Shown: piece by piece, positions 1-64,000 of the stretch | How the letters are laid out: every line of letters begins with the position of its first letter | Numbering within the stretch: the stretch's first letter is position 1 | Source of the DNA: Polyangiales bacterium | Lineage (GTDB): Bacteria > Myxococcota_A > Polyangia > Polyangiales > Ga0077539 | Length of the DNA stretch: 64,000 bases | Assembly (NCBI GenBank): GCA_046351515.1 | Contig: JAXLYJ010000005.1 | Location: forward strand, 370,892-434,891 | Reading direction: 5' to 3' | Translations under genes and position numbers: made by a program | Notes under the pieces: generated by a model | The model's input: only the letters and a program-made list of their open reading frames with translations | Database searches by the model: none | What the model was told of the DNA's origin: nothing

Positions 1-415
1 CGTGCGGCGCGAGCAGCGCGCGAACGTCGGCAGGCACTTCTACCGCCGTCGGCCCTTCGAGCGAGCACACCGCGATCACGTGCTCGAACTTCGCCCGAGG
101 CTTGTGATCGCTCTCGCCGACGACGGTGTGCTCGAAGGTCACGCTCGATCGACCGATGCGACGCACGCGAACCTGCACTGCGCAGCGCTCGCCGTAGCGA
201 ATCGGCGCTGAAAAATCGCCCGCCAATCGCACGGTCGGGATCCCCATCCTGCGCGGCCCTGTGAACTGCGCATAGCCGCCCGGAAGCTCGTTGAACAACG
301 CCTCGAGCGCCCGGTGGCACCAGTCGAGAATCCGCGGAAAATACACGAGGCCCGCGATGTCGCACTCGCCCCAGGTCACGTCGATCCGGTGTTCGAACAC
401 GGGCCAGACGTACAC
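1..415 (-). CDS. Hotdog-fold acyl-CoA thioesterase (4HBT-like); 3' end lies beyond the left window edge, so it is absent from the ORF track
   Basis: Manual translation of the minus strand gives ...(M)YVWPVFEHRIDVTWGECDIAGLVYFPRILDWCHRALEALFNELPGGYAQF...VTFEHTVVGESDHKPRAKFEHVIAVCSLEG..., a typical 4HBT thioesterase N-terminus. Putative GTG start at 413-415. It diverges from the SDR gene. Confidence 0.55.
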   Translation of the reverse strand, partial: MYVWPVFEHRIDVTWGECDIAGLVYFPRILDWCHRALEALFNELPGGYAQFTGPRRMGIPTVRLAGDFSAPIRYGERCAVQVRVRRIGRSSVTFEHTVVGESDHKPRAKFEHVIAVCSLEGPTAVEVPADVRALLAPH

Positions 416-530
416 CCAGCGCGCGCGCCGTGGCCAGTCGCGTCGCGAACGCCGCTCGTATGCGCGACGTTCATGGCTCGAGCGCTCGATTCATCGTGCG
501 CGAGTGCGGTATCCATCTCGACCATCAGAG

Positions 531-1295
531 ATGACGGACCATCGCGGAAGAGTGGCGCTCGTCACGGGCGCGAGTCGGGGGATCGGCGAGGCTGTGGCGC
601 GCAGGCTGGCGCGCGAGGGGCTTCGCGTCGCCGCGATGGGACGCGACCGAACGGCGCTCGAGCGCGTCGCGACCGCGTGCGACGGCGCTGCGTTCGCGTG
701 CGACCTCACGGCGCCGGGCGACGTCTCGCGCGCGCTCGCGGACATCGAGCGAGCGCTCGGCCCGATCGACGTGCTCGTGAACAACGCCGGCGTCGCCGAG
801 AGCGCGCCGCTCGAGCTCACGGATGACGCGATGATCGAGCGCACGTTCGCGGTCAACGTCTGGCCTGTGATGCGCCTGTGTCGCGAGCTCGCGCCCAAGA
901 TGGCCAAGCGCGGCTGGGGGCGGGTCATCAACGTCGCGTCCAACGCGGGGCTCACGGGCTACGCGTACACGAGCGCGTACTGCGCCTCGAAGCACGCCGT
1001 CGTGGGATTTACCCGCGCGCTCGCGGCGGAGATCGCGCGCAGCGGCGTGACGGTCAACGCGATCTGTCCGGGCTTCGTCGACACCGAGATGACCGTCGCC
1101 GCGGTCGAGCGGATCGTGAAAAAGACCGGGCGCAGCGCCGAGGAAGCGCGAAGGGCGCTCGAGTCGCAGTCGCCGCAGCGACGGCTGATGACCGTTGAAG
1201 AGGTCGCGCACGCGGTGTTCGCGCTCGTTCCGCACGAGGCGCGGGGCGTGCACGGACAGGCGATCGCGCTCGATGGAGGACAGGTGCTGTCATGA
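531..1295 (+). CDS. Short-chain dehydrogenase/reductase (SDR, 3-oxoacyl/3-hydroxyacyl reductase-like)
   Basis: Start refined to the ATG at 531 (MTDHRGRVALVTGASRGIGEAV...). TGxxxGIG Rossmann motif, NNAG, and catalytic YxxxK (YCASKHAVVGFTRALA). The 240-nt upstream part of ORF 291..1295 is noise. Confidence 0.85.
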   Translation: MTDHRGRVALVTGASRGIGEAVARRLAREGLRVAAMGRDRTALERVATACDGAAFACDLTAPGDVSRALADIERALGPIDVLVNNAGVAESAPLELTDDAMIERTFAVNVWPVMRLCRELAPKMAKRGWGRVINVASNAGLTGYAYTSAYCASKHAVVGFTRALAAEIARSGVTVNAICPGFVDTEMTVAAVERIVKKTGRSAEEARRALESQSPQRRLMTVEEVAHAVFALVPHEARGVHGQAIALDGGQVLS

Positions 1296-1687
1296 AGATC
1301 GTGCAACCCGAGGGATGGCCTTCACCGCGTGGATACGCGAACGGAATCCTCGCCGACGGCCCGACGCTCTACGTCGCCGGCCAAATCGGCTGGAACGAGC
1401 GCTGCGAGTTCACCACCGACGATCTCATCGAGCAGTTCGACCAGGCGCTCGCCAACGTCGTCGCCGTGCTGCGCGCCGGTGGAGCGCGGCCTGAACACGT
1501 CGTCCGTATGACGGTCTACGTCACGGATCTGCCCGCGTATCGCATAGGAGCTCCCAAGCTCAAGGAGCCTTGGCGCAGGCACTTCGGGCGGCATTTTCCC
1601 GCGATGGCGCTCGTCGGTGTCGCCGGGCTCGTCGAGCCTCGGGCGAAGGTCGAGATCGAGGCGACCGCAGTGCTGCCGAGCGCGTGA
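1292..1687 (+). CDS. RidA/YjgF/TdcF-family reactive-intermediate deaminase
   Basis: 131 aa with a YjgF-like fold signature (GPTLYVAGQIG...VVRMTVYVTDL). ATGA overlap with the SDR stop implies translational coupling. Confidence 0.8.
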   Translation: MKIVQPEGWPSPRGYANGILADGPTLYVAGQIGWNERCEFTTDDLIEQFDQALANVVAVLRAGGARPEHVVRMTVYVTDLPAYRIGAPKLKEPWRRHFGRHFPAMALVGVAGLVEPRAKVEIEATAVLPSA

Positions 1688-1746
1688 CGTTCGGGCTCGC
1701 GCGGCTTCCAACGTGAGCCCCAGGGGTAGATACTCCGCGCACGCTC

Positions 1747-2568
1747 ATGGCCGAACTGTCTCCCGTTGGCTTTCTCTTTCGCCTCGATCGCGGCGTCGCG
1801 AAGATCACGCTCAACCGTCCGACGCGACTCAACTCGCTGACGTTCGAGATCTACCAAGAGCTCGCCGAGTTCTTCGTCACGCTCTCGAGCCACCCTGACG
1901 TTCGCTCGATCGTCATCACCGGCGAAGGACGCGGGTTCTGTTCGGGCGGAGACGTGCAGGACATCATCGCCGAGCTGTTCGCTCGAGACGCGAAGGGCAT
2001 GCTCGCCTTCACGCGCACGACGGGCGAGCTCATCGCCAACGTGCGGCGCTGCCGAAAGCCCGTGATCGCCGCGGTCAACGGCGTCGCCGTCGGCGCTGGC
2101 GCGGTGCTGGCAGCGGCGTCGGACGTTCGCTACTTCGCGCGCTCTGCTCGCATCGGGTTCATCTTTCCGAAGGTCGGGCTGTGCGGCGCGGACATGGGCG
2201 CGGCGTACTTGCTTCCGCGCATCGTTGGCCTCGGTCACGCGAGCGAGCTTCTCTTCTCGGGCGCGGTCATCGACGCCGACGAAGCGGCGCGCATCGGGCT
2301 CGCCAACCGCGTGTACGCCGACGACGAGCTGCTCGACAAGGCCATGACGTTCGCGCTGCAGCTGTCGCAGGGGCCCGCGTTCGCGCACTCGATGACGAAG
2401 CAGATGCTCGAGAGCGAGGCGCGGATGGGCCTCGCCGAGGCGATCGAGAGCGAGGCTCAGGCGCAGGCGCTGTGCATGTTTCACCCTGATTTTCGCACTG
2501 CGTACGAGGCCAACACACGCAAGCTCGCCCCTCGTTTCGAGGGTGCTCCCCACGGCGAATCGAAGTAA
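1747..2568 (+). CDS. Enoyl-CoA hydratase/isomerase (crotonase superfamily)
   Basis: ITLNRPTRLNSLT...ITGEGRGFCSGGDV...AAVNGVAVGAGAVLAAASD: canonical crotonase oxyanion-hole motifs. Confidence 0.85.
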   Translation: MAELSPVGFLFRLDRGVAKITLNRPTRLNSLTFEIYQELAEFFVTLSSHPDVRSIVITGEGRGFCSGGDVQDIIAELFARDAKGMLAFTRTTGELIANVRRCRKPVIAAVNGVAVGAGAVLAAASDVRYFARSARIGFIFPKVGLCGADMGAAYLLPRIVGLGHASELLFSGAVIDADEAARIGLANRVYADDELLDKAMTFALQLSQGPAFAHSMTKQMLESEARMGLAEAIESEAQAQALCMFHPDFRTAYEANTRKLAPRFEGAPHGESK

Positions 2569-2583
2569 GCAAGAGGCACCGAA

Positions 2584-4128
2584 GTGACCCCGCTCGCTCG
2601 CACGCGCAACACGCCCAGCACCGACGAGTTTCCGTTCTTCTTCGAGCCCGTGCACATCGCTCTCGCCGAGCGTGCGCGGGACTTCGCGATGAACGTCGCC
2701 GGTCCCGAAGAAGACCTGCACCGTCGAGCCGCCGCAGCGACCTACGAAGTTCTCGGCGAACGCTGCAAGGCGCTCGCGCTGCGCCTCGGAAAAGAGCGGC
2801 TCATCGACGCGTGCGTCCCAGCTGCGTACGGCGGACTGCCGTTCGGCGGTCGGCGCGAGCAGCTCGATGTTCGCTCGATCTGTTTGCTGCGCGAGACCCT
2901 CGCGTGGTCGAGCGCGCTCGCGGAGTTCGTCCTCGCGATGCAGGGGCTCGGCACCTACCCGATCGTCGTCGCGGGCAGCGACGAGCAACGCAAAGAGTAC
3001 TTGCCCCCCGTGTTGCGCGGCGAGTCCATCGCCGCGTTCGCCGTGACCGAGCCGGAGGCAGGCTCGGACGTGGGCGCGATGCGCACGACGGCCGATCGAC
3101 GCAAGGACGTCTACGTGATCAACGGTCGCAAGACGTTCATCTCGAACGCCGGCATCGCGGGACAGTACGTCGTGTTCGCGAAGACCGATCCGGCCGCAGG
3201 AAGCCGCGGAATCTCTGCGTTCATCGTGAAGGACTCAGACCCGGGCTTTCACTTCGAAGGTCCGCAGATGCTCATCACCGAGCACCCCGTCGGGTCGATT
3301 CGCTTCGATGAGCTCACGATCCCCGCCAACCGTCGGCTCGGCCGCGAAGGAGAGGGATTCAAGCTCGCGATGCGGACGCTCGACACGTTTCGCACCACCG
3401 TCGGCGCTGCCGCCTGCGGAATGGCGCGCCGCGCCCTCGACGAGTCGCTCTTTCGCGCGACGACGCGAGAGCAGTTCGGCAAGGCGATCTCGGACAACCA
3501 GCTCGTGCAGGGGTTGCTCGCGAACATGGCGACCGACCTCGACGCTGCTCGCCTGCTCGTCTACCGCGCCGCGTACGGGCGCGACAAAGCGATCGAGCGC
3601 GTCTCGATCGACTCGAGCATGGCCAAGTACTTTGCGACCGAGGCCGCGCAGCGCGTGATCGACAGCGCGGTGCAGGTGCACGGCGGCGCCGGCGTGCTGA
3701 GAGGGATCGCCGTCGAGCGTCTCTACCGAGACATTCGCGCGCTGCGTATCTACGAAGGCACGTCGGAGATCCACCAGGTGATCATCGCGCGCGTGCTCGT
3801 GGGCGGAGAGAAGGCGCGGCAGGACGCGCGCATCCCCGGTGACGCGGGAGACAACCTTCGCGACACGATTCGCGAGGGGCGCGGGCGCGACGGTGACACC
3901 GCGCAGACGGCGCAGATGCCAGCGGTGCTCGCGCCGCCGACGAAGGCTCCGCAGCGACCGACGCCGAAGAAGCCGTTGATCGCCGCGAATCTCTCGGACG
4001 ATCCGCGAAAGACACTGCCCGAGATTCCTGCGCGAAAAGCGCAGGCGGTGATCCGCGAGACGATGCCCGACACGCCCGCGTCCAAGCTGCTCGGAAAGGG
4101 CGGCAAGCGCGAGAACAGCAACGAGTGA
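2584..4128 (+). CDS. Acyl-CoA dehydrogenase with an unusual ~130-aa low-complexity C-terminal tail
   Basis: GTG start. AFAVTEPEAGSDV, YVINGRKTFISNAG, IYEGTSEIHQVIIARVL: full acyl-CoA dehydrogenase N-terminal, middle and C-terminal domains. After ...ARVLVGG there is a Pro/Lys/Arg-rich extension ending ...KGGKRENSNE. Confidence 0.85.
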   Translation: MTPLARTRNTPSTDEFPFFFEPVHIALAERARDFAMNVAGPEEDLHRRAAAATYEVLGERCKALALRLGKERLIDACVPAAYGGLPFGGRREQLDVRSICLLRETLAWSSALAEFVLAMQGLGTYPIVVAGSDEQRKEYLPPVLRGESIAAFAVTEPEAGSDVGAMRTTADRRKDVYVINGRKTFISNAGIAGQYVVFAKTDPAAGSRGISAFIVKDSDPGFHFEGPQMLITEHPVGSIRFDELTIPANRRLGREGEGFKLAMRTLDTFRTTVGAAACGMARRALDESLFRATTREQFGKAISDNQLVQGLLANMATDLDAARLLVYRAAYGRDKAIERVSIDSSMAKYFATEAAQRVIDSAVQVHGGAGVLRGIAVERLYRDIRALRIYEGTSEIHQVIIARVLVGGEKARQDARIPGDAGDNLRDTIREGRGRDGDTAQTAQMPAVLAPPTKAPQRPTPKKPLIAANLSDDPRKTLPEIPARKAQAVIRETMPDTPASKLLGKGGKRENSNE

Positions 4129-4152
4129 CAGTGTGATCGACGGATCGACGCC

Positions 4153-5802
4153 ATGACCGACACGCCGACGTTCGCGGACGACTTCAATCTTGCTGACTAC
4201 TTCCTGCACGATCGAATCCGCGAAGGTCGCGGCGATCGCGTGGCGGTTCGCTTCGGTGATCGACGGTACACGTACCAGTCGGTGAGCGATCGTTCGCGCG
4301 GGTTCGCCGCGTCGCTCCGCGCTGCGGGCGTCGAGCAAGAGCAACGAGTGCTCGTGATCCTGCCCGACCTTCCTCCCTTCGCGTGGTCGATCATGGGGAC
4401 GCTCGAGGCGGGCTGCGTGCTCGCGATGGGCAACCCCGACGCGCCTGCGAAGGACCTCGCGTACTTGCTCGAGTACACCCGCGCCGCAGCGCTCGTCACG
4501 GTGCCTCGCGTGATCGAGTCGCTCGCGTCCGAGCTCGAGCGATCCGCGCACCTCGAGGCGGTGTACGTCGTCGCCGACGCGAAGACCGGCGAGGATCCGT
4601 GCGCGACGGTGGAGCTTCCGACGCTCGGTGATCGCGCGGTGTACTTGCTCGAAGACGAGGTCAGCGCGAAGCGACCGTGGAGCGAGCCGGTCAAGACCCG
4701 CCGTGACGACGTCGCGATCTGGCTGTTCACCTCGGGGTCGACGGGGCACCCGAAGGCGGCGATGCACACGCATCGAGACTTCGCGTTCAACACCGAGGTG
4801 TTTGCCAAGCGCACGATCGGGATGCGCGAAGACGACGTGACCGTGAGCATTCCGAGGCTCTTCTTCGGGTACGCGACGGGGACGAACCTGTTCTTTCCGT
4901 TCGCGGTGGGCGCGACGGCGGCGCTGTTCAGCGAGCGACCGACGCCCGACTCGCTGATGCGCGCGATCGAGTGGTATCGGCCGACGGTGCTCACCAACGT
5001 CCCCACGATGATCGGAAAGCTCCTCGATCACGACGAGGCGCTTCGCTCGAAGGGTGAGAGCGGTCTCGACCTCTCGTGCTTGCGGTTCTGCTTCTCTGCG
5101 GGCGAGGCGCTGCCGCCGCCGCTGCTCACGCGATGGACCGAGCGCTTTGCGATCGACGTGTACGACGGGATCGGCTCGGCCGAGATGTTTCACATCTACG
5201 TGAGCAATCGCCCAGGAGACATCAAGCCGGGATCGCTTGGTCGCGTGGTCGATGGCTACGTCGCGAGGGTCTTGCCCGCGGAGGCCGAGGGCCCCGGAGC
5301 GCCTGAAGTGAGCGCCGACGAAGTAGGCGTCCTGTGGATCCGCGGAGACTCGGTCGCGCTCGGGTACTTTCAAGATCGCGACAAGTCGTGGCGCACGTTT
5401 CACGGCCACTGGTGCCGCACAGGAGACCTCTTTCGCCGCGACGCAGACGGCTACTTCTGGTTCGCCGGCCGGGCGGACGAGATGCTCAAGGTCTCGGGCC
5501 AGTGGGTCTCGCCGATCGAGGTCGAAGAGTGCTTGCTCGCACACGAGGCGGTGCTCTCGTGCGCGCTCATCGGCGTGGATCAGGGCGGAGGGATGCTCTC
5601 GACGCGCGCGTATGTGCAGCTTCGAACAGGATTTTCTGCGGCAGAATCGCTCGCCTCGGCCCTGCAAGAGCACGTGAAGGCGCGCCTGACGAAGCACAAG
5701 TACCCGCGTGAAGTCGTGTTCGTGGACGATCTTCCGCGCAACGACCGCGGCAAGATCGACCGTAAGGCGATCAAGGCGATGGCTGGGGGATCGGCGTCGT
5801 GA
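4153..5802 (+). CDS. Benzoate-CoA ligase-family aryl/alicyclic-acid CoA ligase (AMP-dependent synthetase)
   Basis: FTSGSTGHPKAAMHTH AMP-binding motif, YGxTE-like GYATGTN, and C-terminal ...PRNDRGKIDRKAIKA. Overall resembles the BadA/BclA/AliA family. Confidence 0.8.
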   Translation: MTDTPTFADDFNLADYFLHDRIREGRGDRVAVRFGDRRYTYQSVSDRSRGFAASLRAAGVEQEQRVLVILPDLPPFAWSIMGTLEAGCVLAMGNPDAPAKDLAYLLEYTRAAALVTVPRVIESLASELERSAHLEAVYVVADAKTGEDPCATVELPTLGDRAVYLLEDEVSAKRPWSEPVKTRRDDVAIWLFTSGSTGHPKAAMHTHRDFAFNTEVFAKRTIGMREDDVTVSIPRLFFGYATGTNLFFPFAVGATAALFSERPTPDSLMRAIEWYRPTVLTNVPTMIGKLLDHDEALRSKGESGLDLSCLRFCFSAGEALPPPLLTRWTERFAIDVYDGIGSAEMFHIYVSNRPGDIKPGSLGRVVDGYVARVLPAEAEGPGAPEVSADEVGVLWIRGDSVALGYFQDRDKSWRTFHGHWCRTGDLFRRDADGYFWFAGRADEMLKVSGQWVSPIEVEECLLAHEAVLSCALIGVDQGGGMLSTRAYVQLRTGFSAAESLASALQEHVKARLTKHKYPREVVFVDDLPRNDRGKIDRKAIKAMAGGSAS

Positions 5803-6584
5803 GCGAGCGCTGGCGCGAGGCTCCGCTCTCGCTGAGCGAGTGCACGATGAAGGACTGCGCTGACGTGCTCGCGGGCCCGACGCCGGTGGCGATCGTGGGG
5901 CTGGGATCGACCGAGCCGCACGGGCCGCATCTGCCGCTCGAGACCGACGCGCTGCTCGCGAGAGAGAGCGCGATTCGCGCGGCGAAGGAGCTGCGCGCGC
6001 GCGGGGTGAGCGCCGTCGCCGCGCCGGTGGTCTCGTATGGCGTGACGCGATACGCGGCGGCGTTTGCGGGCGCGGTGACGGTGAGCGACGAGGCGCTGAT
6101 CGCGTACGTCAGCAGCGTGTGCGAGGGGCTGCGCAACGCGGGGTTCGCGCTGGTGTGCGCGACCAATCACCACCTCGAGCCCGAGCACGTGCGCGCGATC
6201 GAAGCGGCGATTTCCAAGGCGAACGAGAGCGTTGGTGCGGTGTGCTTCGCCAATCAGCTCACGCGGCGATGGGGAAGGACGCTCTCGAGCGAGTTCAAGC
6301 GCGGGGCGTGCCACGCCGGGAGCTACGAGAGCTCGCTGGTCCTCGCGGCGCGGCCCGAGCTGGTGCGCGAGTCGATCCGCGAAGCGCTGCCCGACGTCGA
6401 CGTCTCGCTCAGCGAGGCGATTCGCGAGGGAAAAACCGAGTTCGTCGCGATGGGGCTCACTGACGCGTACGCGGGTGAGCCGCGCGAGGCGAGCGCGCGC
6501 GAGGGCGACGAGCTGTACGCGAAGCTCACCGAGATGATCGTGACCGAGGTGCTCGAAGCGATCGGGCGCGGCGTCGCGCGATGA
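5799..6584 (+). CDS. Creatininase-family amidohydrolase (creatinine amidohydrolase/MftE-like)
   Basis: GSTEPHGPHLPLETD metal-binding motif, ATNHH and ESSL motifs typical of the creatininase fold. GTGA overlap with the ligase stop. Confidence 0.7.
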   Translation: MSERWREAPLSLSECTMKDCADVLAGPTPVAIVGLGSTEPHGPHLPLETDALLARESAIRAAKELRARGVSAVAAPVVSYGVTRYAAAFAGAVTVSDEALIAYVSSVCEGLRNAGFALVCATNHHLEPEHVRAIEAAISKANESVGAVCFANQLTRRWGRTLSSEFKRGACHAGSYESSLVLAARPELVRESIREALPDVDVSLSEAIREGKTEFVAMGLTDAYAGEPREASAREGDELYAKLTEMIVTEVLEAIGRGVAR

Positions 6585-7903
6585 GCGAGCCCCGCGACGA
6601 GCCGGGGCTGCACCGAGAGCTCGGGGTGCGCTCGTCGACGCTGCTGACCGCGGGGGCGATGATCGGAACAGGGATCTTCGTCTCGCCCATCGCGACGGCG
6701 AAGGCGACGACGAGCGCGGGATGGATGCTGTTCGCGTGGCTCTTGGGCGGCGCGCTCTCGCTGCTCGGCGCGCTGTCCTTCGCCGAGGCGGGCTCGGCGT
6801 TGCCCGAGACCGGCGGTCTCGCGGTTTATCTGCGTCGCGCGTTCGGTGATTGGGCGGCGTTCTTGTTTGGCTGGGCGATGGTCGCGGTGCTCGTTCCGTC
6901 GAGCGTCGCGTTCTTTGCGCAGGTGGCGTATTGGCATCTTCGCGACGCTGGGGTGCTGCTTCGGCCGGCGTGGCCCACGGTGTTCATCGTGGTGCTCGCG
7001 GCGGTCAACGTTGCGGGGCTGCGCTCGGGCGCGCGAACGCAGAACGCGCTCACGGTGTGCAAGGTGATCGGCGTGGCGCTGGTCGCTGCGCTGGGCTCGA
7101 GCAGGATTTCTCCTGGCGAAATCTCAGCGTCCGCGCAGGCTCCCCGCGGCTCGATCGCGGCGTTCGCGGCGGCGATGGTCCCCGTGCTGTGGGCGTACGA
7201 CGGCTGGATCGACATCACGAGCGTCGCGGGCGAAGTGCGCGAGCCGCGACGCACGATCCCGCGCGCGATCCTCGGCGGAACGCTGCTCGTCACCGCGCTC
7301 TATCTCTTCGCCAACCTCGGCCTGCTCGCGGCGTTCGGCCATCACGGGCTCGCGTCGCTCGGCGAGCGCGACACGGTCTTCACCGTGGGGCCGTGGTCGT
7401 CCGGTGGGCTGCGCGTCGCGCTCGCGCTGCTCGTCGCCGTGGCGTCGATCGGCGGCGGCGCCGTTGGGCTCATGAGCGGCGCTCGCGTGGTGTTCGCGGT
7501 CGCTCGCGACGGGCTTCTCTTCTCGTGGCTCGGTCGCGTCTCGTCCCGGGGCGTGCCCGCAAACGCGCTGATCGCCTGCTCGATCGTGGCGCTCGCGTAT
7601 GTGCACTCGCCGCTCGCGAGGCTCGGCGAGGTGTTCGTGCTCGGCGCGTGGCCGTTCTACGCGCTCGGAGCGGTCGCGGTCGTCGTGCTTCGCAAGCGTT
7701 CGCTGCTCGGAGCGCTCGAGGACCGAGCGGTGTTTCGAACGCCCTTGTTTCCGTGGCCACAAATCATCTTCGCGCTCGTGAGCGTGGCGATCGTCCTTGG
7801 CTACGCGGCGCGCGAGCCGAAGAACACCGCGATCTCTCTCGGGGCGATCGTCGCGGGTCTCGCGCTGTTTCCGTGGTTTCGAGCCCGACGAAAACAACAA
7901 TAG
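6581..7903 (+). CDS. APC-superfamily amino acid permease
   Basis: 440 aa with about 12 predicted TM helices. N-terminal GAMIGTGIFVSPIATA motif typical of APC transporters. ATGA overlap with the upstream gene. Confidence 0.8.
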   Translation: MSEPRDEPGLHRELGVRSSTLLTAGAMIGTGIFVSPIATAKATTSAGWMLFAWLLGGALSLLGALSFAEAGSALPETGGLAVYLRRAFGDWAAFLFGWAMVAVLVPSSVAFFAQVAYWHLRDAGVLLRPAWPTVFIVVLAAVNVAGLRSGARTQNALTVCKVIGVALVAALGSSRISPGEISASAQAPRGSIAAFAAAMVPVLWAYDGWIDITSVAGEVREPRRTIPRAILGGTLLVTALYLFANLGLLAAFGHHGLASLGERDTVFTVGPWSSGGLRVALALLVAVASIGGGAVGLMSGARVVFAVARDGLLFSWLGRVSSRGVPANALIACSIVALAYVHSPLARLGEVFVLGAWPFYALGAVAVVVLRKRSLLGALEDRAVFRTPLFPWPQIIFALVSVAIVLGYAAREPKNTAISLGAIVAGLALFPWFRARRKQQ

Positions 7904-8121
7904 ACTCGATGTGTTGACGGCAATTCGCGCGCTCGAGCTTGCGCCGCGCGCGGTTCGTTGCCACCGTGTCGCCCGCTTCTCGCTCTGCCACCCAACGGTG
8001 TTCGGCACCGCCGAAGAAGCTGCCATCAGACTCACAGGGGCGACGGTCCTACCCCGAGGACCGTAGGGCGGGATGGCAAACAGCGCTCCCCAGCACCGCC
8101 GCGTGCGATGGAGGATGTGTC

Positions 8122-8451
8122 ATGTCGATTCGCTCGATCGTTGCCGTCGCGTTCGTCGCTCTCTTCAGCGTCGCTGGCTGTCGCAACAACGGACAGCCCG
8201 CGCTCGCTCCGTCTCGCGTCGCGTGCGATCGCGTCGTCTCGCTCTGTCAGGGCAACGACACCGATCGCCGTCAGTGCGAGCAGACCTTCGCGGACCTTCG
8301 CCCCAACGTCGACGCTGAAAACGCTGCCCGCACCGCGCGATGCGTCGCCGAGGCGCGCACGTGCGGCGAAGCGACGGGCTGCATGGCGGGCGGCGCCGCA
8401 CGCGCGGGGGCTGGCTTCCTCCGCGACTTCACCAACGGGCTGACGCGCTAG
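8122..8451 (+). CDS. Small Cys-rich lipoprotein (hypothetical)
   Basis: MSIRSIVAVAFVALFSVAGC lipobox followed by about 90 aa carrying 7 Cys. Start refined to the ATG at 8122 inside ORF 7939..8451. Confidence 0.5.
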   Translation: MSIRSIVAVAFVALFSVAGCRNNGQPALAPSRVACDRVVSLCQGNDTDRRQCEQTFADLRPNVDAENAARTARCVAEARTCGEATGCMAGGAARAGAGFLRDFTNGLTR

Positions 8452-9917
8452 CCCACGCGATAGCGCGCGACGCGGCGGCCGCTGGGATCGATGCGGTCGA
8501 CGATTCCGTCGTACTCGATCCACGCGCCACCGTCCTCGAGCGTGACGCTCGCCGTGCGTCCTTCAGGGACGGTCACCGCGTACGTCACGCGCTCGTTCGC
8601 GCTGATCGCGACGTCGCTGCCCGAGTGATAGAGCAGCACGCCGTTGCCGAGCTCGGCCGTGGGGGCCTTGGTCGACTCGGGCCGCGCCACGGAGAAGCGT
8701 CGGCGCCCCTCGGCGTCGATCACGATGCACTCGATGCGGCGCCCTGCTTTCTCCCAGCGATCGCGCACGAGCGCCACGCCTCCGCTGCGCAGCGGAAGCG
8801 CGTTGGCCCCTTGCGCGATCCAGCGAACGGACGGCTTTGGGCTGCGCACGTCCACGCGCGCGACGACGTCGCTCGAGGCCACCAGCACGTGACCGTCGCC
8901 CGAAGGAGCGATCTGCGCGTTCTTGTCGACCGGCAGGCTCCAGCGTTCGCTGCCGTCGGGCAGCGCGAGGGAGACGAGCTTCCACGGAGGCTCGATGACT
9001 TGAACGCTGTCCGAAAACGAGACCGCGTTGGCGACGGTGGCGCTCGGAGCCTGCCACGCGATGCTCGCGTCCTCGCGAAGCACCATTTGTGATTGATAGC
9101 CGGCGACGAAGACGCATCCGCGCGAGAGCGAGATCGCTTCGAACGCGCTCGCTCGGCCTTCATGGCGCGCCGGTCCGCGCACGGCGCCTTCGGCGTCGAT
9201 CACGTAGGCGAGCGCGCCGCCGCCGTCGCTGGGCGTCGCGAGCGCGACGATCACGAGCGCGTTGGTGTTGCGGGCGCGCGCGACGAAGGTGTCTCGGCCT
9301 GCTCCCTCCAGGTCCGCGCGCCACAGAACGCGATCGCCTCGAAGCCGAACGAGCTGCGTTCGGTCCCCTGCGCTCTGCGTGACGACGCGCGAGCCGTCAT
9401 CGAGCTCGAGCGTGCTTCGCGGCGGGACCGCGGCGCCTGGCTTGCGCGAGGACCACGTGCGAGGGCGCACGTCGCTGAGCTTGGGCAAGTCCGGGGTCGA
9501 GAGCGCGAAGACGCGGGTGACGAGCGCGCGAAACAGCTCGGTGCACGCGACGGACCCTTGCTCGATCCAGCCGAGCGCGTCGCGGTCGCGCGTGGGCATT
9601 TCGGCGGAGAGCTCTTCGAGGTGCCTTCGTCGAAGCTGCGGAGAAAGCGCGGCGAGCGCGAGCGGCGTGCGATCGAGCAGCGCGGCGCGAGCGGACTCGT
9701 GCTGAACGACGCACACGTCGTGCATGACCAGCTCGGCTCGCTCGCGGTCGCACGAGACGACGTCGACGAGATAGCTCGAGCAGCGGGTGCAGCGCGCGAC
9801 GCGGAGCTGGCGTTGACCGGGCGAGGGGTTCGTCGTCGATCCGAGGAGCCACTCGATGTCGTCCTTGGGCTCGTTGCTTCCGAAGCCTTTTCTGCAGCGA
9901 TCGCAGCGCTCGCTCAT
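8448..9917 (-). CDS. Hypothetical protein: N-terminal CxxC...CxxC zinc ribbon plus beta-propeller-like (PQQ-like) repeats
   Basis: True start taken at the ATG at 9915-9917 (MSERCDRCRKGF...CTRCSSY). The 225-codon Arg-rich extension of ORF 8448..10592 is an out-of-frame shadow overlapping the next gene. ATGA overlap with the upstream gene stop. Confidence 0.5.
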   Translation of the reverse strand: MSERCDRCRKGFGSNEPKDDIEWLLGSTTNPSPGQRQLRVARCTRCSSYLVDVVSCDRERAELVMHDVCVVQHESARAALLDRTPLALAALSPQLRRRHLEELSAEMPTRDRDALGWIEQGSVACTELFRALVTRVFALSTPDLPKLSDVRPRTWSSRKPGAAVPPRSTLELDDGSRVVTQSAGDRTQLVRLRGDRVLWRADLEGAGRDTFVARARNTNALVIVALATPSDGGGALAYVIDAEGAVRGPARHEGRASAFEAISLSRGCVFVAGYQSQMVLREDASIAWQAPSATVANAVSFSDSVQVIEPPWKLVSLALPDGSERWSLPVDKNAQIAPSGDGHVLVASSDVVARVDVRSPKPSVRWIAQGANALPLRSGGVALVRDRWEKAGRRIECIVIDAEGRRRFSVARPESTKAPTAELGNGVLLYHSGSDVAISANERVTYAVTVPEGRTASVTLEDGGAWIEYDGIVDRIDPSGRRVARYRVG

Positions 9918-11182
9918 GCTGGAGCCCCTGTGTCGTACAAGTCTACGCGCGCCGCGTTGGTGCGGGGAACGGCCACGAGTCCGTCGCTCGCCGCCGCCCA
10001 CCGAGCGCCTGCTCCGCCTTCGGAGATCTCGATGATGCGCGCGCCCGCAGCGTCGACGGCGACCATGCGTTGAGGGTGGGTTCCGCCAGCGGACGGGCGC
10101 TCGAAGGCGACCGCGCCGCCGCCGCGAATGGGCGCGATCTCGATCGAGGTCGAGAAGTCGATGACCTCGCTCGGCGGAGCGCCGGGCGCGATGACGATGG
10201 CGGCGCGATCTCCCACGCGCGCGAGCGCTCCGCTCACCGCGGGCTGCCCTGCGCGAGATCGCTCGAAGATGAGCTCGCCGTCGCGCAGGACGAACACGCG
10301 CTCTCCGCCTGCTTGCGCGCCGTACACCAGCGTCTCGCCGCCGATGAAGAAGCCTGCGCCGACGGCGGTTTGCGTGGCCGGCAGAGCGCAGCTCCAGCGC
10401 ACGGCGCCGTCGTCGTCGAGGCACTCGATCGACGCGGGCGGGCCCGATTGAAATCGCAGGTTCGAGTCGGCGGTGTTGGGCGTCGAGGCCAGGCCGCCGA
10501 CGAACGCGCGCAGCCTCGGCAGCGCGGCGGCGTCGTCGACGTCGAGCGAGCACAAGACTCGGTCGACGCGAACTGCCAGTCTTTTCTCCCACGAATCGAC
10601 GCGAATGGCCGTGGGCTTTCCGTCGAGCGGGATGCGCGAGCGAACCGCGCCAGTGACGAGGTCGACGCAGGCGATGGACGTTCCGTCGAAGGCGAAGAGC
10701 CGACGGCCCTCGACGCAGTAAGGAGCGTCGACCGCGGGTCGCGCGAGGTCTGCGACGACATCGCCTTGCGAGTCGAGCACGAGATGTCGGTCATCGAGGT
10801 GCAGCACCGGACCGTGTTCGGTCTCGGTGATCGCGACCGCGCGACCGTCGCGCCAACCGAGCTCGGGGCGCGAGATGTCCATGGTGATTTCACCCTCGCC
10901 GTTGATCGCGATGAGCCTGGGCGTCACGCCAGCGGTGGTGCTGTAGCCGACGACCCACGCGAGCGATGGAAGCCCGTACGGAGAGGGTTGCGCGAAGATC
11001 GCGACGCCGCGTGGCTCGAGCTTGAGCGGGCGAGCGAAGCGCGTCGCGCGGCGGCCGAGACCGACGATCGTCGCGCCAGACTCCGTGTTGATCGCAGTCG
11101 CGATGAATCCACCACGGGCGGGAACGATGAACGGGTTCGGCCCACCCGCGGCCGAGTACGTCCACGTCGGAGCGGTCAGCAC
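9914..11182 (-). CDS. Hypothetical beta-propeller-like protein (partner of the Zn-ribbon protein)
   Basis: 422 aa with repeated Gly/Asp-rich beta-strand motifs (VVGYSTTAGV..., LVLDSQGDVVADL..., FVLRDGELIF...). No recognisable catalytic motif. Translationally coupled to the downstream gene. Confidence 0.5.
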   Translation of the reverse strand: MLTAPTWTYSAAGGPNPFIVPARGGFIATAINTESGATIVGLGRRATRFARPLKLEPRGVAIFAQPSPYGLPSLAWVVGYSTTAGVTPRLIAINGEGEITMDISRPELGWRDGRAVAITETEHGPVLHLDDRHLVLDSQGDVVADLARPAVDAPYCVEGRRLFAFDGTSIACVDLVTGAVRSRIPLDGKPTAIRVDSWEKRLAVRVDRVLCSLDVDDAAALPRLRAFVGGLASTPNTADSNLRFQSGPPASIECLDDDGAVRWSCALPATQTAVGAGFFIGGETLVYGAQAGGERVFVLRDGELIFERSRAGQPAVSGALARVGDRAAIVIAPGAPPSEVIDFSTSIEIAPIRGGGAVAFERPSAGGTHPQRMVAVDAAGARIIEISEGGAGARWAAASDGLVAVPRTNAARVDLYDTGAPA

Positions 11183-11277
11183 AGTTGCAGGAGCCTATCA
11201 CGGATCGCCCGAGAGACGAGCGGCACTTGTGTTCGCCGAGCGCGCTCTGTCGCTTTGCTACAGTGCGAGGACAGTCG

Positions 11278-12162
11278 ATGAAGCGCGCGGTTGAGTCGGT
11301 GCAGCGGTGGCGTTCGCGTGGAAAATTCCTGACGGTTCATGGGCACGAGCTCTTCGTCGTCGACGAGGGCGAGGGGCCGTGCGTCCTGGTCCTGCACGGG
11401 TTTCCGACGAGCGGATACGATTGGAGCGCGTCGCTCACGGACCTGCGCAAGAAGCACAGGGTGATCGTCACGGACATGTTGGGCTACGGCCTGTCCGCCA
11501 AGCCAGAGGGGTTCTCGTACTCGCTCGAAGCGCAAGCGGACGTCCTGATCGAGCTCTGGCAGCGCCTCGGCGTCCGCCGCGCGCACCTCGTCGCGCACGA
11601 CATGGGCACCTCGGTGCTCTGCGCGCTGCTCGCTCGCCGCGCGAAGGGCGCGCTGCCCATCGAAGTCGAGAGCGCGACCTTCTGCAACGGGAGCGTCTTC
11701 ATCGAGATGGCGAGGCTCACTCCGTCACAGAAAATCCTACGCAACTCGTACGTCGGCCCGGTGTTCGCGAGCCTCGGATCGCGCGCGGTGTTCGGGCTGC
11801 AGCTGCGGAGGATCTTCGGCCGAGCGGACAGCGTTCCGAGCGACGAGCTCGATGCGATGTGGGAGCTGCTCTGCGCCAACGACGGTCGCAAACGACTGCC
11901 GGCGATCATCCGGTACATCGATGAGCGCTACGAGAAGGCTCCGCTCTGGCTCGCGCCGCTCGGCAAGCTCGACGTCCCTGCGCTCGTGCTCTGGGGTGAC
12001 CGCGACCCGGTCTCGATCGTCGAGATCGCCGAGCGATTGGCGAGAGAAATCCCAGGTTCTCAGCTCGTGAAGCTCACGGGCGTCGGCCACTATCCCATGG
12101 TCGAAGACCCCGCGCGCTTCACCGCGGCGCTCGAGGCGTTCTTCGCGAAGGTCGAGCGATGA
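11278..12162 (+). CDS. Alpha/beta-fold hydrolase
   Basis: Start refined to the ATG at 11278 (MKRAVESVQRW). LVLHGFPTSGYDW, nucleophile elbow HDMGTS, and C-terminal GHYPMVEDP His motif. Confidence 0.75.
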   Translation: MKRAVESVQRWRSRGKFLTVHGHELFVVDEGEGPCVLVLHGFPTSGYDWSASLTDLRKKHRVIVTDMLGYGLSAKPEGFSYSLEAQADVLIELWQRLGVRRAHLVAHDMGTSVLCALLARRAKGALPIEVESATFCNGSVFIEMARLTPSQKILRNSYVGPVFASLGSRAVFGLQLRRIFGRADSVPSDELDAMWELLCANDGRKRLPAIIRYIDERYEKAPLWLAPLGKLDVPALVLWGDRDPVSIVEIAERLAREIPGSQLVKLTGVGHYPMVEDPARFTAALEAFFAKVER

Positions 12163-13274
12163 ACGCGACGCGCTTGATGGTGTGTGCCGCCGCTGCTGTG
12201 CTCACCGCCACGTGCGCGGCGCGACAGACTCCTGCGCCCGAGCGACCCGTCCGAGCGGCGAGCGCGTCCACGACGGCGCCGCAGCGAATGAGCGTCGACG
12301 ACGTGATCGCGTTCGTTCGCGCGATTCGGCCGGATGATCCCGAGCGCCCCGCTCACTTGCAGCGCGCGATGCAGTGGGCGTTTGCTGCGGCGGACGAAGA
12401 GCGAGCGCGGATCGCTCCGCTCGATCCTGCGACGGTCCCGTGGGAGCCCGAGGCCGAGGCGAGCGACGCTCCCGTGCACGAGTCCGCGCGGCGAGAGCGC
12501 GATCCGCGCGCGATGCGCGAGCTCGAAGAGAGGACGCGCGCCGGGTTGCTGCGCTTCGATCGAGCGACGATCGCCGGCCTTCGGATCGCGCAGCAGCGGT
12601 TGTTCGTCGAAGAGCGCAGCGACGAGGCGGCGAACGTCCTCGTCGAGATGGGCGTGCGACAGACGCAGCTCGGGCTGGAGAGCGGCGCGACGCTGACGCG
12701 TTTCGTGCGGATATTTCCAGGGCATCCTCGGGTTGCAGAGGCGTACTTCAACCTGGGGATCGCGAGCCTCGCGCGACTGCGACTCGACGCGGCCAGGCCG
12801 ATCTTCGAGAGGACGCTCGAGCTCGGCGGCGCGGGGCATCGGGCGGCGGTGCTCATGTACCTCGCGAGGATCGCGCTCATTCAAGCGCGGCTCGACGACG
12901 CGCTCGGGCTCGCGAGGCTTGCGTTGCAAGAGCCGACGGCGCGCGAGGTCGAGCAGGATGTATGGCGGATCATGGGCGCTGCGCTCGCAGAGTCCGCGAG
13001 CGCAGATCCGCGATGGATCGAGCGCGTCGAGTCGTGCGCGCAGGCGGCGCGTTTGCCCAGCGCGCTGACGGTGATGCTCGAGTCGATGCTCTACGCGCGG
13101 GTGACGGACGAGCCGCGGCAGCGCGCGATCATCGCGTTGTTCGAGCAGGTGCTCGCGAGGGATCGAGCGACGTTCTGCGCGGTGCGCGAGGTCGAGCGCG
13201 AGGATCAGCCGCTCGTTCCGCGGGTGATCGAGCGCGTGAGAGCGCTGCGGATCAGCGCGCGCTGCGAGCCGTGA
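12159..13274 (+). CDS. Secreted hypothetical protein with helical/TPR-like repeats
   Basis: Signal peptide MNATRLMVCAAAAVLTATCAA, then an Ala/Arg/Leu-rich helical repeat region. ATGA overlap with the hydrolase stop. Confidence 0.5.
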   Translation: MNATRLMVCAAAAVLTATCAARQTPAPERPVRAASASTTAPQRMSVDDVIAFVRAIRPDDPERPAHLQRAMQWAFAAADEERARIAPLDPATVPWEPEAEASDAPVHESARRERDPRAMRELEERTRAGLLRFDRATIAGLRIAQQRLFVEERSDEAANVLVEMGVRQTQLGLESGATLTRFVRIFPGHPRVAEAYFNLGIASLARLRLDAARPIFERTLELGGAGHRAAVLMYLARIALIQARLDDALGLARLALQEPTAREVEQDVWRIMGAALAESASADPRWIERVESCAQAARLPSALTVMLESMLYARVTDEPRQRAIIALFEQVLARDRATFCAVREVEREDQPLVPRVIERVRALRISARCEP

Positions 13275-13280
13275 GCGAGC

Positions 13281-14894
<1,614 letters not shown>

Positions 14895-14950
14895 GGTGCG
14901 AGGGGCGCGGGAGAGTAGATGAAGTTAGCCCGCGGGTCGGAGGTAATTGG

Positions 14951-14978
14951 TTGACGTGCGGGGTGCGGTGCTTATCCT
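14951..14978 (+). promoter_or_regulatory. Putative sigma70-type promoter for ssrA (TTGACG -16 nt- TATCCT)
   Basis: TTGACG at 14951-14956 and TATCCT at 14973-14978 with a 16-nt spacer, about 20 nt upstream of the tmRNA 5' end. Confidence 0.3.
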
Positions 14979-14998
14979 CCGCGGCACGTTTCGCCAAT

Positions 14999-15361
14999 GG
15001 GGGCGATACGGTTTCGACGTGGGTTGTGAAGGTTCAGTTGCGTGACCGCCGATGATCGTGACGGCGCAAGCGACACGATCAAAACAGAGAAGCGAACGAC
15101 AACGCTCTCGCTCTCGCCGCCTGAATAAAGCGTGCTGAGACGTCTCCCGAAGAGTCCGCCGGTACTCTTCGACGAGGCGCCAAAGAACCGGATGCCTCCT
15201 GGGGACCGCACCCCGACCTGGGAGAAAGCTAAAGGAGTGATTGCCGGTGAGGCAGCCTGTCGATCGGCGGCCTCACCGGTGAAATAAAAGATCGACTACG
15301 TCATGTAGAAGCTGCGCTGGAACTCTCGCGGACCCGGGTTCGACTCCCGGCGCCTCCACCA
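14999..15361 (+). ncRNA. ssrA: tmRNA (SsrA); tag reading frame encodes ANDNALALAA-stop at 15092..15124
   Basis: 5' GGGGGCGAUACGGUUUCGACG..., 3' ...GGACCCGGGUUCGACUCCCGGCGCCUCCACCA (tRNA-Ala-like acceptor/T-arm). Internal ORF gcg aac gac aac gct ctc gct ctc gcc gcc tga gives ANDNALALAA. Confidence 0.9.
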
Positions 15362-15717
15362 TCCAATCCCGCACTCAAGTCCAGGTCTTTGTCACTCCTG
15401 GTCCTCCGTGTGGACGATTCGCCAGGACGAGACCCCCCCTCCCGGGGGACCGTCAATGTCCTCTTCCCAGAGGTGCGCTGGCAACACCGGGAGCCGTTCG
15501 CCGAACGCGCTGTGCAGCGATGCCGCGCTTCCGATGAAGTGCTGCGTCGTGTGCAGGTCTGCGTCTCGATCACGCTTCCTCCGCGCGCTCGAAGACAAGG
15601 CGATCGTCCGTTGCACGCCCAAGCCGATCGACCAGATCACAAGAGATTCTCGATCGTGTGACCGAGTGTTCGTCGGTTGTTGGACGCGATCAATCGCGGG
15701 CGTGTCTGATCGCGTTC

Positions 15718-16443
15718 ATGTCGAATCCACAGCAACCATGGGGCCCTGGTGGCCCGCAGGGCTACGGGCAACAACAACAACCGCCGCAGGGCTACGGCCA
15801 GCCCCCACAGGGCTACGGACAACAGCCGAGTCCGTACGCGGCGACGGCCGCTTCGCTGCAAGCGACGGGCGGCCAGCTCGCGCACTCAGCGAAGGGCGCG
15901 GCCGTTCGCATCGGAGTGATCTTCGGGCTCTCTGCGCTCGTGATCGCTGGTGTCGTGGCGAAGAAGGCGTTTGGCAACCGGCCCGATCTGGTCTTTCTGC
16001 ACAACGTGCGGACGGTGGCCGCGACGGTGACGGTCAACGGCGCGCCCAGCGGGAGCGTGGCGTCCACCGAGGTGCTCGAGATCCCTGTTTCGCCCGGAAG
16101 CTACACGGTGGTGAGCACGTTCGCGGACGGTCAGACGCAGACGTTGGCCTTCACCGTTCCGCCGCGAGAGAGCTTCTTCGAGGGCTTTCGAGCGGTTGGA
16201 TTGCTGGGCAATCCGTTTCGCTACGCGAGCGTCACCGTGCGCTATCCGAGCTACGGAATGCGCCCGACGATCGCGCCGCTCACCACTGGGCCGCAGCAGT
16301 TCGTCCCGCTGCCGGTGGGCGCGAATCGCGAGACCATCAACACGTCGTTTCCTCGCTCGGTCTCCGCTCGAAGAGGAAGCACCGTGACGCTCACGCACTA
16401 CTGTCCGATCACGGCAGACGGCGACGTTCCCTGCCTGCAGTGA
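15718..16443 (+). CDS. Single-pass membrane protein with Q/P/G/Y-rich (PQGYGQ) N-terminal repeats
   Basis: Start refined to the ATG at 15718 (MSNPQQPWGPGGPQGYGQQQQPPQGYGQPPQGYGQQ). TM helix IGVIFGLSALVIAGVV followed by a 150-aa extracytoplasmic domain. Confidence 0.5.
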   Translation: MSNPQQPWGPGGPQGYGQQQQPPQGYGQPPQGYGQQPSPYAATAASLQATGGQLAHSAKGAAVRIGVIFGLSALVIAGVVAKKAFGNRPDLVFLHNVRTVAATVTVNGAPSGSVASTEVLEIPVSPGSYTVVSTFADGQTQTLAFTVPPRESFFEGFRAVGLLGNPFRYASVTVRYPSYGMRPTIAPLTTGPQQFVPLPVGANRETINTSFPRSVSARRGSTVTLTHYCPITADGDVPCLQ

Positions 16444-16530
16444 GCCGTGCGCTGCGACCGTGACGCGCCGACCTCACAGTGACCTCTCGCGTCGATGCCG
16501 CGCGCAGCGCTCGGCGATACAGTGCGGTCG

Positions 16531-17094
16531 ATGCAACCCGTTCGATCGTGCGCAGCGAACAAGCGCTGCGCGTGGCTCGTCGCGCTATGGACCGCATCAT
16601 CGAGCGTCGGATGCGCGTCGATGTCGAGCCCGACCTCGCCGGCCTCGCTCGATGAAGGCCGCTCTTCGGGCGCGCAGTCGTCGTGCCCTGCCTGGGGATC
16701 GCGAGGGTTTTCTCTGGTGGTTCGCGCCCAGAGCTCGCACGCGCTGTTCTTTCGAGAGTTCGCCTACGACGATCGAAGCGGCGTGGTCCGTGTTCATGAC
16801 TCGGACTTGTTCGCGGCTGCGGACGGGCACGAGAGTCGAGAGCCGCGGGTGATCCAGCGTACGCTCACGCTCGATCGCGCGCAGCGCGACGAGCTCGCGC
16901 GCGACTTGATGGCGATGTGCCCCGACCCGAGAGAGCTCGAGCCGCTCGAAGCCGCAGGCGGCGGAACGACGCTCGTGGTCACCACGGCCTCGGGGGCGCA
17001 GTCCCGGGTTCGGTACGCGACGGGCACCGCGGACGTGGCTCGACGGGCACACGCGCGATTCGTTCGGTATTTTCCTGAGCTTCGGCGCCAGTGA
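16531..17094 (+). CDS. Hypothetical lipoprotein
   Basis: MQPVRSCAANKRCAWLVALWTASSSVGC lipobox; start refined to the ATG at 16531. Confidence 0.45.
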   Translation: MQPVRSCAANKRCAWLVALWTASSSVGCASMSSPTSPASLDEGRSSGAQSSCPAWGSRGFSLVVRAQSSHALFFREFAYDDRSGVVRVHDSDLFAAADGHESREPRVIQRTLTLDRAQRDELARDLMAMCPDPRELEPLEAAGGGTTLVVTTASGAQSRVRYATGTADVARRAHARFVRYFPELRRQ

Positions 17095-17125
17095 GCCTGG
17101 GGTGATGCGCCGGGGAACGGGCGGT

Positions 17126-17253
17126 TTTGTAGGGTTAGGGGACGGTGTTCAAAAGTTCAAAGTTGGGTCTCAACGTGACTCACTCGCGCGGGGCGATGGG
17201 CCGGAGTGAGACCAACAAATGAACTTTTGAACACCGTCCCCTCACCCTACAAA
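17126..17253. repeat. Large imperfect inverted repeat (33-bp arms, 1 mismatch, 62-bp spacer with nested palindromes) just upstream of the ECF sigma gene
   Basis: Arm 17126-17158 TTTGTAGGGTTAGGGGACGGTGTTCAAAAGTTC versus reverse complement of 17221-17253 TTTGTAGGGTGAGGGGACGGTGTTCAAAAGTTC. Spacer contains GTCTCA...TGAGAC and CTCACTC...GAGTGAG. Confidence 0.6.
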
Positions 17254-17325
17254 GCCGCTGCGTCGATTTCCCTGAAACCAAACGGCGGCTCGAAGCACTT
17301 GCTCGTCGTGAGTGTTCTCGTTGCA

Positions 17326-17925
17326 ATGTCTGCGGTGGAGCCGCCGTCGTCTCGGGTGCCGGTCGTTCCGATCGAACGGGCGGTGGTCGAGCGCGTTCGG
17401 TCTGGCGACGCGAGCGCGTTTCGTGAGCTGTTTCGCAGTCACGCTGCGCGCGTGCGGCGATTTCTTCGCAACCTCGTCGACTCCGATGCCGCGGCTGATG
17501 AGGCGACGCAAGAGTGCTTCGTCCGCGCGCACGCGGCGCTGACGGGCGGCGCCGAGGTGCAGAGCCTCGTCCCGTGGTTGCTCGGAGTGGCGCGCAACGT
17601 AGCCCGCGAACAACAGCGCTCACGCAAGAACCTCGTCGCGCTCGAAGCCGACGAAGCCGAGCAGCACGTGAGCCCCGCGCCGGACCCCGAGGCGCTCTTG
17701 CTCGGTCGAGAGGCGGACGCGCTCTTGTCGCGCGCGCTCGAGAGGCTCAGCGAAGACCGTCGCGCGGCGCTCGTGCTGCGCGTTGATCAAGGCCTCGCCT
17801 ACGAAGACATCGCCGCCATCCTCGGATGGAACGTCGCGCGCGTGAAGAACGAGATCCACCGCGCTCGCATGCAACTTCGCGCAGCCATCGCCGCGCGCCT
17901 CGATCGCTCGGAGGACGAACGATGA
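17326..17925 (+). CDS. ECF (sigma-70 group 4) RNA polymerase sigma factor
   Basis: Start refined to the ATG at 17326. Region 2 (FRELFRSHAARVRRFLRNLV...ATQECFVRAH) and region 4 (LVLRVDQGLAYEDIAAILGWNVARVKNEIHRARMQLR). Confidence 0.85.
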   Translation: MSAVEPPSSRVPVVPIERAVVERVRSGDASAFRELFRSHAARVRRFLRNLVDSDAAADEATQECFVRAHAALTGGAEVQSLVPWLLGVARNVAREQQRSRKNLVALEADEAEQHVSPAPDPEALLLGREADALLSRALERLSEDRRAALVLRVDQGLAYEDIAAILGWNVARVKNEIHRARMQLRAAIAARLDRSEDER

Positions 17926-19055
17926 GCACGCACGTCGACATCGAATCGCTCGAAGCTCTCGCCGCTGACCAGCCCATCTCCAACGGCGCGCTCGTCGCGG
18001 CGCACCTCGAATCGTGTGAAGAGTGCCGCGAAGAGCTCGCGTGGCTGCGCGCCGAACGCGCGCTCTTCGAGAAGCGAGCAGACGCGCAAGGCTCGGTCGA
18101 GCACTTGTGGGCAGGCGTCGAAGAGAAGCGCGCGCAGCGCAAGACGCAGAGCGCGCCGTATCGAGCCAACGCGCTGCCGCTGCCGAATCCTGCGAGGGTG
18201 AGCTCGTCGCGTTGGTGGCTGCTGGCTGCGGCGCTCCCGTTGGTCCTCGCGGGGACAGCGACGTTTGCGATCGTGAAGCGCGCGAGAGCGGCGCGCGGAG
18301 TGGATGCCGTGGTCGAGCAGCGAGCGGTCGGAAGCGGAGCGCGGTTGCGCGTGCGCGTGGCGTCGGCGGACCTGCAGATCGAGCGCAGCGCGAGCGGGCT
18401 GGTCGTCGTGCGAAGCGCAGAGCGAGCCGCAGAGCCGAGGCTCGTGGCCATCGACGCGCGCACGTTCGAGCTGCGATTCGAGCGAAATCCGACGGAGCGA
18501 GTGCGCATCGAGGTTCCGCAGGGGACGGCGCTGGACATCACAACGTCGTCCGGTGACGTGACGATCGGAGCGATCGGCGGAGCGACGAAGATCCTCACAA
18601 GCTCCGGTGACATTCGCGCAGCCGAACTCGGCGAGACGGACATCACGACCACGTCGGGCGACGTTCGTGTGCGCTCGATCGTGGGATCGATCGCGATTCG
18701 CTCGTCGTCGGGAGACATCGAAGTCGAACGCTCTCTTCACGCGAGCCGGGTGCTCGCGACGAGCACGTCGGGCTCCGTGCAATGGGCGGGGCGGTGCGCG
18801 CTCGAGTGCGCGATGCAAGTGCGCACCAACTCGGGTGACGTGCGGCTCTCGTTCGACCGAGCGAGCGCGGCGACCGTTCGCTTCGAGACGAGCTCCGGCA
18901 GTTTTCGCGACGGAACGACCTCGGGCCGCACGCTCCAACAGCCCTCGATTCTCTGGCAGATGGGCTCGGGCGTCGGCGTGATCAACGTCGAGACCACCTC
19001 GGGGTCGCTCGCGCTCGACGGCGCGGGCGCGCTCGTGATCGACGGCGTCGACTGA
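17922..19055 (+). CDS. Anti-sigma factor: N-terminal zinc-binding anti-sigma domain, TM helix, C-terminal DUF4097-like beta-strand repeat (putative adhesin) domain
   Basis: ATGA overlap with the sigma stop. HLESCEECREELAWL (HxxxCxxC), TM WWLLAAALPLVLAG, then TSSGDV/SSGDI repeats (at least 8). Confidence 0.7.
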   Translation: MSTHVDIESLEALAADQPISNGALVAAHLESCEECREELAWLRAERALFEKRADAQGSVEHLWAGVEEKRAQRKTQSAPYRANALPLPNPARVSSSRWWLLAAALPLVLAGTATFAIVKRARAARGVDAVVEQRAVGSGARLRVRVASADLQIERSASGLVVVRSAERAAEPRLVAIDARTFELRFERNPTERVRIEVPQGTALDITTSSGDVTIGAIGGATKILTSSGDIRAAELGETDITTTSGDVRVRSIVGSIAIRSSSGDIEVERSLHASRVLATSTSGSVQWAGRCALECAMQVRTNSGDVRLSFDRASAATVRFETSSGSFRDGTTSGRTLQQPSILWQMGSGVGVINVETTSGSLALDGAGALVIDGVD

Positions 19056-19058
19056 GCG

Positions 19059-20639
19059 CTACCTCGCTGGCAGCGCGAGGGTGAAGCGCGCTCCATCTTG
19101 CGCGCGAAGCTCGACGTGGGTCGCGCTCGAGAACGCGTCGGGCACGAAGACGTTCGCTCGCGTGCTTGGCTCTCCGTCGGCGAGCTCGACGAGCGAGGCG
19201 GCGCCCGTTCCGAGCAGTGTTGCGCGCGCGTCGAAGTAGCGCGCCTGCAGCGTGGCGCTTCCCCGCGGAAGCGCCTTGGGCCTTCGCGAGTGCGAATAGC
19301 GAAGCGCTCCGTCGTCGAAGAGCGTGGCCACGTGCACGAGCGGGTTGCCCTCGTCGCTCGTGAGCGCCATCGGCCCGGGACGCAGCGTCGAAGCGCGCTC
19401 GTACAGCGCGCGATACGTGTAGTCCGAGAGCCACTGCGGGTCGCAATAGCCCATGAAGTCCGTCGTCATCGTGGGGTCGAAGAACGTGTTGTCCCTCGCG
19501 TCCCAGCCCCACACGCCGAGCGCCGCGCCGCGGTACGGATAGCGAGCGTCGGCGCCGGAGGTCGAACAGGGGGCGTGCTCTCTTCCGAACAAGTGACCGA
19601 GCTCGTGCGCGAAGGTCCACGCGGTGTCGTCGCCGGTGAATCCCACGCCGCTGCCGACGCGGATCGTTGCGTCGGTGATGTCGCTCACGACGTAGCTCTG
19701 TCCCGTCACGCACGAGCGACCGCAGTACGCGGCGCGCGAGACGTCCGGCGCGACGAGCGCGTAGTAGTACACGTCGTCCGCGGGCATCTCGCGGTCGCGC
19801 AGCGTCTCGAGCACGCCGTTGAGCGAGCCGAAGTTGACGTTGCCAGTGAACGTGGTCGTTCCGAAATCGATCGGAGCGTGGACGGTGAACTCGACGGCGG
19901 TGATGGGATAGAGCGCGACGAGCAGCGAGCGCATGCGCTGCAGTTGTTCGGCGCTGGTGTCGGGCAAGCGATTGGATCCGTCGCGGGTCCAACGCACAGG
20001 GACGAGCGTGACGCGCACGGCTCCGGGCGCGTTCGACGGGGCGAGGGGCGCGAGGGCTCCGTCGCGCGGCGCGCGCGCGGGGCTCGCGGCGGCGGGAGCG
20101 GCGCCCGATGGGTCGAGCAGGCGGATGGACCAGCGCGAGGTCGAGCGCACTCTCGCTGCGTCGACTTGAAATGTGAACACAGAGTTCGGGTCGCTCTCGC
20201 GAGACGCAGCAGAGATCATTCGCGTCTCGCGCAGGGCGGTGACCGCGCCGGGGGACTCTTCCCAGAGCAGCTCGGCGGTGACGTTTCGCGCGGTGAATCC
20301 CGCGGCAGGAGCGACGTACGCGCGGACGGCGGCGGCGCGCCCGGCGACGAGCGGCGCGTTGCGGTTCGAGACGAGCGCGTCGTTGGAGAACAGGCCGACG
20401 CGGACGCCCTGAAAGATCGCGACTTCGCTCACCGCGAGGTCGCGCGCGAGCGCGGGGTTGGCCGCGGGCGCGTCGGGCGCGGCGACGGCGTCGTTCGCGG
20501 TCGAGTCCGCCGCGGGCGAAGCTCTGTCCGACATGGGTGCGGTCGCGTCGTTGCCGAGCGAGCTGTCCGGGTCGATGGGCGGAGCGCCCGCGCAAGCGGC
20601 GAGCGCGAGGCAGAGCGAGGAGGTGGTGAGCGCGCGCAT
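19059..20639 (-). CDS. Secreted zinc metalloprotease lipoprotein (HExxHxxGxxH metzincin-like)
   Basis: MRALTTSSLCLALAAC lipobox; FAHELGHLFGREH zinc-binding motif; 526 aa. Convergent with the anti-sigma gene, 3-nt gap. Confidence 0.75.
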   Translation of the reverse strand: MRALTTSSLCLALAACAGAPPIDPDSSLGNDATAPMSDRASPAADSTANDAVAAPDAPAANPALARDLAVSEVAIFQGVRVGLFSNDALVSNRNAPLVAGRAAAVRAYVAPAAGFTARNVTAELLWEESPGAVTALRETRMISAASRESDPNSVFTFQVDAARVRSTSRWSIRLLDPSGAAPAAASPARAPRDGALAPLAPSNAPGAVRVTLVPVRWTRDGSNRLPDTSAEQLQRMRSLLVALYPITAVEFTVHAPIDFGTTTFTGNVNFGSLNGVLETLRDREMPADDVYYYALVAPDVSRAAYCGRSCVTGQSYVVSDITDATIRVGSGVGFTGDDTAWTFAHELGHLFGREHAPCSTSGADARYPYRGAALGVWGWDARDNTFFDPTMTTDFMGYCDPQWLSDYTYRALYERASTLRPGPMALTSDEGNPLVHVATLFDDGALRYSHSRRPKALPRGSATLQARYFDARATLLGTGAASLVELADGEPSTRANVFVPDAFSSATHVELRAQDGARFTLALPAR

Positions 20640-20803
20640 GAAGAGAGCGCAACGATTTCACAGCGCGAGGGTGTTGTCGCGGTCAGCCGCGATGGGGCGA
20701 GCGCGAGTCCAACGCCCGGCATCAGCCCGCAGAACACGAGACGAAAGCGTTTTGCGCTGCGATGGCTCTCCCCCGTCGAAGCGCATATCTCGCCGGGCGG
20801 CGC

Positions 20804-21553
20804 TCACCAGCACCCCGCCGCGCCCCATCGAAGCGCGAGCACCGTCTCCGCGGCTTCTGCGTCGTCGTGCTCGAGCGCCGCGTAGCCGATCAGCGCGCGC
20901 CCGGCGCAGTCGGCGATCGCGGCGTGCTCGCTCCGCGCGCTCGCTTCGATCGGAACGATCCATCCTCCTCGCGTCACCCACGCACGCACGAGCACGGTCA
21001 CGTCGCTCGCCCCGCGGTAGCAATCGCGCAGCGGTCGTCGCTCGATCGCGCGGCGCAGAAGCTCTCGCGTCGCGCAGCTGGTCGCTCCGTCCGCTGGCGC
21101 TGCGGCAAACCATCGCTCGAAGCACACGCGCCGCTGCGAGCGCGCGAGCGACCAGTGTTCGGCGAGCGCGCTCTCCCACACGCGATACGCGTGCACGCCG
21201 AAGCCGAAGCCGGTCGAAATCGGCCCGAGCGGATATTGATGAATCCACACCGCGGGTTGGTACGAAAACGTCGGGTCGCGATCGGGCGCCTCGGACCGTT
21301 GGTTCGCGGCGTCGAGCCGCGTTTCGTGAACCGGCTCGCATCCCGCATTGGCGTCGCGAACTCGCTCGCCGTTGCTCCACCGTGGCCAGTCGACACGAAT
21401 GCGACGCGCGCTCGTTGGCATGGTGAGCGGAGGCGATCGAGTCATTTCCGTTGTCGTGGGGCGCTGCTCGATGGAGGGGCGCGACGCACAACCTGTCGCG
21501 AGCATGACGGTCAGACCGACGGAACAGCGGCGAATCTGCAAGCTGGCCAACAT
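20804..21553 (-). CDS. Hypothetical lipoprotein
   Basis: Start chosen at the ATG at 21551-21553 (MLASLQIRRCSVGLTVMLATGC lipobox). Upstream part of ORF 20804..21976 is Ser/Arg-rich noise. C-terminal domain has conserved-looking W/Y-rich stretches. Confidence 0.45.
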   Translation of the reverse strand: MLASLQIRRCSVGLTVMLATGCASRPSIEQRPTTTEMTRSPPLTMPTSARRIRVDWPRWSNGERVRDANAGCEPVHETRLDAANQRSEAPDRDPTFSYQPAVWIHQYPLGPISTGFGFGVHAYRVWESALAEHWSLARSQRRVCFERWFAAAPADGATSCATRELLRRAIERRPLRDCYRGASDVTVLVRAWVTRGGWIVPIEASARSEHAAIADCAGRALIGYAALEHDDAEAAETVLALRWGAAGCW

Positions 21554-21725
21554 TCGAAATCCGACCGACACCGCCACTCGTAATCCGTTCTCCGACGAAT
21601 CAGGGCGGTCGTTCGGCAGGCGTTGCGTGCGGTCGACGAAAAAACTGCTAACCCCATCGAGACGCGAAAACGATCGCCTATTTAGGTGATGTGACATATA
21701 ACGAGGCGTTGGAGGACGTTCGGCG

Positions 21726-22790
21726 TTGGACGCGTACGAAGTGCGATTTCGATCGATCACCGAGCTCGCGGAGGCGTTCGCCACGGATCTGGCACAGCAT
21801 CGTCTCTTCGTGCGCGGCGCGCATCGCACCCGCCTCGGCGACGACATCTCGATTCGCATGGTTCTTCCCGAGACGCAGTCGGTGCTCACGCTCACGGGGC
21901 TGGTCCTCGAGCACGTGAAGGACGACGCTCGCGGCGAGGGTGCGCTGGTCGTGCTGCTCGATCTGCTCGACGACACCGTCGCGCTGATCGACCTGTTTAT
22001 CTCCGAGCGACTCGACGTCTCGCAGCCCGATCGCGAGCCGCCGAGCGTCGACCAACCGCTCGACGTGCTCGTGGTGGGCGGAGAGCCGTTTGTGACTCAA
22101 GCGACGCGCGCGTTTCGGCGCGATGGAGATCGTGTTCGGTTCGCGACCGACGGCTTCGAGGCGCTCGCCGCGGCGATTCGTCGACGGCCGGACGTGATCT
22201 TCTCCGACGTCACGATGCCGCGCATGGATGGCTGGCAGTTCTTGCGGATGTTGCGCAACAACGAGCGTCTCGCGGCGGTGCCCGTCGTGTTCACCAGCGA
22301 GCTGGCGAGCGAGCGAGAGCGCTTGCGAGGGTATCAGCTCGGGGTCGACGACTATCTTCCGCGGACGTGCCGACCGAGCGAGCTGCGATCGTGCGCGGAC
22401 CGGCTCGTGCGTCGAGCGCACACGATCGCGCCCGAGCCGCGAAAGCGCACGGCGATCCGCGGAGAGCTCTCACACGTCTCGCTCGCAGCGCTGCTCTCAC
22501 TGCTCGAGCTCGAACAGCGATCAGGGTCGATCGCGGTCAACGGATCGATCTCGGGAGTGCTGTGGATCGGCGACGGCCGCGTGCTCGACGCGCAAGTGTC
22601 CAAGCCGATCATGGAGCGTCACTCGACCGCGTTCGAGCACGCGTTGGCGTTGCTCAGCGCGACGGACGGCGAGTTCGTCTTCAACGCCGCCGCTGCGCGC
22701 CAGCAAGGCGCGCTCGACGTCTCGATCTCCGAGCTCGTCGCAGAGCACGCTCGGCTGCTCGCCGAGCTCGCACAGCGCAAGACGTCGTAA
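21726..22790 (+). CDS. Response regulator with N-terminal PilZ domain, central receiver (REC) domain and C-terminal DUF4388-like domain
   Basis: TTG start. The receiver core is recognisable as LDVLVVGGEP...DVIFSDVTMPRMDGWQFLRMLR...PVVFTS; the phospho-acceptor Asp is in DVTMPRMDG. N-terminal RxxxR-like PilZ region. Typical myxobacterial architecture. Confidence 0.7.
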   Translation: MDAYEVRFRSITELAEAFATDLAQHRLFVRGAHRTRLGDDISIRMVLPETQSVLTLTGLVLEHVKDDARGEGALVVLLDLLDDTVALIDLFISERLDVSQPDREPPSVDQPLDVLVVGGEPFVTQATRAFRRDGDRVRFATDGFEALAAAIRRRPDVIFSDVTMPRMDGWQFLRMLRNNERLAAVPVVFTSELASERERLRGYQLGVDDYLPRTCRPSELRSCADRLVRRAHTIAPEPRKRTAIRGELSHVSLAALLSLLELEQRSGSIAVNGSISGVLWIGDGRVLDAQVSKPIMERHSTAFEHALALLSATDGEFVFNAAAARQQGALDVSISELVAEHARLLAELAQRKTS

Positions 22791-22841
22791 TCAACCACGC
22801 GCTTCGGGAACAGCGCGCGTCCTCGCCGAGTTCACCGATCG

Positions 22842-23186
22842 ATGGAGCGAAGCACGCGCGCGCCGCTGATCGCCTCGGTGCTCGCGCACGGCGCGTTCTT
22901 CGCGTTGTGCGGCCGGGTGCGTGAGCAACGATGGCTGGAGGTGGCAGCCGCGACGGACGCGATCGAGCTCGAGCTCGTGTTCGCGACGTCCGCGCATCGC
23001 AACGCTCCTCGTCGCGACGAGCCTCCGCCCGTGATCGTCGCTCAACCGCGGCCCGAGAGGCTCTCGCGCACGCTCCCGCGCTCGACGCAGACGCCCACCG
23101 AACCGACGGCGACGAGCGAACCCGCGGTCGGTGCGCGCGCGCCGAGCCCGCTGCCTCAGCCGCGCAGTCCTCGGTCACGGGGATGA
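22842..23186 (+). CDS. TonB-like protein, N-terminal TM plus Pro-rich segment (possibly the 5' half of a split TonB gene)
   Basis: TM helix LIASVLAHGAFFALCG, then Pro-rich EPPPVIVAQPRPE...PSPLPQPRSP. Stop TGA overlaps the ATG of the next ORF (ATGA). Confidence 0.45.
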   Translation: MERSTRAPLIASVLAHGAFFALCGRVREQRWLEVAAATDAIELELVFATSAHRNAPRRDEPPPVIVAQPRPERLSRTLPRSTQTPTEPTATSEPAVGARAPSPLPQPRSPRSRG

Positions 23187-24067
23187 ATCTCTTGCGCTCG
23201 ATGTCGCGCGACGCGTACGCCAACGAGCGCTGGCGCTTCGGCTCAGCTCCGGTTGAAGGACCGCTCACGCCCGAGCAGCTCGCCGAGCAGCGCGCGCTCG
23301 ATCGAAACGTCGGTCGAATCACCGATCGATGGAGAGAAGACGCGCTTCGCGCCGCGCCGCCGCCGCGCCCGCCTGGCTCGTCGGAGTACGTTCGCCGCGT
23401 CGCGACTGCGGCTGCGAGGGCCTGGGCGCCGGTTCGCGCGCAAGATCCGTCGATCGCCGAGGGGCTGCTGCGCCTTCTTCTCGCGGGCAGCGAGGGATAC
23501 CGCGCGGCGCAGGCGGACTCGCTGGGCATGTTCGCGAATGGCCGCGTCGCTGCCGGCGCAGACGCGGTGAACGACGCGCATCCGCACTCGCCCATGCTGC
23601 AGAGCAACCCGACGCTCAACGAGGTTGGGCGCGCCGCTGCCCAGCGAATCGCGGTCGAAATCGACGTACGACAGAGCGCCGACGGCAGGCTCGTGGCGAT
23701 CTCCGTCGCCCGCTCGTCGGGCAGCGGGTTCTTCGATCGGCAGGCGATCGAGGCCGTTCGTCGCGCCATCGAGCAGAGCGGAGCCCGCGCGTCCTCGGAC
23801 TCGACCGTCCCGACGCGCACACGCTGGGAGTTCGAGCTTCGCGTCGCGCGCAATCCTCCGTTCGCGCTCGGGCCGCAATTGCCTGGAGCTCCCACGGTGT
23901 TCAACCTCGCGTCGGGCGGCGTCGAGTGGGGCGGCGTCGATCCTCCGCGCCCGATGTATCCCTTCGCGCTGCATCGCTATCAACGCGTGCGGATCCTCTG
24001 GGTGACCGCAGACACGACGCCGAACGCAGCCGCGGCTCGTGGCCCGACTCGCGACGCGGGGCGCTGA
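23183..24067 (+). CDS. TonB C-terminal-domain-like protein (possibly the 3' half of the same TonB-family gene, or a coupled separate gene)
   Basis: ...IAVEIDVRQSADGRLVAISVARSSGSGFFDRQAIEAVRRAI resembles the TonB C-terminal domain. Reading frame differs from 22842..23186 by +1. Confidence 0.5.
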   Translation: MNLLRSMSRDAYANERWRFGSAPVEGPLTPEQLAEQRALDRNVGRITDRWREDALRAAPPPRPPGSSEYVRRVATAAARAWAPVRAQDPSIAEGLLRLLLAGSEGYRAAQADSLGMFANGRVAAGADAVNDAHPHSPMLQSNPTLNEVGRAAAQRIAVEIDVRQSADGRLVAISVARSSGSGFFDRQAIEAVRRAIEQSGARASSDSTVPTRTRWEFELRVARNPPFALGPQLPGAPTVFNLASGGVEWGGVDPPRPMYPFALHRYQRVRILWVTADTTPNAAAARGPTRDAGR

Positions 24068-24144
24068 TCCCCAATCGAGCGGCGAGCGTTCGCGAGGCAA
24101 TTCCCGTGGGCCACTTGCTGCGACCATGCGCCGCGCGGTAGGCA

Positions 24145-24966
24145 GTGAATATGCGTTCAACGTGGACCCGATTCGTCGCGGCGATGCTCGTGACGACCGT
24201 CGCTGCCGACGCGCTCGCTCGTGATCGCATCACCTACCCGTATCGAGGCGTGACCCATGTGCATCGGCGGCTCGATCAGCTCGAGGCGCACGTGCTCACG
24301 ATCGACCTGGCGTGCGCCGAGATCGACGTCGTCGCGACGCGACCGCGCGAGCGATTCACCACGGTCTCGAATTTTGCTCACGAGCAGCACGCGCAGATCG
24401 CCATCAACGCGAACTTCTTCGACGACGGAGCGACCTCGTGCGGACTCGCCGTCGGCGACGGGCGTGTGTGGCGCGACTCGTCCCAGTCCAACTGCGGCGC
24501 TTCGCTCGCGTTCGGTCGCAACAGCGCTGGGTGGCGCGCGGAGGTGTTCGACTCGTTCGGCTGGGTGCGAGACAACCCCATGCGCTGGGCGTCGCAGGTG
24601 ATCACCGGAAAGCCCGTGATGCTTCGCCACGGTGAGCTCTTGTTTCACCCACACGAGCCCACGGGCATGTGGCGTCAGCACCCCCGCACCGCGATCGGGA
24701 TGGCCGCAGACCGCCACACGCTGGTGATCGCCGTGATCGAAGGCCGCCGGCGCAGCACCCCCGGAGCGACGACGAACGAGATGGTTCCGTTGCTCGAGGA
24801 GTTCGCGGTGTCCGACGCGATCAACTTGGATGGCGGCGGATCGTCGGCGCTCTACATCGCGTCCGAAGGCGGCATCGTGAATCGCCCGGCAGACGGCCAC
24901 GAGCGCTCGGTGCTCAATCACCTCGGGTTTCGCATGACGTCCGCGTGGAGTTCGATCGACCCATAG
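24145..24966 (+). CDS. Secreted phosphodiester glycosidase-family protein (DUF2233/NAGPA-like)
   Basis: Signal peptide MNMRSTWTRFVAAMLVTTVAADALA; conserved AINANFFDD...GMAADRHTLVIAVIEGRR...INLDGGGSSALY motifs. Confidence 0.65.
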   Translation: MNMRSTWTRFVAAMLVTTVAADALARDRITYPYRGVTHVHRRLDQLEAHVLTIDLACAEIDVVATRPRERFTTVSNFAHEQHAQIAINANFFDDGATSCGLAVGDGRVWRDSSQSNCGASLAFGRNSAGWRAEVFDSFGWVRDNPMRWASQVITGKPVMLRHGELLFHPHEPTGMWRQHPRTAIGMAADRHTLVIAVIEGRRRSTPGATTNEMVPLLEEFAVSDAINLDGGGSSALYIASEGGIVNRPADGHERSVLNHLGFRMTSAWSSIDP

Positions 24967-24994
24967 CGCCGTCGCGCGCTGGCGCGCTCGCGCT

Positions 24995-25411
24995 TCACTC
25001 GGGCAGGTACGCGATGGTGTTCACGAGCTGAACGAGGCGCTCGCGCTGCTCGGGCGTCAGGTCGATGAAGCGCACGCCCATCCCCGGATTCGGGTTGTCG
25101 CCGGCTTCGCGCCAGGGATTGATCCACGCGACTTCACCCACGAGCGTGAAGAGCTCTTCTCCCGGAGGCGCGAAGGAGAGCTGCAGCCGCGTGCCCCTCG
25201 GCAAAGGCTCCTTCGAGTACACGAAGATGCCCATCGCAGAGATGTTGGTGATGGTCGAGTACAGGAAGTTGTCCTGTGACTTGAAGTCCAACGGCCACGC
25301 GACCGGGATGCGGTCGTGCGAGCGTCGTTCGTTGACTCCATCCGGCGGAATCGATCGCCTCGGGGGAGAGTCCTGGTCTGATTTGTCGCCGTTATCGCCG
25401 TGGTCAGTCAT
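24995..25411 (-). CDS. PilZ-domain c-di-GMP-binding protein
   Basis: Start refined to the ATG at 25409-25411 (MTDHGDNGDK). RRSHDRIPVAW (RxxxR) and DNFLYSTITNISAMGIFV (D/NxSxxG) PilZ motifs. Confidence 0.7.
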   Translation of the reverse strand: MTDHGDNGDKSDQDSPPRRSIPPDGVNERRSHDRIPVAWPLDFKSQDNFLYSTITNISAMGIFVYSKEPLPRGTRLQLSFAPPGEELFTLVGEVAWINPWREAGDNPNPGMGVRFIDLTPEQRERLVQLVNTIAYLPE

Positions 25412-25460
25412 GACTCGCCCTCCGTAGCGCTTCCCTCTGCGAGCGTGTGTCGCAGCGTCG

Positions 25461-28142
25461 TTACCGCACCACGATGCGCGCTGCAACGACTCTGTTCTCG
25501 CGGTCGTGATCTCCGCCGCTCACGCGCATGCGATCGTCGCCTTGGAAGAAGCCGATGAAGACCGAGTACGTGCCGGCCCGACAATATCCAGGGATCGTGA
25601 TCTCTTGCTCGTCGTGGATAATGTCGCCCGGAAGCCAATTCGACACCGCGTAGCGCCCGCCAGCCGGCTCGTGATCGCCGTTGATGCGCGGGCACTGACC
25701 GTCGACGTGCACGAAGATCTGCCAGTTTCCTGACATCTCGCGCAGCACGCGGAAGTGGTACTTGATCTTGAACGAGCCGCCGACGGGCACGTACGACATG
25801 CCCTTCGAGTCGAGGTTGTAGCCCAAGAACTCGAGGTTCTCGTCGAAGCGCGCGGGCTGCTCGACGAAGCGACCGTTCTCCTGCGTTCCGTGCGCGTGCC
25901 AGTGATCGTTGCGCGTGAGCAAGCGATCCTGGCTCATCACGATTTCGTCCAGCGGATTGCGCGAGCCGCGCTCGCCCGCGTCCGACGCCGCGACGTAGAG
26001 GTTCGAGTTGCTCGCGTCGAGCACGGGGATGTTGTTGCGCTGCCCCTGCGGCTGCGCGTTGCGAAAGGCACGATTGAGCCGAGAGAAAACCCGCGCATCG
26101 ACGAGCATGAAGCGTCGGTCCGTGGGCGAGCCCGTGCGCAGCCACTCGACCGCTTCGGTCTCAGTGTCGATGTCGCGCACCGGAAAGTCCGCGTAGTAGC
26201 CAGCGTTGCGCTCTTCGGACGAGCCGCCGTAGCGCGCGACGCGCTCGTGCGGACGGCGCATCTGCTTGATCACCGCCCACACTCCGCGCGGCGAGAGGTG
26301 CTCGCTGAGCGCGGGGATGTAGAGCTTGGTGAACATCAGCGCGACGAAGATCGCGCCAAACGCCGTGATCCCGACGCGCGAGCCGCGCAGCGCGACCATC
26401 CACGGACGGGTGCGATCGCCGATCCAGCCGAAGAAGTTCCAGAGGAGGATGAAGCCGTAGACGCCTCCGACCACGACGAACGGAATCGCCGCAAATCCCA
26501 AGAACGCGGCCTTCGTCTGCGTCCCCATGTTCGCGGTGGTCAGCGCCGAGCCGCCGCACGTGCCGATCAGCGCGACCGCGCTCGCCAGCGCCCACGCGCG
26601 GAAGCTCGCGAGGATCCCCGTCCCCGTGAGCGCGTGCCACGACCGCCACAGCCCCTTGGCCGCGAGCTCGTCGCGCTCTTTGCGAGCGCCCGCTTCGACC
26701 TCGAGCATCCACTCGTAGGGGCGCTTGAGCCCGAACGCCTGCACCGTTCCGCTGCCCTGAAAGAACGCAGGCAAAGCGATGGCGATGTACGCGACGCCCA
26801 TCAGCAAGAAGTACGCTTCACCGGGCGCGCTGCCCTTGAAGAGATGGCCGATCGCCGCTCCCTTCTGCGCCCCGAGCCACTGAAAAATGCTCTTGTTGGG
26901 CTGGTTGTCCTGCGACCAACGAAAGCCGTCCGGAAACGCAGGACCGCCGTCGGGCAGCCCCAGCGCGGCGTACGAGCTCTTGGGAAACAAGAGGTAGTCG
27001 CGCATCATGATCACGGTGAAGAAGGTCACGCCCGCCGTGACGATCTTCCAACCGATGGCGGAGCGCTCAGCGTCGCGAAGCGCGATGGCCGCGGCGATCG
27101 CGAGCGGAGCGGCAGCCACGAACGGCGACGGACCGAACTGCTGCAGGTGAAACCCTTGCAGCCCAAACGCCACCAGCGCAGCGCCGGCCGCGCTCAAGCG
27201 AAGGCCCGCTTCACGCCACGCTTCGTCCGTCGCGACGACCGAGCCCTCGCGGCCGATCTCGCTGGCGTCCATCGGAGGCGCCGCAGCCAGTCGCGCCAGT
27301 CCGAACGCCACGAGGCCCGTCCACGGAAAGAGCGCGTGGCCCACGTGCTCGATGAGCGAGTCGTGCGTCGGAAGCCCCGTCGGCGGCCGGGAGTCCGCGC
27401 CCACGCCGACGAGCCAGCTGTAGTGCTCGAGCGGGAGCTTCACCGCCGCGCGCGAGGCCGCGAGCCCGAGCACGGCGCCCACGACAACGAGCACGAGGCC
27501 CGTGTTTCGCGTGGTGGGATCCTCGTCCTTCCAGCGAAACAGCGGGACGATTCCCACGCCGACGAGCACTGGGACGACGCCGAGCATCGCGCCGCCCGCT
27601 TGCACGGCGAACAGCGCAGCCACGAGCACGAGCAGCGCGCGCGCTTTGTAGAGGTTTTGCAAGAGGGGCTTGTCCGCGGGTGGCGGACGGCAGAACAGCG
27701 TCACCACCGCGCTGGCGAACAACAGCGTAAACGCGCTCTGCGCCACGCCGCCGCCGAACATCTGCCGCGCGTTCATGAAGACGAGCGGCATGGAGGCGTA
27801 CGCGGTTCCTGCGAACGCGGCGGTGCGAGCGTCGCTCGCGGACCATACGGCGGCCGCGAGCGCGAGCGTCGAGAGCGCTGCGAGCAGGGCCGTCGGCATG
27901 CGTCCGCCGGACTCGCTCGCGCCAAAGGAGCGAAACCCAGCGCGCACCATCGCGATCTGCGCAGGGGGACGGTTGTTGAGGACCTCCGATGCTTGCGTGG
28001 TGCCGCGCGCGGCGTCCGCGACGCGAAGCTCGGATGGCTGCCAGATGCCGAAATTGCCGAGGCCCGTGACGATCACGAGCAACGCGACGATCAGCGGCGC
28101 GGTCAGCGCTTGGAGTGGACCCTTCGAAGGAGGAAAGGACAT
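25461..28142 (-). CDS. Large polytopic membrane glycosyltransferase, family 39-like (ArnT/PMT-like) with a C-terminal extracytoplasmic domain
   Basis: About 890 aa with more than 12 TM helices in the N-terminal 600 aa and a soluble C-terminal 250 aa. Start taken at ATG 28140-28142 (MSFPPSKGPL); the ORF track uses a TTG at 28163. Family assignment is by architecture only. Confidence 0.55.
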   Translation of the reverse strand: MSFPPSKGPLQALTAPLIVALLVIVTGLGNFGIWQPSELRVADAARGTTQASEVLNNRPPAQIAMVRAGFRSFGASESGGRMPTALLAALSTLALAAAVWSASDARTAAFAGTAYASMPLVFMNARQMFGGGVAQSAFTLLFASAVVTLFCRPPPADKPLLQNLYKARALLVLVAALFAVQAGGAMLGVVPVLVGVGIVPLFRWKDEDPTTRNTGLVLVVVGAVLGLAASRAAVKLPLEHYSWLVGVGADSRPPTGLPTHDSLIEHVGHALFPWTGLVAFGLARLAAAPPMDASEIGREGSVVATDEAWREAGLRLSAAGAALVAFGLQGFHLQQFGPSPFVAAAPLAIAAAIALRDAERSAIGWKIVTAGVTFFTVIMMRDYLLFPKSSYAALGLPDGGPAFPDGFRWSQDNQPNKSIFQWLGAQKGAAIGHLFKGSAPGEAYFLLMGVAYIAIALPAFFQGSGTVQAFGLKRPYEWMLEVEAGARKERDELAAKGLWRSWHALTGTGILASFRAWALASAVALIGTCGGSALTTANMGTQTKAAFLGFAAIPFVVVGGVYGFILLWNFFGWIGDRTRPWMVALRGSRVGITAFGAIFVALMFTKLYIPALSEHLSPRGVWAVIKQMRRPHERVARYGGSSEERNAGYYADFPVRDIDTETEAVEWLRTGSPTDRRFMLVDARVFSRLNRAFRNAQPQGQRNNIPVLDASNSNLYVAASDAGERGSRNPLDEIVMSQDRLLTRNDHWHAHGTQENGRFVEQPARFDENLEFLGYNLDSKGMSYVPVGGSFKIKYHFRVLREMSGNWQIFVHVDGQCPRINGDHEPAGGRYAVSNWLPGDIIHDEQEITIPGYCRAGTYSVFIGFFQGDDRMRVSGGDHDRENRVVAARIVVR

Positions 28143-28215
28143 GCGACCGCGGCGTTGATACAACGAACGTTCCCGCGGCTACAGGGGGATGCGTGGCGTT
28201 TTGTTCGCGGGTCGA

Positions 28216-29812
28216 TCAGGGGCTCTGTGGTGGCGCGGTCGCAGCCGTGCCGGGTTGCGCCGCGGCGCCTTCCACGCGAATCGCGTCGAGCTCTGCGTCG
28301 AGCTGCGCGACGAGCGCGGTGAACTGCGGTCGCAAATTCGCCGGGACTTGCCGCCTCCACGCGAGAAACGGCGCTCCGTCGATGAACTGCCCCGAGCGCT
28401 TGACGCTCCAGTGAAGGTGCGGGCCTGTGCTGCGCCCGGTCGATCCGACATAGCCGATCACCTGCCCGACGCGCACGCGCTGACCGAGCGAGATCGACGG
28501 CTCGAATCGAATCAAGTGCGCGTAGCCCGTCTCGAGGTTGAGCTGGGGATGCGAGAGGCGAACGAGGTTTCCCGTAGGGCCGCCCCATCCGCGAAACACC
28601 ACGATCCCGTCGCCCGCGGCCATGACCGGCGTGCCCGCAGGAGCTCCGAAGTCCGTCCCCTGATGGGGCATCACGCGATGCAACACCGGGTGCATGCGGT
28701 GCGGGTTGAACGGCGAGGTGATCCTCGGCGGATTGACCGGCGGTTGCAGCGCGCCCTGCACTTGCGCGGTTCCTTGCGCGTCGAAGTAATCGCCGCCGCG
28801 CGGTCCCGTCTGCATCCAATACCCGCGCTTGTTGCGTCCGCTGGCCGCGCGAAGCTCGATCGCTGTGATCTTCGCGTAGCGAAAGAAGCTGTCGTTGAGG
28901 CGCTCTTCATCGACGATCAACCGCACCGAGTCGCCTTCGTGCAGCGACGCGCCCAGGTCCAGCTCTCGAAACACCTGCTGCAACAGCGGAACGATGTCCG
29001 CGTGCAAGTGCGCCGCGCGCAGCGTGTCCTGCAGCGAGCCGCGGACGACGAAGCCGGCGCCGACGCGGATCGTGGATTTCACCACGCGGATTCGCTCTGC
29101 GCTGCACGAGTTGTCCGCCGCGACCGTGACCGCGATCACCTCGCTCTCGCCGCGACGGTACTCGACCCTGCGCAGCGCGTTGTCGCGCGTCGGATCGCGC
29201 TGCGCGACGACCACGTCCGTCGGCTGAAGCGCCCGCATGTTGACGAGCGTGCGCATCGACGAGATGACTTTGGTCTGGATATTTCCTGTCACTCCGAGCA
29301 GGCGGAGCACCTGCGGCAGCGTGCGTCCTCGCCCGAGCCGCTGATGCGTCGCGATCCAACCCTCGGGCGTCTGTGAAGAGCGGCGACGGAGCCACCGCGC
29401 TCGTCACGTAAGCGCCGCCGCCGTCCGCGCCGCCGTCGCCGTTGTCGAGGGACAGCGCGATCGCAGAAGAGCCCGTGTTTCCTCCGTCCGATGCGCTGGG
29501 CGTGGCCGCGTGCGCCGACGCGCCGAAGCCCGCGCGCGGCAGTCGCACTTTGTTCACCGCGACCGCGACGATCAGTCCGATCGCGCCGAGCGTCGCGCCG
29601 AGCCCGCCCGCGACCGCGCCCACGCGCGTCACGATGCGCCGCGTGTACATCGGCGCCTCGGGCAGCTGCACCATGGTCTTGGGCTGGCGCACGACCGGGT
29701 CTTCGCCGCTCGGAAGCTCGTCGAGATCCAGCGGCTCGGGCTCCGATGGGCGAGGCGGCGGCGCGACCACGCGTCGCGGCGGTTCCTCGATCGGTTCGGG
29801 CAGGTGGGCCAT
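28216..29812 (-). CDS. M23-family (LytM-like) metallopeptidase with N-terminal cytoplasmic segment and TM helix; apparent frameshift near 29370-29404
   Basis: C-terminal HxxxD...HLHWSV M23 motifs (PHQGTDFGAP, GPHLHWSVKR) in frame of 28216..29310. N-terminal MAHLPEP...TM(VGAVAGGLGATLGAIGLIVAVAV) in frame of 28907..30538. Stop in the downstream frame at 29404-29406 forces a +/-1 shift. Confidence 0.6.
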
Positions 29813-30231
29813 CGGCCGCTGGAGTGTGGCAGTGTTCGCGCCCTCGTGCACCCGCTCCTGTTCGTCCTTGCCCTCGCGCGCCCGACGGAGGTCCTCGAAG
29901 AGTGGACCCTGCTCGAGACCGCGCCCGTGCGCGAGCTCGTCACCGCGCGCGTCGTGTACGACCGTGATCGCGGCCCCGAAATCGCACTTCCAACGGTCTT
30001 CGACAGCGACCGCGCGCCTCCCTCGGTCGAACTCGTCGGCCACCTTCGACCGTTGGTGGTCACGCGCGTCGGAGCCTCGTGGCACGCGCGTTTGCCCGAG
30101 CCGACGAGCACGCCGCGGCCGCGCGTCGTGGTGCGATCGGTGCGTGAGGCGAGGGACGTTCGGCTGTTTCAGCTCGGATGGCCAGTCACGAACGGTGAGG
30201 CGATTCGCAGGGTGGCGATCGTTCCTCGCGG

Positions 30232-30801
30232 GTGGATGCAGGTGATGAGCGAGGGGTGGACGTGCGCCGACGATTCGATCTCGTCGATCGCGTGCGTCTC
30301 GATCGACACTCGTCCCAACCCGCTGCGCGTGCGCGTCTCGCCGCTCGCCTCTTCGCGCGGCGCGTGGATCGCGACGGCGGTCTTCTCCTCGCGCTCTGCG
30401 CGTTGTTGACGCTGCGAAAGCCGAAGACCGAGCGCCTGGCCGCTGCATCGACGTGGCTCGTCGCGCTGATCGCGACCAGCTCGGTCGCGCTCTCGCTCGT
30501 CGGCGCTCGCTGGACGTCCTGGAGCATCGCGCTCTCAACCGCAGCGCTCAGCGCGACGGCGCTCGCCGCGGTCGTGGGCTCCGATGACGGCGCTCGCCGC
30601 ACCGGCGCGATCGCTGCGCTCGCCATCGCGTTGCTCTCGGTCTTCGACGGGCGACCTTCGCTCTCGTTGGCGGCGCTCGCGGCGGCGTTGTTTGCGCTCG
30701 CTGGCGCTCGATGGATCAGCCGCGCGTCCCCGCGTCCGAGCCCACCGCGCACGGATCCACGACCATCGGAGGCGGAGGAGTCGCGTCCCCCGACACCGTG
30801 A
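30232..30801 (+). CDS. Possible small polytopic membrane protein (hypothetical)
   Basis: Ala/Leu-rich hydrophobic segments (3-4 predicted TM). Start uncertain; overlaps the 3' end of the next minus-strand gene. Confidence 0.3.
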   Translation: MDAGDERGVDVRRRFDLVDRVRLDRHSSQPAARARLAARLFARRVDRDGGLLLALCALLTLRKPKTERLAAASTWLVALIATSSVALSLVGARWTSWSIALSTAALSATALAAVVGSDDGARRTGAIAALAIALLSVFDGRPSLSLAALAAALFALAGARWISRASPRPSPPRTDPRPSEAEESRPPTP

Positions 30802-31887
30802 TCGGGACGAGCTCGAAGCGAAACGCGACGCTCATGGCGCTGCAATCCGCAGCGGGGTTGGGCACGCCGCTCGCGGTGATGTCGAGCGCCGCTGCGACGC
30901 CGAGCAGAACGGTCGTCCATTCCATCGTCGACTGTCGCTCTTGGCACACGCCGAAGGTGCGGAGGTCTTCGAAGATCTGATTGCGCGCCCAGATCGCGCT
31001 CAGATCCAAGGTGGTCACGTTGCCCATCGCGTCGAGTTGGCCCGAGAGGCGGATGTCCGTGAGCGTGATCTGCGTGCGAATTCGCGCGTTGGCGAAGTAC
31101 AGCGGGGCGTTGTTCGGAAACGGCATCACGATGGTGCCGCACGAGGAGAACGCGTCCGTGGTCGAGACGCGGATCGTGCGACCGTCGGCGCCGTAGGCGA
31201 GTCCGCGGTGGATGCTCCACTCGTCGCGTCCGTCCCAGTTGGGCATCGCGGTGGGGTTGGACGGCGGGTGACCGTCGACGAGCGGCAAGAGTTCGACGGT
31301 GATCGAGGCGTCATTTGCCCGCCAAAATCGCGGAGGCGCAGACCGATCGTCGACGACCCGTCGGCGATGTTGCTGTTGAGATCGCTCTCGTTGAACGAGC
31401 TGCCGAAGACGCCGACCTGGCCGATGACGCTGCCGAAGGCGTTGTCGCGGCCGTTCATCCCGTCGGCGAGCACGAGCGGCGAGCGGCACGGGACCATCGG
31501 CGCGCCGCCGCCCGGCGGGTTGGGGGTGGTGCACATTCCATCGCGATCGAAGCCGATGCCCGACCATGCGCCGCCTGCGCCCAACAACACGCGACGCACC
31601 GCGAAGACCTTGGTCGACCCGATGCTGTTCGCAAGCCCCGCCGGCAGCGACGGAACGATCGCCAAATCGCAGCCCGCTCCCGCGTCGCGCGTTCGCTGAG
31701 CACACGCGGCGGGGCCTCCGTCGCCGCTCGCGTCGCTGCTCGCGTCGTTGCGCGGCGCGAGGGCGTCGTTGCTCGCGTCGCCGCGGCCCATCAGCCGCGC
31801 GTACTCGGCGCGATCGAAGGCCTGACACGCGTGGGTCGCGGGGATGGCCAAGAGCGCAGCGCACAGCGTGAGCGTTCGGTGTTTCAT
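30716..31887 (-). CDS. Secreted Cys-containing hypothetical protein, paralog 1 of a tandem pair; apparent frameshift near 31305-31320
   Basis: Signal peptide MKHRTLTLCAALLAIPATHAC. N-terminal part is in the frame of 31126..31887 and the C-terminal part in the frame of 30716..31864. Shares DAG(A)GC...LAI(V/I)P, DGxxGRDNAFG, WDGRD(E/T)W and C-terminal motifs with paralog 2. Confidence 0.5.
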
Positions 31888-31897
31888 CGCGGAGCCT

Positions 31898-33069
31898 CTA
31901 AGGATCGACCGGCGCGCCGCCGTCGGAATTGCAGTTGTTCAGCTGAGGAAACGAGGTGCTCGCGACGCCTTCGACCGTGACCGGGCGCCACACCAACCGA
32001 AGCGCGAGCGTGGCTGCGTTGCACGCGACAGCGCTGTTTTGCGAGAGGTTGTTGAGCACGTCGAAGGCCTGCGAGATCGCGTCGATCCGGTCGTTGAACG
32101 TGCCGCTCGGACCGATCGGGGCGGGCAGTAGTCGAACCACGGCAGCGACTCGATGACGTTTTGCCTCGTCCACACGCCGATCAGATCGGTCGTCCCTCCG
32201 TTGGCGGGATCGAACGCGCCGGCGAGCTTGACGAGGTCGACCGACAACATGCGCAGCCGTCCGGTGTTGAGAAACGCGAGCGGAACGCGATCACCAAACG
32301 ACGCGACGAAGTAGCCACACGCCACGAACGCGTCGGACGAGCGCGCGCGAGGCGTCGTGGTGGACGGCGCGAACGACAGCCCGGGATCGATCGTCCACGT
32401 GTCGCGACCGTCCCAGGTCAGCGCCGTCGAGCCCGCAGGAGGGCGACCGTTGGTGAGCGTGAGCCAGTCGACCGAGACGTTGCGATCGTCGCCGCCGCCC
32501 CACTCGGTGATGCGCAATCCGAGCGCCAATCTCCCGGTTTGAAGCCCGTCGGTGACCTCGGTGTCGACGAGCGTTCGAGTGATGAGGAGGCTCGTCGCGA
32601 TCGCTCCGCCAAACGCGTTGTCGCGGCCATCGAGGCCATCGGCGACGATCTGCATGGGGCGGCACGACTGCTGTTCGGGCGTCGCCGTCGGAGCGGTGCA
32701 GCGTCGATCGACGTCGAAGCCGATTTGGCTCCAGTTTCCGAAGGAGCCAGGGCCGATGTCGAGTCGCTGCAACGCGAGGGTGTACGTGCGGCCGTTCGTC
32801 GGCTGATCGGCGAGCGCGCTCGGAGGCGCAGGGATGATCGCGAGCGAGCAGCCTGCGTCGTCTGTGGCGGTGCGCTGCAGGCACGCGCCTGCGCCGTCTT
32901 CGACGCTCGCCTCCGAGCCGACCGCGTCGAGCAGCGCGTGATAACGATCGCGGTCGAACGCCTTGCATCCAGCGAACGAGCACAGAATCGATCCGACGAT
33001 GAGCGAGCGAACGCGCACGACCCTCGAAGGGTAGCGCATCCGCGGCCTGGATCGCTGCACTGCAAACAA
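31898..33069 (-). CDS. Secreted Cys-containing hypothetical lipoprotein, paralog 2 of the tandem pair; apparent frameshift near 32140-32150
   Basis: ...LIVGSILCSFAGC lipobox. The body is in the frame of 31939..33069; the conserved C-terminus (GTFNDRIDAISQAFDVLNN...VACNAATLALRLV) is in the frame of 31898..32173, after the WFDYC motif. Confidence 0.5.
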
Positions 33070-33100
33070 GCGCCGCTCAGAATGGTACGCTGCCTTCGCA

Positions 33101-34216
33101 GTGGCGAAGAAATCAGTCGTGTGGGTCGTAGGTCGCGCGCCAGACTGCGACGTCGTCGTGGATCACCCGACGGTGAGCGGTCGGCACCTGCGAATTTCCT
33201 GGCAGGGTGATCGTGTGCTCATCGAGGACCTCGCGAGCGCCAACGGCACGTTCGTGGGAGAGCAGCGCGTCTCGAAGGCGACCGTTCGACCGGGCGATGA
33301 CGTGATGATCGGCCAGGTGGCCTTTCCGTGGGGCCACGCTTCGCTCAAGCCGTTTCTTCGCATGGCGGCGAAGGGCACGATCGTCGCGCCGCCGACGCTC
33401 GCGGGAAACGTCGCGCGATCGACGCTTCGAATCGTGGGCGTGTTCGTGGGCATCGGCGCAGCGCTGATCGGAGGGCTGTGGTTGACCGAGCCCGGCCGCA
33501 ATTTTCTGGCGTATTTGCGGCTGCAAGAGCAGGCGGCGACGGCGAGCACCGACGAAGAAGCGTTTGTCCGGACGACGATGGTTCCGCAGCTGCGCCGAGC
33601 GCTCGATCCGATGGAGCCCACCGTGCGCAACACCGCAGTGCAGCTCGCGGCGCGCAACGAGGGCACGTTTCGGGTGGAGCAGGTGGCCTCGATTTGGTCG
33701 TACGTGCGAGAGCACTGGCGGTATGTCAACGATCCGCGGGGGCGCGAGTACGTCGCGCTTCCTCGCGAGTCGATCCAGAACAACTACGCGGGCGACTGCG
33801 ACGACTTCGCGGTGACGCTCGCCGCGATGGTGCGCGCGATCGGCGGCGAGGCGCGCGTCGTGTTTATGGAGGGATCGCGCGGCGGCCACGCGTACGCAGA
33901 GGCGTGCGTGCAAGAGCCGGCGAACACCGTGGCGACGAAGATCGCGCAGTTCTATGGGCGCAATTGGGCGCGATACGCGTCGGGCCGACAGCACATCGCC
34001 TATCGCTCGTCGCAAGCGTGCCCCGTGTGGCTCAACCTCGATTGGAACGCGAACGTCCCCGGCGGCGACTACGAGCCCGAGCGCTGGGCGGTCGCCGCGT
34101 ACGCTGACGGTCACACCGAGGTGCTCGCGGTGGCGCCCGGCGCCGAGCCGACGGCGCGCGCGCGACAAGCGGCGACGGCGAGCGCTCCTCAGCGGCTCTC
34201 GACGCGCGGACGCTGA
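33101..34216 (+). CDS. FHA-domain protein with TM helix and C-terminal transglutaminase-like (papain-fold) domain
   Basis: N-terminal FHA (VVGRAPDCDVVVDHPTVSGRHLRISWQGDRVLIEDLASANGTFVGEQRV); TM LRIVGVFVGIGAALIGGLWL; transglutaminase core GDCDDFAVTLAAMVRAIG...GGHAYAE. Confidence 0.75.
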   Translation: MAKKSVVWVVGRAPDCDVVVDHPTVSGRHLRISWQGDRVLIEDLASANGTFVGEQRVSKATVRPGDDVMIGQVAFPWGHASLKPFLRMAAKGTIVAPPTLAGNVARSTLRIVGVFVGIGAALIGGLWLTEPGRNFLAYLRLQEQAATASTDEEAFVRTTMVPQLRRALDPMEPTVRNTAVQLAARNEGTFRVEQVASIWSYVREHWRYVNDPRGREYVALPRESIQNNYAGDCDDFAVTLAAMVRAIGGEARVVFMEGSRGGHAYAEACVQEPANTVATKIAQFYGRNWARYASGRQHIAYRSSQACPVWLNLDWNANVPGGDYEPERWAVAAYADGHTEVLAVAPGAEPTARARQAATASAPQRLSTRGR

Positions 34217-34233
34217 GAGGGCGTCGAGCGTGA

Positions 34234-36269
34234 CTACGCGGCGCGCTCGACGAGTCCGATGCGCGCGAGCAGCGCGTCTACGGTGGCGTCGCGGCCCATG
34301 AACTCGCGAAACAGCACGGCGGGGTCTTCGCTGTCGCCTCGAGAGAGCACGCTCTTGCGAAACGCCTCGCCGGTGGCGCGGTTGAAGATGCCCTCGCGCT
34401 CGAAGCGGGTAAACGCGTCGGCGTCGAGGACCTCGGCCCACTTGTACGAGTAGTAGCCGGCCGCGTACCCGACCGGGTCGGCGAACAAGTGGTTGAAGCT
34501 CGCGATCATCGCGTAGTCGTCGGGCAGCGGCGTGGCGGCGAACTGGCCCATCACTTCGCGCGCGAAGCGCACGACGTCGCCGTGCTTGGCGGGGTCGTAC
34601 GTGCGGTGCAGCTCGAGGTCCACCGTCGCGAACGAGAGCTGACGCATCTGCATCGTCGCTTCGCGAAACGTCCGCGCGCGCTTCATCTTGGCGAACAGCT
34701 CGTCGGGCAGGCGCTCGCCTGTGGCGTGATGCTTGGCGAGCAGCTCGAGGGCCTCGCGCTGCCAGCACCAGTTTTCATGGATCTGCGAGGGAAGCTCGAC
34801 GAAGTCCCACGCGACGCGGGTGCCGACCATTCCTCGGATGTCCACCGACGAGAGCGCGTGATGAAGGAGGTGTCCGAACTCGTGAAAGAGCGTCTCGACC
34901 TCGCGAAACGTGAGCAGCGCGGGGCGCTCGGCGGACGCGGGCGTGACGTTGGCGCAGAAGAGCCCCACCTGCGGCCCCTCGCTCGGCAGCGACGAGAGGA
35001 TCCCGTTCATCCACGCGCCGTCGCGCTTGTTCTCGCGCGGGTACAGGTCGATCGCGAAGCGGCAGAGCTCGCGCTCGCCGTCGAAGATCGAGAACGCGCG
35101 CACGCTCTCGTGATAGCGCGCGGCGTCTTCGCGCTCGCGCACCGAGAGGCCGTAGACGCGCTCGATCACCGAGAACATTCCGCGGACGACGGCGTTGGCC
35201 TCGAAGTACGGCCGCAGCATCTCTTCGTCGAAGGCGTACCGCGCGAGCCGCATCTTCTCGGAGTAGTACGAGACGTCCCACGGCTCGAGCTCGGGCGCCT
35301 TCGGCCCTTCGAGCTCGCGGCGAAACGCGAGCAGCTCGGCCTTCTCTCGCTCGAAGAACGGGACGGTCCTCCGCCGCAAATCATCGACGAATCGCGAGGC
35401 GGTCTCTCCGGTCTTCGCCATGCGATCGGCGAGGACGTAGTCCGAGAAGTCTTTGAAGCCCAAGAGCTGCGCTTGCTCTTTGCGAAGCGCGAGGATCTCT
35501 CCGAGCAGCGGTCGATTGTCGAACGGCTCGCGCGTCGCGCTGGTGTTGTACGCGTGCCACAGCGTCTTTCGCAGCGCGGCGTCGTTGGCGTACGTGAGCA
35601 CCGCGAGGTAGCTCGGCGACTGCAGGGTGAATCGAAAGCCCGTGAGTCCCTTGCTCTTCGCGCTCTCTTTGGCCATCGCGAGCGCCGAGGGCGGCAGGCC
35701 CGCGACCTTCGACTCGTCGCTGATCACGATGTCGAACGCGGCGTGCGAGTCCAGGACGTTCTGCGAGAACTTCGTGGTGATCTCGCTCAGGCGAGCGGCG
35801 ATCGCGGCGAGGCGCTCTTTGCCTTCGGGGGCGAGCTCGGCGCCCTGTCGACGAAAGCCGTCGAGCGTCTTGTCGAGAAAGCGCTTCTGCGGCCCGGTGA
35901 GCGCGCGCGCTTCGTCGGTCTTCGCGTAGCTCGAGACGGCCTGCCACAGCGCGGGGTCCAAGGGAATCTTCGAGTAGAACTCGCTCACCTTCGGCTGAAC
36001 GTCGTTGTACGCGTCGCGCAGCGCCGGCTCGTTCATCACGGCTTCGAGGTGTGAGACCACCGCCATCGCCCACTCGAGCTCGCGGGTGCTCTCGTCGAGC
36101 GCGCGCAGCGTGTTGTCGAAGGACCGCGGCCCGGTGAGCGCACAAATCGCCGCGATGCGCTGCTTCGAACGCGCGATCAACGCGTCGATGGCGGGACGAA
36201 CATGCTCAGCGCGCGGACGCGCTCGTACGGGGGATCGATGCTCAGTTCGAGCAGAGGGTTGTCGCTCAT
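34234..36269 (-). CDS. M3-family oligopeptidase A / peptidyl-dipeptidase (PrlC/Dcp-like); N-terminal 20 codons lie in a different frame (apparent 1-nt indel near 36205)
   Basis: HEFGHLLHH zinc motif; end-to-end similarity to E. coli OpdA. MSDNPLLELSIDPPYERVRA (ATG at 36267-36269) aligns to E. coli MTNPLLTPFELPPFSKIRPEH but is frame-shifted relative to the body ...EHVRPAIDALI. Confidence 0.85.
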
Positions 36270-36324
36270 GGAGGGGCGGAAGGATACCCTCTCGGCTGCC
36301 GCCCGCGAGGGCGACGGAGGCAGT

Positions 36325-36673
36325 CATGGCAAAGCTCACCCTCGACACCATCAAACGACTCGCACCGGACTCCAAGAGCGTCTCGAACGCCAAGAGCGTC
36401 GCCGACCCGCGCAAGTGGAGCGCCCTCGGCATCGACGAGGGCGGAGTGCTCTGGGGCGAGTACAACGGCAGCGAGCGCTACTCGCTCTACGCGTCGACGA
36501 GCGCGCCGTCGTCGGACTCGGGCTGCTCGTGTCCGTCGCGCAAACGCCCGTGCAAACACGTCCTGGGGCTGCTCATGCTCGCCGCGGGCGGCCACCCGAT
36601 CGAGACCAAAGCGATGCCCGATTACATTCGTGACGAGGCCAACGAGGCCTACTACGAATCGACCTTCGAATAG
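36325..36673 (+). CDS. SWIM zinc-finger protein (small, stand-alone)
   Basis: CSCPSRKRPCKHVLGLL = CxC...CxH SWIM signature; 116 aa; start ATG at 36325. Confidence 0.65.
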
Positions 36674-36685
36674 TCCCTGCGCACC

Positions 36686-37627
36686 ATGGCGACGAAGAAA
36701 AAGACCGAGCCGCTCAGCGCTGCGACGACGCACTCCGACGATCTGTCGCTCTCGGACAAAGAGCTCACGCAGCGAGTGTTCGAGCCCGATCGAACGACGC
36801 TCGAAGCCACGCGCGACGCGGTGCGAGACGTCGATGATCCCGCAGAGGCGTGGGAGCTGTTGGCTGGGCGAGGGATCGTTCCGAGCGAGTGGCTCGGGGA
36901 TGGTGATCGCGTGTTTGCCGAGGACGAGCGGCCGCCGGCGCTCGCCGAGCGAGGCTTCAACGACCAGCCGACGCGCGCGGCGATCCTGCGCTACCTCGAG
37001 GTCGGTCCGCGACTGTGCGACGCTCCTCCGACGGTGATCGCAGCGTGCTCGCTCGCGTGCGACATCCCCGGCGTCACCACGGCCGAGCGCGTGGCGCGAG
37101 AGGCTGTTCGACGCCTCGCTGCGTGGGGCGCGCCGCAGCCGTCGCGGGTGTGTTGGCGCATCGTCGACCCCGAGGACTGGGAGACGCAGCCCGGTGATTT
37201 TCGGCACATGCCCGCGGCGATGGCCGTCGGTGACGCGTACGTGCCGACGCCCACGACCGAGCGAACGATCATGCGCGCGAGGCTCTACGACTTCGGGACG
37301 CCCGCCTGGCGCGCGGCGTTCACGTGGGAGTGCGCCGCGCTCTGGCGCCTCGTGTCCAAAGGCAACCGCGTGATCGCCGCGAGCACGTCGCTCGCGCCCG
37401 ACTCGATCGCCGCGAGCGGATACCCGCCGATCCCGTCGGAGCTGAGAGCGAAGCGCTTCGCTGACGTTCCCAACCCGTTCGAGCCGCTGCTCTCGCTGTG
37501 GGCCGCGGGCTACGCGCTCGACGCGATCACCGAGCACACGATCGTGCTCGCGGCGCCGCGCGTGAAAGAGAAGCGAGCGGCGATCACCACCCCGAAGAAG
37601 CGTGCGTCCAAACGCAGCGCCGAGTGA
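36686..37627 (+). CDS. Hypothetical protein, co-directional partner of the SWIM protein
   Basis: 313 aa with no recognisable motif. Starts 12 nt after the SWIM gene stop. Convergent with the C1-TerB gene (stop codons abut at 37627/37628). Confidence 0.5.
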   Translation: MATKKKTEPLSAATTHSDDLSLSDKELTQRVFEPDRTTLEATRDAVRDVDDPAEAWELLAGRGIVPSEWLGDGDRVFAEDERPPALAERGFNDQPTRAAILRYLEVGPRLCDAPPTVIAACSLACDIPGVTTAERVAREAVRRLAAWGAPQPSRVCWRIVDPEDWETQPGDFRHMPAAMAVGDAYVPTPTTERTIMRARLYDFGTPAWRAAFTWECAALWRLVSKGNRVIAASTSLAPDSIAASGYPPIPSELRAKRFADVPNPFEPLLSLWAAGYALDAITEHTIVLAAPRVKEKRAAITTPKKRASKRSAE

Positions 37628-38887
37628 TCACTCTTCGATCTGCCACTCTTCGACGAGCTGCGCGAGAAGTCCCTCTTCGTCTTCGTTGAGCTCGTCCGAG
37701 CCGGCGATCTCCTGCGCCTTGCTGATGATGTTCGCGAGCATTCCCGCGGACAAGTGCTCGCCGAAGATCTGCACGGTCTCGTTGAGCAGCTCTTCGTTCT
37801 CGACGTGGCGCGCGGCGAAGCGGAGCACCTTTTGCGGGTCGAGCTCGGAGCCGATTCGCTCGAAGGTGTCCTGCAAGTGCGCGGCGAGCGTCTGCAGCTC
37901 TTCGTCGCTCACGTCTCCGTCAGCGTTGGCCACCACCAAGAAGAGCTGCGCCAGGCGACTCTCGAAAGGAACCTCTCCGCACGCGTCGTGAAACGCCTGA
38001 AACTCGTCCTCGCTCATGTTCGCGAACTCGTTGTCGATCTCGGGCAAGACCGACTCGTCGTCCTCGGACCAGCCCTCATCCGCGGCGACCGCGTCCACGC
38101 GGCGGATGATCCACGAGTCGCCGTTGTTGAAGCGCTCGTTCACGAGATAGTCGTACGGGATGTAGCAGTAGCCGTCGTCGCCCCAGTCGGTTCCCCACGA
38201 GTTGCGGACGATGAAGACTCGGTCTTGATCGCTGTATCCGACGGCGAGCATCGCGTGTCCGCCGTGCGATTCGCGCGACGATTCGCGGGGCGAAGGCATG
38301 GGAACGAGCCCCGGCTTTCGGTGCTTGTCGAACGAGCGAAACAGCGAGATCCCGAAGATGATCGGGTAGCCCTCGGCGAGCGCGCTCTTCCACGCCTCGA
38401 GGCGCGTGGGCACCACGGCGGTGTCCTCGATGAGAAACTCCGAGGCCTCTTGGTACGCCTCGTCGCTCGGCTGCTCATTGACGATCTCTGCGTCGAACGG
38501 CCACGTCGCTTCGGAGCACGCGCCGTACTGCTTCAAGCTCTCGATGAGCGAGCCGATCACCGAGCCTTCGTCCTCGTTCTCGATCCCGTCGACCGCGCGG
38601 CCGTTGTAGTAGATGAACAGTCGGCTGACGTCGTAGGCCTCTTCGCCGAGGTGGCGTTTGACCAGGTATTCGTACGCTCCGGCGACGGCGTTGGCTGCGC
38701 ACGAGTTGGTGTCTTCTTGGTTCTCGACCTCCGTGAGAAACGGTCGGAGGTCGACGCGGCGAGGCAGCTTCGAGCTCGCGGCGGAGGCGCTCGGCGCCCA
38801 CGTTCGCGTCCCTGGTTTCGGAGCGGCGTACCGATAGCCCGAGACCTGTCGGCTGCTTCCATCGGCGCGGTTGATGATGAAGCCCAT
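37628..38887 (-). CDS. Cytoplasmic papain-like (C1) cysteine peptidase fused to a C-terminal TerB-like domain
   Basis: Q...NSCAANAVAGAYEY (catalytic Cys), GGHAMLAVGY (His) and NSWGTDWGDDGY (Asn/Trp) C1 motifs. No signal peptide. C-terminal 130 aa LFLVVANADGDVSDEELQTLAAH... resembles the TerB/DjlA-N fold. Confidence 0.7.
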   Translation of the reverse strand: MGFIINRADGSSRQVSGYRYAAPKPGTRTWAPSASAASSKLPRRVDLRPFLTEVENQEDTNSCAANAVAGAYEYLVKRHLGEEAYDVSRLFIYYNGRAVDGIENEDEGSVIGSLIESLKQYGACSEATWPFDAEIVNEQPSDEAYQEASEFLIEDTAVVPTRLEAWKSALAEGYPIIFGISLFRSFDKHRKPGLVPMPSPRESSRESHGGHAMLAVGYSDQDRVFIVRNSWGTDWGDDGYCYIPYDYLVNERFNNGDSWIIRRVDAVAADEGWSEDDESVLPEIDNEFANMSEDEFQAFHDACGEVPFESRLAQLFLVVANADGDVSDEELQTLAAHLQDTFERIGSELDPQKVLRFAARHVENEELLNETVQIFGEHLSAGMLANIISKAQEIAGSDELNEDEEGLLAQLVEEWQIEE

Positions 38888-39007
38888 GACGAGTGGATCC
38901 TCCTGCCAGCGAGCGCGAGGGCGCTCGATTTTGTGTGCGGGCAGAAGGCTACTCGCCTCGCGCTCTGACGTTGAGCGCGAAGTGACGCTCCGTCGCGTGA
39001 CGCGGCG

Positions 39008-40042
39008 TTACTCCGCGATCACGACGGGGACGGGGTTCGCTTGCACGTTCACGTTCACATGCACCTGCAGCGGCTGCACGGGTTGCACGGGGAGCACGGG
39101 CACCACGACTTGCTGCGGGGTCGGATACACCACGGGCTGCGAGTACGGGTTCACTCGCACGGGGCGGAGCACGGGCTCGGGGTACACCACCAACGGTTGC
39201 ACGTACGGCTGCACGTAGGGCTGCGGATAGACCACCGGCTGCACATACGGCTGCGGATAGACCACGGGCTGCACGATGGGTTGAACCACGGGCTGCACAT
39301 ATGGCTGCGCGATCGGCTCGGCGGGGCCGTCCCATCCGAGGTCGTGCGGCGCTTCGGCGAGGTGCGAGCCCAGGCGATTGACCGCGACCGCGAGCGAGCC
39401 GTCGAAGTTTGCCTCGAGCTCTTGGATCACTTGCACGAAGTGAGACTGCAGCCGAGCGCGCTCTTGCTGCTGCGCCTGCCACTCATTCTGCACGGGAATT
39501 CCCTGGGGAATGTACTCATACGGCTCTTGGATGCGGATGATCTCTTCGCGCGTGAGGCCCGACGAGAGTGACCAGTCGACGAGCGGTCCTGCGCCCACGT
39601 CGGCGAAGCGCACGAAATTGTTGGCGCGAGACACTCGGTCCACCAGTACGCGATGGCCCGAGTGCGCGAGGAGATTCGCCACGGCGCACAGCCTTCCGTT
39701 CGCGTCGACGAACACGTTGAGCCGCCCCGGTCGCACGCGATTCTCGGGGAAGACTCCCGCTTGCATGTACGCGCGCAGCCACCCGATGTTTTGCCTTCGC
39801 TGCGTCGCGAGGTAGTTGCGCCACGCTTGAACGTTGGGCGCGACCGTCACGACGGGCCGCCACTGTCGAGGCGCCACGCGCGCCATGGTGTCCATGGTCT
39901 CGTCGGGGATCGGCGCGCGCATCATCACGGGCGCTCCGGCGACGACAGTTTGCAGCGTCTGTGCGTCGGCGTGGCGAGCGCCTGCAGAGATCGCGACGGC
40001 GACGAGACCAACGAGCACTCGACGAACGGACCAACGCTTCAT
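39008..40042 (-). CDS. Secreted protein with C-terminal QPYVQPVV(Y)P tandem peptide repeats
   Basis: Signal peptide MKRWSVRRVLVGLVAVAISAGARHADA. C-terminal 110 aa made of 8-10 copies of a P/V/Q/Y-rich 8-mer. Confidence 0.55.
   Translation of the reverse strand: MKRWSVRRVLVGLVAVAISAGARHADAQTLQTVVAGAPVMMRAPIPDETMDTMARVAPRQWRPVVTVAPNVQAWRNYLATQRRQNIGWLRAYMQAGVFPENRVRPGRLNVFVDANGRLCAVANLLAHSGHRVLVDRVSRANNFVRFADVGAGPLVDWSLSSGLTREEIIRIQEPYEYIPQGIPVQNEWQAQQQERARLQSHFVQVIQELEANFDGSLAVAVNRLGSHLAEAPHDLGWDGPAEPIAQPYVQPVVQPIVQPVVYPQPYVQPVVYPQPYVQPYVQPLVVYPEPVLRPVRVNPYSQPVVYPTPQQVVVPVLPVQPVQPLQVHVNVNVQANPVPVVIAE
39100..39310. repeat. Coding tandem repeat (about 24-nt unit, GGCTGCACRTAYGGCTGCGGATAGACCAC-like) inside the 39008..40042 gene
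   Basis: Multiple imperfect copies are visible directly in the sequence and encode the QPYVQPVV repeats. Confidence 0.6.
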
Positions 40043-40190
40043 GGGGGACCTTGCGCTTCCTCGACGCTCCCGTGGCGGCTGGGAGCGGTTCTGTGACGGG
40101 CGAGGGCGCTGAAAGGTTTGATTCCTTTTGGCGCCGACGCGCGTTCACCGTCGAGAACGGCCGATCCCCGTCGCGCTTACAGTCCGTCGC

Positions 40191-40838
40191 TCACGAAGCG
40201 CGGGCAGACCACGCGATGAGCACGGTGCTCGCGTAGTACAGCGGCAGCCCCCAGAGCCGATTGACGAACGCGGGCTTCACGAAGCGATCGCGCGCCACGG
40301 AGAGGTCCGAGAGGTAGAAGAGCACCGCGCCCGCGGGCACGAGCCATCGGGCGCCGTGTCCGAAAGCCCCGAACGCGAGCGCGACCATCGCCGAGATCGC
40401 CGCGCAGTACGCGAGCACGGGGAGCTTCATCTTCTTCTCGACGTGCGGGAGCAGCCAATAGATCACTCGCGCGCCGATCGCCCCGAGCACGAAGAGCGCC
40501 GCGGGCAACCAGCCGCGCTGCAGACCGAGCGTGGTGAACGCCACCGCGAGCGCGACGTGTCCGACGAGAAAGCTCACGAGCCCGCCCAAGAACGCGGGCG
40601 TTGCGCGAGAGAGCAGGAGCACGTCGCCGATCGCGCAGAAGGCGAGCGCGCCGAGGATGAGCTTGGCGTAGAGCGTCGCGCCTGCGCTCACCGTCCAAGC
40701 GATGCCCAGAAACGAGGCGCTCGCGAGCACCTTGGTGATGGCCGCGAGGATCTTCTGTCCCTGGTGCTCGCTCGCGATGTGCAGCGCTACGAAGAGCGCA
40801 CACAAAATCGAGGCGGCCCACGGAAGGATCGCGCTCAC
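40191..40838 (-). CDS. YhhN-family (lysoplasmalogenase-like) integral membrane protein
   Basis: 215 aa with 7-8 TM helices; conserved HxxxE-like start (ALHIASEHQG) and overall YhhN topology. Confidence 0.65.
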   Translation of the reverse strand: MSAILPWAASILCALFVALHIASEHQGQKILAAITKVLASASFLGIAWTVSAGATLYAKLILGALAFCAIGDVLLLSRATPAFLGGLVSFLVGHVALAVAFTTLGLQRGWLPAALFVLGAIGARVIYWLLPHVEKKMKLPVLAYCAAISAMVALAFGAFGHGARWLVPAGAVLFYLSDLSVARDRFVKPAFVNRLWGLPLYYASTVLIAWSARAS

Positions 40839-41146
40839 GTCTTCACCGCCGGGCGAGCGGGGGCGTTCTCTTGCCGCTCTTTCTCGTGGTCGTGGTCGTG
40901 GTCGTGGTCGTGATCGTGATCGTGCGCTTTGCCTGCGCGCTTGAGCTGCACTTCGACGTGCTCGCCGAGCGCTCCGAGCGGAACACCGAGGATCTCTTCG
41001 GCCATCTCCTTGAGGTCCTGCCGGTGCTCGTGCGGCATCTCGTCCTCGGGCACCTCGACGTCGACCGTGAGCGAGGTGCGGCCCGTTTGCCGGTCGAACT
41101 TGTAGCGAAGCGTCACGCGTCGCTCGTCTGAACGTGCTTGTTTCAT
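40835..41146 (-). CDS. Small hypothetical protein ending in an (HD)7 His-Asp repeat
   Basis: 103 aa ...KRAGKAHDHDHDHDHDHDHEKERQ. The repeat is encoded by a GTGGTC/GTGATC hexanucleotide microsatellite at 40878-40920. ATGA overlap with the YhhN gene. Confidence 0.5.
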   Translation of the reverse strand: MKQARSDERRVTLRYKFDRQTGRTSLTVDVEVPEDEMPHEHRQDLKEMAEEILGVPLGALGEHVEVQLKRAGKAHDHDHDHDHDHDHEKERQENAPARPAVKT

Positions 41147-41156
41147 CGCATCGACC

Positions 41157-41780
41157 TCACGCCTTCACGACCAGGGTCACTTCGTAGTTTCCGCCCGGAT
41201 CGCCCTGTTCTTTCACCCACTCGACGCTGCCGAGCTGCTTGGCCCGCTGCTCGAGCGCCTCGCGATACACCTTGTTGAGGGCGGTCTGGACCTGCTCGCG
41301 CAAGGACGGTTCGGCGCCGAGCAGCCTCGCCACGGCGGCGCGAGAGAGCGCCTCTTCTTGCGCCTTCTTCGCGCGGTCCATTTGATCGTCGAGGCCCTTG
41401 TCGAGCTGTTGGTCGATCTCTTCGTCCTTGGTGTCCTTGTCGAAGCCGCGCCGCTCGGTGACGGTGATCGTCTTCTTCTCGACCGCGCGAAGCACCACGC
41501 GCGAGGCGTCGGGCTCGAGCTGAGCGACGACGCCTTCGATGTTCTTCGTGAGCGATCCGTCCTCTTGTTTGCTCCAGCCGTCCGCTTCGAGAACGCGCCG
41601 CAAGATCTCGCGCATCTGCTCTTCAGGAAGCACCGGCAAGAGCTTCACGTCGACGTGGATCTCGTCCTGAGCGCTCACGTCTTGCGAGCGATCCTTGCTT
41701 CGGACGATGCGGCCGAGACCTTCCCAGCCGAGTTCGAGGTTCATTCCGCAGGGCATGTGGGGGTATTTCATCGGTACCAC
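41157..41780 (-). CDS. Hypothetical acidic protein (207 aa), upstream partner of the HD-repeat protein
   Basis: Charged and coiled-coil-like; no known motif. 10-nt spacing to the downstream gene suggests an operon. Confidence 0.5.
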   Translation of the reverse strand: MVPMKYPHMPCGMNLELGWEGLGRIVRSKDRSQDVSAQDEIHVDVKLLPVLPEEQMREILRRVLEADGWSKQEDGSLTKNIEGVVAQLEPDASRVVLRAVEKKTITVTERRGFDKDTKDEEIDQQLDKGLDDQMDRAKKAQEEALSRAAVARLLGAEPSLREQVQTALNKVYREALEQRAKQLGSVEWVKEQGDPGGNYEVTLVVKA

Positions 41781-41886
41781 TGATGCGTGGGGCTCGCACG
41801 TCGAGAAGCGTTGCGCCCGAGGCTCGATCGACCGCGAGCCGCCCTAGAAAATCAGCGCTTTGTGCGCTACGCCCAGCAGCGGACGA

Positions 41887-42417
41887 ATGGCCGAAGACGA
41901 GGGGTTCAAGCGCGTGTACTCGAGGGCGCTGGCGATGCTCGCGGCGCGGGCGCGGCTCGCGCGCGACCTGCGCAGAAAGCTCATCGACAAGGGCGAAGAA
42001 GCGGCCACGGTCGACGCGGTGATCAAGCGATTGCTCGAGCAGAAGTTTCTCGACGACCGCGCTTTTGCTGCGGCGAAGGCGCGCTCTTCCGTCGCGCGAG
42101 GGCGCTCGTCGCGGCGCGCGGCGCTCGAGCTCACGCACAAAGGCATCGATCGCGAGACCGCGTCCACCGTCGTGGCTGAAGCGCTCGACGAGCGAGGCGA
42201 GGACGAGAGCGCCGTCTGTGAGCGCGCCGCGCGAAAGAAGCTGCGTTCGCTGAGCGCGGCTGAGCCTGCAGAGCGCCGTCGAAAGCTCTGGGCGTTTCTC
42301 GCGCGGCAAGGCTTCTCGGGCGACGCCGTGCGCAAGGCGCTGCGCGCGGTCCTCGACGCTGCGCCGTCGGTCGAAGGCGATCTCGCAGCGGACGGCGACG
42401 ACCTGTCAGACCCGTGA
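41887..42417 (+). CDS. recX: Recombination regulator RecX
   Basis: Start refined to the ATG at 41887. RecX three-helix repeats (RALAMLAARARLARDLRRKLIDKG...VDAVIKRLLEQKFLDDRAFAAA...). Confidence 0.8.
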   Translation: MAEDEGFKRVYSRALAMLAARARLARDLRRKLIDKGEEAATVDAVIKRLLEQKFLDDRAFAAAKARSSVARGRSSRRAALELTHKGIDRETASTVVAEALDERGEDESAVCERAARKKLRSLSAAEPAERRRKLWAFLARQGFSGDAVRKALRAVLDAAPSVEGDLAADGDDLSDP

Positions 42418-42516
42418 CTGCGTTTGCGCTCGCCGCGATCGTGCTCGCGCCCGTCGCGCCGTCGCCGGTGTACTGTGCGAACCCGCTCGAAATCGTGTAC
42501 CCACTGCGCAGTCGTG

Positions 42517-43891
42517 ATGGATCCGAGCCCGTGGGCACTTGAACGAGTCGGCCTCGTCGTCGCCGAGCGTTATCGCATCGAGCGATTGTTGGGCGAGGGC
42601 GCGATGGGCGCGGTCTTCGGTGCGCGTCACGTCAAGCTCGGTCGACCGGTGGCCATCAAGCTCATGCCGCCCGAGGACAAGCACGAGGCCGAGGCGGTGC
42701 AGCGCTTCGAGCAAGAGGCGGTCGCAGCGGCGTCCGTCGCGCGTCGAGGCGTCGTCGAGGTCTTGGACTTCGGCGTCGATCCCGTCGTCGGCGCGTACAT
42801 CGTGATGGAGCTGCTCGAAGGCGAGTCGCTCGAAGCGCGGATTCGTCGCGAGCGAACGCTCTCTCCGACGATCACGGTCTCGCTGCTCGCGCCGGTGCTC
42901 GACGCGCTCTCGTCTGTGCACGCGCGGTCGATCGTGCACCGGGATTTGAAGCCCGCGAACCTCTTCGTATCGCGCAACGAAGAGGGCGAAGAGGTCGTGA
43001 AGATCCTCGACTTCGGCGTCTCGCGGGTGCGTGATGGACGACGCGTTCCGACGACGGCGGTGGGCATCGTTGTGGGGACGCCGCGCTTCATGGCGCCCGA
43101 GCAAGCGCGGGGCGTCGCAGACCTCGACGCGCGCGCGGACCTCTACGCGATCGGCGCCATCGCCTACGCGTGCCTCGCAGGAAAGCCACCGTACGCAGAC
43201 CTCGGCTACGTCGACGTGATCTCTGCGATCCTCTCGGGGCCGCCCACGCCGTTGACGCAGCTCGTGGCCAATGTCCCTCAAGGGCTGCTCGCGGTGATCG
43301 AGAAGGCGATGGCGCGCGATCGCGAGGCGCGCTTCGCCAACGCCGCAGAGATGCGCGCGGCGTTGCTCGTCGCGGCGAGCTCGAACTCGAAGCCGCCCCC
43401 CGAGCCGAACGTCACCGTCGCCGCGCGCCCGAGCGCGACGATCGACAGCCCCGTCACGAAAGAAATCGCCGGCGTCACTCGCCCCAGCGCTCTGTCGTCG
43501 CCGCCGGTCTCGGTCATTCCCGCGACGAAGTCCGCGCAGCCCGAGGACCCCAAGGCGCCCATCCTCGCGCACCTCGCGATCCCGAACGCCGCGTTGCCGC
43601 CGCTCGGCCCCGCTCCCGCCGCGATGCCCGCGCCGTCGCCGTACGCGATCGCGGCGCCGCCCGCGGCGATGTCGCTCGCGCCCGCTCCGCAGCCCGCCCC
43701 GATCGGTGCGCGCTGCGCCGATGGCGGTCCCTGCCAAGAGCGGAGGCCGAGGGTGGCTCGTCGCGCTCGCGTTGATCGTCACGCTCTTCGTCGGGTTCGC
43801 GGCGTTTGCGGTTTGGTACTTCGTGGACGACGACTCGGAGGTGACGACGGGCGCGCGCTCGCTCGCTCCGTGCTCGTCGGCTGCAAGCTGA
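42517..43891 (+). CDS. Ser/Thr protein kinase with C-terminal TM anchor; apparent frameshift near 43700-43740
   Basis: Start at ATG 42517. GEGAMGAVF, AIK, HRDLKPANL, DFG, APE motifs. The C-terminal TM (GWLVALALIVTLFVGFAAFAVWYF) lies in the frame of ORF 43706..43891. Confidence 0.75.
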
Positions 43892-44786
43892 ACACCATCG
43901 CGCGCAGCCACTGGTGCGCGGCGTCTCGCTCTTGTGAGCGCGGCCACAGCGCGATGAACTTCGGCGCCATCAGCGCGATCGGCGGCGCGAGCACTTGCAG
44001 ATCGAGCATCGCGGCGGCGCGCTTCGCGACGCTCGAGGGCAACGTGCAGAGCAGATCGGACTCGGCGACGGCGAGCGCCGCGGAGACGAAATTCTCCACG
44101 CGAACCGCGATCCGGCGCGCGCGGCCGAGCGCCGCGAGCGCCACGTCGACGACGCCGTGCGACTTGGACTCGAGCGAGACGAGCACGTGTCCCGATGACG
44201 CAAACTGATCCACCGAGAGCCGCCCGCGAATCGCTGGGTGCGCTCGGCGCGCGATGACGACAAACGGGTCCGACCCGAGCGAGCGCACGCACAGCGCGGC
44301 GTTCGTCGGGCGCTGCCCCGCGCCGATGAGCGCAAGGTCCACCGCGCCCTCGATGAGCTGCTCGATCGTGCTTCGGCCATAGCGCTGCACGTCGAACGAG
44401 ACGCGCGGCGCGCGCTCGCCGCTCGCCGCGAGCAGCGCCGGCAGCTGCGTAAACTCGAAGTAGTCGAAGCTCGCGATGCGAAACGTTCGCTCCGAGCGCG
44501 CGGGATCAAACGGCGCCTCTCCCTGCAGCGCGCGCCGCACGTGCGCGAGCGCCGCGGGCAGCTCTTTGGCCAGCGCTCCGGCGCGCGGAGTCAGCGCAAA
44601 CGAGCGCCCGTTTTGCACGAGGAGCTCGTCGCCGAGCTGCTCGCGCAGCGCCGAGAGCGAGTGGCTCATCGCCGATTGCGAGACGCCCGCGCGCCGGGCC
44701 GCGTGCGTCACGTTGCGCGCCTCGAGCAGCAGCGCGAGCGACGGAAGCAAGTTCAGGTTGAGCGACGAGATATCGAGATCACTCAT
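43779..44786 (-). CDS. LysR-family transcriptional regulator
   Basis: N-terminal helix-turn-helix LLEARNVTHAARRAGVSQSAMSHSLSALRE plus a LysR substrate-binding domain. The C-terminal 40 aa are low-complexity and overlap the kinase 3' end (possible further indel). Confidence 0.7.
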   Translation of the reverse strand: MSDLDISSLNLNLLPSLALLLEARNVTHAARRAGVSQSAMSHSLSALREQLGDELLVQNGRSFALTPRAGALAKELPAALAHVRRALQGEAPFDPARSERTFRIASFDYFEFTQLPALLAASGERAPRVSFDVQRYGRSTIEQLIEGAVDLALIGAGQRPTNAALCVRSLGSDPFVVIARRAHPAIRGRLSVDQFASSGHVLVSLESKSHGVVDVALAALGRARRIAVRVENFVSAALAVAESDLLCTLPSSVAKRAAAMLDLQVLAPPIALMAPKFIALWPRSQERDAAHQWLRAMVFSLQPTSTERASARPSSPPSRRPRSTKPQTPRTRRRA

Positions 44787-44845
44787 ACGTTCTATGAGAA
44801 CAATGATAGTTTGCTCATGCGTGTCTGGGCATCACGATCCTGCCC

Positions 44846-45899
44846 ATGAACGACGCACCCACCGTGGTCACCGGCGGCACTGGCTTCATCGGCCGCTGGC
44901 TTCTCAGCGAGCTCACCGCGAGGCGCCGCGCGGTCGTCGCGCTCGTTCGCGACGGCGCGCGCAGAGAGAGAGCTTCGCGCGTTCGTCGACGGACACGGCG
45001 GCGACGGCGCGCGGCTGACGGTCCTCGACGCGGATCTGCACCGAGACGACCTCGGGATCGGCGAGACGCTCGGCGAGGTGCGCGCCGTGTTGCACCTCGC
45101 GGCGCACATGGAGTTCGGACTCACCGTCGAGCAAGCGCGCAGGAGCAACGTCGAGACGACGCTCAACGTCCTGCGATGGGCCTCGCGGCGCGCCCGCGTC
45201 GAGCGCGTGGTCCTGCTCGGCGGCTACAGGATGACCCGGCCCGAGCCAGCGCTGCGCGCGTTCTCCCGCGAGCTCAGCGAGCGCGAAGCGCTTCGGCTCT
45301 ACCGCGGTCGCGGGGCGTACGAAGTGTCCAAGCACGAGGCGTACTGGGCGTTTCGACGGCTCGCGGACGAGCGCGGCGTTCGATGGTCCGCCGTGCATCC
45401 ATCGAGCGTGATCGGCGATTCGCGCACGGGAGAGACGCTGCAATTGATGGGGCTCGCGGAGACCGTGCGCAGCCTGCACGAGGGACGAATGCCAGCGATG
45501 GTGGGCGGGGCAGAGACGTTCGTTCCGGTGGTGGCCGTGGATCATCTCGCGCGCGTCTTGGCCACGGTGGACGAGCGCGAAGAGACGCTGTCGCAGGACC
45601 TGGTGGTGCTGGCGTCGGACACGCCCGCGTTGCCCGCGTTGATCGCGCGGATCGCGGCGCGCATGGGCCGACGTTCGCCGCGGATTTCGCTGCCCGTCGA
45701 GCTCGTGCGCGCGCTTCCGAAATGGCTGAGCGGCGTCGAACGCGAGGCGCTCGATTTCATCGCGAGCGATCGGTACGACACCGAGAGCGCCGACGCTCAC
45801 GCGCACGCCATGGGCATCGAGGCTCCCCCGACGCTCGCGACGATCGACCGCTGGTGCGACTACCTCGTGCAGACGCGGTTTCTTCAGACCCCGCGCTGA
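44846..45899 (+). CDS. NAD-dependent epimerase/dehydratase-family protein; frameshift at an (AG)5 tract at 44963-44972
   Basis: N-terminal VVTGGTGFIGRWL Rossmann motif (frame of 44846). The remainder, ...AVLHLAAHMEFG...YEVSKHEAYW (YxxxK), is in the frame of 45078..45899. The frames diverge exactly at CAGAGAGAGAGC. Confidence 0.7.
44963..44972. repeat. (AG)5 dinucleotide tract at the epimerase frameshift point
   Basis: The tract gcAGAGAGAGAGct is visible in the sequence; both flanking frames encode conserved epimerase segments. Confidence 0.6.
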
Positions 45900-45905
45900 G
45901 CGCGC

Positions 45906-46886
45906 TCAGCGCATCGCGGGCGTCGGAAGCTCGGTGCACACGCGTTGGCTCGCGCCGCTGACCGGAGCGCTCTCGAGAAACGCGCGCACTTGCTCGAGGT
46001 AGAGCGAGCCTGGCTGCGCGGGAAGGCACGGCTGGTCGTCCTGATTCGAGCACGCCGCGTGGCCGTGGTCAGCGCCCGCGATGAGCGCGAGCGTCGAGCG
46101 ATTCGCCACGGGTTCGCGGCAGATCGTCTCCCACAGCTCGCGGCCGTACTTGGTCTGCACGTAGTCGTCCGCGGTCCCGTGGACGATGAGCACGCCGCGC
46201 GCGGCGCGCTGGGAAGCGAGGCGGATCTTCGACTTGTTGTCGAAGCGGTTGGACATCAAGAACGACGACGGGATGATCAAGCTCGAGTCCGCCGCGAGCG
46301 CCATGACGCTCGTGAAGGGCGCTTCGAGGATGAGCCCTGCGCTCAGCGATTCCCAGGCCATTTGCGTGGCGGGCGCGCCGCCGAGCGAGTAGCCGTAGTG
46401 AAAGATCCTGCTCGCGTCGACGCCCGCCGCGGCCGAGCGGAGGTAGTTGTGCGCGGCGCGCGCTGCTCGATACACGCCCTCTTCGCTCGGCGATCCAGGG
46501 GTGCGCCCGTACCCTGGATAATCGTAGACGATCACGTTGACGCCCAACGCGAAGAGCGTCGCTGCGCGCGGCCAGTAGCCGTCGATGTTGCTGCCGTTGC
46601 CGTGGTGATAGAGCACGGTCGCGTGCGTCGCGGCGTCGGGCTGACGCGCGATGGCGGCGAACACCGTCGAGCCGTCCTCGGCGGTGAGCGTGAGCCGCTC
46701 GATGCGATCGGCTGGGATCTTCATCGCCTCAGGAAATCCCGCGGGATACGTCGCGAGCGTGTAGTCCTGCCCGTCGGGGATCTTCGTCGGGTTGAAGAAG
46801 AACGAGTCGAGCGAGATGCACGAGCTCAGAGAGAGCGCGCCGACGATCGCGAGCGTCGCGCGAGCGAGAAGAGTCGAGCGCTTCAT
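45906..46886 (-). CDS. Alpha/beta-hydrolase lipoprotein (S9/dienelactone-hydrolase-like)
   Basis: Start at ATG 46884-46886 (MKRSTLLARATLAIVGALSLSSC lipobox). GYSLGG nucleophile elbow, HGTADDYV His motif. The upstream 131 codons of ORF 45906..47279 are an Arg-rich shadow. Confidence 0.7.
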   Translation of the reverse strand: MKRSTLLARATLAIVGALSLSSCISLDSFFFNPTKIPDGQDYTLATYPAGFPEAMKIPADRIERLTLTAEDGSTVFAAIARQPDAATHATVLYHHGNGSNIDGYWPRAATLFALGVNVIVYDYPGYGRTPGSPSEEGVYRAARAAHNYLRSAAAGVDASRIFHYGYSLGGAPATQMAWESLSAGLILEAPFTSVMALAADSSLIIPSSFLMSNRFDNKSKIRLASQRAARGVLIVHGTADDYVQTKYGRELWETICREPVANRSTLALIAGADHGHAACSNQDDQPCLPAQPGSLYLEQVRAFLESAPVSGASQRVCTELPTPAMR

Positions 46887-47572
46887 CGAACACCCGGTCC
46901 GAAGTTGACGTTGAAGCCCAGCATCGCGCCGATCACGCCGATGCCGCCTGGGCTCAGCCAATCGACGGTCACCAGTCCTGCGTTTTGGCTGAAGGCGTAC
47001 CAGCGCATCTCGAGGTCGATCGAGAAGCGCGCGTTCGGAGAAAACTGCGCGAGGCCAAAGAGCGTCGGAGTCCAGAAGGGGCGCGCGTCGAGCTCGCGGT
47101 CGCTCGAGCCGATGCGCAGCATGTTGTGCACGCCGCCGCCGAGCAGAAGCCAGCGCGTCGGTCGCCCCGCGCCGCCGACCCACGCGTCGGCGAAGACGAC
47201 CGCGTCGCGACGATTGCCCATCCCCTGCAGCGAGCCGCCGATCGCGAGCGCGTGGCGCACGTTGGGGATCGGGTGCCACACCGCGCCGCCCGTCATGCTC
47301 AAGATCGCCGTCGAGCCGCCGCCGCCGCTGAACGCCATGGCCAGCGGCTGAACGCTCGCGTGCAGATCGATGTCGTCTTCGATTCCGTACGCGACGTCGA
47401 CGGCGACGATCGGCGCAGGGATCGGCAGCGGACGACGCAGAATGGGGCCGCCGAGCGAAGCGTTGACTCGAAGATTGTTCTTTCCGACCGGTTGCAGCAG
47501 GTGCGACGTCGCGCAGCCCGTAGGAGCCGCGAGGAGCGTCACGACCGCTGCCCGAAGCAGCCAGTATCGCAC
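46883..47572 (-). CDS. Hypothetical lipoprotein / possible small outer-membrane beta-barrel
   Basis: GTG start at 47570-47572; ...LLAAPTGC lipobox; alternating hydrophobic beta-strand pattern with C-terminal ...NVNFGPGVR. ATGA overlap with the downstream hydrolase. Confidence 0.45.
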   Translation of the reverse strand: MRYWLLRAAVVTLLAAPTGCATSHLLQPVGKNNLRVNASLGGPILRRPLPIPAPIVAVDVAYGIEDDIDLHASVQPLAMAFSGGGGSTAILSMTGGAVWHPIPNVRHALAIGGSLQGMGNRRDAVVFADAWVGGAGRPTRWLLLGGGVHNMLRIGSSDRELDARPFWTPTLFGLAQFSPNARFSIDLEMRWYAFSQNAGLVTVDWLSPGGIGVIGAMLGFNVNFGPGVR

Positions 47573-47793
47573 GGGCGCGACGCTACCACGGTGCTCGCGA
47601 GACCGACTGTCCTGTGTGCGCTCTCGCGCGCACGCGAGGGCCTCGCTCGGCGCTCGCAACGAATTTTGCTTGCGTGCTTCGCTGGACGAGCACCGTCCGT
47701 TGTGTGCTAGAAATGTGCTGCCGTCAGAGACGAAAAGGGGGTTGGCCATCGGGCTTTCGGCCGTTGCCGAGCCCGACGCTCAGCCCCCCACTG

Positions 47794-50700
47794 ATGGAGC
47801 GACGCAGCGTCTCTCTAGACCCAGCGTGGTCGGTCACGTTTTCCCCGCTCAGAGTGTGCGGTGACCGATGGGATCCAGAGCCCTACTGCGTCGTGGCGTT
47901 GTGTCCCGTCGACGCATGGAGTGCAGTGTTGACTACGGAAGCTGCGGTGGATGTGCAGAGCCCTGTCATTCAGGCGGTGGCTCGACTCAGTGATCGCGCG
48001 TTGGCCCGCCTGGTGGGCGCGAACGCGTACCTTCGGGGCCGGGTGTACGCGAGGCAAGCTTGCGTTCACGCGCTCGCGGTCGCGGGCAGTGAAGCCTCCG
48101 GTCGCGTTCATGGCCGCGCGAGCGACCCTTACGACGTGAAGGTCAACCTCTCGGACGAGGGCGGCTTGACCAGCCAGTGCTCGTGTCCCGCGTGGCGCGG
48201 ACCGGACCGGCACTGCAAGCACGTCGCTGCGTTGCTCGTGGCGTTGCGCGACAAAGTCCGCCCGCCGCGATCACAGCAGCAAGGGGAGGGTGGGGAGAGA
48301 GACTCGAGCGCGCCGCCCGCGCCCAACGCGACGCCCAACGCAGCGAGCAACAACAACGCTGGCAGCGCGAACAACGCTCTCAGGCCGCCCAAGCCCAAGG
48401 ACGGCGGTCGCGAGCGTGAGCGCGAGCGAGAGCGAGACCGAGATCGCCACGATCGCCGCGACGCGAAGAACCCGCGACGGCGCGATGACACGGGCTCTGC
48501 GCGCGAAGTGGTCGTGATGGATCGATCGGGCCCTCGCGTGGTGTCCGCCGGGGAATGTCCACGGTGCAGTCGGTCTCGGCGTCCGCGAGCGCGAGCAACG
48601 AGCAGCCCAAGGGGTTTGCGGCGTGGGTTCCGTCGAACGAGCCGAGAAAGGCGCCGGAGATCGAGTACCGCGTGCACGTGCGGTCCAACTCGCTCGCGAT
48701 CACGCCGTACCTCGCTGAGTCGCGCACGGCCGTCGCGCCGTCGGACGCGCTCGATCAGCTCGGCGCGCTCCCGAGCGTGCATCGTCCGATCCTTCGCTTG
48801 CTCGCGCGGTTGCACCCCAAGGGTGCCCGAGGAGCGCAGGTCGAGGCGCGCAACGAAGACGCTGCTGAGCTGGTCGCGCGGCTGCGCGGGCGGCGCGTGC
48901 TGGTCGAGCCGATGCTCATGGAGCTCCGGTACCTCGACGAGCCGCTCGTCCCGAAGATCGAGCTCGAGATGGTCCCGCCGTCGCACGTGCGCGTGCGTGT
49001 TGTGTTCGAGCGCAAGTCCGGCGATGCGCGGCGATTCAACCTCAATCAGGGCCTGTGGCTCGAAGGCGATCCGGGCTGGCACCTGGACCCGATTCAAGGC
49101 GTCGCGCGGCCGCTCGCGGATCACGTCACGTCCACGTGGCTCGAGCGTCTGCTCAAGACGCCGGCGGTCACTCACCCCACGAGCGACGTCGCGCGGTTGC
49201 TGAGCGAACACCTGCCCAAGGTCTCGCTCGCGCTCAACGCTCCGCTGCCGGACATTCGCGCGATCGTCGACGAGATCGACGTCGCGCCGAAGTTCGTGAT
49301 GCGCGCGGCGGGTGACCTCACGCGCGTGGTCGGAACGCTCGATGTGAAGTACGGCGAGCACGAGTTTCAGGTGCCGCCGGTCGAGCTTCCTCCGCCGCTC
49401 GTCATCTTGGAGAGCGCGGGCGTGCGGCCCAAGTGCCTGCGTCGAGACGTGGGCGCTGAGCGCCTCGCGGTGAACATGCTGCTCGATGGCGGGCTCGAAG
49501 TGACCGATGATTTCCGTGCGTTTCAAGCGACGGAAGACCGCGCGGTGAAGTTCTGGAGCGAGTGCGTCCCGTCGCTGCCGCGCGAGTGGGAGAAGTACGT
49601 CCCCGAGCACATGGCGAACGTGAAGGTTCGCAGCGCTCCCCTGACGCCGCGCGCGCGTCTCGTCCGGTGTGGATTGGCTCTCGGTCGACGTCGAGTTCGG
49701 CTCGGAGGGCAGCAAGGCGGCGGAAGAAGACCTGCGCCGCGCCCTCGAAATGGGCCACAAGCTCGTCCGCCTCGAAGACGGAACGTACGCGCGCATCGAA
49801 GGCCTCCAAGTCGCCGAGGTGCTCTCTCGCCTGCAAGAGATCTATCAAAACGGCAAGGGGCAGCTCCCGCTCTCGCAAGCAGGGCGCGTGCAGGACCTGC
49901 TCTCGCAGCTCGGGCAGCGCGCGGACGTCGGCAAGAGCACGAAGGACTTCTTCGCGGCGCTCGGCGAGCACAAGGTCGAGTCCATCGATCCGCCGAAGGA
50001 CCTCGACGCGACGATGCGCCCCTACCAGCAAGAGGGCTTCTCGTGGCTCGCGTACCTGTACCGCACAGGGACTGGCGGAATCCTCGCGGACGACATGGGT
50101 CTCGGAAAGACCCTGCAAGCCATCGCGCTGCTCTTGTGGGTCAAGCGCTTGAGCGAGCCGTTCGTCGAGGCCGACGAAGCGCCGCGCACCAAGGCGAAGA
50201 AGGGCGCGAAGAAGGCCGCCGCTGCGAAGGAAGCGTCCGTCGACGACGACGAAGAAGAGAGCGCGGCGACGAAGAAGGGCGCGAAGAAGGGCGCGAAGAA
50301 GGCTGCGAAGAAGGGCGAAGAGTCCAGCGCTGGCCCGGTGATGGGACCGATGGCGAAGCCGCTCGAGCAGGGCGGTCCGCTGGCGTTGGTCGTGGCGCCG
50401 ACGTCGGTGGTTCCGAACTGGGTGCGCGAGGTGCAGAAGTTTGCGCCCGCGCTGCGAGCGATCGCGTGGACGGGCTCGGATCGCGCTCAGTACAAGAGCG
50501 AGATCGAGCGCGCGGACGTGGTCGTGACGTCCTACGCGCTGCTGCGTCGCGACGAGGAGTTTCTCTCGTCGATCGACTGGGGCTACGTGATCCTCGACGA
50601 AGCGCAGTCGATCAAGAACCCGACCTCGGCCACCGCGCGCGCCGCGAAGAACCTCAAGGGCAAGCGTCGCCTGGCCCTCACGGGAACGCCGATCGAGAAC

Positions 50701-51627
50701 CGCCTGAGCGAGATCTGGTCGATCTTCGACTTCGTCTCTCCGGGCCTTCTGCCGGCGCTCGCGCAGTTCGAAGAGCGCTACGCCAGGCCCATCGATCGCG
50801 GCGACGAGGACGCGGCGCGCAGGCTCCGCTCGACGATTCACCCGTTCGTCCTGCGTCGCACGAAGAACGAAGTGGCCCAGGATCTCCCTGAGAAGATCGT
50901 CACCGAGCGGCTGTGCGAAATGCCGCCAGAGCAGCTCGCTGTGTACAAGACCGTGCTCAAGAGCGTGCGCGACACGATCATGGGCGAGGTCGAAGCGAAC
51001 GGACTGGCGCGCTCGCAGCTGCAGATCCTGGCGGGCCTCACGCGACTGCGTCAGGCCGCGTGCGACCCGCGGTTGCTCGGGATCACAGGCCCGTTCAGCG
51101 ACGAGACCTCGGGCAAGCTGTTGGCGTTGCGCGAGCTGATCAGCGAGGCGCAGCAAGGCGGGCACCGGACGCTGGTGTTCTCGCAGTTCGTCTCGATGCT
51201 GCAGCTCATCAAGACCGCGCTCGATCAGGACGGCGTCACGTACGAGTACATCGACGGCGACACGAAGGACCGTCAGTCGCGCGTCGATCGCTTCAACAAG
51301 GACGAGAAGGTCTCCGTCTTCTTGATCTCGCTGAAGGCCGGCGGAACGGGCTTGAACCTCACCGGCGCCGACACCGTCGTGCACTTCGATCCCTGGTGGA
51401 ACCCCGCGGTCGAAGATCAAGCGACGGATCGCGCGCACCGCATCGGGCAGACCAAGGTCGTCACGGCGTATCGCTTCGTCGCCCGCGGGACGATCGAAGA
51501 GAAGATCCTCGAGCTCAGCGCCAAGAAGCGCGAGCTGGTCGAGAACGTGCTCGGACAAGAGCAAGACGAGAAGGTCTCGGGCGTGCTCACGCGCGCCGAG
51601 CTCGATCGACTGTTCAGCGACGAGTGA
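47794..51627 (+). CDS. SWIM zinc finger / SNF2-family helicase, about 1,260 aa, currently split over three frames (47794-~48500, 48555-~49650, 49669-51627)
   Basis: N-terminal CSCPAWRGPDRHCKHVAALLV SWIM finger. C-terminal SNF2 motifs LADDMGLGKT, DEAQSIKN, LALTGTPIEN, helicase-C (LVFSQF...DRFNKDEKVSVFLISLKAGGTGLNLTGADTVVHFDPWWNPAVEDQATDRAHRIGQ). Lys/Ala-rich insert at 50150-50340. Two apparent indels join the three pieces. Confidence 0.7.
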
Positions 51628-51786
51628 CGTTCACGCGCGGCGCGGGGGCGTCGCGCGTCGCGTTCGAGCGCGTATCGCGAGAGAGTCGAGCGTCAGCGCC
51701 GCGGGGAGGGGCGCTGTGGAGCTTCGACGACGCGCGGCACGCTGTGCGATTCGATCAGCGATTTTACTGACCGAATCGCGATGACC

Positions 51787-53598
<1,812 letters not shown>

Positions 53599-53659
53599 AG
53601 GTCCGAGCCTCCTCCACGTTGCTATTGTCGGCGTCGCTGCTCCGCGGCGCGCCACGCGG

Positions 53660-53689
53660 CGATGCACTCTGCATCGCGCGTGACGTCAC
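53660..53689. promoter_or_regulatory. Two adjacent palindromes (CGATGCA-ctc-TGCATCG and GTGACGTCAC) in the fadD-like gene's 5' region; candidate operator
   Basis: Perfect 7-bp-arm hairpin at 53660-53676 and a perfect 10-bp palindrome at 53680-53689, 60-90 nt upstream of the start codon. Confidence 0.3.
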
Positions 53690-53791
53690 GTGACCGTTGA
53701 GCGCCGAAGCCGCTATAGGGGAGGCGAAAGGTAGTCGATTTCGTTGCGGCTCGGTGCGACGAACTGCGCGAAATTCCCCACGCTTGTTCGC

Positions 53792-54817
53792 TCAGCTCTT
53801 GTGCTCGTTTCCGTCCGGGTCGAGCACCCGTTCGAGCACGCCCGCGGTGATCTTCACCACAGGAACCACCGCCCCGTAATCGATCCGCGTCGGCCCGATC
53901 ACGCCGATCGCTCCCCCTGCGACCGGCGCGGCGACCATCGTGAGCGCGCCCGCTCCCGTGACCTCGTCCTCGGCGCCGATCAGCACATGAATGCCCGGCG
54001 CCGCCATCGCTCGATCGATCAGCTGCACGAGCAGCGCCTTGTCTTCGAGCGTCTTGAGCGCGCTTCGAGCCCGGTCGATGTCCGCGAACTCCGGTCGTTG
54101 AATCAACTGCGCCGCGCCTTCGACCAGCAGCTCGACCGGCTGTTCGGCGGTCGAGAGCGCGCGCTCAGCCAGGGTGAGCGCCAGCCGCAGCCGCGCGTCG
54201 GCCTGCGCTCGCTCGGTCTCGAGCTCGTGCCCGAGCAGCGTTCGCACCTGGGCGAGCGTGCGCCCCGCGACGATCTGCGTGAGCATGTTGTTCATGCGCT
54301 CGAGCTCTGGCGGGTGAATGGGCTGCTCCGAGCGCAGGACGCGGTTCTGCACGGTGCCGTCGCTGCCCACGAGCACCGCGAGCACTTCGTTCGCGCGGAG
54401 CTGAATGAACCGGAGCTCTCGAAGCGTGCGGTCCGTCGACGGAGAGGCCATCACGATGGACGCCACGCCCGAGACGTCCGCGAGCAGCTTGCTCGTCGCC
54501 TTCAACGCCGCCTCGGGGCCGGGGTCGATCTCGCGAAACCTCGCCTCGATGTTGCTGCGAAGATCCGCGGGCAGCTCGATCGTGGCGAGCAGCGCGTCGA
54601 CGAACACACGCAGCGCGCGCTCGGTCGGGATTCGGCCCGCGCTCGTGTGCGGTTTGTGCAGCAATCCCTGCCCTTCGAGCTCGGCGAGGACCGCGCGAAT
54701 GGACGCGCTCGAGAGCTCCATCTCCCGCGCGAGCGCGCTCGACGCGACGGGCTCACCGCTGGCGATGTACTCCGAGACGAGCGCGAACAGGATGCGACGG
54801 CCACGAGGCGAAAGCAT
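53792..54817 (-). CDS. hrcA: Heat-inducible transcription repressor HrcA
   Basis: Start ATG at 54815-54817 (MLSPRGRRILFALVSEYIASGEPVAS...). Winged-helix N-terminus and full-length HrcA similarity (342 aa). Confidence 0.85.
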   Translation of the reverse strand: MLSPRGRRILFALVSEYIASGEPVASSALAREMELSSASIRAVLAELEGQGLLHKPHTSAGRIPTERALRVFVDALLATIELPADLRSNIEARFREIDPGPEAALKATSKLLADVSGVASIVMASPSTDRTLRELRFIQLRANEVLAVLVGSDGTVQNRVLRSEQPIHPPELERMNNMLTQIVAGRTLAQVRTLLGHELETERAQADARLRLALTLAERALSTAEQPVELLVEGAAQLIQRPEFADIDRARSALKTLEDKALLVQLIDRAMAAPGIHVLIGAEDEVTGAGALTMVAAPVAGGAIGVIGPTRIDYGAVVPVVKITAGVLERVLDPDGNEHKS

Positions 54818-54978
54818 GGATCCGACCTGCGAAGGGTAGTGAGCCAGCCGAGGCCCGGTCAAACGCCGCGTGCGGTCCGCGCCGAACAGCCGCGGCTCGA
54901 AGAGGGTTGAGCCGCGAAATGTGCGCGTGATACGGTCCCGCCCGCGCGAACGTTTTTCGTCGCGGAGGCACACACACG

Positions 54979-55653
54979 ATGCGGACTACATGGCTCGCCC
55001 TCTCGGGACTGATCGCAGGCACGGCGCTCGCCGTGGCGTGCGGCGGCGAGAGCAAGCTCAACATCACCGTCGAAGAGGGAGCGAACGCTCGCCGAGCGAA
55101 TCTCCCCGCCGTTCCAACGTTGCCGCCTCCGCCTCCGGCGCATCCGTCGGGCTCCAATGACATCTTTACGGTGTACGGAGTGCGTCACTTCGCGGCGAAG
55201 AACTGGACCAAGAGCGTCCAGGTGCGCGGCTTCATCGTGAAGGTGCACGAAGAGTTCGTCCCCAACTCGAACCCGCAGCGACTCTGCCTCGAGCGCGACC
55301 ACTGCAACGAAGAGCGCCCGCACGTGTATCTCGCGGACAACGCGAACGAGCAGGACCAGGAGAAGTGGATCCAGGTCACGGGCTACGCGCAGTTTCAGTA
55401 CGAAGTGCTCGACGCGCAGCGCGCCGCTCGCAGCGGTCGCCCGCCGGCGCCGCAACCGGGAGCGCAGCTCGGCGCGATGGCCCCGCCGCAAATCCCCACG
55501 GATTTCTACCGTGGGGCGCAGGTCACCGTGACGGGTGAGTTCACCCGTCGCGCGGCCAACGGACAGGCCGACTCGCGCGGGTTGATCAACTACCGCAGCC
55601 ACACGACGGACACGCCCTCGCCGGACGACCCCGCCGCGCGTCGTCCTCGCTGA
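54979..55653 (+). CDS. Hypothetical lipoprotein
   Basis: MRTTWLALSGLIAGTALAVAC lipobox; 224 aa; Pro-rich linker. Confidence 0.5.
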   Translation: MRTTWLALSGLIAGTALAVACGGESKLNITVEEGANARRANLPAVPTLPPPPPAHPSGSNDIFTVYGVRHFAAKNWTKSVQVRGFIVKVHEEFVPNSNPQRLCLERDHCNEERPHVYLADNANEQDQEKWIQVTGYAQFQYEVLDAQRAARSGRPPAPQPGAQLGAMAPPQIPTDFYRGAQVTVTGEFTRRAANGQADSRGLINYRSHTTDTPSPDDPAARRPR

Positions 55654-55660
55654 ACGAGAT

Positions 55661-56923
55661 TCAGCGCAGCGAGAGCGCGACGACCAGCGCGACGCCGACC
55701 AAGAGCACGCCTCCGATCACCCATGCGGTCGAACGGTTGCTCGTCGGCGAAGCGACCTCGGACGACGCCTGTGACGCCGGCTCGATCGGCAGGATCGACG
55801 AGGCCGCCACTCTCGCGACGGGAACCTTCTTCGTCGGGTCGTCGCGATGCGCGTCGGCCACGTTCGTCGGCGGCTCACTCGGCGTGAGATCGAGCTGCGC
55901 CGGCCGCGCGTCCTCGGGCGGCGTCACGTTCGCAGGGGCGGGAATCGACGCTGCGCTCTCGCGGATCAACGCGACCGCGACCTGCCGTGGCATGTCCTCG
56001 GTGGGCGCGATCGACGCAGGCACGGTCTTTCGCTCTCCCGTCGCGACCCACGGAATCACCTCGGCGCTCGCGAACGGCTCGAGCGCGTCGCACAGCGCGT
56101 CCATCGACGGCCACCGCGTCTCGGGCGAGATCGACATCGCGCGGGCGATGCACGCTGCGAGCTCTGGCGACACCGACGGGACCAGCTCGCGAATGTCCGT
56201 CGGAGTCGTCGTGGCCTTCGCCAGCGCGAGTGACGTGAGCGACTTCGCGGTGAACGGCGCGGCGCGCGAGATGCACTCGTACAACACGCAGCCGAAGGCG
56301 TATTGATCCGCCTCGGGGCCGACGTCCTTCGACGCGCCGATTTGCTCGGGCGCCATGTACATCGGCGTTCCGAGGGTGGCGCCGGTTCGCGTGAGGCGCT
56401 CGCGCGACGAGCGAAACTTCGCGACGCCGAAGTCCAAGAGCTTCGGCGTGGGCTCGGCCATCCCTTCTTCGCGCGCGATCACGATGTTCTCGGGCTTCAC
56501 GTCGCGGTGGACAAACCCGCGCTGATGCGCGAACGCCAGCGCCCTGCCGATCGGAAGCAGCGCTCGCACGATGGTGCCCACGCTCGCCTCGGGCAGCGCC
56601 GAGCGCCACTCGCGAAGCGTGGTTCCGTCGAGGTACTCCATCACGAGATACGTGCGACCCGCGTCCGTGCCGTAGTCGCTGACCTCGACGATGTTGCGAT
56701 GACGCGCCTCGTTGACCGCGCGCGCCTCGTTGAGAAACCGCGCGCTGCCCTCGGAGTCGAGCGTCTCTGGGTGCAAGACCTTCAGCGCGACGCGCCGGTT
56801 GATGTCCACGTGCGTGGCTTCGAACACCGCGCCCATCCCTCCTTCAGCGATCAACCGCTGAACGAGGTATTTGCCGCCAATGGTGCGGCCGATCAATTCA
56901 AGGTGCGCAGGCTCGGATGGCAC
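55661..56923 (-). CDS. Ser/Thr protein kinase with C-terminal TM anchor
   Basis: GEGGMGAVF, ALK, HRDVKPENI, DFG, APE motifs; C-terminal TM AWVIGGVLLVGVALVVALSL; intact. Confidence 0.8.
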   Translation of the reverse strand: MPSEPAHLELIGRTIGGKYLVQRLIAEGGMGAVFEATHVDINRRVALKVLHPETLDSEGSARFLNEARAVNEARHRNIVEVSDYGTDAGRTYLVMEYLDGTTLREWRSALPEASVGTIVRALLPIGRALAFAHQRGFVHRDVKPENIVIAREEGMAEPTPKLLDFGVAKFRSSRERLTRTGATLGTPMYMAPEQIGASKDVGPEADQYAFGCVLYECISRAAPFTAKSLTSLALAKATTTPTDIRELVPSVSPELAACIARAMSISPETRWPSMDALCDALEPFASAEVIPWVATGERKTVPASIAPTEDMPRQVAVALIRESAASIPAPANVTPPEDARPAQLDLTPSEPPTNVADAHRDDPTKKVPVARVAASSILPIEPASQASSEVASPTSNRSTAWVIGGVLLVGVALVVALSLR

Positions 56924-59074
56924 GCGAGACCTCCTCGGAGACGCTCATGGTCGCGTCCGTGTCGTCGACGCGAGCGTAGACCCCAGAGGGTGTGCCTGCG
57001 AACTCCCTTCCGAGCGTGAGCCGCACGATTCGTGTCGCCGCGTCGCCTTCGCTCAGCGAGAGCGCGACCGACGCTTCGCCGAGCGCGGCGTTCGCGGCGC
57101 TTGGTCCATAGCCAAACACTCTTGGCGCTCGCACGGATGAGAGCGTCTCGAGCATGGCCTCGACTCGCGAACGATCGAAGCTCGCGCCGCCTTCGACGCG
57201 CCATCCGCTCGCCTCGCGACGCAGGACGAACCGCGGTTGCCCGCGCTGTTGGCACTCGATGCGCTGCACGGCGCTTCGGTCGAACGCGAGCACCTCGCGA
57301 TCCACGTGCGGCTGCAAGAGCTCGTCGAGCGCGGACTGCCCGAGCACGAACACGCCGTCGCGATCGACGATGCGCGCGTACGCCCCTCCGCCGGCGATGG
57401 CCGCGCCGATCGCGATTTGGTACTCGCGCACGCGCGGGCCGCCGTCGGCGCCGGCGTCAGCGTTGGGCGCGCCTTCTCCTCGAAGCGCGCGATCAACCGC
57501 GCGCGCGGACGGTCGAGTCCGTGCTCGGGCCGCGGCGAGAGCGAGACCCAGCGTTGCGCGTCGAGCGAGGCGAGGCGCTCGGAGATCGTGCGCATCACCA
57601 CCGGATCTGCGTCGCCGCTCGAGGGGTGGATGAGCGACCAACGTCCGGCGTCTCGGCTCACTTCGTCGCGAAAATCACTGCTCTCGGTGACGAGCGCGCG
57701 CAGCTCGTCGGGCACGTCACGGATGACCGCCTGCGAGCGAAAGCGCGCGGCGTCGACGAAGAGGGTCGTCTCTGCGGCGGTCGACATCGCCAGGATCGAT
57801 CGCTCGCCTTCTCGACGAACGTACACGTGGTCGGCGTCGCGCGCGCCGATCTCGATGCGCTCGCGTCCTTCGATTCCGGTGCGCGAGACCTCGATCCACA
57901 TCGTCGCAGGGGCGAGCGATCGGGCGGGCGCTTCGCTCTCGGGCAAGCGCGACTCGACGCGCAACGACGAGAGCGCGTCGAGCCACTGTTGAACGCTGTC
58001 GGCGTCGGCGTCGCCACGCACTCCTTCGAGCCGCCAGCTGTCGGCGTTGCGCCGCGCGGTGACCTCGCCGCTCGGCCCGTGCAAGAGCACGCGCTCGACC
58101 TCGTCCGAGCGCGCGAAGAGCACTTGATTGTCTCGCAGATCGTCGGCGGTGCGCGCGGCGTTGTCGAAGCTCGTGCGGGCGACGCACGCGATCTCGCGCG
58201 AGTCGTCGCGGCGCGCGATCACCTCGTCGGCGTGCTCGGGGCAGGGGCCTCCGTAGCGAATCACGAGCGCCGGTCGTCCGCTGCGCGTGACGGTCATCGT
58301 GGCCCGAGGCCGATCGAGGCCGAACCGCGCGAGCGCCGCGTCGTCGGCGTTGTCTTCGACGAAGCGGGTCGCGCGAAGCTCGCGCAGATCTCCGAGCAGC
58401 GCGTCGATCGCCGCGCGCCCGACGCGCTCGTTGTCCTCGAGGCGCCACACGTTGTTCTGCTTGGCGAGGACGGTGCTGCGCTCGCCCGAGCGAAGCTCGA
58501 TGCGCGTGACGCGGTCGACCTCGACCTCGACGATGTTGCGCGAGCGCAGGTCGCGGGCGCGGACGAGAAACGCGTCGGCGACCGAGCGCGCGAGCACGAA
58601 GCCTTTGCCGTCGTACTCGACGTAGACGGCGCGCTCGTCGCGGACGTCGGCGCCGATGGTGAATCGGGTGGAGACCGTCGCGTTCGACTCGCGGAGGGTG
58701 ACGCGCGCGCGCGGGGCGTCGAGGCCGAACTGATGGCGTTGCTGCGCGTCGAGGGCGCCGAGAACGCGCGTTGGCTGCGCGTATTCGGCCTCGGTGAGCA
58801 TGCGCTCGACCTCGGTGTCGTCCGCTTCGGAGGCGCGGTTGCCGCGCTCGACGAGCCAGCGCGCGCCGTCTTTGCGACAGGTGAACTGCTCGATCCCGCG
58901 GTCGACCTCGATGCGCTGAATCTGGTCTCGTCGCAGCGCAGAGAACACGCGGGCGTGTCGCTCGTCACGGACGATGTCGGGCACCTGGCGGTTGGACCAC
59001 CAGAGACCCGCCGCTCCGACGGCGACCATCACCGCGAGCACTCCTGTCGTGCGAAGCTGATTCTTCTTCGCCAT
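56898..59074 (-). CDS. DUF4340-family protein (GldG-associated); apparent frameshift near 57480-57500
   Basis: N-terminal TM anchor MAKKNQLRTTGVLAVMVAVGAAGLWW with repeated domain body in the frame of 57053..59074. The conserved C-terminal domain is in the frame of ORF 56898..57641. Confidence 0.55.
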
Positions 59075-59077
59075 CGA

Positions 59078-60649
59078 TCACTCCACGCTCTTTCGCGCGC
59101 GCAGCACCGCGACGCCCACGAGCAGCGCCGCGAGCGGAACGAACACCAACGCGTACCAACGCACCATCTTCACGCTCTCGGCCGAGACCATGAGCGCCGC
59201 TGAATTCGCAGGCTTCGGCGGAACGTCGATCAGGTCGCTGCGCTCGATGAGCCACCCGACCGAGGCCTGCAGCAGCGCCGCGTCCACGAAGCGCGCGCGC
59301 GCCCCGGTCGCCATCGACTCGTTCGTCGCGAGGTAGCTGAAGCCGAACACGACGACCCTGCCGTTCGCCGCGCGTCCCGCGCGAGCGCGCGCGTCGGGGA
59401 TGCGTGAGGCGACGGCGATGTCGACGGGCCCCGCGATGTCGCTTCCGTCGCGTCGCAGCGCCCCGTCGCGCACCGCGTCGAGCTCGCCCGTCTCGGCCCA
59501 GCTGTTGTTCGTCGTGCGAAGGATGGACTCGGGCTGCACCGAGGCGCCCGACGAGACGCGCAGCGCGCGAGAGGTGCGGACGAGCACCTCGGCGTCGATG
59601 CCGCGAAAATTGTGGGCGATCTCGTGCGAGCCGAAGTCTCCCGCGGTGAACACCATCGGAGGCAGCCCCTCGAGCAGCTTCTGCGGGTCGGCCTCGACCA
59701 CGACTGAGCTGGTCGGCTCGATGCCCGCGAGGCGCGTGACCGACTCGAGCCCCGAGGGCGCGTGGTGACGATCGACGAAGAAGGGATCGAGGAGGATGAG
59801 GAGGTTTCCGCCGGATTGTCCGTAGCGCGCGACCGCGTTGGCCTCGCCCTCGGTGAACGCCTGCCTCGGTCCCGCGATCAGCAGCGCGTCGCAGTCGGAG
59901 GGGACCGACGCTGTTCCGCGCAGCTCGACGGCGCGCGTGGTGATGTTGTCGTGCTCGAGCTCTTGCAGAAACAGCTGCATCGACTCGTCGCTGCCCTGCA
60001 TGGGCACTTCATCGTGACCGGTCGAGACGCAGAGCGTGGGGCGATCTCCGCGCTCGATCTGCACGATCGCGCTCGAGAGCGCGCGCTCGACGGTGACGCG
60101 CGCGTTGGCCAGCCGCTCGCCCGCCGTCGCGTCGCCGCCGCCCGCTCGCTGCGCGTCGCCGAGCGCCGCGAGGTCTTCGCGACGGATCTCCAAGTGTCGC
60201 TCGCCGCGGATCACGACGATGCCCGCCTCGGCGGCGATGTCGCTCTGCGAAGACCGCCCTGCGCGAAGGCCGTAGCGCTGCAGAAACGCGACGAACGCCT
60301 CGCGTTGGCGATCGGGGTCGATGGTTCGAACGGTGATCTTGTTGCTGAGCGCGCGATAGCGCTCGGCGAGCTCGACGGCGTCGCGCCACTGCGGCTCGGC
60401 GCGGCCCAGCAGGACCACGATCTCAACGGGGTCGCGCACCGAGCGGGCCACTTGCTGCGAGCGCTGCGAGAGCGTGAACAGCTTGGCTTTGGTCCAGTCG
60501 AAGCGACGGTAGTGCCGCGCGGCGAGCACGTTGATCATCGCGAAGAGCACGATCCCGAGCAGCGCCGAGGCGGGGCCGCCTGCGAGCGTCGTGAGCGTCG
60601 ACTCGAGCTTCGAGGGAGCCTTCGCGCGAGCGGTGTCCTTGTCGCTCAT
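59078..60649 (-). CDS. GldG-like ABC-type system auxiliary/substrate-binding protein
   Basis: Start ATG at 60647-60649 (MSDKDTARAK...). N-terminal TM; two conserved GldG-type domains; C-terminal TM VRWYALVFVPLAALLVGVAVL. The upstream 178 codons of ORF 59078..61183 are an Arg-rich shadow. Confidence 0.7.
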   Translation of the reverse strand: MSDKDTARAKAPSKLESTLTTLAGGPASALLGIVLFAMINVLAARHYRRFDWTKAKLFTLSQRSQQVARSVRDPVEIVVLLGRAEPQWRDAVELAERYRALSNKITVRTIDPDRQREAFVAFLQRYGLRAGRSSQSDIAAEAGIVVIRGERHLEIRREDLAALGDAQRAGGGDATAGERLANARVTVERALSSAIVQIERGDRPTLCVSTGHDEVPMQGSDESMQLFLQELEHDNITTRAVELRGTASVPSDCDALLIAGPRQAFTEGEANAVARYGQSGGNLLILLDPFFVDRHHAPSGLESVTRLAGIEPTSSVVVEADPQKLLEGLPPMVFTAGDFGSHEIAHNFRGIDAEVLVRTSRALRVSSGASVQPESILRTTNNSWAETGELDAVRDGALRRDGSDIAGPVDIAVASRIPDARARAGRAANGRVVVFGFSYLATNESMATGARARFVDAALLQASVGWLIERSDLIDVPPKPANSAALMVSAESVKMVRWYALVFVPLAALLVGVAVLRARKSVE

Positions 60650-60651
60650 GG

Positions 60652-61401
60652 TCACTGCACTCCCTTGCGCGCTTCGAGGACGCGGACGCTCTGAAAGAGC
60701 GCGAGCGCGGCGATCGAGCAGTAGAAGACCACGCGACGCGTGTCGACCACGCCCACGGCGAACTCTTCCATGTGCTCCCACTGGTTGAGGTGCGAGAAGA
60801 GCGCCTGCTGCGTCTCGGACTCGAAGACGTACTTGCCGAGCCCTGCGAGAAAGAGCCCGCTGGTGAGCGCGAAGCCGAGGATGAACGCCGTGACCTGCGA
60901 GCGGGCCATGGCGCTCGCGAGGATTCCCAGCGCGATAAACGCGGCGCCGAGCAGCATCGTGCCGAGGTAGGCCGAGGCGAGCGTGCCCCAGTCGACGGCG
61001 CCGAACTTTCGGATCACGAGCGCGTAGAGCGCGGTCGGAGCCCAGATCGTCGCGTACACCGTGAGCGCTGCGAAGTACTTGCCGAGCACCACCTCGACGT
61101 CGCGCACGGGCGCGGTCATGAGGGCTTCGAGCGTTCCGGCGCGGCGCTCTTCGGCGAACGAGCGCATGGTAATCGCCGGGCAAAACAGCAGGATCGGGAG
61201 GAAGTACAGGATCGAGCCGCCGAACAAGAGCTGCAGCGGCCCGCGGGTCCCGCTGATCTCAGGGTTGGCCGCGAACTGCTGCAGCAGCAGCACGAAGGTC
61301 CCGCCGTTCCACAGCAAGAACACGACGAGGATCACGTACGCCAGCGGCGTGTAGAAGCTCGCCGCGAGCTCGCGCTTGAAGATGGCCCACGCGCGTCTCA
61401 C
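60652..61401 (-). CDS. ABC-2 family transporter permease (GldF-like)
   Basis: 249 aa with 6 TM helices and an ABC-2 fold pattern. ATGA overlap with the ATPase gene. Confidence 0.75.
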   Translation of the reverse strand: MRRAWAIFKRELAASFYTPLAYVILVVFLLWNGGTFVLLLQQFAANPEISGTRGPLQLLFGGSILYFLPILLFCPAITMRSFAEERRAGTLEALMTAPVRDVEVVLGKYFAALTVYATIWAPTALYALVIRKFGAVDWGTLASAYLGTMLLGAAFIALGILASAMARSQVTAFILGFALTSGLFLAGLGKYVFESETQQALFSHLNQWEHMEEFAVGVVDTRRVVFYCSIAALALFQSVRVLEARKGVQ

Positions 61402-62406
61402 TTGGATTTCTCCTTCTCGCTCTCTTCGTTCGCCTCGCTCTTGTCCTCGGCGCGATCGGTGGTCGTGAGCTCACGAAACACCTCTTCGAGGCTCTTGGCG
61501 GCGAGCGCCACCTCGCGCACGCCCACGGACTCGCCTACGAGCGCGCTCACGAGCTTCTCGACTCGCTCGCTCGCGTCTCCGTCCTGGTCGACGAGCTCGA
61601 TCGACGCGCGTCTCACGTTGTCTTCGACCGTCTGCACGTCGAGCAACGCCGCGCCGTCGCAGCGGCCGAGCGCGCGTTCGAGCGAGGATTTCTCCCCGCG
61701 AAACACGATCGAGAGACCGCGCTTGTCCGACGATAGCCGCGCGCGGATCTCGTCCATCGTGCCTTGCGCGACGACCTTGCCCTTGGTGAGGATGATCACG
61801 CGCGAGCAGGTCGCTTCGACCTCGGGGAGGATGTGCGTCGAGATGACGATCGTGTGCTCTTTTCCGAGCGCTTTGATGAGCTCGCGGACCTCGACGATCT
61901 GGTTCGGATCGAGGCTCGCCGTGGGCTCGTCGAGGATGAGCACCGGCGGGTTCGCGACGATGGCGTCGGCGAGCGCGACGCGCTGCTTGTAGCCCTTGGA
62001 GAGCTCTCCCACGAGCCACTTGGCGCGGTCCTCGAGCTTGGTGAGCTCCATCGCTCGGGCGACGGCCTTCTTGCGCGCGCCCCCCGACGAGCGAACGCCC
62101 TTCAGCTCCGCGCGAAACGACAAAAACTCCTCGACTCGCAGCTCGGGATAGACCGGAACGGTCTCGGGCATGTACCCGAGCTTCTCTCTCGCGGCGATCG
62201 AGTCCTCTTGCACGTCGAGCCCGTCGATCGTCACCGTGCCCTCCGTGGGCGGGAGAAACCCGGCCATCATGCGCAGCGTCGTGCTCTTTCCCGCGCCGTT
62301 GGGGCCGAGAAATCCCACGATCTGGCCCTTGGGAATCTCGAACGAGATCCCGTCCACCGCGGCCCTCGCTCCGTATCGCTTGGTCAATCCAGTCGCGACG
62401 ATCAAT
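61398..62406 (-). CDS. ABC transporter ATP-binding protein (GldA-like) with acidic C-terminal tail
   Basis: Start placed at TTG 62404-62406 (M/L-IVATGLTKRYG) with GGAGA 6 nt upstream. Walker A GPNGAGKST, signature LSKGYKQRV, Walker B LILDEPT, H-loop. Confidence 0.8.
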
Positions 62407-62730
62407 GCCTTGTCTCCAGTGCCGATCCGCCGCGCTCGCGCCGCGGACCGGGCGCGGTTTCTACAACGGTTTTCGGTGCGCTCGGCAGGCTCAACGCGCG
62501 AGCCCCGCGAATCGTGCCCAAAAAGTTGCTGGGCCGCGCCGCGCGGGTGCACCTGAGAGCCCATGAGCGTGGTCGTCGCGACGGTCGTGGTTGGGCTCGT
62601 GGCAGCGGACGTGTACTCGGCGTTGACCCGCCGAATGCGCAGATGACCGCGGTTTCGCGCCGTTGAATCGCGCTGTTGCGCCGAGCAACTCCCTGTCGAA
62701 CGCGGTCTTGCCCTGCGGTCGCGGGCGCCG

Positions 62731-63540
62731 GTGGTACAACGTCGAATCGCTATGAATGGCAGCCGGCCCTCCAGCATCCCAGCAGATACCGCGGCCCCCG
62801 ACGCCGCGAGCCAGGGTGCCCAGGGCGAAGCAAACGAGCCTTCTTCCCCGCGGCCAAGAGCCCTGGACGGAGGTTCGCCCATGCACGCACCCGCCCTCGC
62901 TTCAGTCACGCAGCTTCACGCCTCGCAGTCATCGAGCGCGTCGAACACCGACGAGGGCATCCCTCCGTATGTGCGCCGCGCGCAGAGCGGAGACAGCGCG
63001 GGCTTTCGCGACCTGTACACTCGCCACAAGCGCGACGTCGCGCGGCTCGTCCTGCGCATGATCGGGCCTCGCGCGGACCTCGAAGACGTCGTCCAAGAGG
63101 TGTTCGTGCAGGTGTTTCGATCGCTCAACGCGTTTCGCGCTGAATCGCGGTTCAGCACATGGCTGCACCGCGTGACGGTCAACGTCTCGCTGATGTACCT
63201 GCGCGCGCAGAAGTCCCGCCCGCAGCTCGCGCGCGACAGCACCGTCCCCGAGCCCCCCGCGCCCGAGCTCGAGTCGCCCGCCTCGGGCGCCGCGACCGCT
63301 GAGCGGCTTCGCGCGCTCTACACAATCCTCGATCAACTCTCGGACAAAAAGCGCGTCGTGTTCGTGCTGCACGACCTCGAAGGCGTCCCTGCGTCGGAGA
63401 TCGCCACCATGGTCGACGCGCCTGTGCTCACCGTTCGCACGCGGCTCTTCTACGCGCGGCGCGAGGTGTACGCGGCGATGGCCAAGGATCCTGCGCTCGA
63501 CTCGATCGCGCGCGAGTTGGGTCTCGAAGAGGTTCGCTGA
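62731..63540 (+). CDS. ECF sigma factor with a long Pro/Ser-rich N-terminal extension
   Basis: Region 2 FRDLYTRHKRDVARLVLRMIG...VQEVFVQVFRS; region 4 RVVFVLHDLEGVPASEIATMVDAPVLTVRTRLFYARRE. True start may be the ATG at 62752 or further downstream. Confidence 0.8.
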   Translation: MVQRRIAMNGSRPSSIPADTAAPDAASQGAQGEANEPSSPRPRALDGGSPMHAPALASVTQLHASQSSSASNTDEGIPPYVRRAQSGDSAGFRDLYTRHKRDVARLVLRMIGPRADLEDVVQEVFVQVFRSLNAFRAESRFSTWLHRVTVNVSLMYLRAQKSRPQLARDSTVPEPPAPELESPASGAATAERLRALYTILDQLSDKKRVVFVLHDLEGVPASEIATMVDAPVLTVRTRLFYARREVYAAMAKDPALDSIARELGLEEVR

Positions 63541-63549
63541 GGTGCATGC

Positions 63550-64000
63550 ATGAGCGCCGAGAATCACCCCACTGACGAAGAGCTCTTCAACGGCGATCGA
63601 ACCGCGATCGAGCACGCCAAATCGTGCGACGAGTGTCGGGTTCGCGCCGTTCGGTTGAAGACCGGCGCGGCGCTCGTCCAACGCGTGCGCAAGACCTCTC
63701 AGCCCGAGCTCGACTGGGCCAAGGTCGACGCGATGATCGCGAAGGCCGCAGACCAGACCGCAGAGGACATCCGCGCTGGGCGTATTCGCAAGCCCGCGCC
63801 CGTGCGTCCGTACGCGGTCGTCGGAGGCGGGCTGGCGCTCGCCGCAGGCGCGCTGCTCGCGTGGAGGCTCGTGAGCGCGCCGGCGCCGCAGCAGCTCGCC
63901 CATGGCCCGTCGTCGAACCACGGTCCCTCCGCGCAACAGCCCGCGACCACGCACACCGGCGGAGAGGCTCCGCTGCCGGCGATCGCCGCGTGGCCCGAGG
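63550..64000 (+). CDS. Anti-sigma factor (zinc-finger type), partial, runs off the right edge
   Basis: ATG at 63550, 10 nt after the sigma stop. HAKSCDECRV (HxxxCxxC) and TM AVVGGGLALAAGALLAW. No stop in window. Confidence 0.55.
   Translation, partial: MSAENHPTDEELFNGDRTAIEHAKSCDECRVRAVRLKTGAALVQRVRKTSQPELDWAKVDAMIAKAADQTAEDIRAGRIRKPAPVRPYAVVGGGLALAAGALLAWRLVSAPAPQQLAHGPSSNHGPSAQQPATTHTGGEAPLPAIAAWPE

What the first reader, a model, noticed from the sequence alone, without database searches (positions are those of the whole stretch)
1..7903. Benzoate-CoA-ligase-family enzyme embedded in a complete beta-oxidation-like set plus RidA, creatininase-family hydrolase and amino-acid permease
Thioesterase (divergent), SDR, RidA, crotonase, acyl-CoA dehydrogenase, BadA/AliA-like CoA ligase, creatininase-fold amidohydrolase and an APC permease are packed with overlapping stop/start codons (ATGA, GTGA). 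The ligase + acyl-CoA dehydrogenase + hydratase + SDR set mirrors the Ali/Bad cyclohexanecarboxylate and benzoate-type CoA pathways. The RidA deaminase, amidohydrolase and amino-acid permease suggest the substrate is an amino- or amido-substituted cyclic or aromatic acid taken up by the permease. The dehydrogenase carries an odd 130-aa disordered tail. The substrate cannot be named from sequence.
Basis: inference. Interest (0 to 1): 0.5.

Follow-up and report, generated by a model that had tools for sequence, protein, structure and literature searches.

The report
Anthranilate-type CoA breakdown operon, oxygenase missing
This is a real eight-gene cluster in a myxobacterium that matches the poorly understood CoA-dependent pathway for breaking down anthranilate (2-aminobenzoate), but it uses a different ligase, has a conserved creatininase-type partner enzyme, and lacks the ring-attacking oxygenase nearby.

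Summary
Three stop/start overlaps and conserved gene order in related metagenome genomes support a seven-gene operon plus a divergent thioesterase.

The closest known system is not Ali/Bad. It is the aerobic 2-aminobenzoyl-CoA (abm) cluster. SDR, Rid, crotonase and acyl-CoA dehydrogenase are about 50% identical to the genes beside anthraniloyl-CoA monooxygenase/reductase (ACMR) in Ralstonia. Related myxobacterial and Latescibacterota loci carry ACMR in the same operon.

The "beta-oxidation set" is not canonical:
- The Rid protein has Met where RidA has its essential Arg105.
- The crotonase lacks both hydratase glutamates and has a PaaG-like Asp.
- The cluster has no thiolase.

The ligase belongs to a benzoate-CoA-ligase clade, about 30% identical to a verified anthranilate-CoA ligase. 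A creatininase-fold hydrolase with intact metal ligands follows it in 68 of 74 species loci.

No ACMR or OYE gene lies in the 64-kb window, so the dearomatising step is unaccounted for. The permease, the thioesterase and the 104-aa dehydrogenase tail occur only in this lineage.

Verdict: a new variant of a known, incompletely solved pathway. Anthranilate is the likely substrate but is unproven.

The parts
1..415 (-). Hotdog-fold (4HBT_2) acyl-CoA thioesterase, divergent from the operon. The last two codons and the stop lie beyond the window edge.
   Evidence: Pfam PF13279, E = 4.7e-16. The 140-aa full-length twin in L001 starts VYV.. and ends ..APHEE. It is 35% identical to the thioesterase in the Ralstonia ACMR cluster. 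It is found only in the window lineage among the 80 species loci.
416..530 (.). 115-bp divergent intergenic region, presumed promoter/operator. It holds the palindrome TCGAGCGCTCGA.
   Evidence: Inverted repeat at 473-494. Its core is identical in L001. No sigma-70 consensus match was found. The regulatory role is inferred only.
531..1295 (+). Classical short-chain dehydrogenase/reductase.
   Evidence: PF00106, E = 1.5e-60. No NCBIfam model reaches its cut-off. TGxxxGxG and YxxxK are conserved in the 56 aligned orthologues, YxxxK invariantly. It is about 50% identical to the frameshifted SDR in the Ralstonia cluster.
1292..1687 (+). Rid-family protein with Met at the Arg105 position. It is not an archetypal RidA.
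   Evidence: PF01042. 'PAM' aligns with 'PAR' of solved RidA proteins. Met is invariant in 60 of 60 orthologues and is also present in the Rid genes of the Ralstonia and Arthrobacter pAL1 ACMR clusters. It is 53% identical to the Ralstonia Rid.
1747..2568 (+). Crotonase-fold protein of the PRK08258 type with a PaaG-like active site.
   Evidence: NF006107: 380 bits against 330. The positions of the two hydratase glutamates are Val120 and Lys142, and neither is ever Glu in 62 orthologues. Invariant Asp149 aligns with the 'PD' Asp of PaaG in 4fzw_C and 6sl9.
2584..3813 (+). Acyl-CoA dehydrogenase catalytic domains.
   Evidence: PF02771, PF02770 and PF00441. The RIYEG catalytic Glu is invariant in 46 orthologues. 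The best solved relatives are uncharacterised dehydrogenases 5idu and 5jsc. It is 50% identical to the Ralstonia cluster dehydrogenase.
3814..4128 (+). 104-aa low-complexity C-terminal extension of the dehydrogenase (rich in Ala, Pro, Arg, Asp and Lys).
   Evidence: It is in frame, and its GC1/2/3 of 0.70/0.55/0.84 matches the pattern of true genes. The motif RKTLPEIPARKAQ..IRETMPDTPASKLLGK is conserved in L001 and L009. The extension is 104 aa in the window, L001-3 and L009, 72 aa in L004/5, and at most 22 aa in about 60 other orthologues.
4153..5802 (+). Aryl-CoA ligase of the benzoate-CoA ligase family, in a clade of its own.
   Evidence: TIGR02262: 456 bits against 375. PDB: 2v7b 384 bits, BadA 322, AuaEII 309. 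It is 30-31% identical to the Arthrobacter (verified) and Ralstonia abm-cluster ligases. Substrate-pocket motifs are invariant across 36 clade members taken from loci with and without ACMR.
5799..6584 (+). Creatininase-fold metal hydrolase, translationally coupled to the ligase.
   Evidence: PF02633, E = 1.3e-44. All NCBIfam equivalogs are far below cut-off. E39, H41, D50, H125, H172 and E177 are invariant in 73 orthologues. The AlphaFold model has pLDDT 95.5 and matches only creatininase-family structures, at TM 0.69-0.76 and 18-21% identity. It is adjacent to the ligase in 68 of 74 species loci.
6581..7903 (+). APC-superfamily amino-acid permease.
   Evidence: PF13520, E = 4.9e-42. The best NCBIfam hit is the L-type amino acid transporter at 165 bits against a cut-off of 702. 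It is present only in L001-L005 and L009.

Best explanation
The cluster is a myxobacterial (Polyangiales) variant of the aerobic 2-aminobenzoyl-CoA (abm-type) catabolic system.

Proposed course:
1. The APC permease imports an amino-aromatic acid, most likely anthranilate or a close precursor.
2. The creatininase-fold hydrolase, always paired with this ligase clade, most likely frees the acid from an N-acylated or cyclic amide precursor.
3. The benzoate-CoA-ligase-family enzyme makes the aryl-CoA thioester.
4. A dearomatising flavoenzyme that is not encoded here converts it to 2-amino-5-oxocyclohex-1-ene-1-carbonyl-CoA. Relatives use ACMR or an OYE-type reductase.
5. The Met105-type Rid protein hydrolyses this enamine/imine to a cyclohexanedione-carbonyl-CoA and ammonia.
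6. The PaaG-like crotonase, the SDR and the acyl-CoA dehydrogenase rearrange, open and oxidise the ring.
7. The thioesterase releases CoA from end or dead-end products.

Shown: gene identities, operon structure, orthology to ACMR-linked modules, the atypical active sites, and the ligase-creatininase linkage.

Inferred: the substrate, the order of steps, every individual reaction, and the supply of the dearomatising enzyme from elsewhere in the genome.
For: - Module orthology. Window Rid, dehydrogenase, crotonase and SDR are 53%, 50%, 48% and about 50% identical to the genes flanking ACMR on the Ralstonia megaplasmid. That cluster also has a thioesterase.
- ACMR in relatives. ACMR homologues passing the NCBIfam equivalog NF006101 sit in the same operon as orthologues of the ligase, creatininase and module in L007 and L012. 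tblastn places ACMR homologues the same way in L017, L019, L030, L031 and L039.
- Rid signature. The Rid proteins of three phyla next to ACMR share Met at the Arg105 site. One of them is on Arthrobacter pAL1, where anthranilate-CoA ligase activity and a C7H8O4-CoA intermediate were measured (PMC3534580).
- Same ligase substrate expected. Ligase pocket motifs (FGYATG, GSAEMFHIY) are invariant between members with and without ACMR nearby.
- Plausible substrate range. Benzoate-CoA ligases of Thauera and Azoarcus accept 2-aminobenzoate (PMC8388817).
- Creatininase follows the ligase. It is next to the ligase in 68 of 74 loci, including loci without the module (L090). It is absent from the two clusters examined that use AbmG-type ligases.
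- Operon structure. Overlapping stop/start codons and conserved order.
Against: - No ACMR, OYE or DUF455 homologue is found in the 64-kb window or in the 10 kb upstream of the 95%-identical twin.
- Twelve of 41 well-flanked module-bearing loci lack any local dearomatising gene. These include a whole Kofleriaceae-dominated subclade. The six-gene unit may therefore work without one.
- The ligase is only about 30% identical to the verified anthranilate-CoA ligase. It keeps the His-Ile pair of BadA, which (from memory of BadA engineering work) disfavours ortho substituents.
- NCBI names the ACMR homologues salicylyl-CoA 5-hydroxylase, so the aromatic substrate is not fixed by homology.
- No enzyme of the lower abm pathway has been characterised (PMC9007349).
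Confidence: 0.5

Rival explanations
1. The operon is self-contained and independent of ACMR. It degrades a non-aromatic beta-amino or alicyclic amino acid, for example a 2-aminocycloalkane carboxylate or a lactam opened by the creatininase-fold enzyme. After CoA activation, the acyl-CoA dehydrogenase itself creates the 3-amino-2-enoyl-CoA enamine. The Met105 Rid protein hydrolyses it to a 3-oxoacyl-CoA. The SDR and crotonase finish the job.
For: - Twelve of 41 well-flanked loci carry the module without ACMR or OYE. A whole Kofleriaceae-dominated subclade has only housekeeping neighbours.
- The window lineage added an amino-acid permease rather than an oxygenase.
- A creatinine-type hydrolase opening a cyclic amide would yield exactly an amino acid.
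- The dehydrogenase has an intact catalytic Glu.
Against: - The ligase pocket is invariant between ACMR-linked and ACMR-less loci. The ligase is firmly in the aromatic-acid family.
- The same module is 44-53% identical to modules that sit with ACMR.
- No candidate natural substrate is known.
Confidence: 0.2
2. It is an Ali/Bad-like pathway for cyclohexanecarboxylate or benzoate. The steps would be ligase, cyclohexanecarboxyl-CoA dehydrogenase, hydratase, hydroxyacyl-CoA dehydrogenase, then ring cleavage.
For: The same four enzyme superfamilies are present. The ligase scores 322 bits against BadA. The dehydrogenase gives weak hits to cyclohexanecarboxyl-CoA dehydrogenase models.
Against: - Those models score 174 and 232 bits against cut-offs of 575 and 650.
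- The crotonase lacks both hydratase glutamates.
- There is no second, BadI-type crotonase.
- A conserved Rid protein and the linkage to ACMR in relatives have no place in Ali/Bad.
Confidence: 0.07
3. The substrate is salicylate or another ortho-substituted benzoate, handled as in the Streptomyces salicylyl-CoA 5-hydroxylase route. The thioesterase would release the hydroxylated product.
For: The ACMR homologues in related loci pass the NCBIfam equivalog named 'bifunctional salicylyl-CoA 5-hydroxylase/oxidoreductase'. A thioesterase is present.
Against: A conserved Rid-family enamine/imine hydrolase and an amino-acid permease point to a nitrogen-bearing substrate. The same Rid type sits in the Arthrobacter cluster, where anthraniloyl-CoA was measured (PMC3534580). 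JGI names the same family anthraniloyl-CoA monooxygenase.
Confidence: 0.08
4. It has a biosynthetic role. The ligase would supply an aryl-CoA starter unit for a secondary metabolite, as AuaEII does for aurachins in Stigmatella.
For: The ligase scores 309 bits against AuaEII. Myxobacteria are rich in such pathways.
Against: No PKS or NRPS gene is next to the cluster in the window or in relatives. The partners are catabolic-type enzymes orthologous to the abm module.
Confidence: 0.03

Closest known systems
Aerobic 2-aminobenzoyl-CoA (abm) gene clusters. The founding example is Azoarcus evansii (Schuhle et al. 2001, recalled from memory; the paper is not held). Annotated homologues examined here are Ralstonia solanacearum CP047137.1 and Arthrobacter sp. 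Rue61a pAL1 NC_009453.1.
   Same: - Aryl-CoA ligase plus Rid-family protein plus crotonase, acyl-CoA dehydrogenase, SDR and thioesterase.
- Module proteins are 48-53% identical to those of Ralstonia.
- The Rid protein has the same Met-for-Arg105 signature in all three phyla.
   Different: - No ACMR in the window and no MarR regulator.
- The ligase is a benzoate-CoA-ligase clade about 30% identical to the abm-cluster ligases, which are 53% identical to each other.
- A creatininase-fold hydrolase and an APC permease are added.
- Arthrobacter uses a FAH-family hydrolase and a cupin instead of the crotonase/dehydrogenase/SDR trio.
Bad/Ali cyclohexanecarboxylate and benzoate pathway of Rhodopseudomonas palustris.
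   Same: The same four superfamilies (ligase, acyl-CoA dehydrogenase, crotonase, SDR) act on a cyclic acyl-CoA. The ligase is in the same family as BadA (322 bits).
   Different: - The dehydrogenase is far below the cyclohexanecarboxyl-CoA dehydrogenase cut-offs.
- The crotonase is not a hydratase by its active site.
- There is no BadI-type second crotonase.
- Rid, creatininase and permease have no counterpart.
Box-pathway benzoate-CoA ligase (Burkholderia xenovorans, PDB 2v7b).
   Same: It is the best solved relative of the ligase, at 384 bits over the full length. Both share the core motifs and the His-Ile pair after GSxEM.
   Different: The pocket motif is FGYATG where 2v7b and BadA have FAYGLG. 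No box genes were seen in the 20 kb annotated, though this was not searched systematically.
PaaG, 1,2-epoxyphenylacetyl-CoA isomerase of the phenylacetate pathway (PDB 4fzw_C, 6sl9).
   Same: It is the second-best solved relative of the crotonase (141 bits). Both lack the two hydratase glutamates and share the aligned Asp.
   Different: The crotonase belongs to a separate NCBIfam equivalog (NF006107, 380 bits). The PaaG model scores only 167 bits against a cut-off of 345. Its genomic partners are different.
Creatininase family: creatinine amidohydrolase, MftE peptidase, IolN diketo-inositol hydrolase.
   Same: Same fold (TM 0.69-0.76 to creatininase structures) and a full set of metal and catalytic residues.
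   Different: Only 18-21% identical to solved members. It scores 79, 62 and 43 bits against MftE, creatininase and IolN models, whose cut-offs are 172-245. The fixed pairing with an aryl-CoA ligase is not described in the papers searched.
Rid4-7 subfamilies of the Rid (YjgF/RidA) family.
   Same: Lacks the active-site Arg105. Those subfamilies have no assigned biochemical function (PMC7221256, PMC4433059).
   Different: Assignment to a particular numbered subfamily was not tested. This group has an invariant P-A-M motif and a constant genomic link to aryl-CoA clusters.

Membership tests
abm-type aerobic 2-aminobenzoyl-CoA catabolic cluster | 2-aminobenzoyl-CoA monooxygenase/reductase (an FAD monooxygenase fused to an OYE reductase; NCBIfam NF006101) encoded with the cluster | tested here: not met
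   tblastn of the L007 ACMR and the L006 OYE against the whole 64-kb window gave no hit. None lies in the 10 kb upstream of the twin locus L001. Presence elsewhere in the genome could not be tested.
abm-type aerobic 2-aminobenzoyl-CoA catabolic cluster | Lower-pathway module (crotonase, acyl-CoA dehydrogenase, SDR) orthologous to the genes beside ACMR | tested here: met
   48%, 50% and about 50% identity to the Ralstonia cluster genes. The crotonase passes equivalog NF006107. The same module is in one operon with ACMR in L007, L012, L017, L019, L030, L031 and L039.
abm-type aerobic 2-aminobenzoyl-CoA catabolic cluster | Rid-family ('translation inhibitor') gene in the cluster | tested here: met
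   53% identical to the Ralstonia cluster Rid and 33% to the Arthrobacter pAL1 Rid. All share Met at the Arg105 site.
abm-type aerobic 2-aminobenzoyl-CoA catabolic cluster | AbmG-type 2-aminobenzoate-CoA ligase | tested here: not met
   A ligase is present, but it is 30% identical to the verified Arthrobacter enzyme and 31% to the Ralstonia one. Those two are 53% identical to each other. In the NJ tree the window clade is separate from both.
abm-type aerobic 2-aminobenzoyl-CoA catabolic cluster | Activity on, or induction by, 2-aminobenzoate | not testable with these tools
   Needs enzyme assays or expression data.
Bad/Ali cyclohexanecarboxylate-benzoate pathway | Cyclohexanecarboxyl-CoA dehydrogenase (TIGR03207 / NF043006) | tested here: not met
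   174 and 232 bits against cut-offs of 575 and 650.
Bad/Ali cyclohexanecarboxylate-benzoate pathway | Canonical enoyl-CoA hydratase (BadK-type) with the two catalytic glutamates | tested here: not met
   Val120 and Lys142 occupy those positions, and neither is ever Glu in 62 orthologues. The reference motif for the alignment was recalled from memory. It is independently consistent with the PaaG alignment.
Bad/Ali cyclohexanecarboxylate-benzoate pathway | Ring-cleaving 2-ketocyclohexanecarboxyl-CoA hydrolase (BadI, a second crotonase) | tested here: not met
   There is only one crotonase gene in 1-7903. No BadI model is among its 25 best NCBIfam hits.
Benzoate-CoA ligase family (TIGR02262) | Score above the curated family cut-off, with benzoate/aryl-CoA ligases as the closest solved relatives | tested here: met
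   455.8 bits against 375.25. 2v7b 384 bits, BadA 322, AuaEII 309; the next relative scores 167.
Archetypal RidA (2-iminoacid deaminase) | Active-site Arg105 that binds the substrate carboxylate | tested here: not met
   Met in the window protein and in 60 of 60 orthologues. TIGR00004 scores 62 bits against a cut-off of 106.
Creatinine amidohydrolase (TIGR04448) | Equivalog-level sequence score | tested here: not met
   62.4 bits against 235. 18-21% identity to solved creatininases.
Creatininase superfamily (PF02633) | The fold and the binuclear-metal ligands (Glu, His, Asp, His, Glu) plus the catalytic His | tested here: met
   PF02633: 152.8 bits against 31.3. The six residues are invariant in 73 orthologues. 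The model has pLDDT 95.5 and TM 0.69-0.76 to creatininase structures. Which residue plays which role is inferred from the motif alignment with 3lub and from memory of the creatininase active site.

The most novel reading that the evidence does not exclude
The creatininase-fold enzyme that follows this ligase clade in almost every species has a new activity in aryl-CoA metabolism. It could be an aryl-amide hydrolase that feeds the ligase, acting on N-formyl- or N-acyl-anthranilate or on a lactam. Or it could be a ring-opening beta-dicarbonyl hydrolase acting on cyclohexanedione-carbonyl-CoA. In the same reading, the six-gene unit without ACMR is a complete, previously undescribed route in which an acyl-CoA dehydrogenase generates the enamine that a Met105-type Rid protein then deaminates.
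Probability: 0.2. Interest if true: 0.6.

Novelty: new variant of a known kind. Interest (0 to 1): 0.4.

Why it matters
The steps after ring dearomatisation in the aerobic 2-aminobenzoyl-CoA pathway are still unassigned. The gene cluster dates, from memory, to 2001. A 2022 pathway-annotation effort left the route out for lack of knowledge (PMC9007349).

This locus and its roughly 80 relatives give concrete, testable assignments:
- A Rid subfamily with Met in place of Arg105 as the enamine deaminase.
- A PaaG-like crotonase rather than a hydratase.
- An obligate ligase-creatininase pair.

The relatives also show that the dearomatising partner is interchangeable: an ACMR fusion, a separate OYE-type reductase, or nothing nearby. 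The pathway appears widespread in soil and freshwater Polyangia, where tryptophan-derived anthranilate from prey protein would be a plausible substrate (my inference). For this particular window the result is modest. It is one more member of a conserved cluster, with a lineage-specific permease, thioesterase and dehydrogenase tail.

Tried and rejected
- ACMR, OYE and DUF455 in the window: searched by tblastn; none found.
- Source genome: the creatininase is 100% identical to P0121 from an NCBI Polyangiales MAG, on a 490,825-bp contig. Only short Logan contigs could be retrieved.
- Close ligase relatives among annotated plasmids: all below 40% identity.
- Founding abm paper (PMC95408): not held, so its content is cited from memory and through secondary papers.
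- Apparent 1092-aa OYE-ligase fusion ORF in Sorangium: rejected. The N-terminal 530 aa have no domain in that frame. The OYE similarity is a separate gene between dehydrogenase and ligase.
- Upstream MerR/3-hydroxyacyl-CoA dehydrogenase/thiolase genes of the twin loci: not counted as part of the system. They co-occur only in the window lineage.
- Alternative oxygenase in the Kofleriaceae-dominated loci that lack one: the conserved flanks are a kinase, TANGO2, DUF507 and NUDIX.
- Literature on creatininase plus benzoate-CoA ligase, and on the ACMR product: nothing beyond the Arthrobacter paper. The IolN search was uninformative.
- Promoter and terminator scan: no useful signal.
- Intergenic DNA alignment: my coordinates for L009 and L004 were poorly chosen, so only the window/L001 comparison is usable.

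Full report
**Observation**

- A 4HBT_2 thioesterase lies on the minus strand at <1..415.
- Seven genes follow on the plus strand: SDR 531-1295, Rid 1292-1687, crotonase 1747-2568, acyl-CoA dehydrogenase 2584-4128, ligase 4153-5802, creatininase-family protein 5799-6584 and APC permease 6581-7903.

The overlaps ATGA (SDR/Rid), GTGA (ligase/creatininase) and ATGA (creatininase/permease) are in the sequence. The other gaps are 15-59 nt. The thioesterase lacks only its last two codons at the window edge.

Genes after the permease are unrelated: a beta-propeller, an alpha/beta hydrolase, a TPR protein and RF3.

The window is about 68% G+C. The creatininase is 100% identical to a protein of an NCBI 'Polyangiales bacterium' MAG.

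**Conservation**

The same eight genes in the same order occur on independent contigs whose ligases are 95% (L001-L003), 87% (L009) and 73% (L004/L005) identical.

A scan of one genome per species gave 80 further loci of the same ligase clade. They come from:
- Polyangia: Sorangium, Labilithrix, Byssovorax, Kofleriaceae and Nannocystis.
- Latescibacterota and Krumholzibacteriia.
- One Acidobacteriota MAG and one Porticoccus.

Mapping the window proteins onto these loci shows:
- The creatininase gene directly follows the ligase in 68 of 74 loci with enough downstream sequence.
- SDR, Rid, crotonase and dehydrogenase are all present in 48 of 62 loci with at least 4.5 kb upstream.
- The permease, the thioesterase and the long dehydrogenase tail occur only in the window's own lineage.

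**Link to the 2-aminobenzoyl-CoA pathway**

Seven related loci carry a roughly 760-aa protein in the same operon: L007, L012, L017, L019, L030, L031 and L039. It fuses an FAD monooxygenase to an OYE reductase. The two that were scanned pass the NCBIfam equivalog NF006101 (1235 and 1112 bits against 1078). JGI names the family anthraniloyl-CoA monooxygenase. From memory of Schuhle et al. 2001, this is the architecture of 2-aminobenzoyl-CoA monooxygenase/reductase (ACMR).

An annotated proteobacterial cluster on the Ralstonia solanacearum megaplasmid reads ACMR, (SDR), MarR, enoyl-CoA hydratase family, acyl-CoA dehydrogenase, AMP-binding ligase, thioesterase, RidA family. Identities of the window proteins to it are:

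| Window protein | Identity to Ralstonia |
|---|---|
| Rid | 53% |
| Dehydrogenase | 50% |
| Crotonase | 48% |
| SDR | about 50% |
| Thioesterase | 35% |
| Ligase | 31% |

On Arthrobacter plasmid pAL1, the ligase gene next to ACMR was shown to encode an anthranilate-CoA ligase. Anthranilate-grown cells there contained anthraniloyl-CoA and a C7H8O4-CoA interpreted as cyclohexanedione-carboxyl-CoA (PMC3534580). That cluster also holds a Rid gene and a thioesterase.

The module in the window is therefore the 'lower' part of an abm-type cluster. Its reactions have never been assigned. GapMind left the route out 'due to a lack of knowledge' (PMC9007349).

**Not a canonical beta-oxidation set**

- Rid protein. 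It has Met where RidA proteins have Arg105 ('PAM' against 'PAR'). Met is invariant in 60 of 60 orthologues and is also present in the Ralstonia and Arthrobacter cluster Rid proteins. Arg105 binds the substrate carboxylate and is needed for iminoacid hydrolysis. Rid4-7 members lack it and have no assigned function (PMC4433059, PMC7221256). A substrate without a free alpha-carboxylate, such as an enamine CoA thioester, would fit.
- Crotonase. It passes the equivalog NF006107. It has Val and Lys at the positions of the two hydratase glutamates, never Glu in 62 orthologues. Its invariant Asp aligns with the Asp of PaaG isomerases. The hydratase reference motif and the catalytic role of that Asp are from memory.
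- Dehydrogenase and SDR. Both keep their catalytic residues.
- Thiolase. None is in the cluster. The thiolase and 3-hydroxyacyl-CoA dehydrogenase a few kb upstream in the twin loci co-occur only in this lineage.

**The ligase**

It passes the benzoate-CoA ligase family model (456 bits against 375). Its best solved relatives are benzoate-CoA ligases: B. xenovorans 2v7b at 384 bits and BadA at 322. The anthranilate-CoA ligase AuaEII follows at 309 bits, and all other structures score 167 or less.

It is not the abm-type ligase. It is 30-31% identical to the Arthrobacter and Ralstonia enzymes, which are 53% identical to each other. The whole clade stands apart from them in an NJ tree. No plasmid-borne gene exceeds 40% identity.

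Within the clade the pocket-lining motifs are invariant across 36 members, whether or not ACMR is nearby. This argues for one shared substrate. Benzoate-CoA ligases of Thauera and Azoarcus accept 2-aminobenzoate (PMC8388817).

**The creatininase-fold protein**

- All six metal-binding and catalytic residues are invariant in 73 orthologues.
- An AlphaFold model (pLDDT 95.5) matches only creatininase-family structures, at TM 0.69-0.76 and 18-21% identity.
- It is far below the cut-offs of the MftE, creatininase and IolN models.
- It follows the ligase even where no module is nearby (L090).
- It is absent from the Ralstonia and Arthrobacter clusters, which use the other ligase type.

This pattern ties it to the ligase step rather than to the lower pathway. 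I infer that it liberates the ligase's acid substrate from an amide precursor. A role as a ring-opening hydrolase, by analogy with IolN, is less favoured but not excluded. No paper in the searched library links the two families.

**The dehydrogenase tail**

The extension beyond the catalytic domain is 104 aa in the window, L001-3 and L009, and 72 aa in L004/5. It is at most 22 aa in about 60 other orthologues. It has the codon-position G+C of real genes here. It is low in complexity but ends in a conserved motif of about 30 aa. It is real and lineage-specific, and its function is unknown.

**The missing step**

No ACMR, OYE or DUF455 homologue lies in the 64-kb window or in the 10 kb upstream of the twin locus. 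The 41 loci with at least 8 kb on both sides divide as follows:

| Content | Loci |
|---|---|
| Fused ACMR | 2 |
| Separate FadH/BaiCD-like OYE gene | 19 |
| Module but neither ACMR nor OYE | 12 |
| No module | 8 |

The group with neither includes a whole Kofleriaceae-dominated subclade, where sampled conserved neighbours are housekeeping genes. I could not examine the rest of the source genome. This is the main weakness of the anthranilate model. It is also the basis of the rival in which the dehydrogenase itself makes the enamine from a saturated amino-acyl-CoA.

**Mechanism proposed**

Confidence is about 0.5, and every step is inferred.
1. Uptake by the permease.
2. Amide hydrolysis by the creatininase-fold enzyme.
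3. CoA activation by the ligase.
4. Dearomatisation by a flavoenzyme encoded elsewhere.
5. Enamine/imine hydrolysis by the Met105 Rid protein, giving a cyclohexanedione-carbonyl-CoA.
6. Isomerisation or ring opening and redox steps by the crotonase, SDR and dehydrogenase.
7. CoA release by the thioesterase.

**Verdict**

The finding is a genuine, conserved catabolic operon. The Ali/Bad comparison and the 'complete beta-oxidation set' do not. It is a new variant of a known but unsolved pathway, of moderate interest.

Noticed in passing
L006 4524-7716; also L047, L016, L023, L037, L059 and Sorangium loci L038/L042 about 8400-9900: Many related loci have, between dehydrogenase and ligase, a separate OYE protein of about 500 aa resembling the N-terminal half of FadH/BaiCD. 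In L006 and L047 it is followed by a DUF455 protein and a 296-aa protein with no family. This may be an alternative dearomatising system to the fused ACMR.
   Followed up: partly
L006 11683-13059; protein P0221: In some relatives the creatininase-fold protein is fused to a C-terminal FHA / Yop-YscD_cpl domain, giving 456-458 aa. This hints at regulation or complex formation.
   Followed up: no
L095 (Arthrobacter pAL1 NC_009453.1) 22136-29049: The experimentally supported Arthrobacter anthranilate-CoA cluster pairs the Met105-type Rid, thioesterase, ligase and ACMR with a fumarylacetoacetate-hydrolase-family protein and a cupin. It has no crotonase, dehydrogenase or SDR. The lower pathway may therefore differ between phyla.
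   Followed up: partly
L004 9212-9784 (minus strand): In the 73%-identity relative, a nitroreductase-family gene is inserted antisense between dehydrogenase and ligase. Its dehydrogenase tail is 72 aa rather than 104 aa.
   Followed up: no
window 473-494: An imperfect 22-bp palindrome with the perfect core TCGAGCGCTCGA lies in the divergent thioesterase/SDR intergenic region. The core is identical in L001. It is a possible operator, although no regulator gene lies in the cluster.
   Followed up: partly
L033, L011, L013, L051 (sister group of the window lineage in the ligase tree): These loci have the ligase without an adjacent creatininase gene. L033 also has the module. They are exceptions to the otherwise near-universal pairing.
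   Followed up: no
L001 436-5832 (upstream of the window start); same in L004 and L009: A MerR regulator, a 3-hydroxyacyl-CoA dehydrogenase, an unknown 412-aa protein, a thiolase, an ECF sigma factor and a YbjN-like protein lie just upstream of the thioesterase. This holds in the window lineage only.
   Followed up: partly
window 7939-20639: Downstream genes: a small ORF with a signal-peptide/lipobox-like N-terminus (..VALFSVAGC, by eye), a PQQ-like beta-propeller (minus strand), an alpha/beta hydrolase, a TPR protein, release factor RF3 (13281-14894, minus strand), a DUF4097 protein and an M66-like metallopeptidase. The hydrolase-to-RF3 stretch is syntenic with L004.
   Followed up: partly

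Follow-up and report, generated by a model that had tools for sequence, protein, structure and literature searches.

Among the MITEs described in bacteria are the Correia elements of Neisseria, the ERIC/IRU sequences of enterobacteria, and the RUP elements of pneumococci. MITEs, ERIC, and RUP often lie beside promoters or gene 3' ends, where they can serve as RNA hairpins or provide promoter elements; the copies of a MITE are usually homogeneous over their whole length, and the Correia elements duplicate a TA target. Another class of short palindromic repeats comprises the REPINs and REP-BIMEs of Pseudomonas and enterobacteria, which are mobilized by RAYT (Y1 HUH) transposases (Bertels and Rainey 2011, PMC3116915; PMC3337134). 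The literature that we searched contained no REPIN/RAYT, MITE, or REP system in Myxococcota, nor the motif string reported below. Here we analyze a long hairpin located immediately upstream of an ECF sigma factor operon in a 64-kb stretch of DNA (the window), and we conclude, with a probability of roughly 0.7, that it represents a single member of a non-coding, lineage-restricted family of palindromic repeats in Myxococcota, and one of the MITE/REPIN type.

A repeat search of the window recovered two 52-nt arms (17121-17172 and 17207-17258) that are 87% complementary and separated by 34 nt, so that the whole palindromic element, to which no strand is assigned, spans 138 nt (17121-17258). This is the sole inverted repeat of more than 35 nt across the 64 kb, and its arm was expected 0.00 times by chance in 100 shuffles of the window. 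An earlier note on this DNA had described a near-perfect 33-bp inverted repeat upstream of the sigma factor gene, with its right arm ending about 70 nt before the ATG, and both points are confirmed: 17126-17158 (TTTGTAGGGTTAGGGGACGGTGTTCAAAAGTTC) is the reverse complement of 17221-17253 save for one base (T versus G at arm position 11), and 73 nt separate the end of the 33-nt arm from 17326. The 33-nt arms are nevertheless only part of the repeat, as the full arms reach 52 nt and enclose a 34-nt loop instead of the 62-bp spacer given in that note, and the two nested palindromes that it placed in the spacer (GTCTCA/TGAGAC and CTCACTC/GAGTGAG) are present but constitute the inner continuation of the same hairpin, not separate features.

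Comparison with loci fetched from other genomes (numbered with the prefix L below) divides each arm into three parts. The left 22-nt family core (GGGGACGGTGTTCAAAAGTTCA; 17138-17159, + strand) is an exact 22-mer common to L001-L004, L019, and L131, and it recurs inverted as the right core at 17220-17241 (- strand). Inside the cores are subfamily-specific inner arms, the left at 17160-17172 (+) and the right at 17207-17219 (-), which are complementary to each other and flank a loop (17173-17206, no strand) with small sub-hairpins formed by CTCACTC/GAGTGAG. Outside the cores the window copy has an extra 17-nt palindrome, consisting of a left arm (GCGGTTTTGTAGGGTTA; 17121-17137, +) that is restricted to the window and L011 copy and a right arm (TCACCCTACAAAGCCGC; 17242-17258, -); it is absent in the other copies, where complementarity ends at GGGGAC. 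It is possible that a pre-existing small hairpin, GCGGTTTTGTAGGGT-TA-ACCCTACAAAGCCGC, was split when the element inserted at its center, and it is also possible that the arms were extended in this subfamily. The L011 copy has TA directly after GTCCCC.

Folding predictions, which the earlier note had proposed as a check, returned a single long and very stable hairpin, with an energy of -99.8 kcal/mol as RNA (z = -11.3) and -55.8 kcal/mol as DNA (z = -12.3), and 0 of 200 shuffles folded as well. No ORF fits inside the element, the size of which is 104 to 138 nt in the window and 112 to 124 nt elsewhere. An Rfam search of 16900-17500 at permissive thresholds gave mir-3151 as its best match (34.2 bits versus a gathering threshold of 83); we rejected this match as a generic long-hairpin artefact far below threshold. 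A sigma-70 promoter scan of the region called no site in the element, and a terminator scan of 16900-17450 found no terminator-like site. The stem of more than 50 bp is followed by GCGTCGATTTCCC with no U-tract, a form that differs from that of an intrinsic terminator.

The gene context that the earlier note had read from the sequence (an ECF sigma factor, a DUF4097 protein, and a convergent metalloprotease) is borne out by Pfam domains. The ECF sigma factor gene (17326-17925, +) encodes Sigma70_r2 and r4_2 domains, and its product is 100% identical to MFO0558387.1, which a homology search recovered on a 490-kb contig of an NCBI Polyangiales MAG and which has a 99% twin in MFO0563713.1. The putative anti-sigma gene (17922-19055, +; Pfam DUF4097) has a start codon that overlaps the sigma stop codon (ATGA), and the DUF4097 genes of the orthologous loci are called with the same 4-nt overlap, which in the window lies at 17922-17925. 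Since the orthologous anti-sigma proteins are called at 367 to 370 amino acids, a 409-amino-acid ORF that begins at 17826 probably overstates the length of the gene. The convergent Peptidase_M66 gene (19059-20639, -) is syntenic in L009 and L132. On the other side of the element lies a conserved hypothetical gene (16495-17094, +) with no Pfam match; the proteins encoded here and at the corresponding place in L009 share 68% identity and a FPELRRQ* end. A 26-nt spacer (17095-17120, +), which is without counterpart in L009 and L010, separates its stop codon from the element. No transposase, RAYT, or integrase was found among the 46 genes called in the window, and the surroundings of the element are ordinary core chromosome.

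A homology search with the sigma protein fetched ortholog loci at 88, 84, 83, 81, and 68% identity, and these permit a comparison of occupied and empty sites. In L009 and L010 (sigma identity of 81%), as well as in L132 and L133 (68%), the upstream gene, the sigma factor gene, the DUF4097 gene, and the convergent M66 gene are in synteny with the window and the element is absent; L132 additionally shares prfC and genes for an alpha/beta hydrolase, an amino-acid permease, a creatininase, and an AMP-binding enzyme with the window. The distance from the stop codon of the upstream gene to the promoter block described below (GCGTCGATTT..TGAAACC-N17-CACT) is 6 nt in L009 and L010 and 25 nt in L132, the spacer of L132 and L133 being 78 nt; in the window the same distance is made up of 26 nt, the 138-nt hairpin, and 1 nt. 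No core-like site occurs in L005-L010, L132, or L133, which amount to ~50 kb from close relatives. The closest ortholog, L011 (sigma identity of 88%), is a 1.3-kb contig that starts inside the element loop, and its right half of the element, the only half available, lies at the same distance from the promoter block as in the window. At orthologous sites the element is therefore present in the window and L011 and absent in L009/L010, L132/L133, and L005-L008.

That syntenic orthologous loci lack the element indicates that it is an insertion, and the simplest history consistent with these comparisons would be a single, old event in the common ancestor of the window species and the L011 organism. 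The possibility of a MITE-like mobile insertion, one of three raised in the earlier note, is thus supported by the empty orthologous loci and also by the observation that the core ends other hairpins at unrelated intergenic sites. The boundaries of the insertion are inexact, since the length difference between the window and the empty sites is about 165 nt and not a clean 104 or 138 nt. In five complete copies no direct repeat that would represent a target-site duplication is common to the two flanks, and a possible TA, on the left side in the window and the right side in L011, does not recur in the other copies.

Directly before the sigma start codon, all orthologs down to 68% sigma identity retain a block of the form GCGTCGATTTnnnTGAAACC-N17-CACT...CGTGAG...ATG, or more fully GCGTCGATTTnnnTGAAACC-N17-CACTTGC...GTGAGTGTyCTCGTTGCnATG, whereas the spacer upstream of it is not conserved. 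In the window this promoter/leader block (GCGTCGATTTCCCTGAAACC-N17-CACTTGC..GTGAGTGTTCTCGTTGCA; 17259-17325, +) begins 1 nt after the element. Its TGAAAC resembles an ECF -35 element, and in position and -35 motif its TGAAACC-N17-CACT matches the autoregulated promoters of ECF sigma factors (-35 of the GGAAC/TGAAAC type). We infer that the block acts as a promoter, and the promoter of the ECF operon is probably autoregulated. In contrast to such promoters the hairpin is a separate feature, as it is missing in orthologs that keep the block. The ortholog comparison shows that the element lies upstream of the predicted promoter and that the core regulation of the ECF operon would be independent of the hairpin, because the orthologous operons keep the promoter block without it; the transcript of the operon itself should begin after the hairpin, as the promoter-like block lies 3' of it. 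Variation among the orthologs falls on third codon positions, in frame, after a GTG at 17311, and for this reason that GTG may be the true sigma start instead of the ATG at 17326, in which case the sigma mRNA may be leaderless. The only other match to TGAAAC-N14-19-CACTT in the window (49498-49525, -; 0.02 expected by chance) was rejected as a second promoter block, as it lies inside long ORFs and is probably coincidental.

A 596-Gb genome collection contains 6 exact matches to the 22-mer core, on 4 contigs from two other MAGs, compared to ~0.07 expected by chance; these MAGs are 'Myxococcales bacterium' JAAFIF01 (three contigs) and 'Deltaproteobacteria bacterium' JAUXYJ01. With four central positions relaxed, the degenerate core has 5, 4 to 5, 2, and 1 sites in the corresponding loci L001-L004 (5.7 to 8 kb each), respectively, though these counts are biased because the loci were fetched for containing the core. 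JAAFIF01 has at least 5 separate core sites on three contigs, a density that looks higher than in the window clade in what is a biased sample. The window clade has 1 copy in the 64-kb window and none in the ~50 kb from relatives, or ~1 per 114 kb. The earlier note had pointed out that an arm present at many unrelated intergenic sites would indicate a generic repeat; such sites were found in other genomes but not in the window or its close relatives, where the repeat is low-copy.

From these loci a family member is defined as two inverted 22-nt cores (GGGGACGGTGTTCAnnnGTTCA) around a variable, self-complementary interior, giving a total length of ~104 to 124 nt. Inverted core pairs 112 to 124 nt apart are present in L003 (213-336) and twice in L002 (1328-1444 and 6413-6524), and composites of 226 and 343 nt also occur among the core-bounded elements. 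In L001 a BIME-like cluster of three left and two right ends (3493-3911) lies between two convergent genes, and L002 has two ends in the same orientation at the contig edge. Complete pairs elsewhere fold as hairpins (z of -4.6 to -7.1), and a decayed pair does not (z of -1.7). A position-by-position comparison of five complete elements gave 78 to 88% identity between elements in the core and 30% in the inner ten nucleotides, with ~30%, equal to background, outside; the inner arms agree with each other at 62% within an element. All copies are intergenic and occur in orientations of every kind, with about half at gene 3' ends or between convergent genes. The neighbors of the other copies include genes for methyltransferases, a hexapeptide transferase, MscS, a pseudouridine synthase, and ExbB, none of which is ECF-related. 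No core pairs 0.7 to 3 kb apart, as expected of an autonomous parent element, were present in the fetched loci, and neither a scan of viral contigs nor a plasmid BLAST gave matches.

We also scanned metagenomes with the degenerate core GGGACGGTGTTCNANNGTTC, which returned >120 contigs. Most of these matches (within L012-L131) were discarded because they are not repeats but coding sequence for an FKBP isomerase (G-T-L-x-D-G-T-V-F-D-S-S); GGGACGGTGTTCNANNGTTC coincides with the codons for D-G-T-V-F-D-S-S in FKBP-type peptidyl-prolyl isomerases, a trap for motif searches. The metagenome contigs that appear related to the family are L019, L131, and L127, and perhaps L099, L090, L064/75/92, and L082. 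The last of these, a contig of lower GC content, has three direct core-like repeats (GTTAGTGAACAATTGAACACCGTCCCCGGAAG; 1053-1210) just downstream of an RHS-toxin C-terminus and a small ORF; the context of these repeats gave no clue to a binding protein. In L001, tandem 9-mers (GGGGACAGC on the left and GCTGTCCCC on the right; 3468-3490 and 3795-3840) resemble a reiterated element terminus and flank the element ends in MAG JAAFIF01. Copies of the element are cut by the start of two contigs (L002 at 1-50 and L011 at 1-66), which suggests that the palindromic repeats break short-read assemblies.

These properties can be set against those of the two classes of repeat named at the outset. As in MITEs, the element is short, non-coding, intergenic, bounded by terminal inverted repeats, and present or absent between relatives, and the inverted 22-nt core stands at both ends of the copies in the window, L003, L001, and L002. 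It differs from MITEs in that we detected no target-site duplication around the copies and in that the interiors of the family diverge strongly between genomes; the fetched loci also gave no parent insertion sequence sharing these ends. The similarity to REPINs extends further, to a hairpin of ~100 to 140 nt with two inverted, conserved sequences of ~22 to 25 nt around a less conserved spacer, a strictly intergenic location, clusters of alternating ends (L001), the absence of target-site duplication, and persistence at orthologous sites with the core conserved. With its hairpin form, alternating-end clusters, and long persistence, and with no target duplications, the element resembles RAYT-mobilized REPINs more than cut-and-paste MITEs. 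The correspondence with REPINs is incomplete. A REP is in itself a short imperfect palindrome behind a conserved GTAG-type tetranucleotide, but the sequence of the family core GGGGACGGTGTTCAAAAGTTCA contains two GTTC, lacks GAAC, and has no internal self-complementarity, and among the copies only that of the window and L011 has GTAG in front of the core. The copy density may be lower than the tens to hundreds per genome of REPINs, being ~1 per 114 kb sampled in the window clade, and the cognate single-copy RAYT (Y1_Tnp) gene that the repeats flank in a REPIN system did not turn up in the window or in any fetched locus.

Two pairs of orthologous copies provide a measure of constraint on the arms. 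The comparison of the window with L011 is free of search bias because L011 was found via the sigma protein. Here the right core and inner arm are identical at 37 of 38 positions, compared to 85 of 115 (74%) of the 4-fold-degenerate sites of the sigma gene (Fisher p = 0.0009), and both the loop (22 of 28 positions in the overlap, 17176-17203) and the outer right arm, a counterpart of which is retained in L011 (11 of 14), have drifted at about the neutral rate. The second pair, L019 and L131, has no relation to the window locus; the 44-nt core block of these two orthologs (275-320 on the minus strand of L019 and 697-740 in L131) is identical at 41 of 44 positions, and at positions outside the search pattern 21 of 24 are identical versus 150 of 319 (47%) in the flanks, made up of spacer and of coding sequence for the N-terminus (p = 9e-5). 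These two loci share a decayed remnant of the partner arm, and their conserved arm, read outward, gives TTGAAC-N17-TACCCT 8 to 9 nt before the ATG of a lipoprotein-like gene; it is possible that this arm was co-opted as a leaderless-type promoter. The equivalent hexamers in the window, TTGAAC (17227-17232) and TACAAA (17248-17253), are 15 nt apart and fail the promoter scan, so an outward promoter in the window arms is speculative. Because core and inner arm evolve more slowly than synonymous sites, these comparisons suggest that both are still under some constraint and that a protein still binds the core.

This conservation lends itself to an explanation in which the element was inserted and then exapted, its arms now forming a host cis-regulatory module, either with the 22-bp cores as paired sites for a conserved DNA-binding protein of Myxococcota or as an outward promoter (TTGAAC-N15-17-TAnnnT) that would feed sigma-70-dependent transcription into the ECF operon. 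The rate of core and inner arm evolution in two independent orthologous pairs, the identity of the 22-mer in at least 4 genomes whose element interiors differ, and the promoter-like arm of L019 and L131 with its decayed partner are all consistent with such a role. We nonetheless consider it doubtful for the window copy: its arms contain no sigma-70-type site (with a 15-nt spacer and TACAAA as candidate -10), the orthologous operons function without it, family copies occur in every orientation with about half at gene 3' ends, and no candidate binding protein was identified. A dedicated operator, that is, a binding platform for a dimeric regulator as the earlier note had envisaged, here of the ECF operon and perhaps of the M66 peptidase gene, would fit the location of the repeat ~15 nt upstream of the -35-like TGAAAC and the arm conservation between the window and L011, but is very improbable when every other orthologous operon retains the promoter block and lacks the element, the same core flanks unrelated genes elsewhere, and neither cores placed 82 nt apart, center to center, nor complementarity along the whole hairpin would be typical of an operator. 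Arm conservation does hint at protein binding to the core as such. LexA boxes, CRP/MrpC-type and IHF sites, Tn3-family 38-bp ends, integron attC sites, and retron msd sequences were rejected as misfits in spacing, end motifs, and gene context.

Explanations at the RNA level fare no better. The extreme stability of the predicted RNA fold would suit a structured 5' leader on the transcript of the ECF operon, for instance an attenuator or a riboswitch-like element, the third possibility raised in the earlier note, but the conserved promoter-like block sits downstream of the hairpin, no Rfam family scored above threshold, the orthologs have no structure at this site, and near-perfect 52-bp arms are typical of DNA repeats and not of regulatory RNAs; a leader role is extremely unlikely. 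Scarcely more plausible is that the hairpin evolved in place as a long, factor-independent "I-shaped" terminator (lacking a U-tract) of the upstream gene. It starts 27 nt after the stop codon, and about half of the family copies are at 3' ends or between convergent genes; however, there is neither a U-tract nor a terminator-like call, the core is common to elements in promoter regions and in other genomes, and the orthologous upstream gene in L009 is without a hairpin. The tempting reading of this locus as a giant operator or riboswitch of the ECF sigma module is removed by these comparisons, and what emerges in its place is a repeat family with the core GGGGACGGTGTTCAnnnGTTCA, present in MAGs of Polyangiales and of other Myxococcota, for which the literature that we searched gave no earlier description.

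If the hairpin belongs to a mobile repeat family, the family would have spread by transposition catalyzed in trans by an enzyme that recognizes the 22-nt core. The absence of target duplications together with the hairpin form would favor a single-strand HUH/Y1-type enzyme over a DDE enzyme. One copy would have inserted into the few nucleotides that separate the end of the hypothetical gene from the promoter of the ECF sigma-DUF4097 operon, where its effect would be mainly passive: if transcription of the upstream gene runs through it, an RNA stem of ~60 bp would form 27 nt past the stop codon, and it could protect the 3' end of the upstream mRNA and hinder read-through into the sigma operon. 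Such elements can insulate or rewire adjacent promoters and can confuse gene callers in high-GC genomes. Palindromic repeats beside promoters are common, and the remaining interest of this family lies in the purifying selection on its arms and in its protein partner. One tentative and rather unlikely extension is that the core is the site of an active, vertically inherited protein of the Polyangia or Myxococcota (whether a RAYT-like transposase that has been domesticated or a DNA-binding protein of the host), with the hairpins as residents under purifying selection whose arms have been recruited as promoter or insulator modules. The arms would then serve as a leaderless-type promoter in L019 and L131 and as a boundary between the upstream gene and the ECF promoter in the window, and the family would be the first REPIN-like persistent repeat system in Myxococcota, and one with a non-palindromic core.

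Elsewhere in the window, a second ECF-type sigma factor gene with Sigma70_r2 and r4_2 domains is located near the end (62731-63540, +), and two adjacent genes at 40835-41780 (-), beside a YhhN-family gene, match fvmX3-analog and fvmX5, which are domains of FtsH ternary systems.

Follow-up and report, generated by a model that had tools for sequence, protein, structure and literature searches.

In the window, by which we mean the whole 64,000-nt stretch of DNA analyzed, eleven indels of 1 or 2 bases interrupt ten genes (Table 1), a gene being scored as split if two same-strand reading frames were bridged by an intact homologue or by the coordinates of a Pfam profile. The window's proteins correspond to MFO05583xx-84xx; the contig that encodes them measures 490,825 bp and belongs to an NCBI Polyangiales metagenome-assembled genome (MAG) with locus-tag prefix U0269. 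A preliminary description of this region had listed nine of the genes with ten breaks, and all ten proved to be genuine frame changes, each situated about 30 nt or less from the position given there. That list was incomplete, as it missed the eleventh break, at 30386 in the gene for a 318-aa membrane protein. Its term "single-base" is only partly accurate, as about five of the eleven changes are 2-nt indels in short repeats. Similarly, the break in secreted paralog 1 does lie beside the GGCGGGC motif at which it had been placed, although the actual site is an A/T run, and the frame change in paralog 2 is present but is located about 25 nt from the suggested position of about 32145.

Table 1. 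Broken genes and further indel sites in the window (positions are those of the window)
Feature	Position	Strand	Change
TonB-like gene	22842..24067	+	Break somewhere in 23130-23183, -1 (or +2) type
M23 peptidase gene	28216..29812	-	2 nt (GC) missing at 29377, within CGCTCGCT
318-aa membrane-protein gene	29846..30801 (also given to 30798)	+	One G missing at 30386 (G3 to G2)
Secreted paralog 1, 390 aa when intact	30716..31887	-	One A missing at 31313 (coding-strand A4 to A3)
Secreted paralog 2, 380 aa when intact	31898..33039	-	One C missing at 32121 (coding-strand C5 to C4)
1-nt deletion at paralog 2 stop codon	31898		A2 to A1; stop kept, TAA to TAG; versus L169 only
opdA (oligopeptidase A/M3 peptidase), 677 aa when intact	34234..36269	-	2 extra nt at 36210, CG repeat
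Ser/Thr kinase gene, 458 aa when intact	42517..43891	+	CG missing at about 43703 in CG repeat
NAD-dependent epimerase/reductase gene	44846..45899	+	Break at (AG)5 tract 44963-44972
SWIM-SNF2 helicase gene	47884..51627	+	1 nt missing at 48551 (G/C-rich run); one CG unit missing at 49657
DUF4340 gene, 725 aa when intact	56898..59074	-	One G missing at 57479 (G3 to G2)
Intergenic 1-nt deletion	20770		C6 to C5 versus Logan contig
Intergenic 1-nt deletion	40165		G5 to G4 versus both Logan contig L161 and relative L162

Three kinds of comparison material were available. Within the same MAG, the window region is duplicated on two contigs of 34,866 bp (34.9 kb) and 13,069 bp (13 kb), which were compared with the window through their proteins (MFO05637xx and MFO05639xx, likewise with prefix U0269). 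These contigs encode identical copies of the intact neighbor genes together with full-length versions of the broken ones, and in each case the full-length protein aligns with the window in two frames, left and right of the junction, at 95-100% identity. The duplicate contigs end at a strain-variable insertion. In addition, seven Logan contigs, derived from SRA runs SRR26348422 and SRR26348423, cover 21,881 bases (21.9 kb) of the window at 99.6-100% identity, and relative to some of them the window represents a slightly different haplotype (0.1-0.35% synonymous divergence); a literature search by run accession found no mention of either run. Finally, relatives at ~93% nucleotide and 88% amino-acid identity carry single-frame orthologues.

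The TonB-like gene changes frame between its N-terminal portion, which comprises the membrane anchor and a Pro-rich linker, and its conserved C-terminal part (TonB_C/TonB_2). More specifically, homologue residues 33-136 match the N-terminal piece in frame +3, in which three synonymous third-position differences occur, and homologues of 425-432 aa align in frame +2 from 23165/23171 on; candidate break sites are (GC)5 at 23133-23142 and GGGG at 23176-23179. Accession numbering places one protein between the flanking genes on the duplicate contig versus two on the window contig. In the epimerase gene, positions 1-47 of the NAD_binding_4 profile fall in one frame and positions 60-257 in another, a homologue (P0069) spans 44953 to 44970, and the segment is missing from the relative L165. 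This break is probably the loss of one AG unit, (AG)6 to (AG)5. Because Logan contig L171 stops at 23080, before the TonB-like junction, and a concatenated homologue search yielded no relative above 52% identity for either gene, we infer the exact indel in both the TonB-like and the epimerase genes.

The helicase gene, whose start codon lies uncertainly within 47884-48136, carries two breaks, as had been proposed: the relative L001 has it as a 1242-aa single ORF, whose alignment is spread over three frames of the window and changes frame near 48552-48618 and again near 49648-49661. The second break represents (CG)6 to (CG)5. Four loci span the first junction and about 80 the second, and the flanking genes on the duplicate contig enclose one protein only.

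For the M23 peptidase, the intact allele is MFO0563722.1 (532 aa), and the break is a 2-nt loss in a CGCT 4-mer tandem rather than a simple repeat-unit change. Junctions were spanned by same-MAG intact proteins for M23 (P0056), paralog 1 (P0047), paralog 2 (P0041), and opdA (P0036), all 98.5-100% identical across the junctions. Position 32121 in paralog 2 is the sole difference between the window and Logan contig L167 over 2238 nt. In opdA, a frame change separates the N-terminus MSDNPLLELSIDPPYERVRA from EHVRPAIDAL, so that the 2 extra nt cut off the first 20 codons; a metagenome scan with opdA returned relatives at ≤58% identity only, useful solely for recognizing the N-terminus. This frameshift, being an insertion (+2), fits a picture of deletions imperfectly. 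Homology to the kinase is spread over frames +1 and +2, and the CG loss puts its C-terminal membrane anchor in another frame.

The strand and frame assigned to the 318-aa gene are stop-free and have the best synonymous-to-nonsynonymous ratio (33:23), and a relative's protein splits into two frames in tblastn. A 119-aa minus-strand ORF at 30386, called on a Logan contig, is disfavored, as the synonymous/nonsynonymous pattern fits the plus-strand gene. Read on the minus strand, the change at 30386 is CGAGGGAGAAG to CGAGGAGAAG, and the break at 57479 shares the CGAGGGAGAAG context. The latter interrupts the DUF4340 gene, part of an ABC-transporter/GldG-like operon, for which a 729-aa L001 ORF aligns partly in frame -1 and partly in frame -3, with the switch at 57479-57485.

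Same-strand frame switches at 1289, 6578, 9917, 17910, 46880, 60655, and 61401 simply mark where one complete gene ends and its neighbor begins, with complete, separate Pfam domains on each side or two genes in relatives. We detected no frameshifts in 1-22.8 kb or 57.5-64 kb of the window, and the error rate is thus uneven.

Intact versions of the M23, 318-aa, paralog 1, paralog 2, opdA, kinase, and DUF4340 genes were found in Logan contigs or same-MAG duplicates. For the TonB-like gene, the epimerase, and both helicase sites, the comparison is based on relatives, Pfam coordinates, or accession counting, same-strain DNA being the basis at the other sites only. The frameshift products P0037, P0042, P0045, P0055, P0060, and P0066 have exact matches in NCBI only, and none was seen in Logan or JGI assemblies; the intact neighbor proteins are present in both NCBI and Logan. 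At the compared sites, we found no disruption reproduced across independent sequences of the lineage.

The indels themselves show a marked directionality. All eight indels between the window and the Logan contigs are bases missing from the window (8/8; two-sided sign test, p = 0.008), and five of them break genes. They affect homopolymers (C6, G5, C5, A4, and A2), one CGCT tandem, and, twice, the 11-mer CGAGGGAGAAG, the remaining frameshifts being located in (CG)n or (AG)n tracts. With each site counted once (two sites are common to the overlapping contigs L168 and L169), G/C runs were shortened in 0 of 2166 cases for two-base runs, 2 of about 450 for three-base runs, 0 of 100 for four-base runs, 2 of 14 for five-base runs, and 1 of 1 for six-base runs. 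Both three-base (G3) events fall within the identical 11-mer, and the window contains no copy of GAGGGAGAA.

Substitutions relative to the Logan sequences comprise 29 synonymous, 6 nonsynonymous, and 2 intergenic changes (i.e., 29/35 coding substitutions are synonymous), and one 6.3-kb stretch holds four frameshifts versus one substitution. Thus, indel placement ignores coding, whereas substitutions show purifying selection. In alignments of 29 orthologous genes there were no in-frame stop substitutions, as opposed to 11 frameshifts, and coding potential is kept on both sides of every break. With Logan contigs or same-MAG proteins as referee, those differences from the 93% relative that were not traced to the window are intergenic, multiples of three, or compensated pairs.

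Since other assemblies of the same population are intact at all testable breaks, the breaks are almost certainly consensus errors rather than real pseudogenes, and sequence comparison makes it very probable that all eleven frame changes are errors in the consensus sequence of the 490-kb contig and that the organism itself does not have these mutations. The earlier preference for systematic indel error over decay is therefore supported by the intact near-identical sequence, by high-scoring segment pairs that bridge every junction, and by the single-frame orthologues in related genomes. Judging from the size of the contig, the redundancy of the bin, and the error signature, the errors most likely originate from long reads. 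The long contig would have been built from error-prone long reads, which may under-call the lengths of homopolymers and short repeats and make k-mer-specific errors. Such errors would have been missed by short-read polishing, possibly since the duplicate contigs drew away the correcting short reads, and polishing failure where duplicate contigs compete for reads could account for the uneven error rate. Gene-fragmenting indel errors in long-read assemblies were reportedly described by Watson and Warr in 2019. According to other published work, the errors most often left in long-read bacterial assemblies are residual ones in homopolymer length, which survive wherever short reads cannot be aligned reliably (PMC8812927); genes are pseudogenised by such assembly errors (PMC12007338), and short tandem repeats are prone to high ONT error (PMC11912559).

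Several other readings were weighed. One is that the genes were truly inactivated, very recently, in a single co-existing strain, such as a sublineage deficient in mismatch repair whose slippage indels the long contig reports faithfully; this appears improbable. Replication errors also give slippage at homopolymers and dinucleotide repeats, and the window is a distinct haplotype by its genuine, mostly synonymous polymorphisms versus some Logan contigs, a difference that makes strain-specific real indels logically possible. Such decay is difficult to reconcile, however, with the concentration of frameshifts in the 6.3-kb stretch, the one-way direction of the Logan indels, the identical 11-mer struck twice, and the involvement of two- and three-base runs, at which slippage is rare. 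Nor are there nonsense mutations, large deletions, or IS insertions; the coding signal is undiminished in both halves of each gene, which are still at least 95% identical to intact alleles, and the frameshift products are absent from the Logan and JGI assemblies. For a real mutator sublineage living beside the wild type, one would have to assume that about 35 kb acquired eleven frameshifts by slippage and hardly any substitutions, which we regard as less probable again; if true, the contig would have caught a free-living myxobacterium in the midst of explosive gene inactivation.

An artefact of another kind, in which an assembler or polisher collapsed a strain mixture or assemblies were merged, is a slimmer prospect than either. 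The indels do not lie at polymorphic positions (L167 shows 0 substitutions and 1 indel), and length-dependent homopolymer shortening plus a recurrent k-mer context are base-calling signatures, although the bin is redundant, the population polymorphic, and the break of the duplicate contigs at a strain-variable insertion compatible with such a process. For the biological verdict, this reading equals long-read error, since both leave the organism's own genes intact. Functional recoding, whether by programmed ribosomal frameshifting, transcriptional slippage, or phase-variable contingency loci, is barely credible: while the breaks do fall at short repeats, as slippage mechanisms use, ten unrelated genes are affected, and the tracts, of 2-6 bases or repeat units, are well below typical contingency-locus repeats. 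No frameshift is conserved, since the orthologues, at 88-100% identity, keep a single frame across every site, and programmed frameshifting and phase variation were rejected on that ground.

The pattern resembles known long-read (ONT/PacBio) assembly errors in its 1-2-nt indels, deletion bias, length-dependent homopolymer shortening, and single recurring k-mer context, in the splitting of genes into adjacent ORFs while the same DNA is unbroken in short-read-type assemblies, and in its persistence in repetitive or duplicated parts of the assembly. It differs in that nearly half of the events here are dinucleotide-unit changes and one is a 4-mer-tandem loss, so the picture is not purely one of homopolymers, and in that the technology behind the MAG is one we infer. 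Genomes undergoing reductive evolution, such as those of Mycobacterium leprae and recently host-restricted symbionts, also contain many interrupted neighboring genes with recognizable halves. Decaying genomes show mixed nonsense mutations, deletions, and IS insertions under relaxed selection, with lesions common to independent isolates; in contrast, the lesions observed here are small indels only, stop-free, accompanied by mostly synonymous substitutions, and absent from every other assembly. Likewise, the programmed frameshifts of prfB, dnaX, and IS3 transposases yield one protein from two overlapping frames, and their sites are conserved among orthologues with defined slippery motifs, whereas every orthologue here is single-frame.

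The value of these results is practical, for annotation repair, rather than biological. The annotation of this GenBank MAG is wrong for at least ten genes. Some of their products were deposited as if they were ordinary proteins although they are cut short or have out-of-frame tails, among them MFO0558404.1 (opdA, 648 aa), MFO0558413.1 (kinase, 563 aa), MFO0558425.1 (DUF4340, 673 aa), MFO0558402.1, MFO0558400.1, and MFO0558397.1, and such sequences pass into protein databases. The redundant contigs inflate estimates of genome size and duplication for the bin. For most sites, the corrected sequence is obtainable from the duplicate and Logan contigs, and claims of pseudogenisation, gene loss, or novel short ORFs for this MAG would be artefacts.

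Because the G+C content of the window is so high (63-70%, mean ~68%), raw ORF lists were uninformative. We employed a codon-usage log-odds scan, trained on the window's long ORFs, to locate same-strand coding segments that abut across frames. The frame-to-frame abutments at which stop-to-stop ORFs overlap coincided with all ten breaks listed in the preliminary description, with small corrections, and added one near 30386, in a gene for a 318-aa membrane protein. Coding signal was full in both halves of every broken gene. When the pieces were scanned against Pfam, TonB_C and M23 matched C-terminal pieces only, the DUF4340 match was likewise located in the C-terminal piece, and the helicase carried SWIM in piece 1 and SNF2 plus Helicase_C in piece 3; the epimerase profile was cleanly divided, one frame giving NAD_binding_4 positions 1-47 and the following frame 60-257. 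Other frame changes were rejected as breaks: the one at 46880 is where an alpha/beta hydrolase gene, which has a lipoprotein signal of its own, meets an independent gene upstream, and those at 1289, 6578, 9917, 17910, 60655 and 61401 are ordinary gene boundaries.

Intact orthologues and alignments across the junctions, both proposed as checks in the preliminary description, were found: related genomes carry single-frame genes, and homologues and proteins from the same MAG span the breaks in two frames. More specifically, the helicase SNF2 part, used as a query against species-representative genomes, returned 80 Myxococcota loci, the closest of which (L001; 88% amino-acid identity) is syntenic over ~41.9 to 59.5 kb. 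Its helicase (one 1242-aa ORF) aligned to three window frames, and its DUF4340 protein (one 729-aa ORF) and kinase to two each. The helicase junction at 49.65 kb was bridged by essentially all 80 loci and that at 48.55 kb by four. Homologues of opdA begin M..NPLL..F.IPFD.IRAEHVEPAI; the window's counterpart is split, MSDNPLLELSIDPPYERVRA and EHVRPAIDAL being encoded in successive frames. The two adjacent secreted paralogs each bridge the other's junction. Alignment of the TonB-like homologues (425-432 aa) starts at 23165/23171 in frame +2, and their residues 33-136 run co-linearly with the N-terminal piece, which is in frame +3; an epimerase homologue spans 44953 to 44970 at equal length only when a single AG unit is put back. 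Finally, three syntenic JGI contigs (L162, L165 and L166; metagenome 3300044940; 90-95% DNA identity), hereafter the 93% relative, carry every one of these genes intact.

Exact look-up assigned the window's intact proteins to MFO05583xx-84xx, from the 490,825-bp contig of an NCBI 'Polyangiales bacterium' MAG. Several are also listed under another accession (MFO05637xx or MFO05639xx) with the same locus-tag prefix (U0269_37xxx versus U0269_10xxx). Clustering around orthologues of a close JGI relative placed these second entries on two shorter contigs, one of 34,866 bp that runs from prfC to the kinase and one of 13,069 bp that runs from the alpha/beta hydrolase to DUF4340. The source MAG is redundant, in that these near-identical contigs duplicate window ~9000-58300; the break between them is the LysR/epimerase segment. 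On the duplicates, M23 (532 aa), the paralogs (390 and 380 aa), opdA (677 aa) and the kinase (458 aa) are full-length and DUF4340 is partial, at a contig end; the corresponding products of the long contig are shortened or mis-extended (364, 190, 366, 648, 563 and 673 aa). The full-length proteins matched the window at 95-100% identity either side of each junction, in two frames (98.5-100% for M23, both paralogs and opdA). Judging by accession numbering, the TonB-like gene and the helicase each encode one protein on the duplicates versus two on the long contig. PGAP deposited the frameshift products as ordinary proteins (see table); these exact products occurred in the NCBI source only, and identical neighbouring proteins also in Logan assemblies, although gene-caller differences could contribute.

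At the nucleotide level, seven Logan contigs (L161 and L167-L172; SRR26348422 and SRR26348423) matched 21,881 window bases at 99.6-100% identity and revealed eight indels, every one consisting of bases absent from the window. The 93% relative added four frameshifting differences; those of its remaining differences that are not attributed to the window were intergenic, multiples of three or compensating pairs.

Indels, frameshifting differences and deposited frameshift products in the window
Type	Window position	Change or product	Gene or context	Remark
Indel vs Logan	20770	C6 to C5	intergenic	
Indel vs Logan	29377	GC lost from CGCTCGCT	M23	
Indel vs Logan	30386	G3 to G2	318-aa gene	
Indel vs Logan	31313	A4 to A3	paralog 1	
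Indel vs Logan	31898	A2 to A1	paralog 2	stop codon
Indel vs Logan	32121	C5 to C4	paralog 2	sole difference from L167 in 2238 nt
Indel vs Logan	40165	G5 to G4	intergenic	
Indel vs Logan	57479	G3 to G2	DUF4340	
Frameshift vs 93% relative	36210	+2, CG repeat	opdA	confirmed by same-MAG protein
Frameshift vs 93% relative	43703	-2, CG	kinase	confirmed by same-MAG protein
Frameshift vs 93% relative	48551	-1	helicase	
Frameshift vs 93% relative	49657	(CG)6 to (CG)5	helicase	
PGAP product	34234-36180	MFO0558404.1, 648 aa	opdA	alternative start
PGAP product	42517-44205	MFO0558413.1, 563 aa	kinase	out-of-frame tail
PGAP product	57056-59074	MFO0558425.1, 673 aa	DUF4340	
PGAP products		MFO0558402.1, MFO0558400.1, MFO0558397.1		

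Repeats at window 39305, 40912, 48341 and 48428 differ in length from those of the 93% relative without a change of frame: a hypothetical secreted protein by 54 nt, a (CACGAC)n tract by 24 nt, and the low-complexity linker of the helicase by two units of 12 nt. These look like natural variation. The relative's L165 lacks ~1.6 kb (window 44142-45781) that covers the greater part of both the epimerase and a LysR-type regulator (43782-44786, minus strand). This segment appears to be a strain-variable insertion and corresponds to the gap that separates the duplicate contigs. In L166 (11621-12199), a 1.4-kb deletion relative to window 11385-12803 leaves a 192-aa chimeric ORF in which the 37 initial codons of an alpha/beta hydrolase run into the final 156 of a TPR protein, both genes being complete in the window (11278-13268). 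The interval from prfC to the M66 peptidase holds ~9 kb of other genes in the relative (L166 ~565-9330; DUF3854, a 718-aa protein and small ORFs); in the window (15567-18546) it encodes an ECF sigma factor and a DUF4097 protein instead. L166 also contains an IS605 OrfB/TnpB-like gene (15360-16154), and the relative's orthologues of window 40194-41843 (L165 20192-21812), annotated as Pfam fvmX5, fvmX3-analog and YhhN, adjoin recX. The paralogs (window 30716-33039; 390 and 380 aa when repaired) are adjacent secreted/lipoprotein genes, ~30% identical and without a Pfam match, next to an FHA/transglutaminase-core gene (33101-34213), an arrangement conserved in the relative.

The preliminary description had favored indel error over decay, and the direction, context, selection and spectrum of the changes supported that preference. 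In all eight indels relative to the Logan contigs it was the window that lacked bases (sign test p = 0.008), and the chance of shortening climbed with run length (G/C2, 0/2166; G/C5, 2/14; C6, 1/1; each site counted once). Both G3 events fell within an identical 11-mer, CGAGGGAGAAG (minus strand; window 30382-30391 and 57473-57482), which reads CGAGGAGAAG in the window at both places where comparators carry CGAGGGAGAAG; the window holds no copy of GAGGGAGAA. This suggests that a k-mer-specific systematic error lies behind the collapse. Genuine genome decay would make the broken genes true pseudogenes, yet the lesions were not reproducible, their spectrum was not mixed and constraint was not relaxed: against the eleven frameshifts, not one in-frame stop had arisen by substitution across 29 orthologous genes. 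Substitutions relative to the Logan contigs were mostly synonymous (29, versus 6 nonsynonymous and 2 intergenic) and are therefore real strain polymorphisms under purifying selection; the indels were blind to coding, with 5/8 within genes and four frameshifts in a 6.3-kb stretch that shows a single substitution. Programmed frameshifting, by which the two frames would be read as one product, fails because the orthologues are single-frame, and phase variation fails because the tracts are too short. Judged by testable expectations, the window's pattern is that of assembly indel error.

The best explanation of the 490-kb contig is a consensus derived from long reads in which length errors remain at homopolymers and short tandem repeats, and the 34.9-kb, 13-kb and Logan contigs would be accurate short-read-type sequence from the same population. 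Long-read assemblies are known to behave in this way: PMC8812927 describes homopolymer-length errors as their commonest residual error, outlasting short-read polishing where alignment is unreliable; PMC12007338 has such errors breaking genes into fragments, and PMC11912559 reports high ONT error in short tandem repeats. Polishing reads may have been pulled to the duplicate contigs, leaving the long contig's errors uncorrected. Such diversion fits the confinement of all eleven frameshifts (~23.1-57.5 kb) to the apparently duplicated span (roughly 9-58 kb), with none in the other ~15 kb, a statistically weak contrast. The split genes are not a biological feature, and what is needed is annotation repair and removal of redundancy from the bin.

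Follow-up and report, generated by a model that had tools for sequence, protein, structure and literature searches.

What do two adjacent genes of a Polyangiales bacterium do, when their exported products match no named protein family and their nearest divergent neighbour encodes a membrane protein with an FHA domain? The pair lies in a 64 000 nt stretch of contig JAXLYJ010000005.1, referred to here as the window. A preliminary description of this DNA had presented the two genes as tandem, Cys-containing, secreted paralogs of about 380 aa, both frame-broken, and had regarded their products as possible effectors or receptors linked to Ser/Thr phospho-signalling. The tandem arrangement is borne out: paralog A occupies positions 30716–31887 and paralog B positions 31898–33069, both on the minus strand. 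With one base restored near 31316, A encodes a lipoprotein-like family member of 390 aa; B encodes a lipoprotein of the same family, likewise of 390 aa when read from the TTG at 33069 with one C restored near 32121, or of 380 aa when read from the ATG at 33039, which is the start used by its intact homolog P0001. In a BLASTP comparison A and B were 34 % identical over 361 aa (E=2e-60), far beyond chance, and on this alignment they are an anciently duplicated paralog pair. The sequence blocks listed earlier are all present, and both proteins are Cys-rich. Between the stop codon of B (TAG, 31898–31900) and the ATG of A (31887) there are 10 nt, and a GAGG follows the stop, indicating that A and B form an operon, from which they are predicted to be co-transcribed. 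The divergent intergenic spacer (33040–33100) measures 61 bp from the ATG of B to the GTG start of the FHA gene, or 31 bp from the upstream TTG, in agreement with the head-to-head spacing of about 30–60 bp given before.

Both proteins begin with a signal peptide that ends in a lipobox Cys, and the earlier view that they are secreted holds in the sense of export. The lipobox of B is SFAGC followed by K (LCSFAG-C-K), and that of A is weaker, the signal peptide ending in THAC before QAFDR (AIPATHA-C-Q), and is atypical at ‒3 and ‒2. Among 150 family members the lipobox Cys is conserved in at least 90 % and is preceded by a hydrophobic stretch. In M. xanthus, Lys at +2 correlates with inner-membrane lipoproteins (PMC3222651), and the Lys at +2 of B thus fits an inner-membrane placement. 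Judged from sequence, A and B are probably lipid-anchored, disulfide-rich periplasmic proteins. Each consists of four parts, namely, the lipobox Cys, a short conserved helix immediately after it (C-x-A-F-D-R-x-x-Y in A and B; C-x-[AV]-[FY]-D-x-[SA]-L-L family-wide), an acidic low-complexity linker and a globular domain of about 310 aa. The invariant residues are D111, C126, D140, C305, D327, C340 and C370, with the lipobox Cys (C25) near-invariant.

The statement that the proteins belong to no recognised family was upheld by every search. Neither A nor B matched a Pfam or NCBIfam family even at E≤1, ten long family members matched none of the family profiles, and the PDB gave no sequence match for the family. 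Among 48 diverse members, no Pfam or NCBIfam family was common to more than two at E≤1; one of the 48 matched the NCBIfam model of the gliding lipoprotein CglD (E=0.004), a hit dismissed because no other member matched. Word-indexed searches with single proteins detected only close orthologs (7 and 10 matches), and the same type of search with a 150-sequence alignment added almost nothing. The size of the family was revealed by exhaustive profile search, which returned 2294 representatives at E≤1e-3 and 1295 at E≤1e-10; at about 2300 cluster representatives, the family is neither small nor local. The named members all go under the title of hypothetical protein and come from Myxococcota or ‘Deltaproteobacteria’ metagenome-assembled genomes, and the family was seen here only in Myxococcota-type genomes.

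The structure prediction proposed in the preliminary description gave a confident model. With 17 sequences AlphaFold reached no more than a middling pLDDT of 68, and only the AlphaFold2 run with the 150-sequence alignment (pLDDT 89.9, pTM 0.84) was used. The modelled globular domain has an eight-stranded beta-barrel core, with helices and with loops that carry the invariant Asp/Asn and Cys residues, which may form a metal (Ca2+) or ligand site. A Foldseek search of the model against the PDB found nothing, and the domain is confidently predicted to have a fold without counterpart among solved structures. Comparison with avidin and calycin barrels gave weak scores at 9–15 % identity and left about 200 further residues without counterpart; the Asp-rich loops and all conserved Cys of A and B are absent from avidin/streptavidin, from calycin-type eight-stranded barrels and from the barrel domains of TbpB. 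As far as the model goes, this barrel likeness is no evidence of homology.

The divergent gene (33101–34216, plus strand, GTG start) encodes a protein with an FHA domain, a single transmembrane (TM) helix and a transglutaminase core. The FHA domain (PF00498, residues 8–71, E=1.3e-19, 70.9 bits against a cut-off of 20.7) retains the phospho-threonine-binding residues GR...SGRH...NGT, and its closest solved relatives are GarA (E=5.6e-9), OdhI and FhaB. The Transglut_core domain (PF01841, residues 189–271, E=3.3e-11, 43.9 bits against a cut-off of 23) carries the triad Cys233/His263/Asp314. One hydrophobic helix at about residues 111–129 separates the two, and the FHA domain is predicted to be cytoplasmic and the transglutaminase-like domain periplasmic. 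In every orthologous locus, including those where family identity falls to 37 %, this gene is transcribed divergently from the pair, and its orthologs are 72–97 % identical in all syntenic loci. The adjacency is, however, confined to one clade in which a neighbourhood of about 17 kb is syntenic as a whole; the linkage alone is therefore weak evidence and could be passive, and the earlier idea of a conserved association with the FHA–transglutaminase gene does not extend to the family.

Independent support for a link to Ser/Thr phospho-signalling came from unrelated lineages. Gene neighbourhoods were compared in 30 informative lineages (clusters at ≥45 % identity); the metagenome loci had been picked with subfamily-specific peptide patterns, a choice that biases the sample. 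In 21 of these 30, a signalling neighbour, that is, a Ser/Thr protein kinase (STPK), a TPR/PEGA membrane protein (MID, our own label), an FHA–sigma54 activator or the FHA–transglutaminase protein, lies within 3 kb of a family member. An STPK lies within 3 kb in 13/30, when about 12 % is expected from the density far from members (p~2e-5; p=0.003 at a 20 % background). STPK density was 0.51 per 10 kb near members versus 0.18 in the farther flanks, a background estimate drawn from short flanks in the STPK-rich genomes of Myxococcota. The order STPK, MID, member occurs with overlaps of 4–14 bp in L025 and L027, and the order alone recurs in L011–13, L080 and L099; MID, member, STPK is found in L090 and L092, and member, STPK, MID, FHA–sigma54 enhancer-binding protein in L111. 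The trio is thus kept in three gene orders and is often translationally coupled. In L029 an STPK precedes three tandem members. FHA–sigma54 activators adjoin members in L090, L098, L108–110 and L111; in L104 the neighbour is a sigma54 activator truncated at its N-terminus by the contig end. Beyond the kinase domain and one TM helix, the neighbouring STPKs have only a short low-complexity tail, indicating that they lack a sensor of their own. A literature search for a PEGA/STPK/lipoprotein module found nothing specific. The recurrence of FHA–sigma54 activators was the motive for a search for sigma54 promoters: the 61 bp spacer region upstream of B held only a look-alike with the wrong spacing, and the 57 kb of sequence upstream of family genes gave one match, no more than background. 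In the window itself, the two STPKs noted earlier are present at about 42517–43882 (plus strand) and 55664–56944 (minus strand); neither an STPK nor a TPR/PEGA protein lies within 3 kb of the pair, the nearest STPK being about 9 kb away.

These arrangements lead us to propose, tentatively and at a probability approaching an even chance, that the proteins of this family serve Ser/Thr phospho-signalling membrane proteins as partner or sensor subunits outside the cytoplasm. Members would work beside such proteins at the periplasmic face of the inner membrane. For the window lineage we envisage as partner the divergently transcribed FHA–TM–transglutaminase-like protein, whose cytoplasmic FHA domain would read phospho-threonine and whose periplasmic domain would bind A and B or act on them. 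Elsewhere, a bitopic STPK without an extracellular domain would take this place together with the TPR/PEGA membrane protein, sometimes with an FHA–sigma54 activator as the output. Both the physical interaction of A and B with the signalling proteins and the direction of signalling are what we infer from this picture. Of the preliminary interpretation, the tandem exported paralogs stand and the suggested phospho-signalling link gains support, but linkage to the FHA–transglutaminase gene is not a feature of the whole family; nor does anything point to effectors, and the proteins, with their predicted lipid anchors, are more likely to be periplasmic partners.

Several observations count against the partner model. 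No signalling neighbour was found in 9 of the 30 lineages, including two large ones (with neighbours such as DAHP synthase, SBF, IscA and an aminotransferase) and one flanked by dnaE and OmpA; Myxococcota are rich in STPKs, and the loci were pattern-selected. In addition, part of the conserved neighbourhood of the window fits envelope remodelling equally well. This block comprises a membrane-anchored M23 peptidase (28216–29851, minus strand), a membrane protein of about 305–318 aa that has several hydrophobic segments and matches nothing in Pfam (29846–30801, plus strand), an intact polytopic membrane protein of 893 aa with a weak match to PMT_2 glycosyltransferases, here termed GT-C-like (25461–28142, minus strand), PilZ and NAGPA. 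The plus-strand membrane protein gene is convergent with A, overlaps its 3′ end and evolves as fast as A and B, and it is also found beside a family pair in L008. A and B might accordingly be enzymes or structural proteins of the envelope, such as a Ca2+-dependent hydrolase or a binding protein that acts on peptidoglycan or exopolysaccharide, working with the M23 peptidase, the polytopic membrane proteins and NAGPA, with the kinase and FHA neighbours incidental in kinase-rich genomes. An active site could be built from the invariant Asp/Asn clusters, and the invariant acidic residues could belong to an enzyme instead of a sensor; OmpA-family neighbours in Polyangiaceae loci point the same way. 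Against this, STPKs are enriched near members, the STPK/TPR-PEGA/member trio persists through its rearrangements with overlapping stop and start codons, M23 and the other envelope genes adjoin members in the one syntenic clade but not beyond it, and the proteins resemble no known enzyme fold. On balance we regard an envelope role as somewhat unlikely.

That both genes are frame-broken is true of the sequence as deposited. A is split into two open reading frames (31126–31887 and 30716–31864, both minus strand), as is B (31939–33069 and 31898–32173, both minus strand). In A, a homopolymer of four A is reduced to three in the window, and restoring one A near 31316 converts GGGCAAATGAC to GGQ-N-DAS; in B, a run of five C is reduced to four, and restoring one C near 32121 converts CCGCCCCGATC to CPPPIGP. 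The repaired proteins agree residue for residue with intact orthologs. Frame breaks were established where intact orthologs existed (22–47 kb), and at least five genes besides A and B are similarly broken by small indels at 22–44 kb. Among them, a 2 bp deletion near 29378 breaks the M23 peptidase, a homopolymer change (G3 to G2) near 30388 breaks the 318 aa membrane protein, and a 2 bp (GC) insertion near 36210 breaks the N-terminus of an M3 oligopeptidase (34234–36293, minus strand), which flanks the FHA gene on its far side and is likewise conserved. Overlapping same-strand open reading frames elsewhere in the window were also considered as frameshifts, but by Pfam the majority are full-length genes in their own right (creatininase, amino-acid permease and ABC-2 components).

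A and B could be real, recently inactivated pseudogenes in a decaying block that includes the M23 peptidase, the 318 aa membrane protein and the M3 peptidase. Besides the number of broken genes, four of the indels fall within 2.8 kb (29.4–32.1 kb), two are 2 bp events rather than simple homopolymer miscalls, and larger genes nearby are intact (the 893 aa membrane protein, the body of the M3 peptidase, FHA–transglutaminase and Peptidase_C1). However, a contig 95.07 % identical to the window at the DNA level (L030) differs by exactly three 1 bp gaps, all of them deletions on the window side in homopolymers and one of them harmless, at the stop codon of B; its ortholog of A is intact at 390 aa and differs by a single A. 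Intact copies exist at 97 % (P0001, for B) and 91 % protein identity, and dN/dS values of 0.048 for A and 0.068 for B indicate strong purifying selection. About one-third of the genes are broken in 25 kb, including housekeeping peptidases and a kinase, a pattern more typical of an uncorrected long-read assembly. With at least seven genes hit, low dN/dS and homopolymer deletions relative to an intact relative, the breaks are probably sequencing or assembly errors, and decay is unlikely.

It is quite improbable that A and B are to the periplasmic transglutaminase-like Cys protease what LapA is to LapG, namely its substrates, with phospho-threonine binding by the FHA domain switching the protease, which would cut the lipoproteins from their anchor within the acidic linker (inside-out signalling): the divergent gene arrangement, the Cys-His-Asp triad intact in the window and most orthologs, and the long exposed linker after the anchor-proximal helix would suit such a device, but the match to the LapG-type BTLCP protease model (NF045674) is weak (12.1 bits, E=0.079, against a cut-off of 320 bits), no conserved cleavage motif was found, a transglutaminase gene is missing beside most members elsewhere, and the nucleophile Cys is Ala in the orthologs of one lineage (L002, L003 and L004) that nevertheless keeps the pair, so that catalysis on A and B is not the general mechanism.

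The partner model has parallels in known systems. RcsF, NlpE-CpxA and LpqB-MtrB represent accessory lipoproteins of envelope signalling systems, in which the gene of a periplasmic lipoprotein adjoins that of a membrane signalling protein, to which the lipoprotein is proposed to pass extracytoplasmic information. These lipoproteins have no sequence or fold similarity to A and B, histidine kinases are involved there and Ser/Thr kinases with FHA domains here, and the interaction in the present case is one predicted from gene neighbourhoods. With LapD-LapG-LapA, the window lineage shares a periplasmic transglutaminase-fold Cys-His-Asp domain possibly under cytoplasmic signalling input, and cell-surface or periplasmic proteins as possible targets; the input there is c-di-GMP through LapD, whereas here an FHA domain fused by a TM helix would supply a phospho-threonine input. 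The FHA–sigma54 activators and bitopic STPKs that recur beside the family recall the myxobacterial cascades from STPKs to FHA–sigma54 enhancer-binding proteins, and the window FHA domain, of GarA/OdhI/FhaB type, recalls mycobacterial GarA, FhaA and FhaB. To our knowledge, neither those cascades nor the mycobacterial FHA systems have a lipoprotein of their own, a TPR/PEGA membrane component or a transglutaminase domain in the periplasm, and a literature search for an FHA–transglutaminase membrane protein found nothing specific.

Myxobacteria possess hundreds of eukaryote-like Ser/Thr kinases, many of them single-pass membrane proteins without a recognisable sensing domain. A bolder version of our proposal, which we put forward as a possibility on the doubtful side, is that this family is the missing extracytoplasmic sensor subunit of such ‘sensor-less’ bitopic STPKs of Myxococcota, acting with the TPR/PEGA protein, and that in the window lineage it has been rewired onto an FHA-coupled periplasmic transglutaminase-like domain; if so, that lineage would possess a phospho-threonine-gated periplasmic output or input device. 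The work defines a domain that could enter family databases and brings the FHA–TM–periplasmic transglutaminase architecture to notice. Through its repeated operon linkage to kinases, the TPR/PEGA membrane protein and FHA outputs, this unannotated family of thousands of members becomes a tangible and testable candidate for the component that senses for, or partners with, these kinases.

Four minus-strand ORF fragments at 30716–33069 resolved into two genes once one base was restored in each: paralog A (31887..30716, minus strand), with a frame shift at GGGCAAATGAC, ~31316, and paralog B (33069..31898, or from the ATG at 33039; minus strand), with a frame shift at CCGCCCCGATC, ~32121. The repaired products, of 390 aa each, aligned with 34% identity over 361 residues (E=2e-60), and every motif block named in the preliminary description was found. 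The start ATG of A lies 10 nt from the stop of B, and 61 bp separate the B ATG from the GTG of the divergent gene at 33101–34216 (plus strand). The repairs were not guesses, because intact homologs read through both breaks, with DFGG(P/A/Q)NDASITVE at the break in A and CPPPIGP at that in B.

Both genes had been described as frame-broken at different positions, which is correct for the sequence as read, but as biology these breaks are probably assembly or sequencing errors. A 3-kb metagenome contig (L030), 95.07% identical to the window in DNA, has unbroken copies of both genes (380 and 390 aa). Exactly three gaps separate the two sequences, each a 1-bp deletion in a window homopolymer: C5 to C4 in B, A4 to A3 in A, and AA to A at the B stop codon, where TAA harmlessly becomes TAG. 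The dN/dS ratios against L030 were 0.068 for B and 0.048 for A, indicating strong purifying selection on both genes in this lineage. When intact orthologs from four further loci (L001, L003, L031 and L002) were compared with the window by tblastn and blastn, five more genes with frame-breaking indels were detected: the M23 peptidase (2-bp deletion at 29378), a 318-aa membrane protein (G3 to G2 at 30388), the M3 peptidase (insertion of a GC dinucleotide at 36210), a 462-aa TonB_C-like gene (frame change at ~23170) and the C-terminus of a Ser/Thr protein kinase (STPK; frame change at ~43710). With A and B, seven genes are thus broken in the ~25 kb for which a reference was available (window 22–44 kb), mostly through loss of 1 bp from a short homopolymer. 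This pattern suggests that the assembly is error-prone and uncorrected, and other apparent pseudogenes in the window should accordingly be distrusted. Four of the breaks cluster within 2.8 kb and two of the indels are 2 bp in size, which lends some weight to the minority reading, real and very recent decay of the locus.

The family that contains A and B is undescribed: it has no Pfam or NCBIfam model and no solved relative, and its members are all annotated as 'hypothetical'. With the threshold relaxed to E<=1, A and B still matched nothing in Pfam or NCBIfam, 48 diverse members had no match in common, and the family profile had no match among PDB sequences, in agreement with the preliminary description, which had recognized no family. 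A word-indexed search yielded seven orthologs of B and ten of A, all metagenomic 'hypothetical proteins', whereas in an exhaustive search of 1.84 billion cluster representatives a profile built from these 17 orthologs gave 2294 matches at E<=1e-3, of which 1295 reached E<=1e-10 and 33 reached E<=1e-30. All named sources were MAGs of Myxococcota or 'Deltaproteobacteria' (Polyangiaceae, Sandaracinaceae, 'Myxococcales'), and the G+C content of 79 metagenome loci was 61–74%, that across the whole window being 63–70%. Tandem arrays of family genes were common (L029, 4505–8230; L008 and L010; L018; L041), and one MAG (JANNCG01), with the locus on two contigs, carries maybe three or four copies between the FHA-transglutaminase and 318-aa membrane genes.

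A typical member consists of a signal peptide, a lipobox Cys (conserved in at least 90%), a short conserved motif, an acidic or Gly-rich linker and a domain of ~310 aa. The motif reads C-x-[AV]-[FY]-D-x-[SA]-L-L in the family and C-[KQ]-A-F-D-R-x-x-Y in A and B. Invariant residues are D111, C126, D140, C305, D327, C340 and C370, and G107, D109, D134, G138, N141, G169, D185, G211 and D213 are near-invariant. The AlphaFold2 model of an intact B homolog (P0001, 97% identical to B; alignment of 150 sequences; pLDDT 89.9, pTM 0.84) predicts an Asp-rich, disulfide-bearing N-terminal region, eight long antiparallel strands at residues ~171–359 and four helices. The residue at +2 is Lys in B and Gln in A. 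In Myxococcus xanthus, Lys at +2 correlates with inner-membrane lipoproteins (PMC3222651), a correlation that B would match, if the rule may be extrapolated to this organism. Long-form members of ~525–575 aa (P0028, P0029, P0031, P0041, P0061, P0070, P0077 and P0147; loci L011–L013 and L025) carry an extra N-terminal domain of ~180 aa, itself with no Pfam match, that follows the signal peptide and precedes the core; none of ten long forms matched Pfam or NCBIfam.

Gene order around the pair was compared across L001–L007, L024, L030–L032 and one JGI contig. The shared order was YhhN, a hypothetical gene, Peptidase_C1, a 307-aa gene, a 115-aa SWIM gene, M3 peptidase, the divergent FHA-transglutaminase gene, B, A, the convergent 318-aa membrane protein, M23 peptidase, an 893-aa membrane protein, PilZ and NAGPA. 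The SWIM zinc-finger gene and its 307-aa partner, which has no Pfam match (36326–37615, plus strand), are kept in most syntenic loci and missing from L002, L003 and L031; beyond them from the M3 peptidase lies the cytoplasmic-looking Peptidase_C1 (37628–38887). Two length differences from L031 were also observed. A stretch of ~1.1 kb (20954–22089), on the 5' side of a PatA_N/response-regulator gene (21726–22790), is not matched in L031, which is collinear elsewhere; there the N-terminal part of the ortholog matches 20762–20953 instead, and the stretch is an insertion or replacement. In a 317-aa hypothetical gene (39011–40042, minus strand), a difference of 52 bp plus 2 bp at ~39305 lies within a short coding motif that is repeated (…CAGCCCGTGGT…), so that the number of peptide repeats varies.

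The divergent gene encodes, as had been described, an FHA domain (E=1.3e-19), a single hydrophobic helix (residues ~111–129) and a Transglut_core domain (E=3.3e-11) with Cys233, His263 and Asp314. Since FHA is necessarily cytoplasmic, the transglutaminase-like domain should, from this topology, be periplasmic. The linkage of this gene to the pair is kept in orthologous loci down to 37% identity for B, so the loss of linkage that the preliminary description named as refuting was not seen, but no such gene adjoins members outside the syntenic clade. Because the entire neighbourhood is syntenic, the conserved linkage is weak evidence. The divergence of B, A and the 318-aa protein, for which Pfam gave no match (29846–33069 for the three), approximately twice that of the flanking genes in L001, L003, L006, L007 and L024, singles them out as a co-evolving, probably exposed set; in L024 their identities were 38%, 49% and 39%, respectively, versus 63–74% for M3, FHA-transglutaminase, M23 and the 893-aa protein. 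In L002, L003 and L004, three independent samples of one lineage, the nucleophile Cys (window ~33797) is replaced by Ala (YAGDCDDFA to YAGDADDFA) in an otherwise conserved domain, which argues for binding rather than catalysis as the conserved role. The domain may, as judged from these sequences, be a binding module rather than an enzyme.

Beyond the syntenic clade, members have another set of neighbours that recurs. The order STPK, 315-aa TPR/PEGA membrane protein, member was detected in L025/L026 and L027, with stop/start overlaps of 4–14 bp, and in L011–L013, L080 and L099; the long forms are those found in such operons. The trio was permuted in L090 and L092 (TPR/PEGA–member–STPK) and L111 (member–STPK–TPR/PEGA). 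An STPK precedes three tandem members in L029, and L041 reads member–STPK–member–member. Enhancer-binding proteins with FHA and Sigma54_activat domains adjoin members in L090, L098, L108–110 and L111; the activator in L104 shows Sigma54_activat and HTH_8, its N-terminus being lost at the contig end. In the neighbouring STPKs a Pro/Ala-rich linker joins the kinase domain to a single TM, which is followed by no more than a short low-complexity tail, so these kinases lack a sensor. Clustering of 143 family genes at >=45% identity gave 38 lineages, 30 with enough flank to be informative. An STPK, TPR/PEGA protein, FHA-sigma54 activator or FHA-transglutaminase lay within 3 kb in 21 of these, and the remaining nine had solely housekeeping-type or unrelated neighbours (e.g. 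DAHP synthase, SBF, IscA and aminotransferase, or dnaE and OmpA). STPK density was 0.51 per 10 kb within 2.5 kb of members versus 0.18 farther away, and STPKs occurred in 13 of the 30 lineages against 12% expected (p ~2e-5; p=0.003 with a pessimistic 20% background), figures that come from short flanks and loci retrieved by subfamily-specific patterns, and in which some lineages may share an ancestral arrangement.

The simplest interpretation of these gene neighbourhoods is that the family provides Ser/Thr phospho-signalling membrane proteins with extracytoplasmic partner subunits. For the majority of lineages, this would mean serving a bitopic kinase jointly with the TPR/PEGA protein; in the window's lineage, the A/B pair would serve the FHA-TM-transglutaminase-like protein, possibly as a heterodimer, given that the duplication is ancient and always retained. 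Signals might flow inward, by ligand sensing, or outward, by phospho-Thr-gated action on A/B. The chief alternative is that A and B act purely in envelope remodelling, alongside the M23 and membrane proteins encoded next to them. A LapG-like protease with A/B as its substrates is possible, but is weakened by the Cys-to-Ala lineage and a sub-threshold LapG score.

FHA/STPK/sigma54 cascades are well known in myxobacteria, and lipoprotein accessories of membrane signalling proteins have precedents in RcsF, NlpE and LpqB, whose role the members would share as partner subunits. The system proposed is of a known kind, but the domain it uses is new and belongs to a large family of novel structure. 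Its link to kinases offers a testable handle on signal perception by the sensor-less kinases of myxobacteria.
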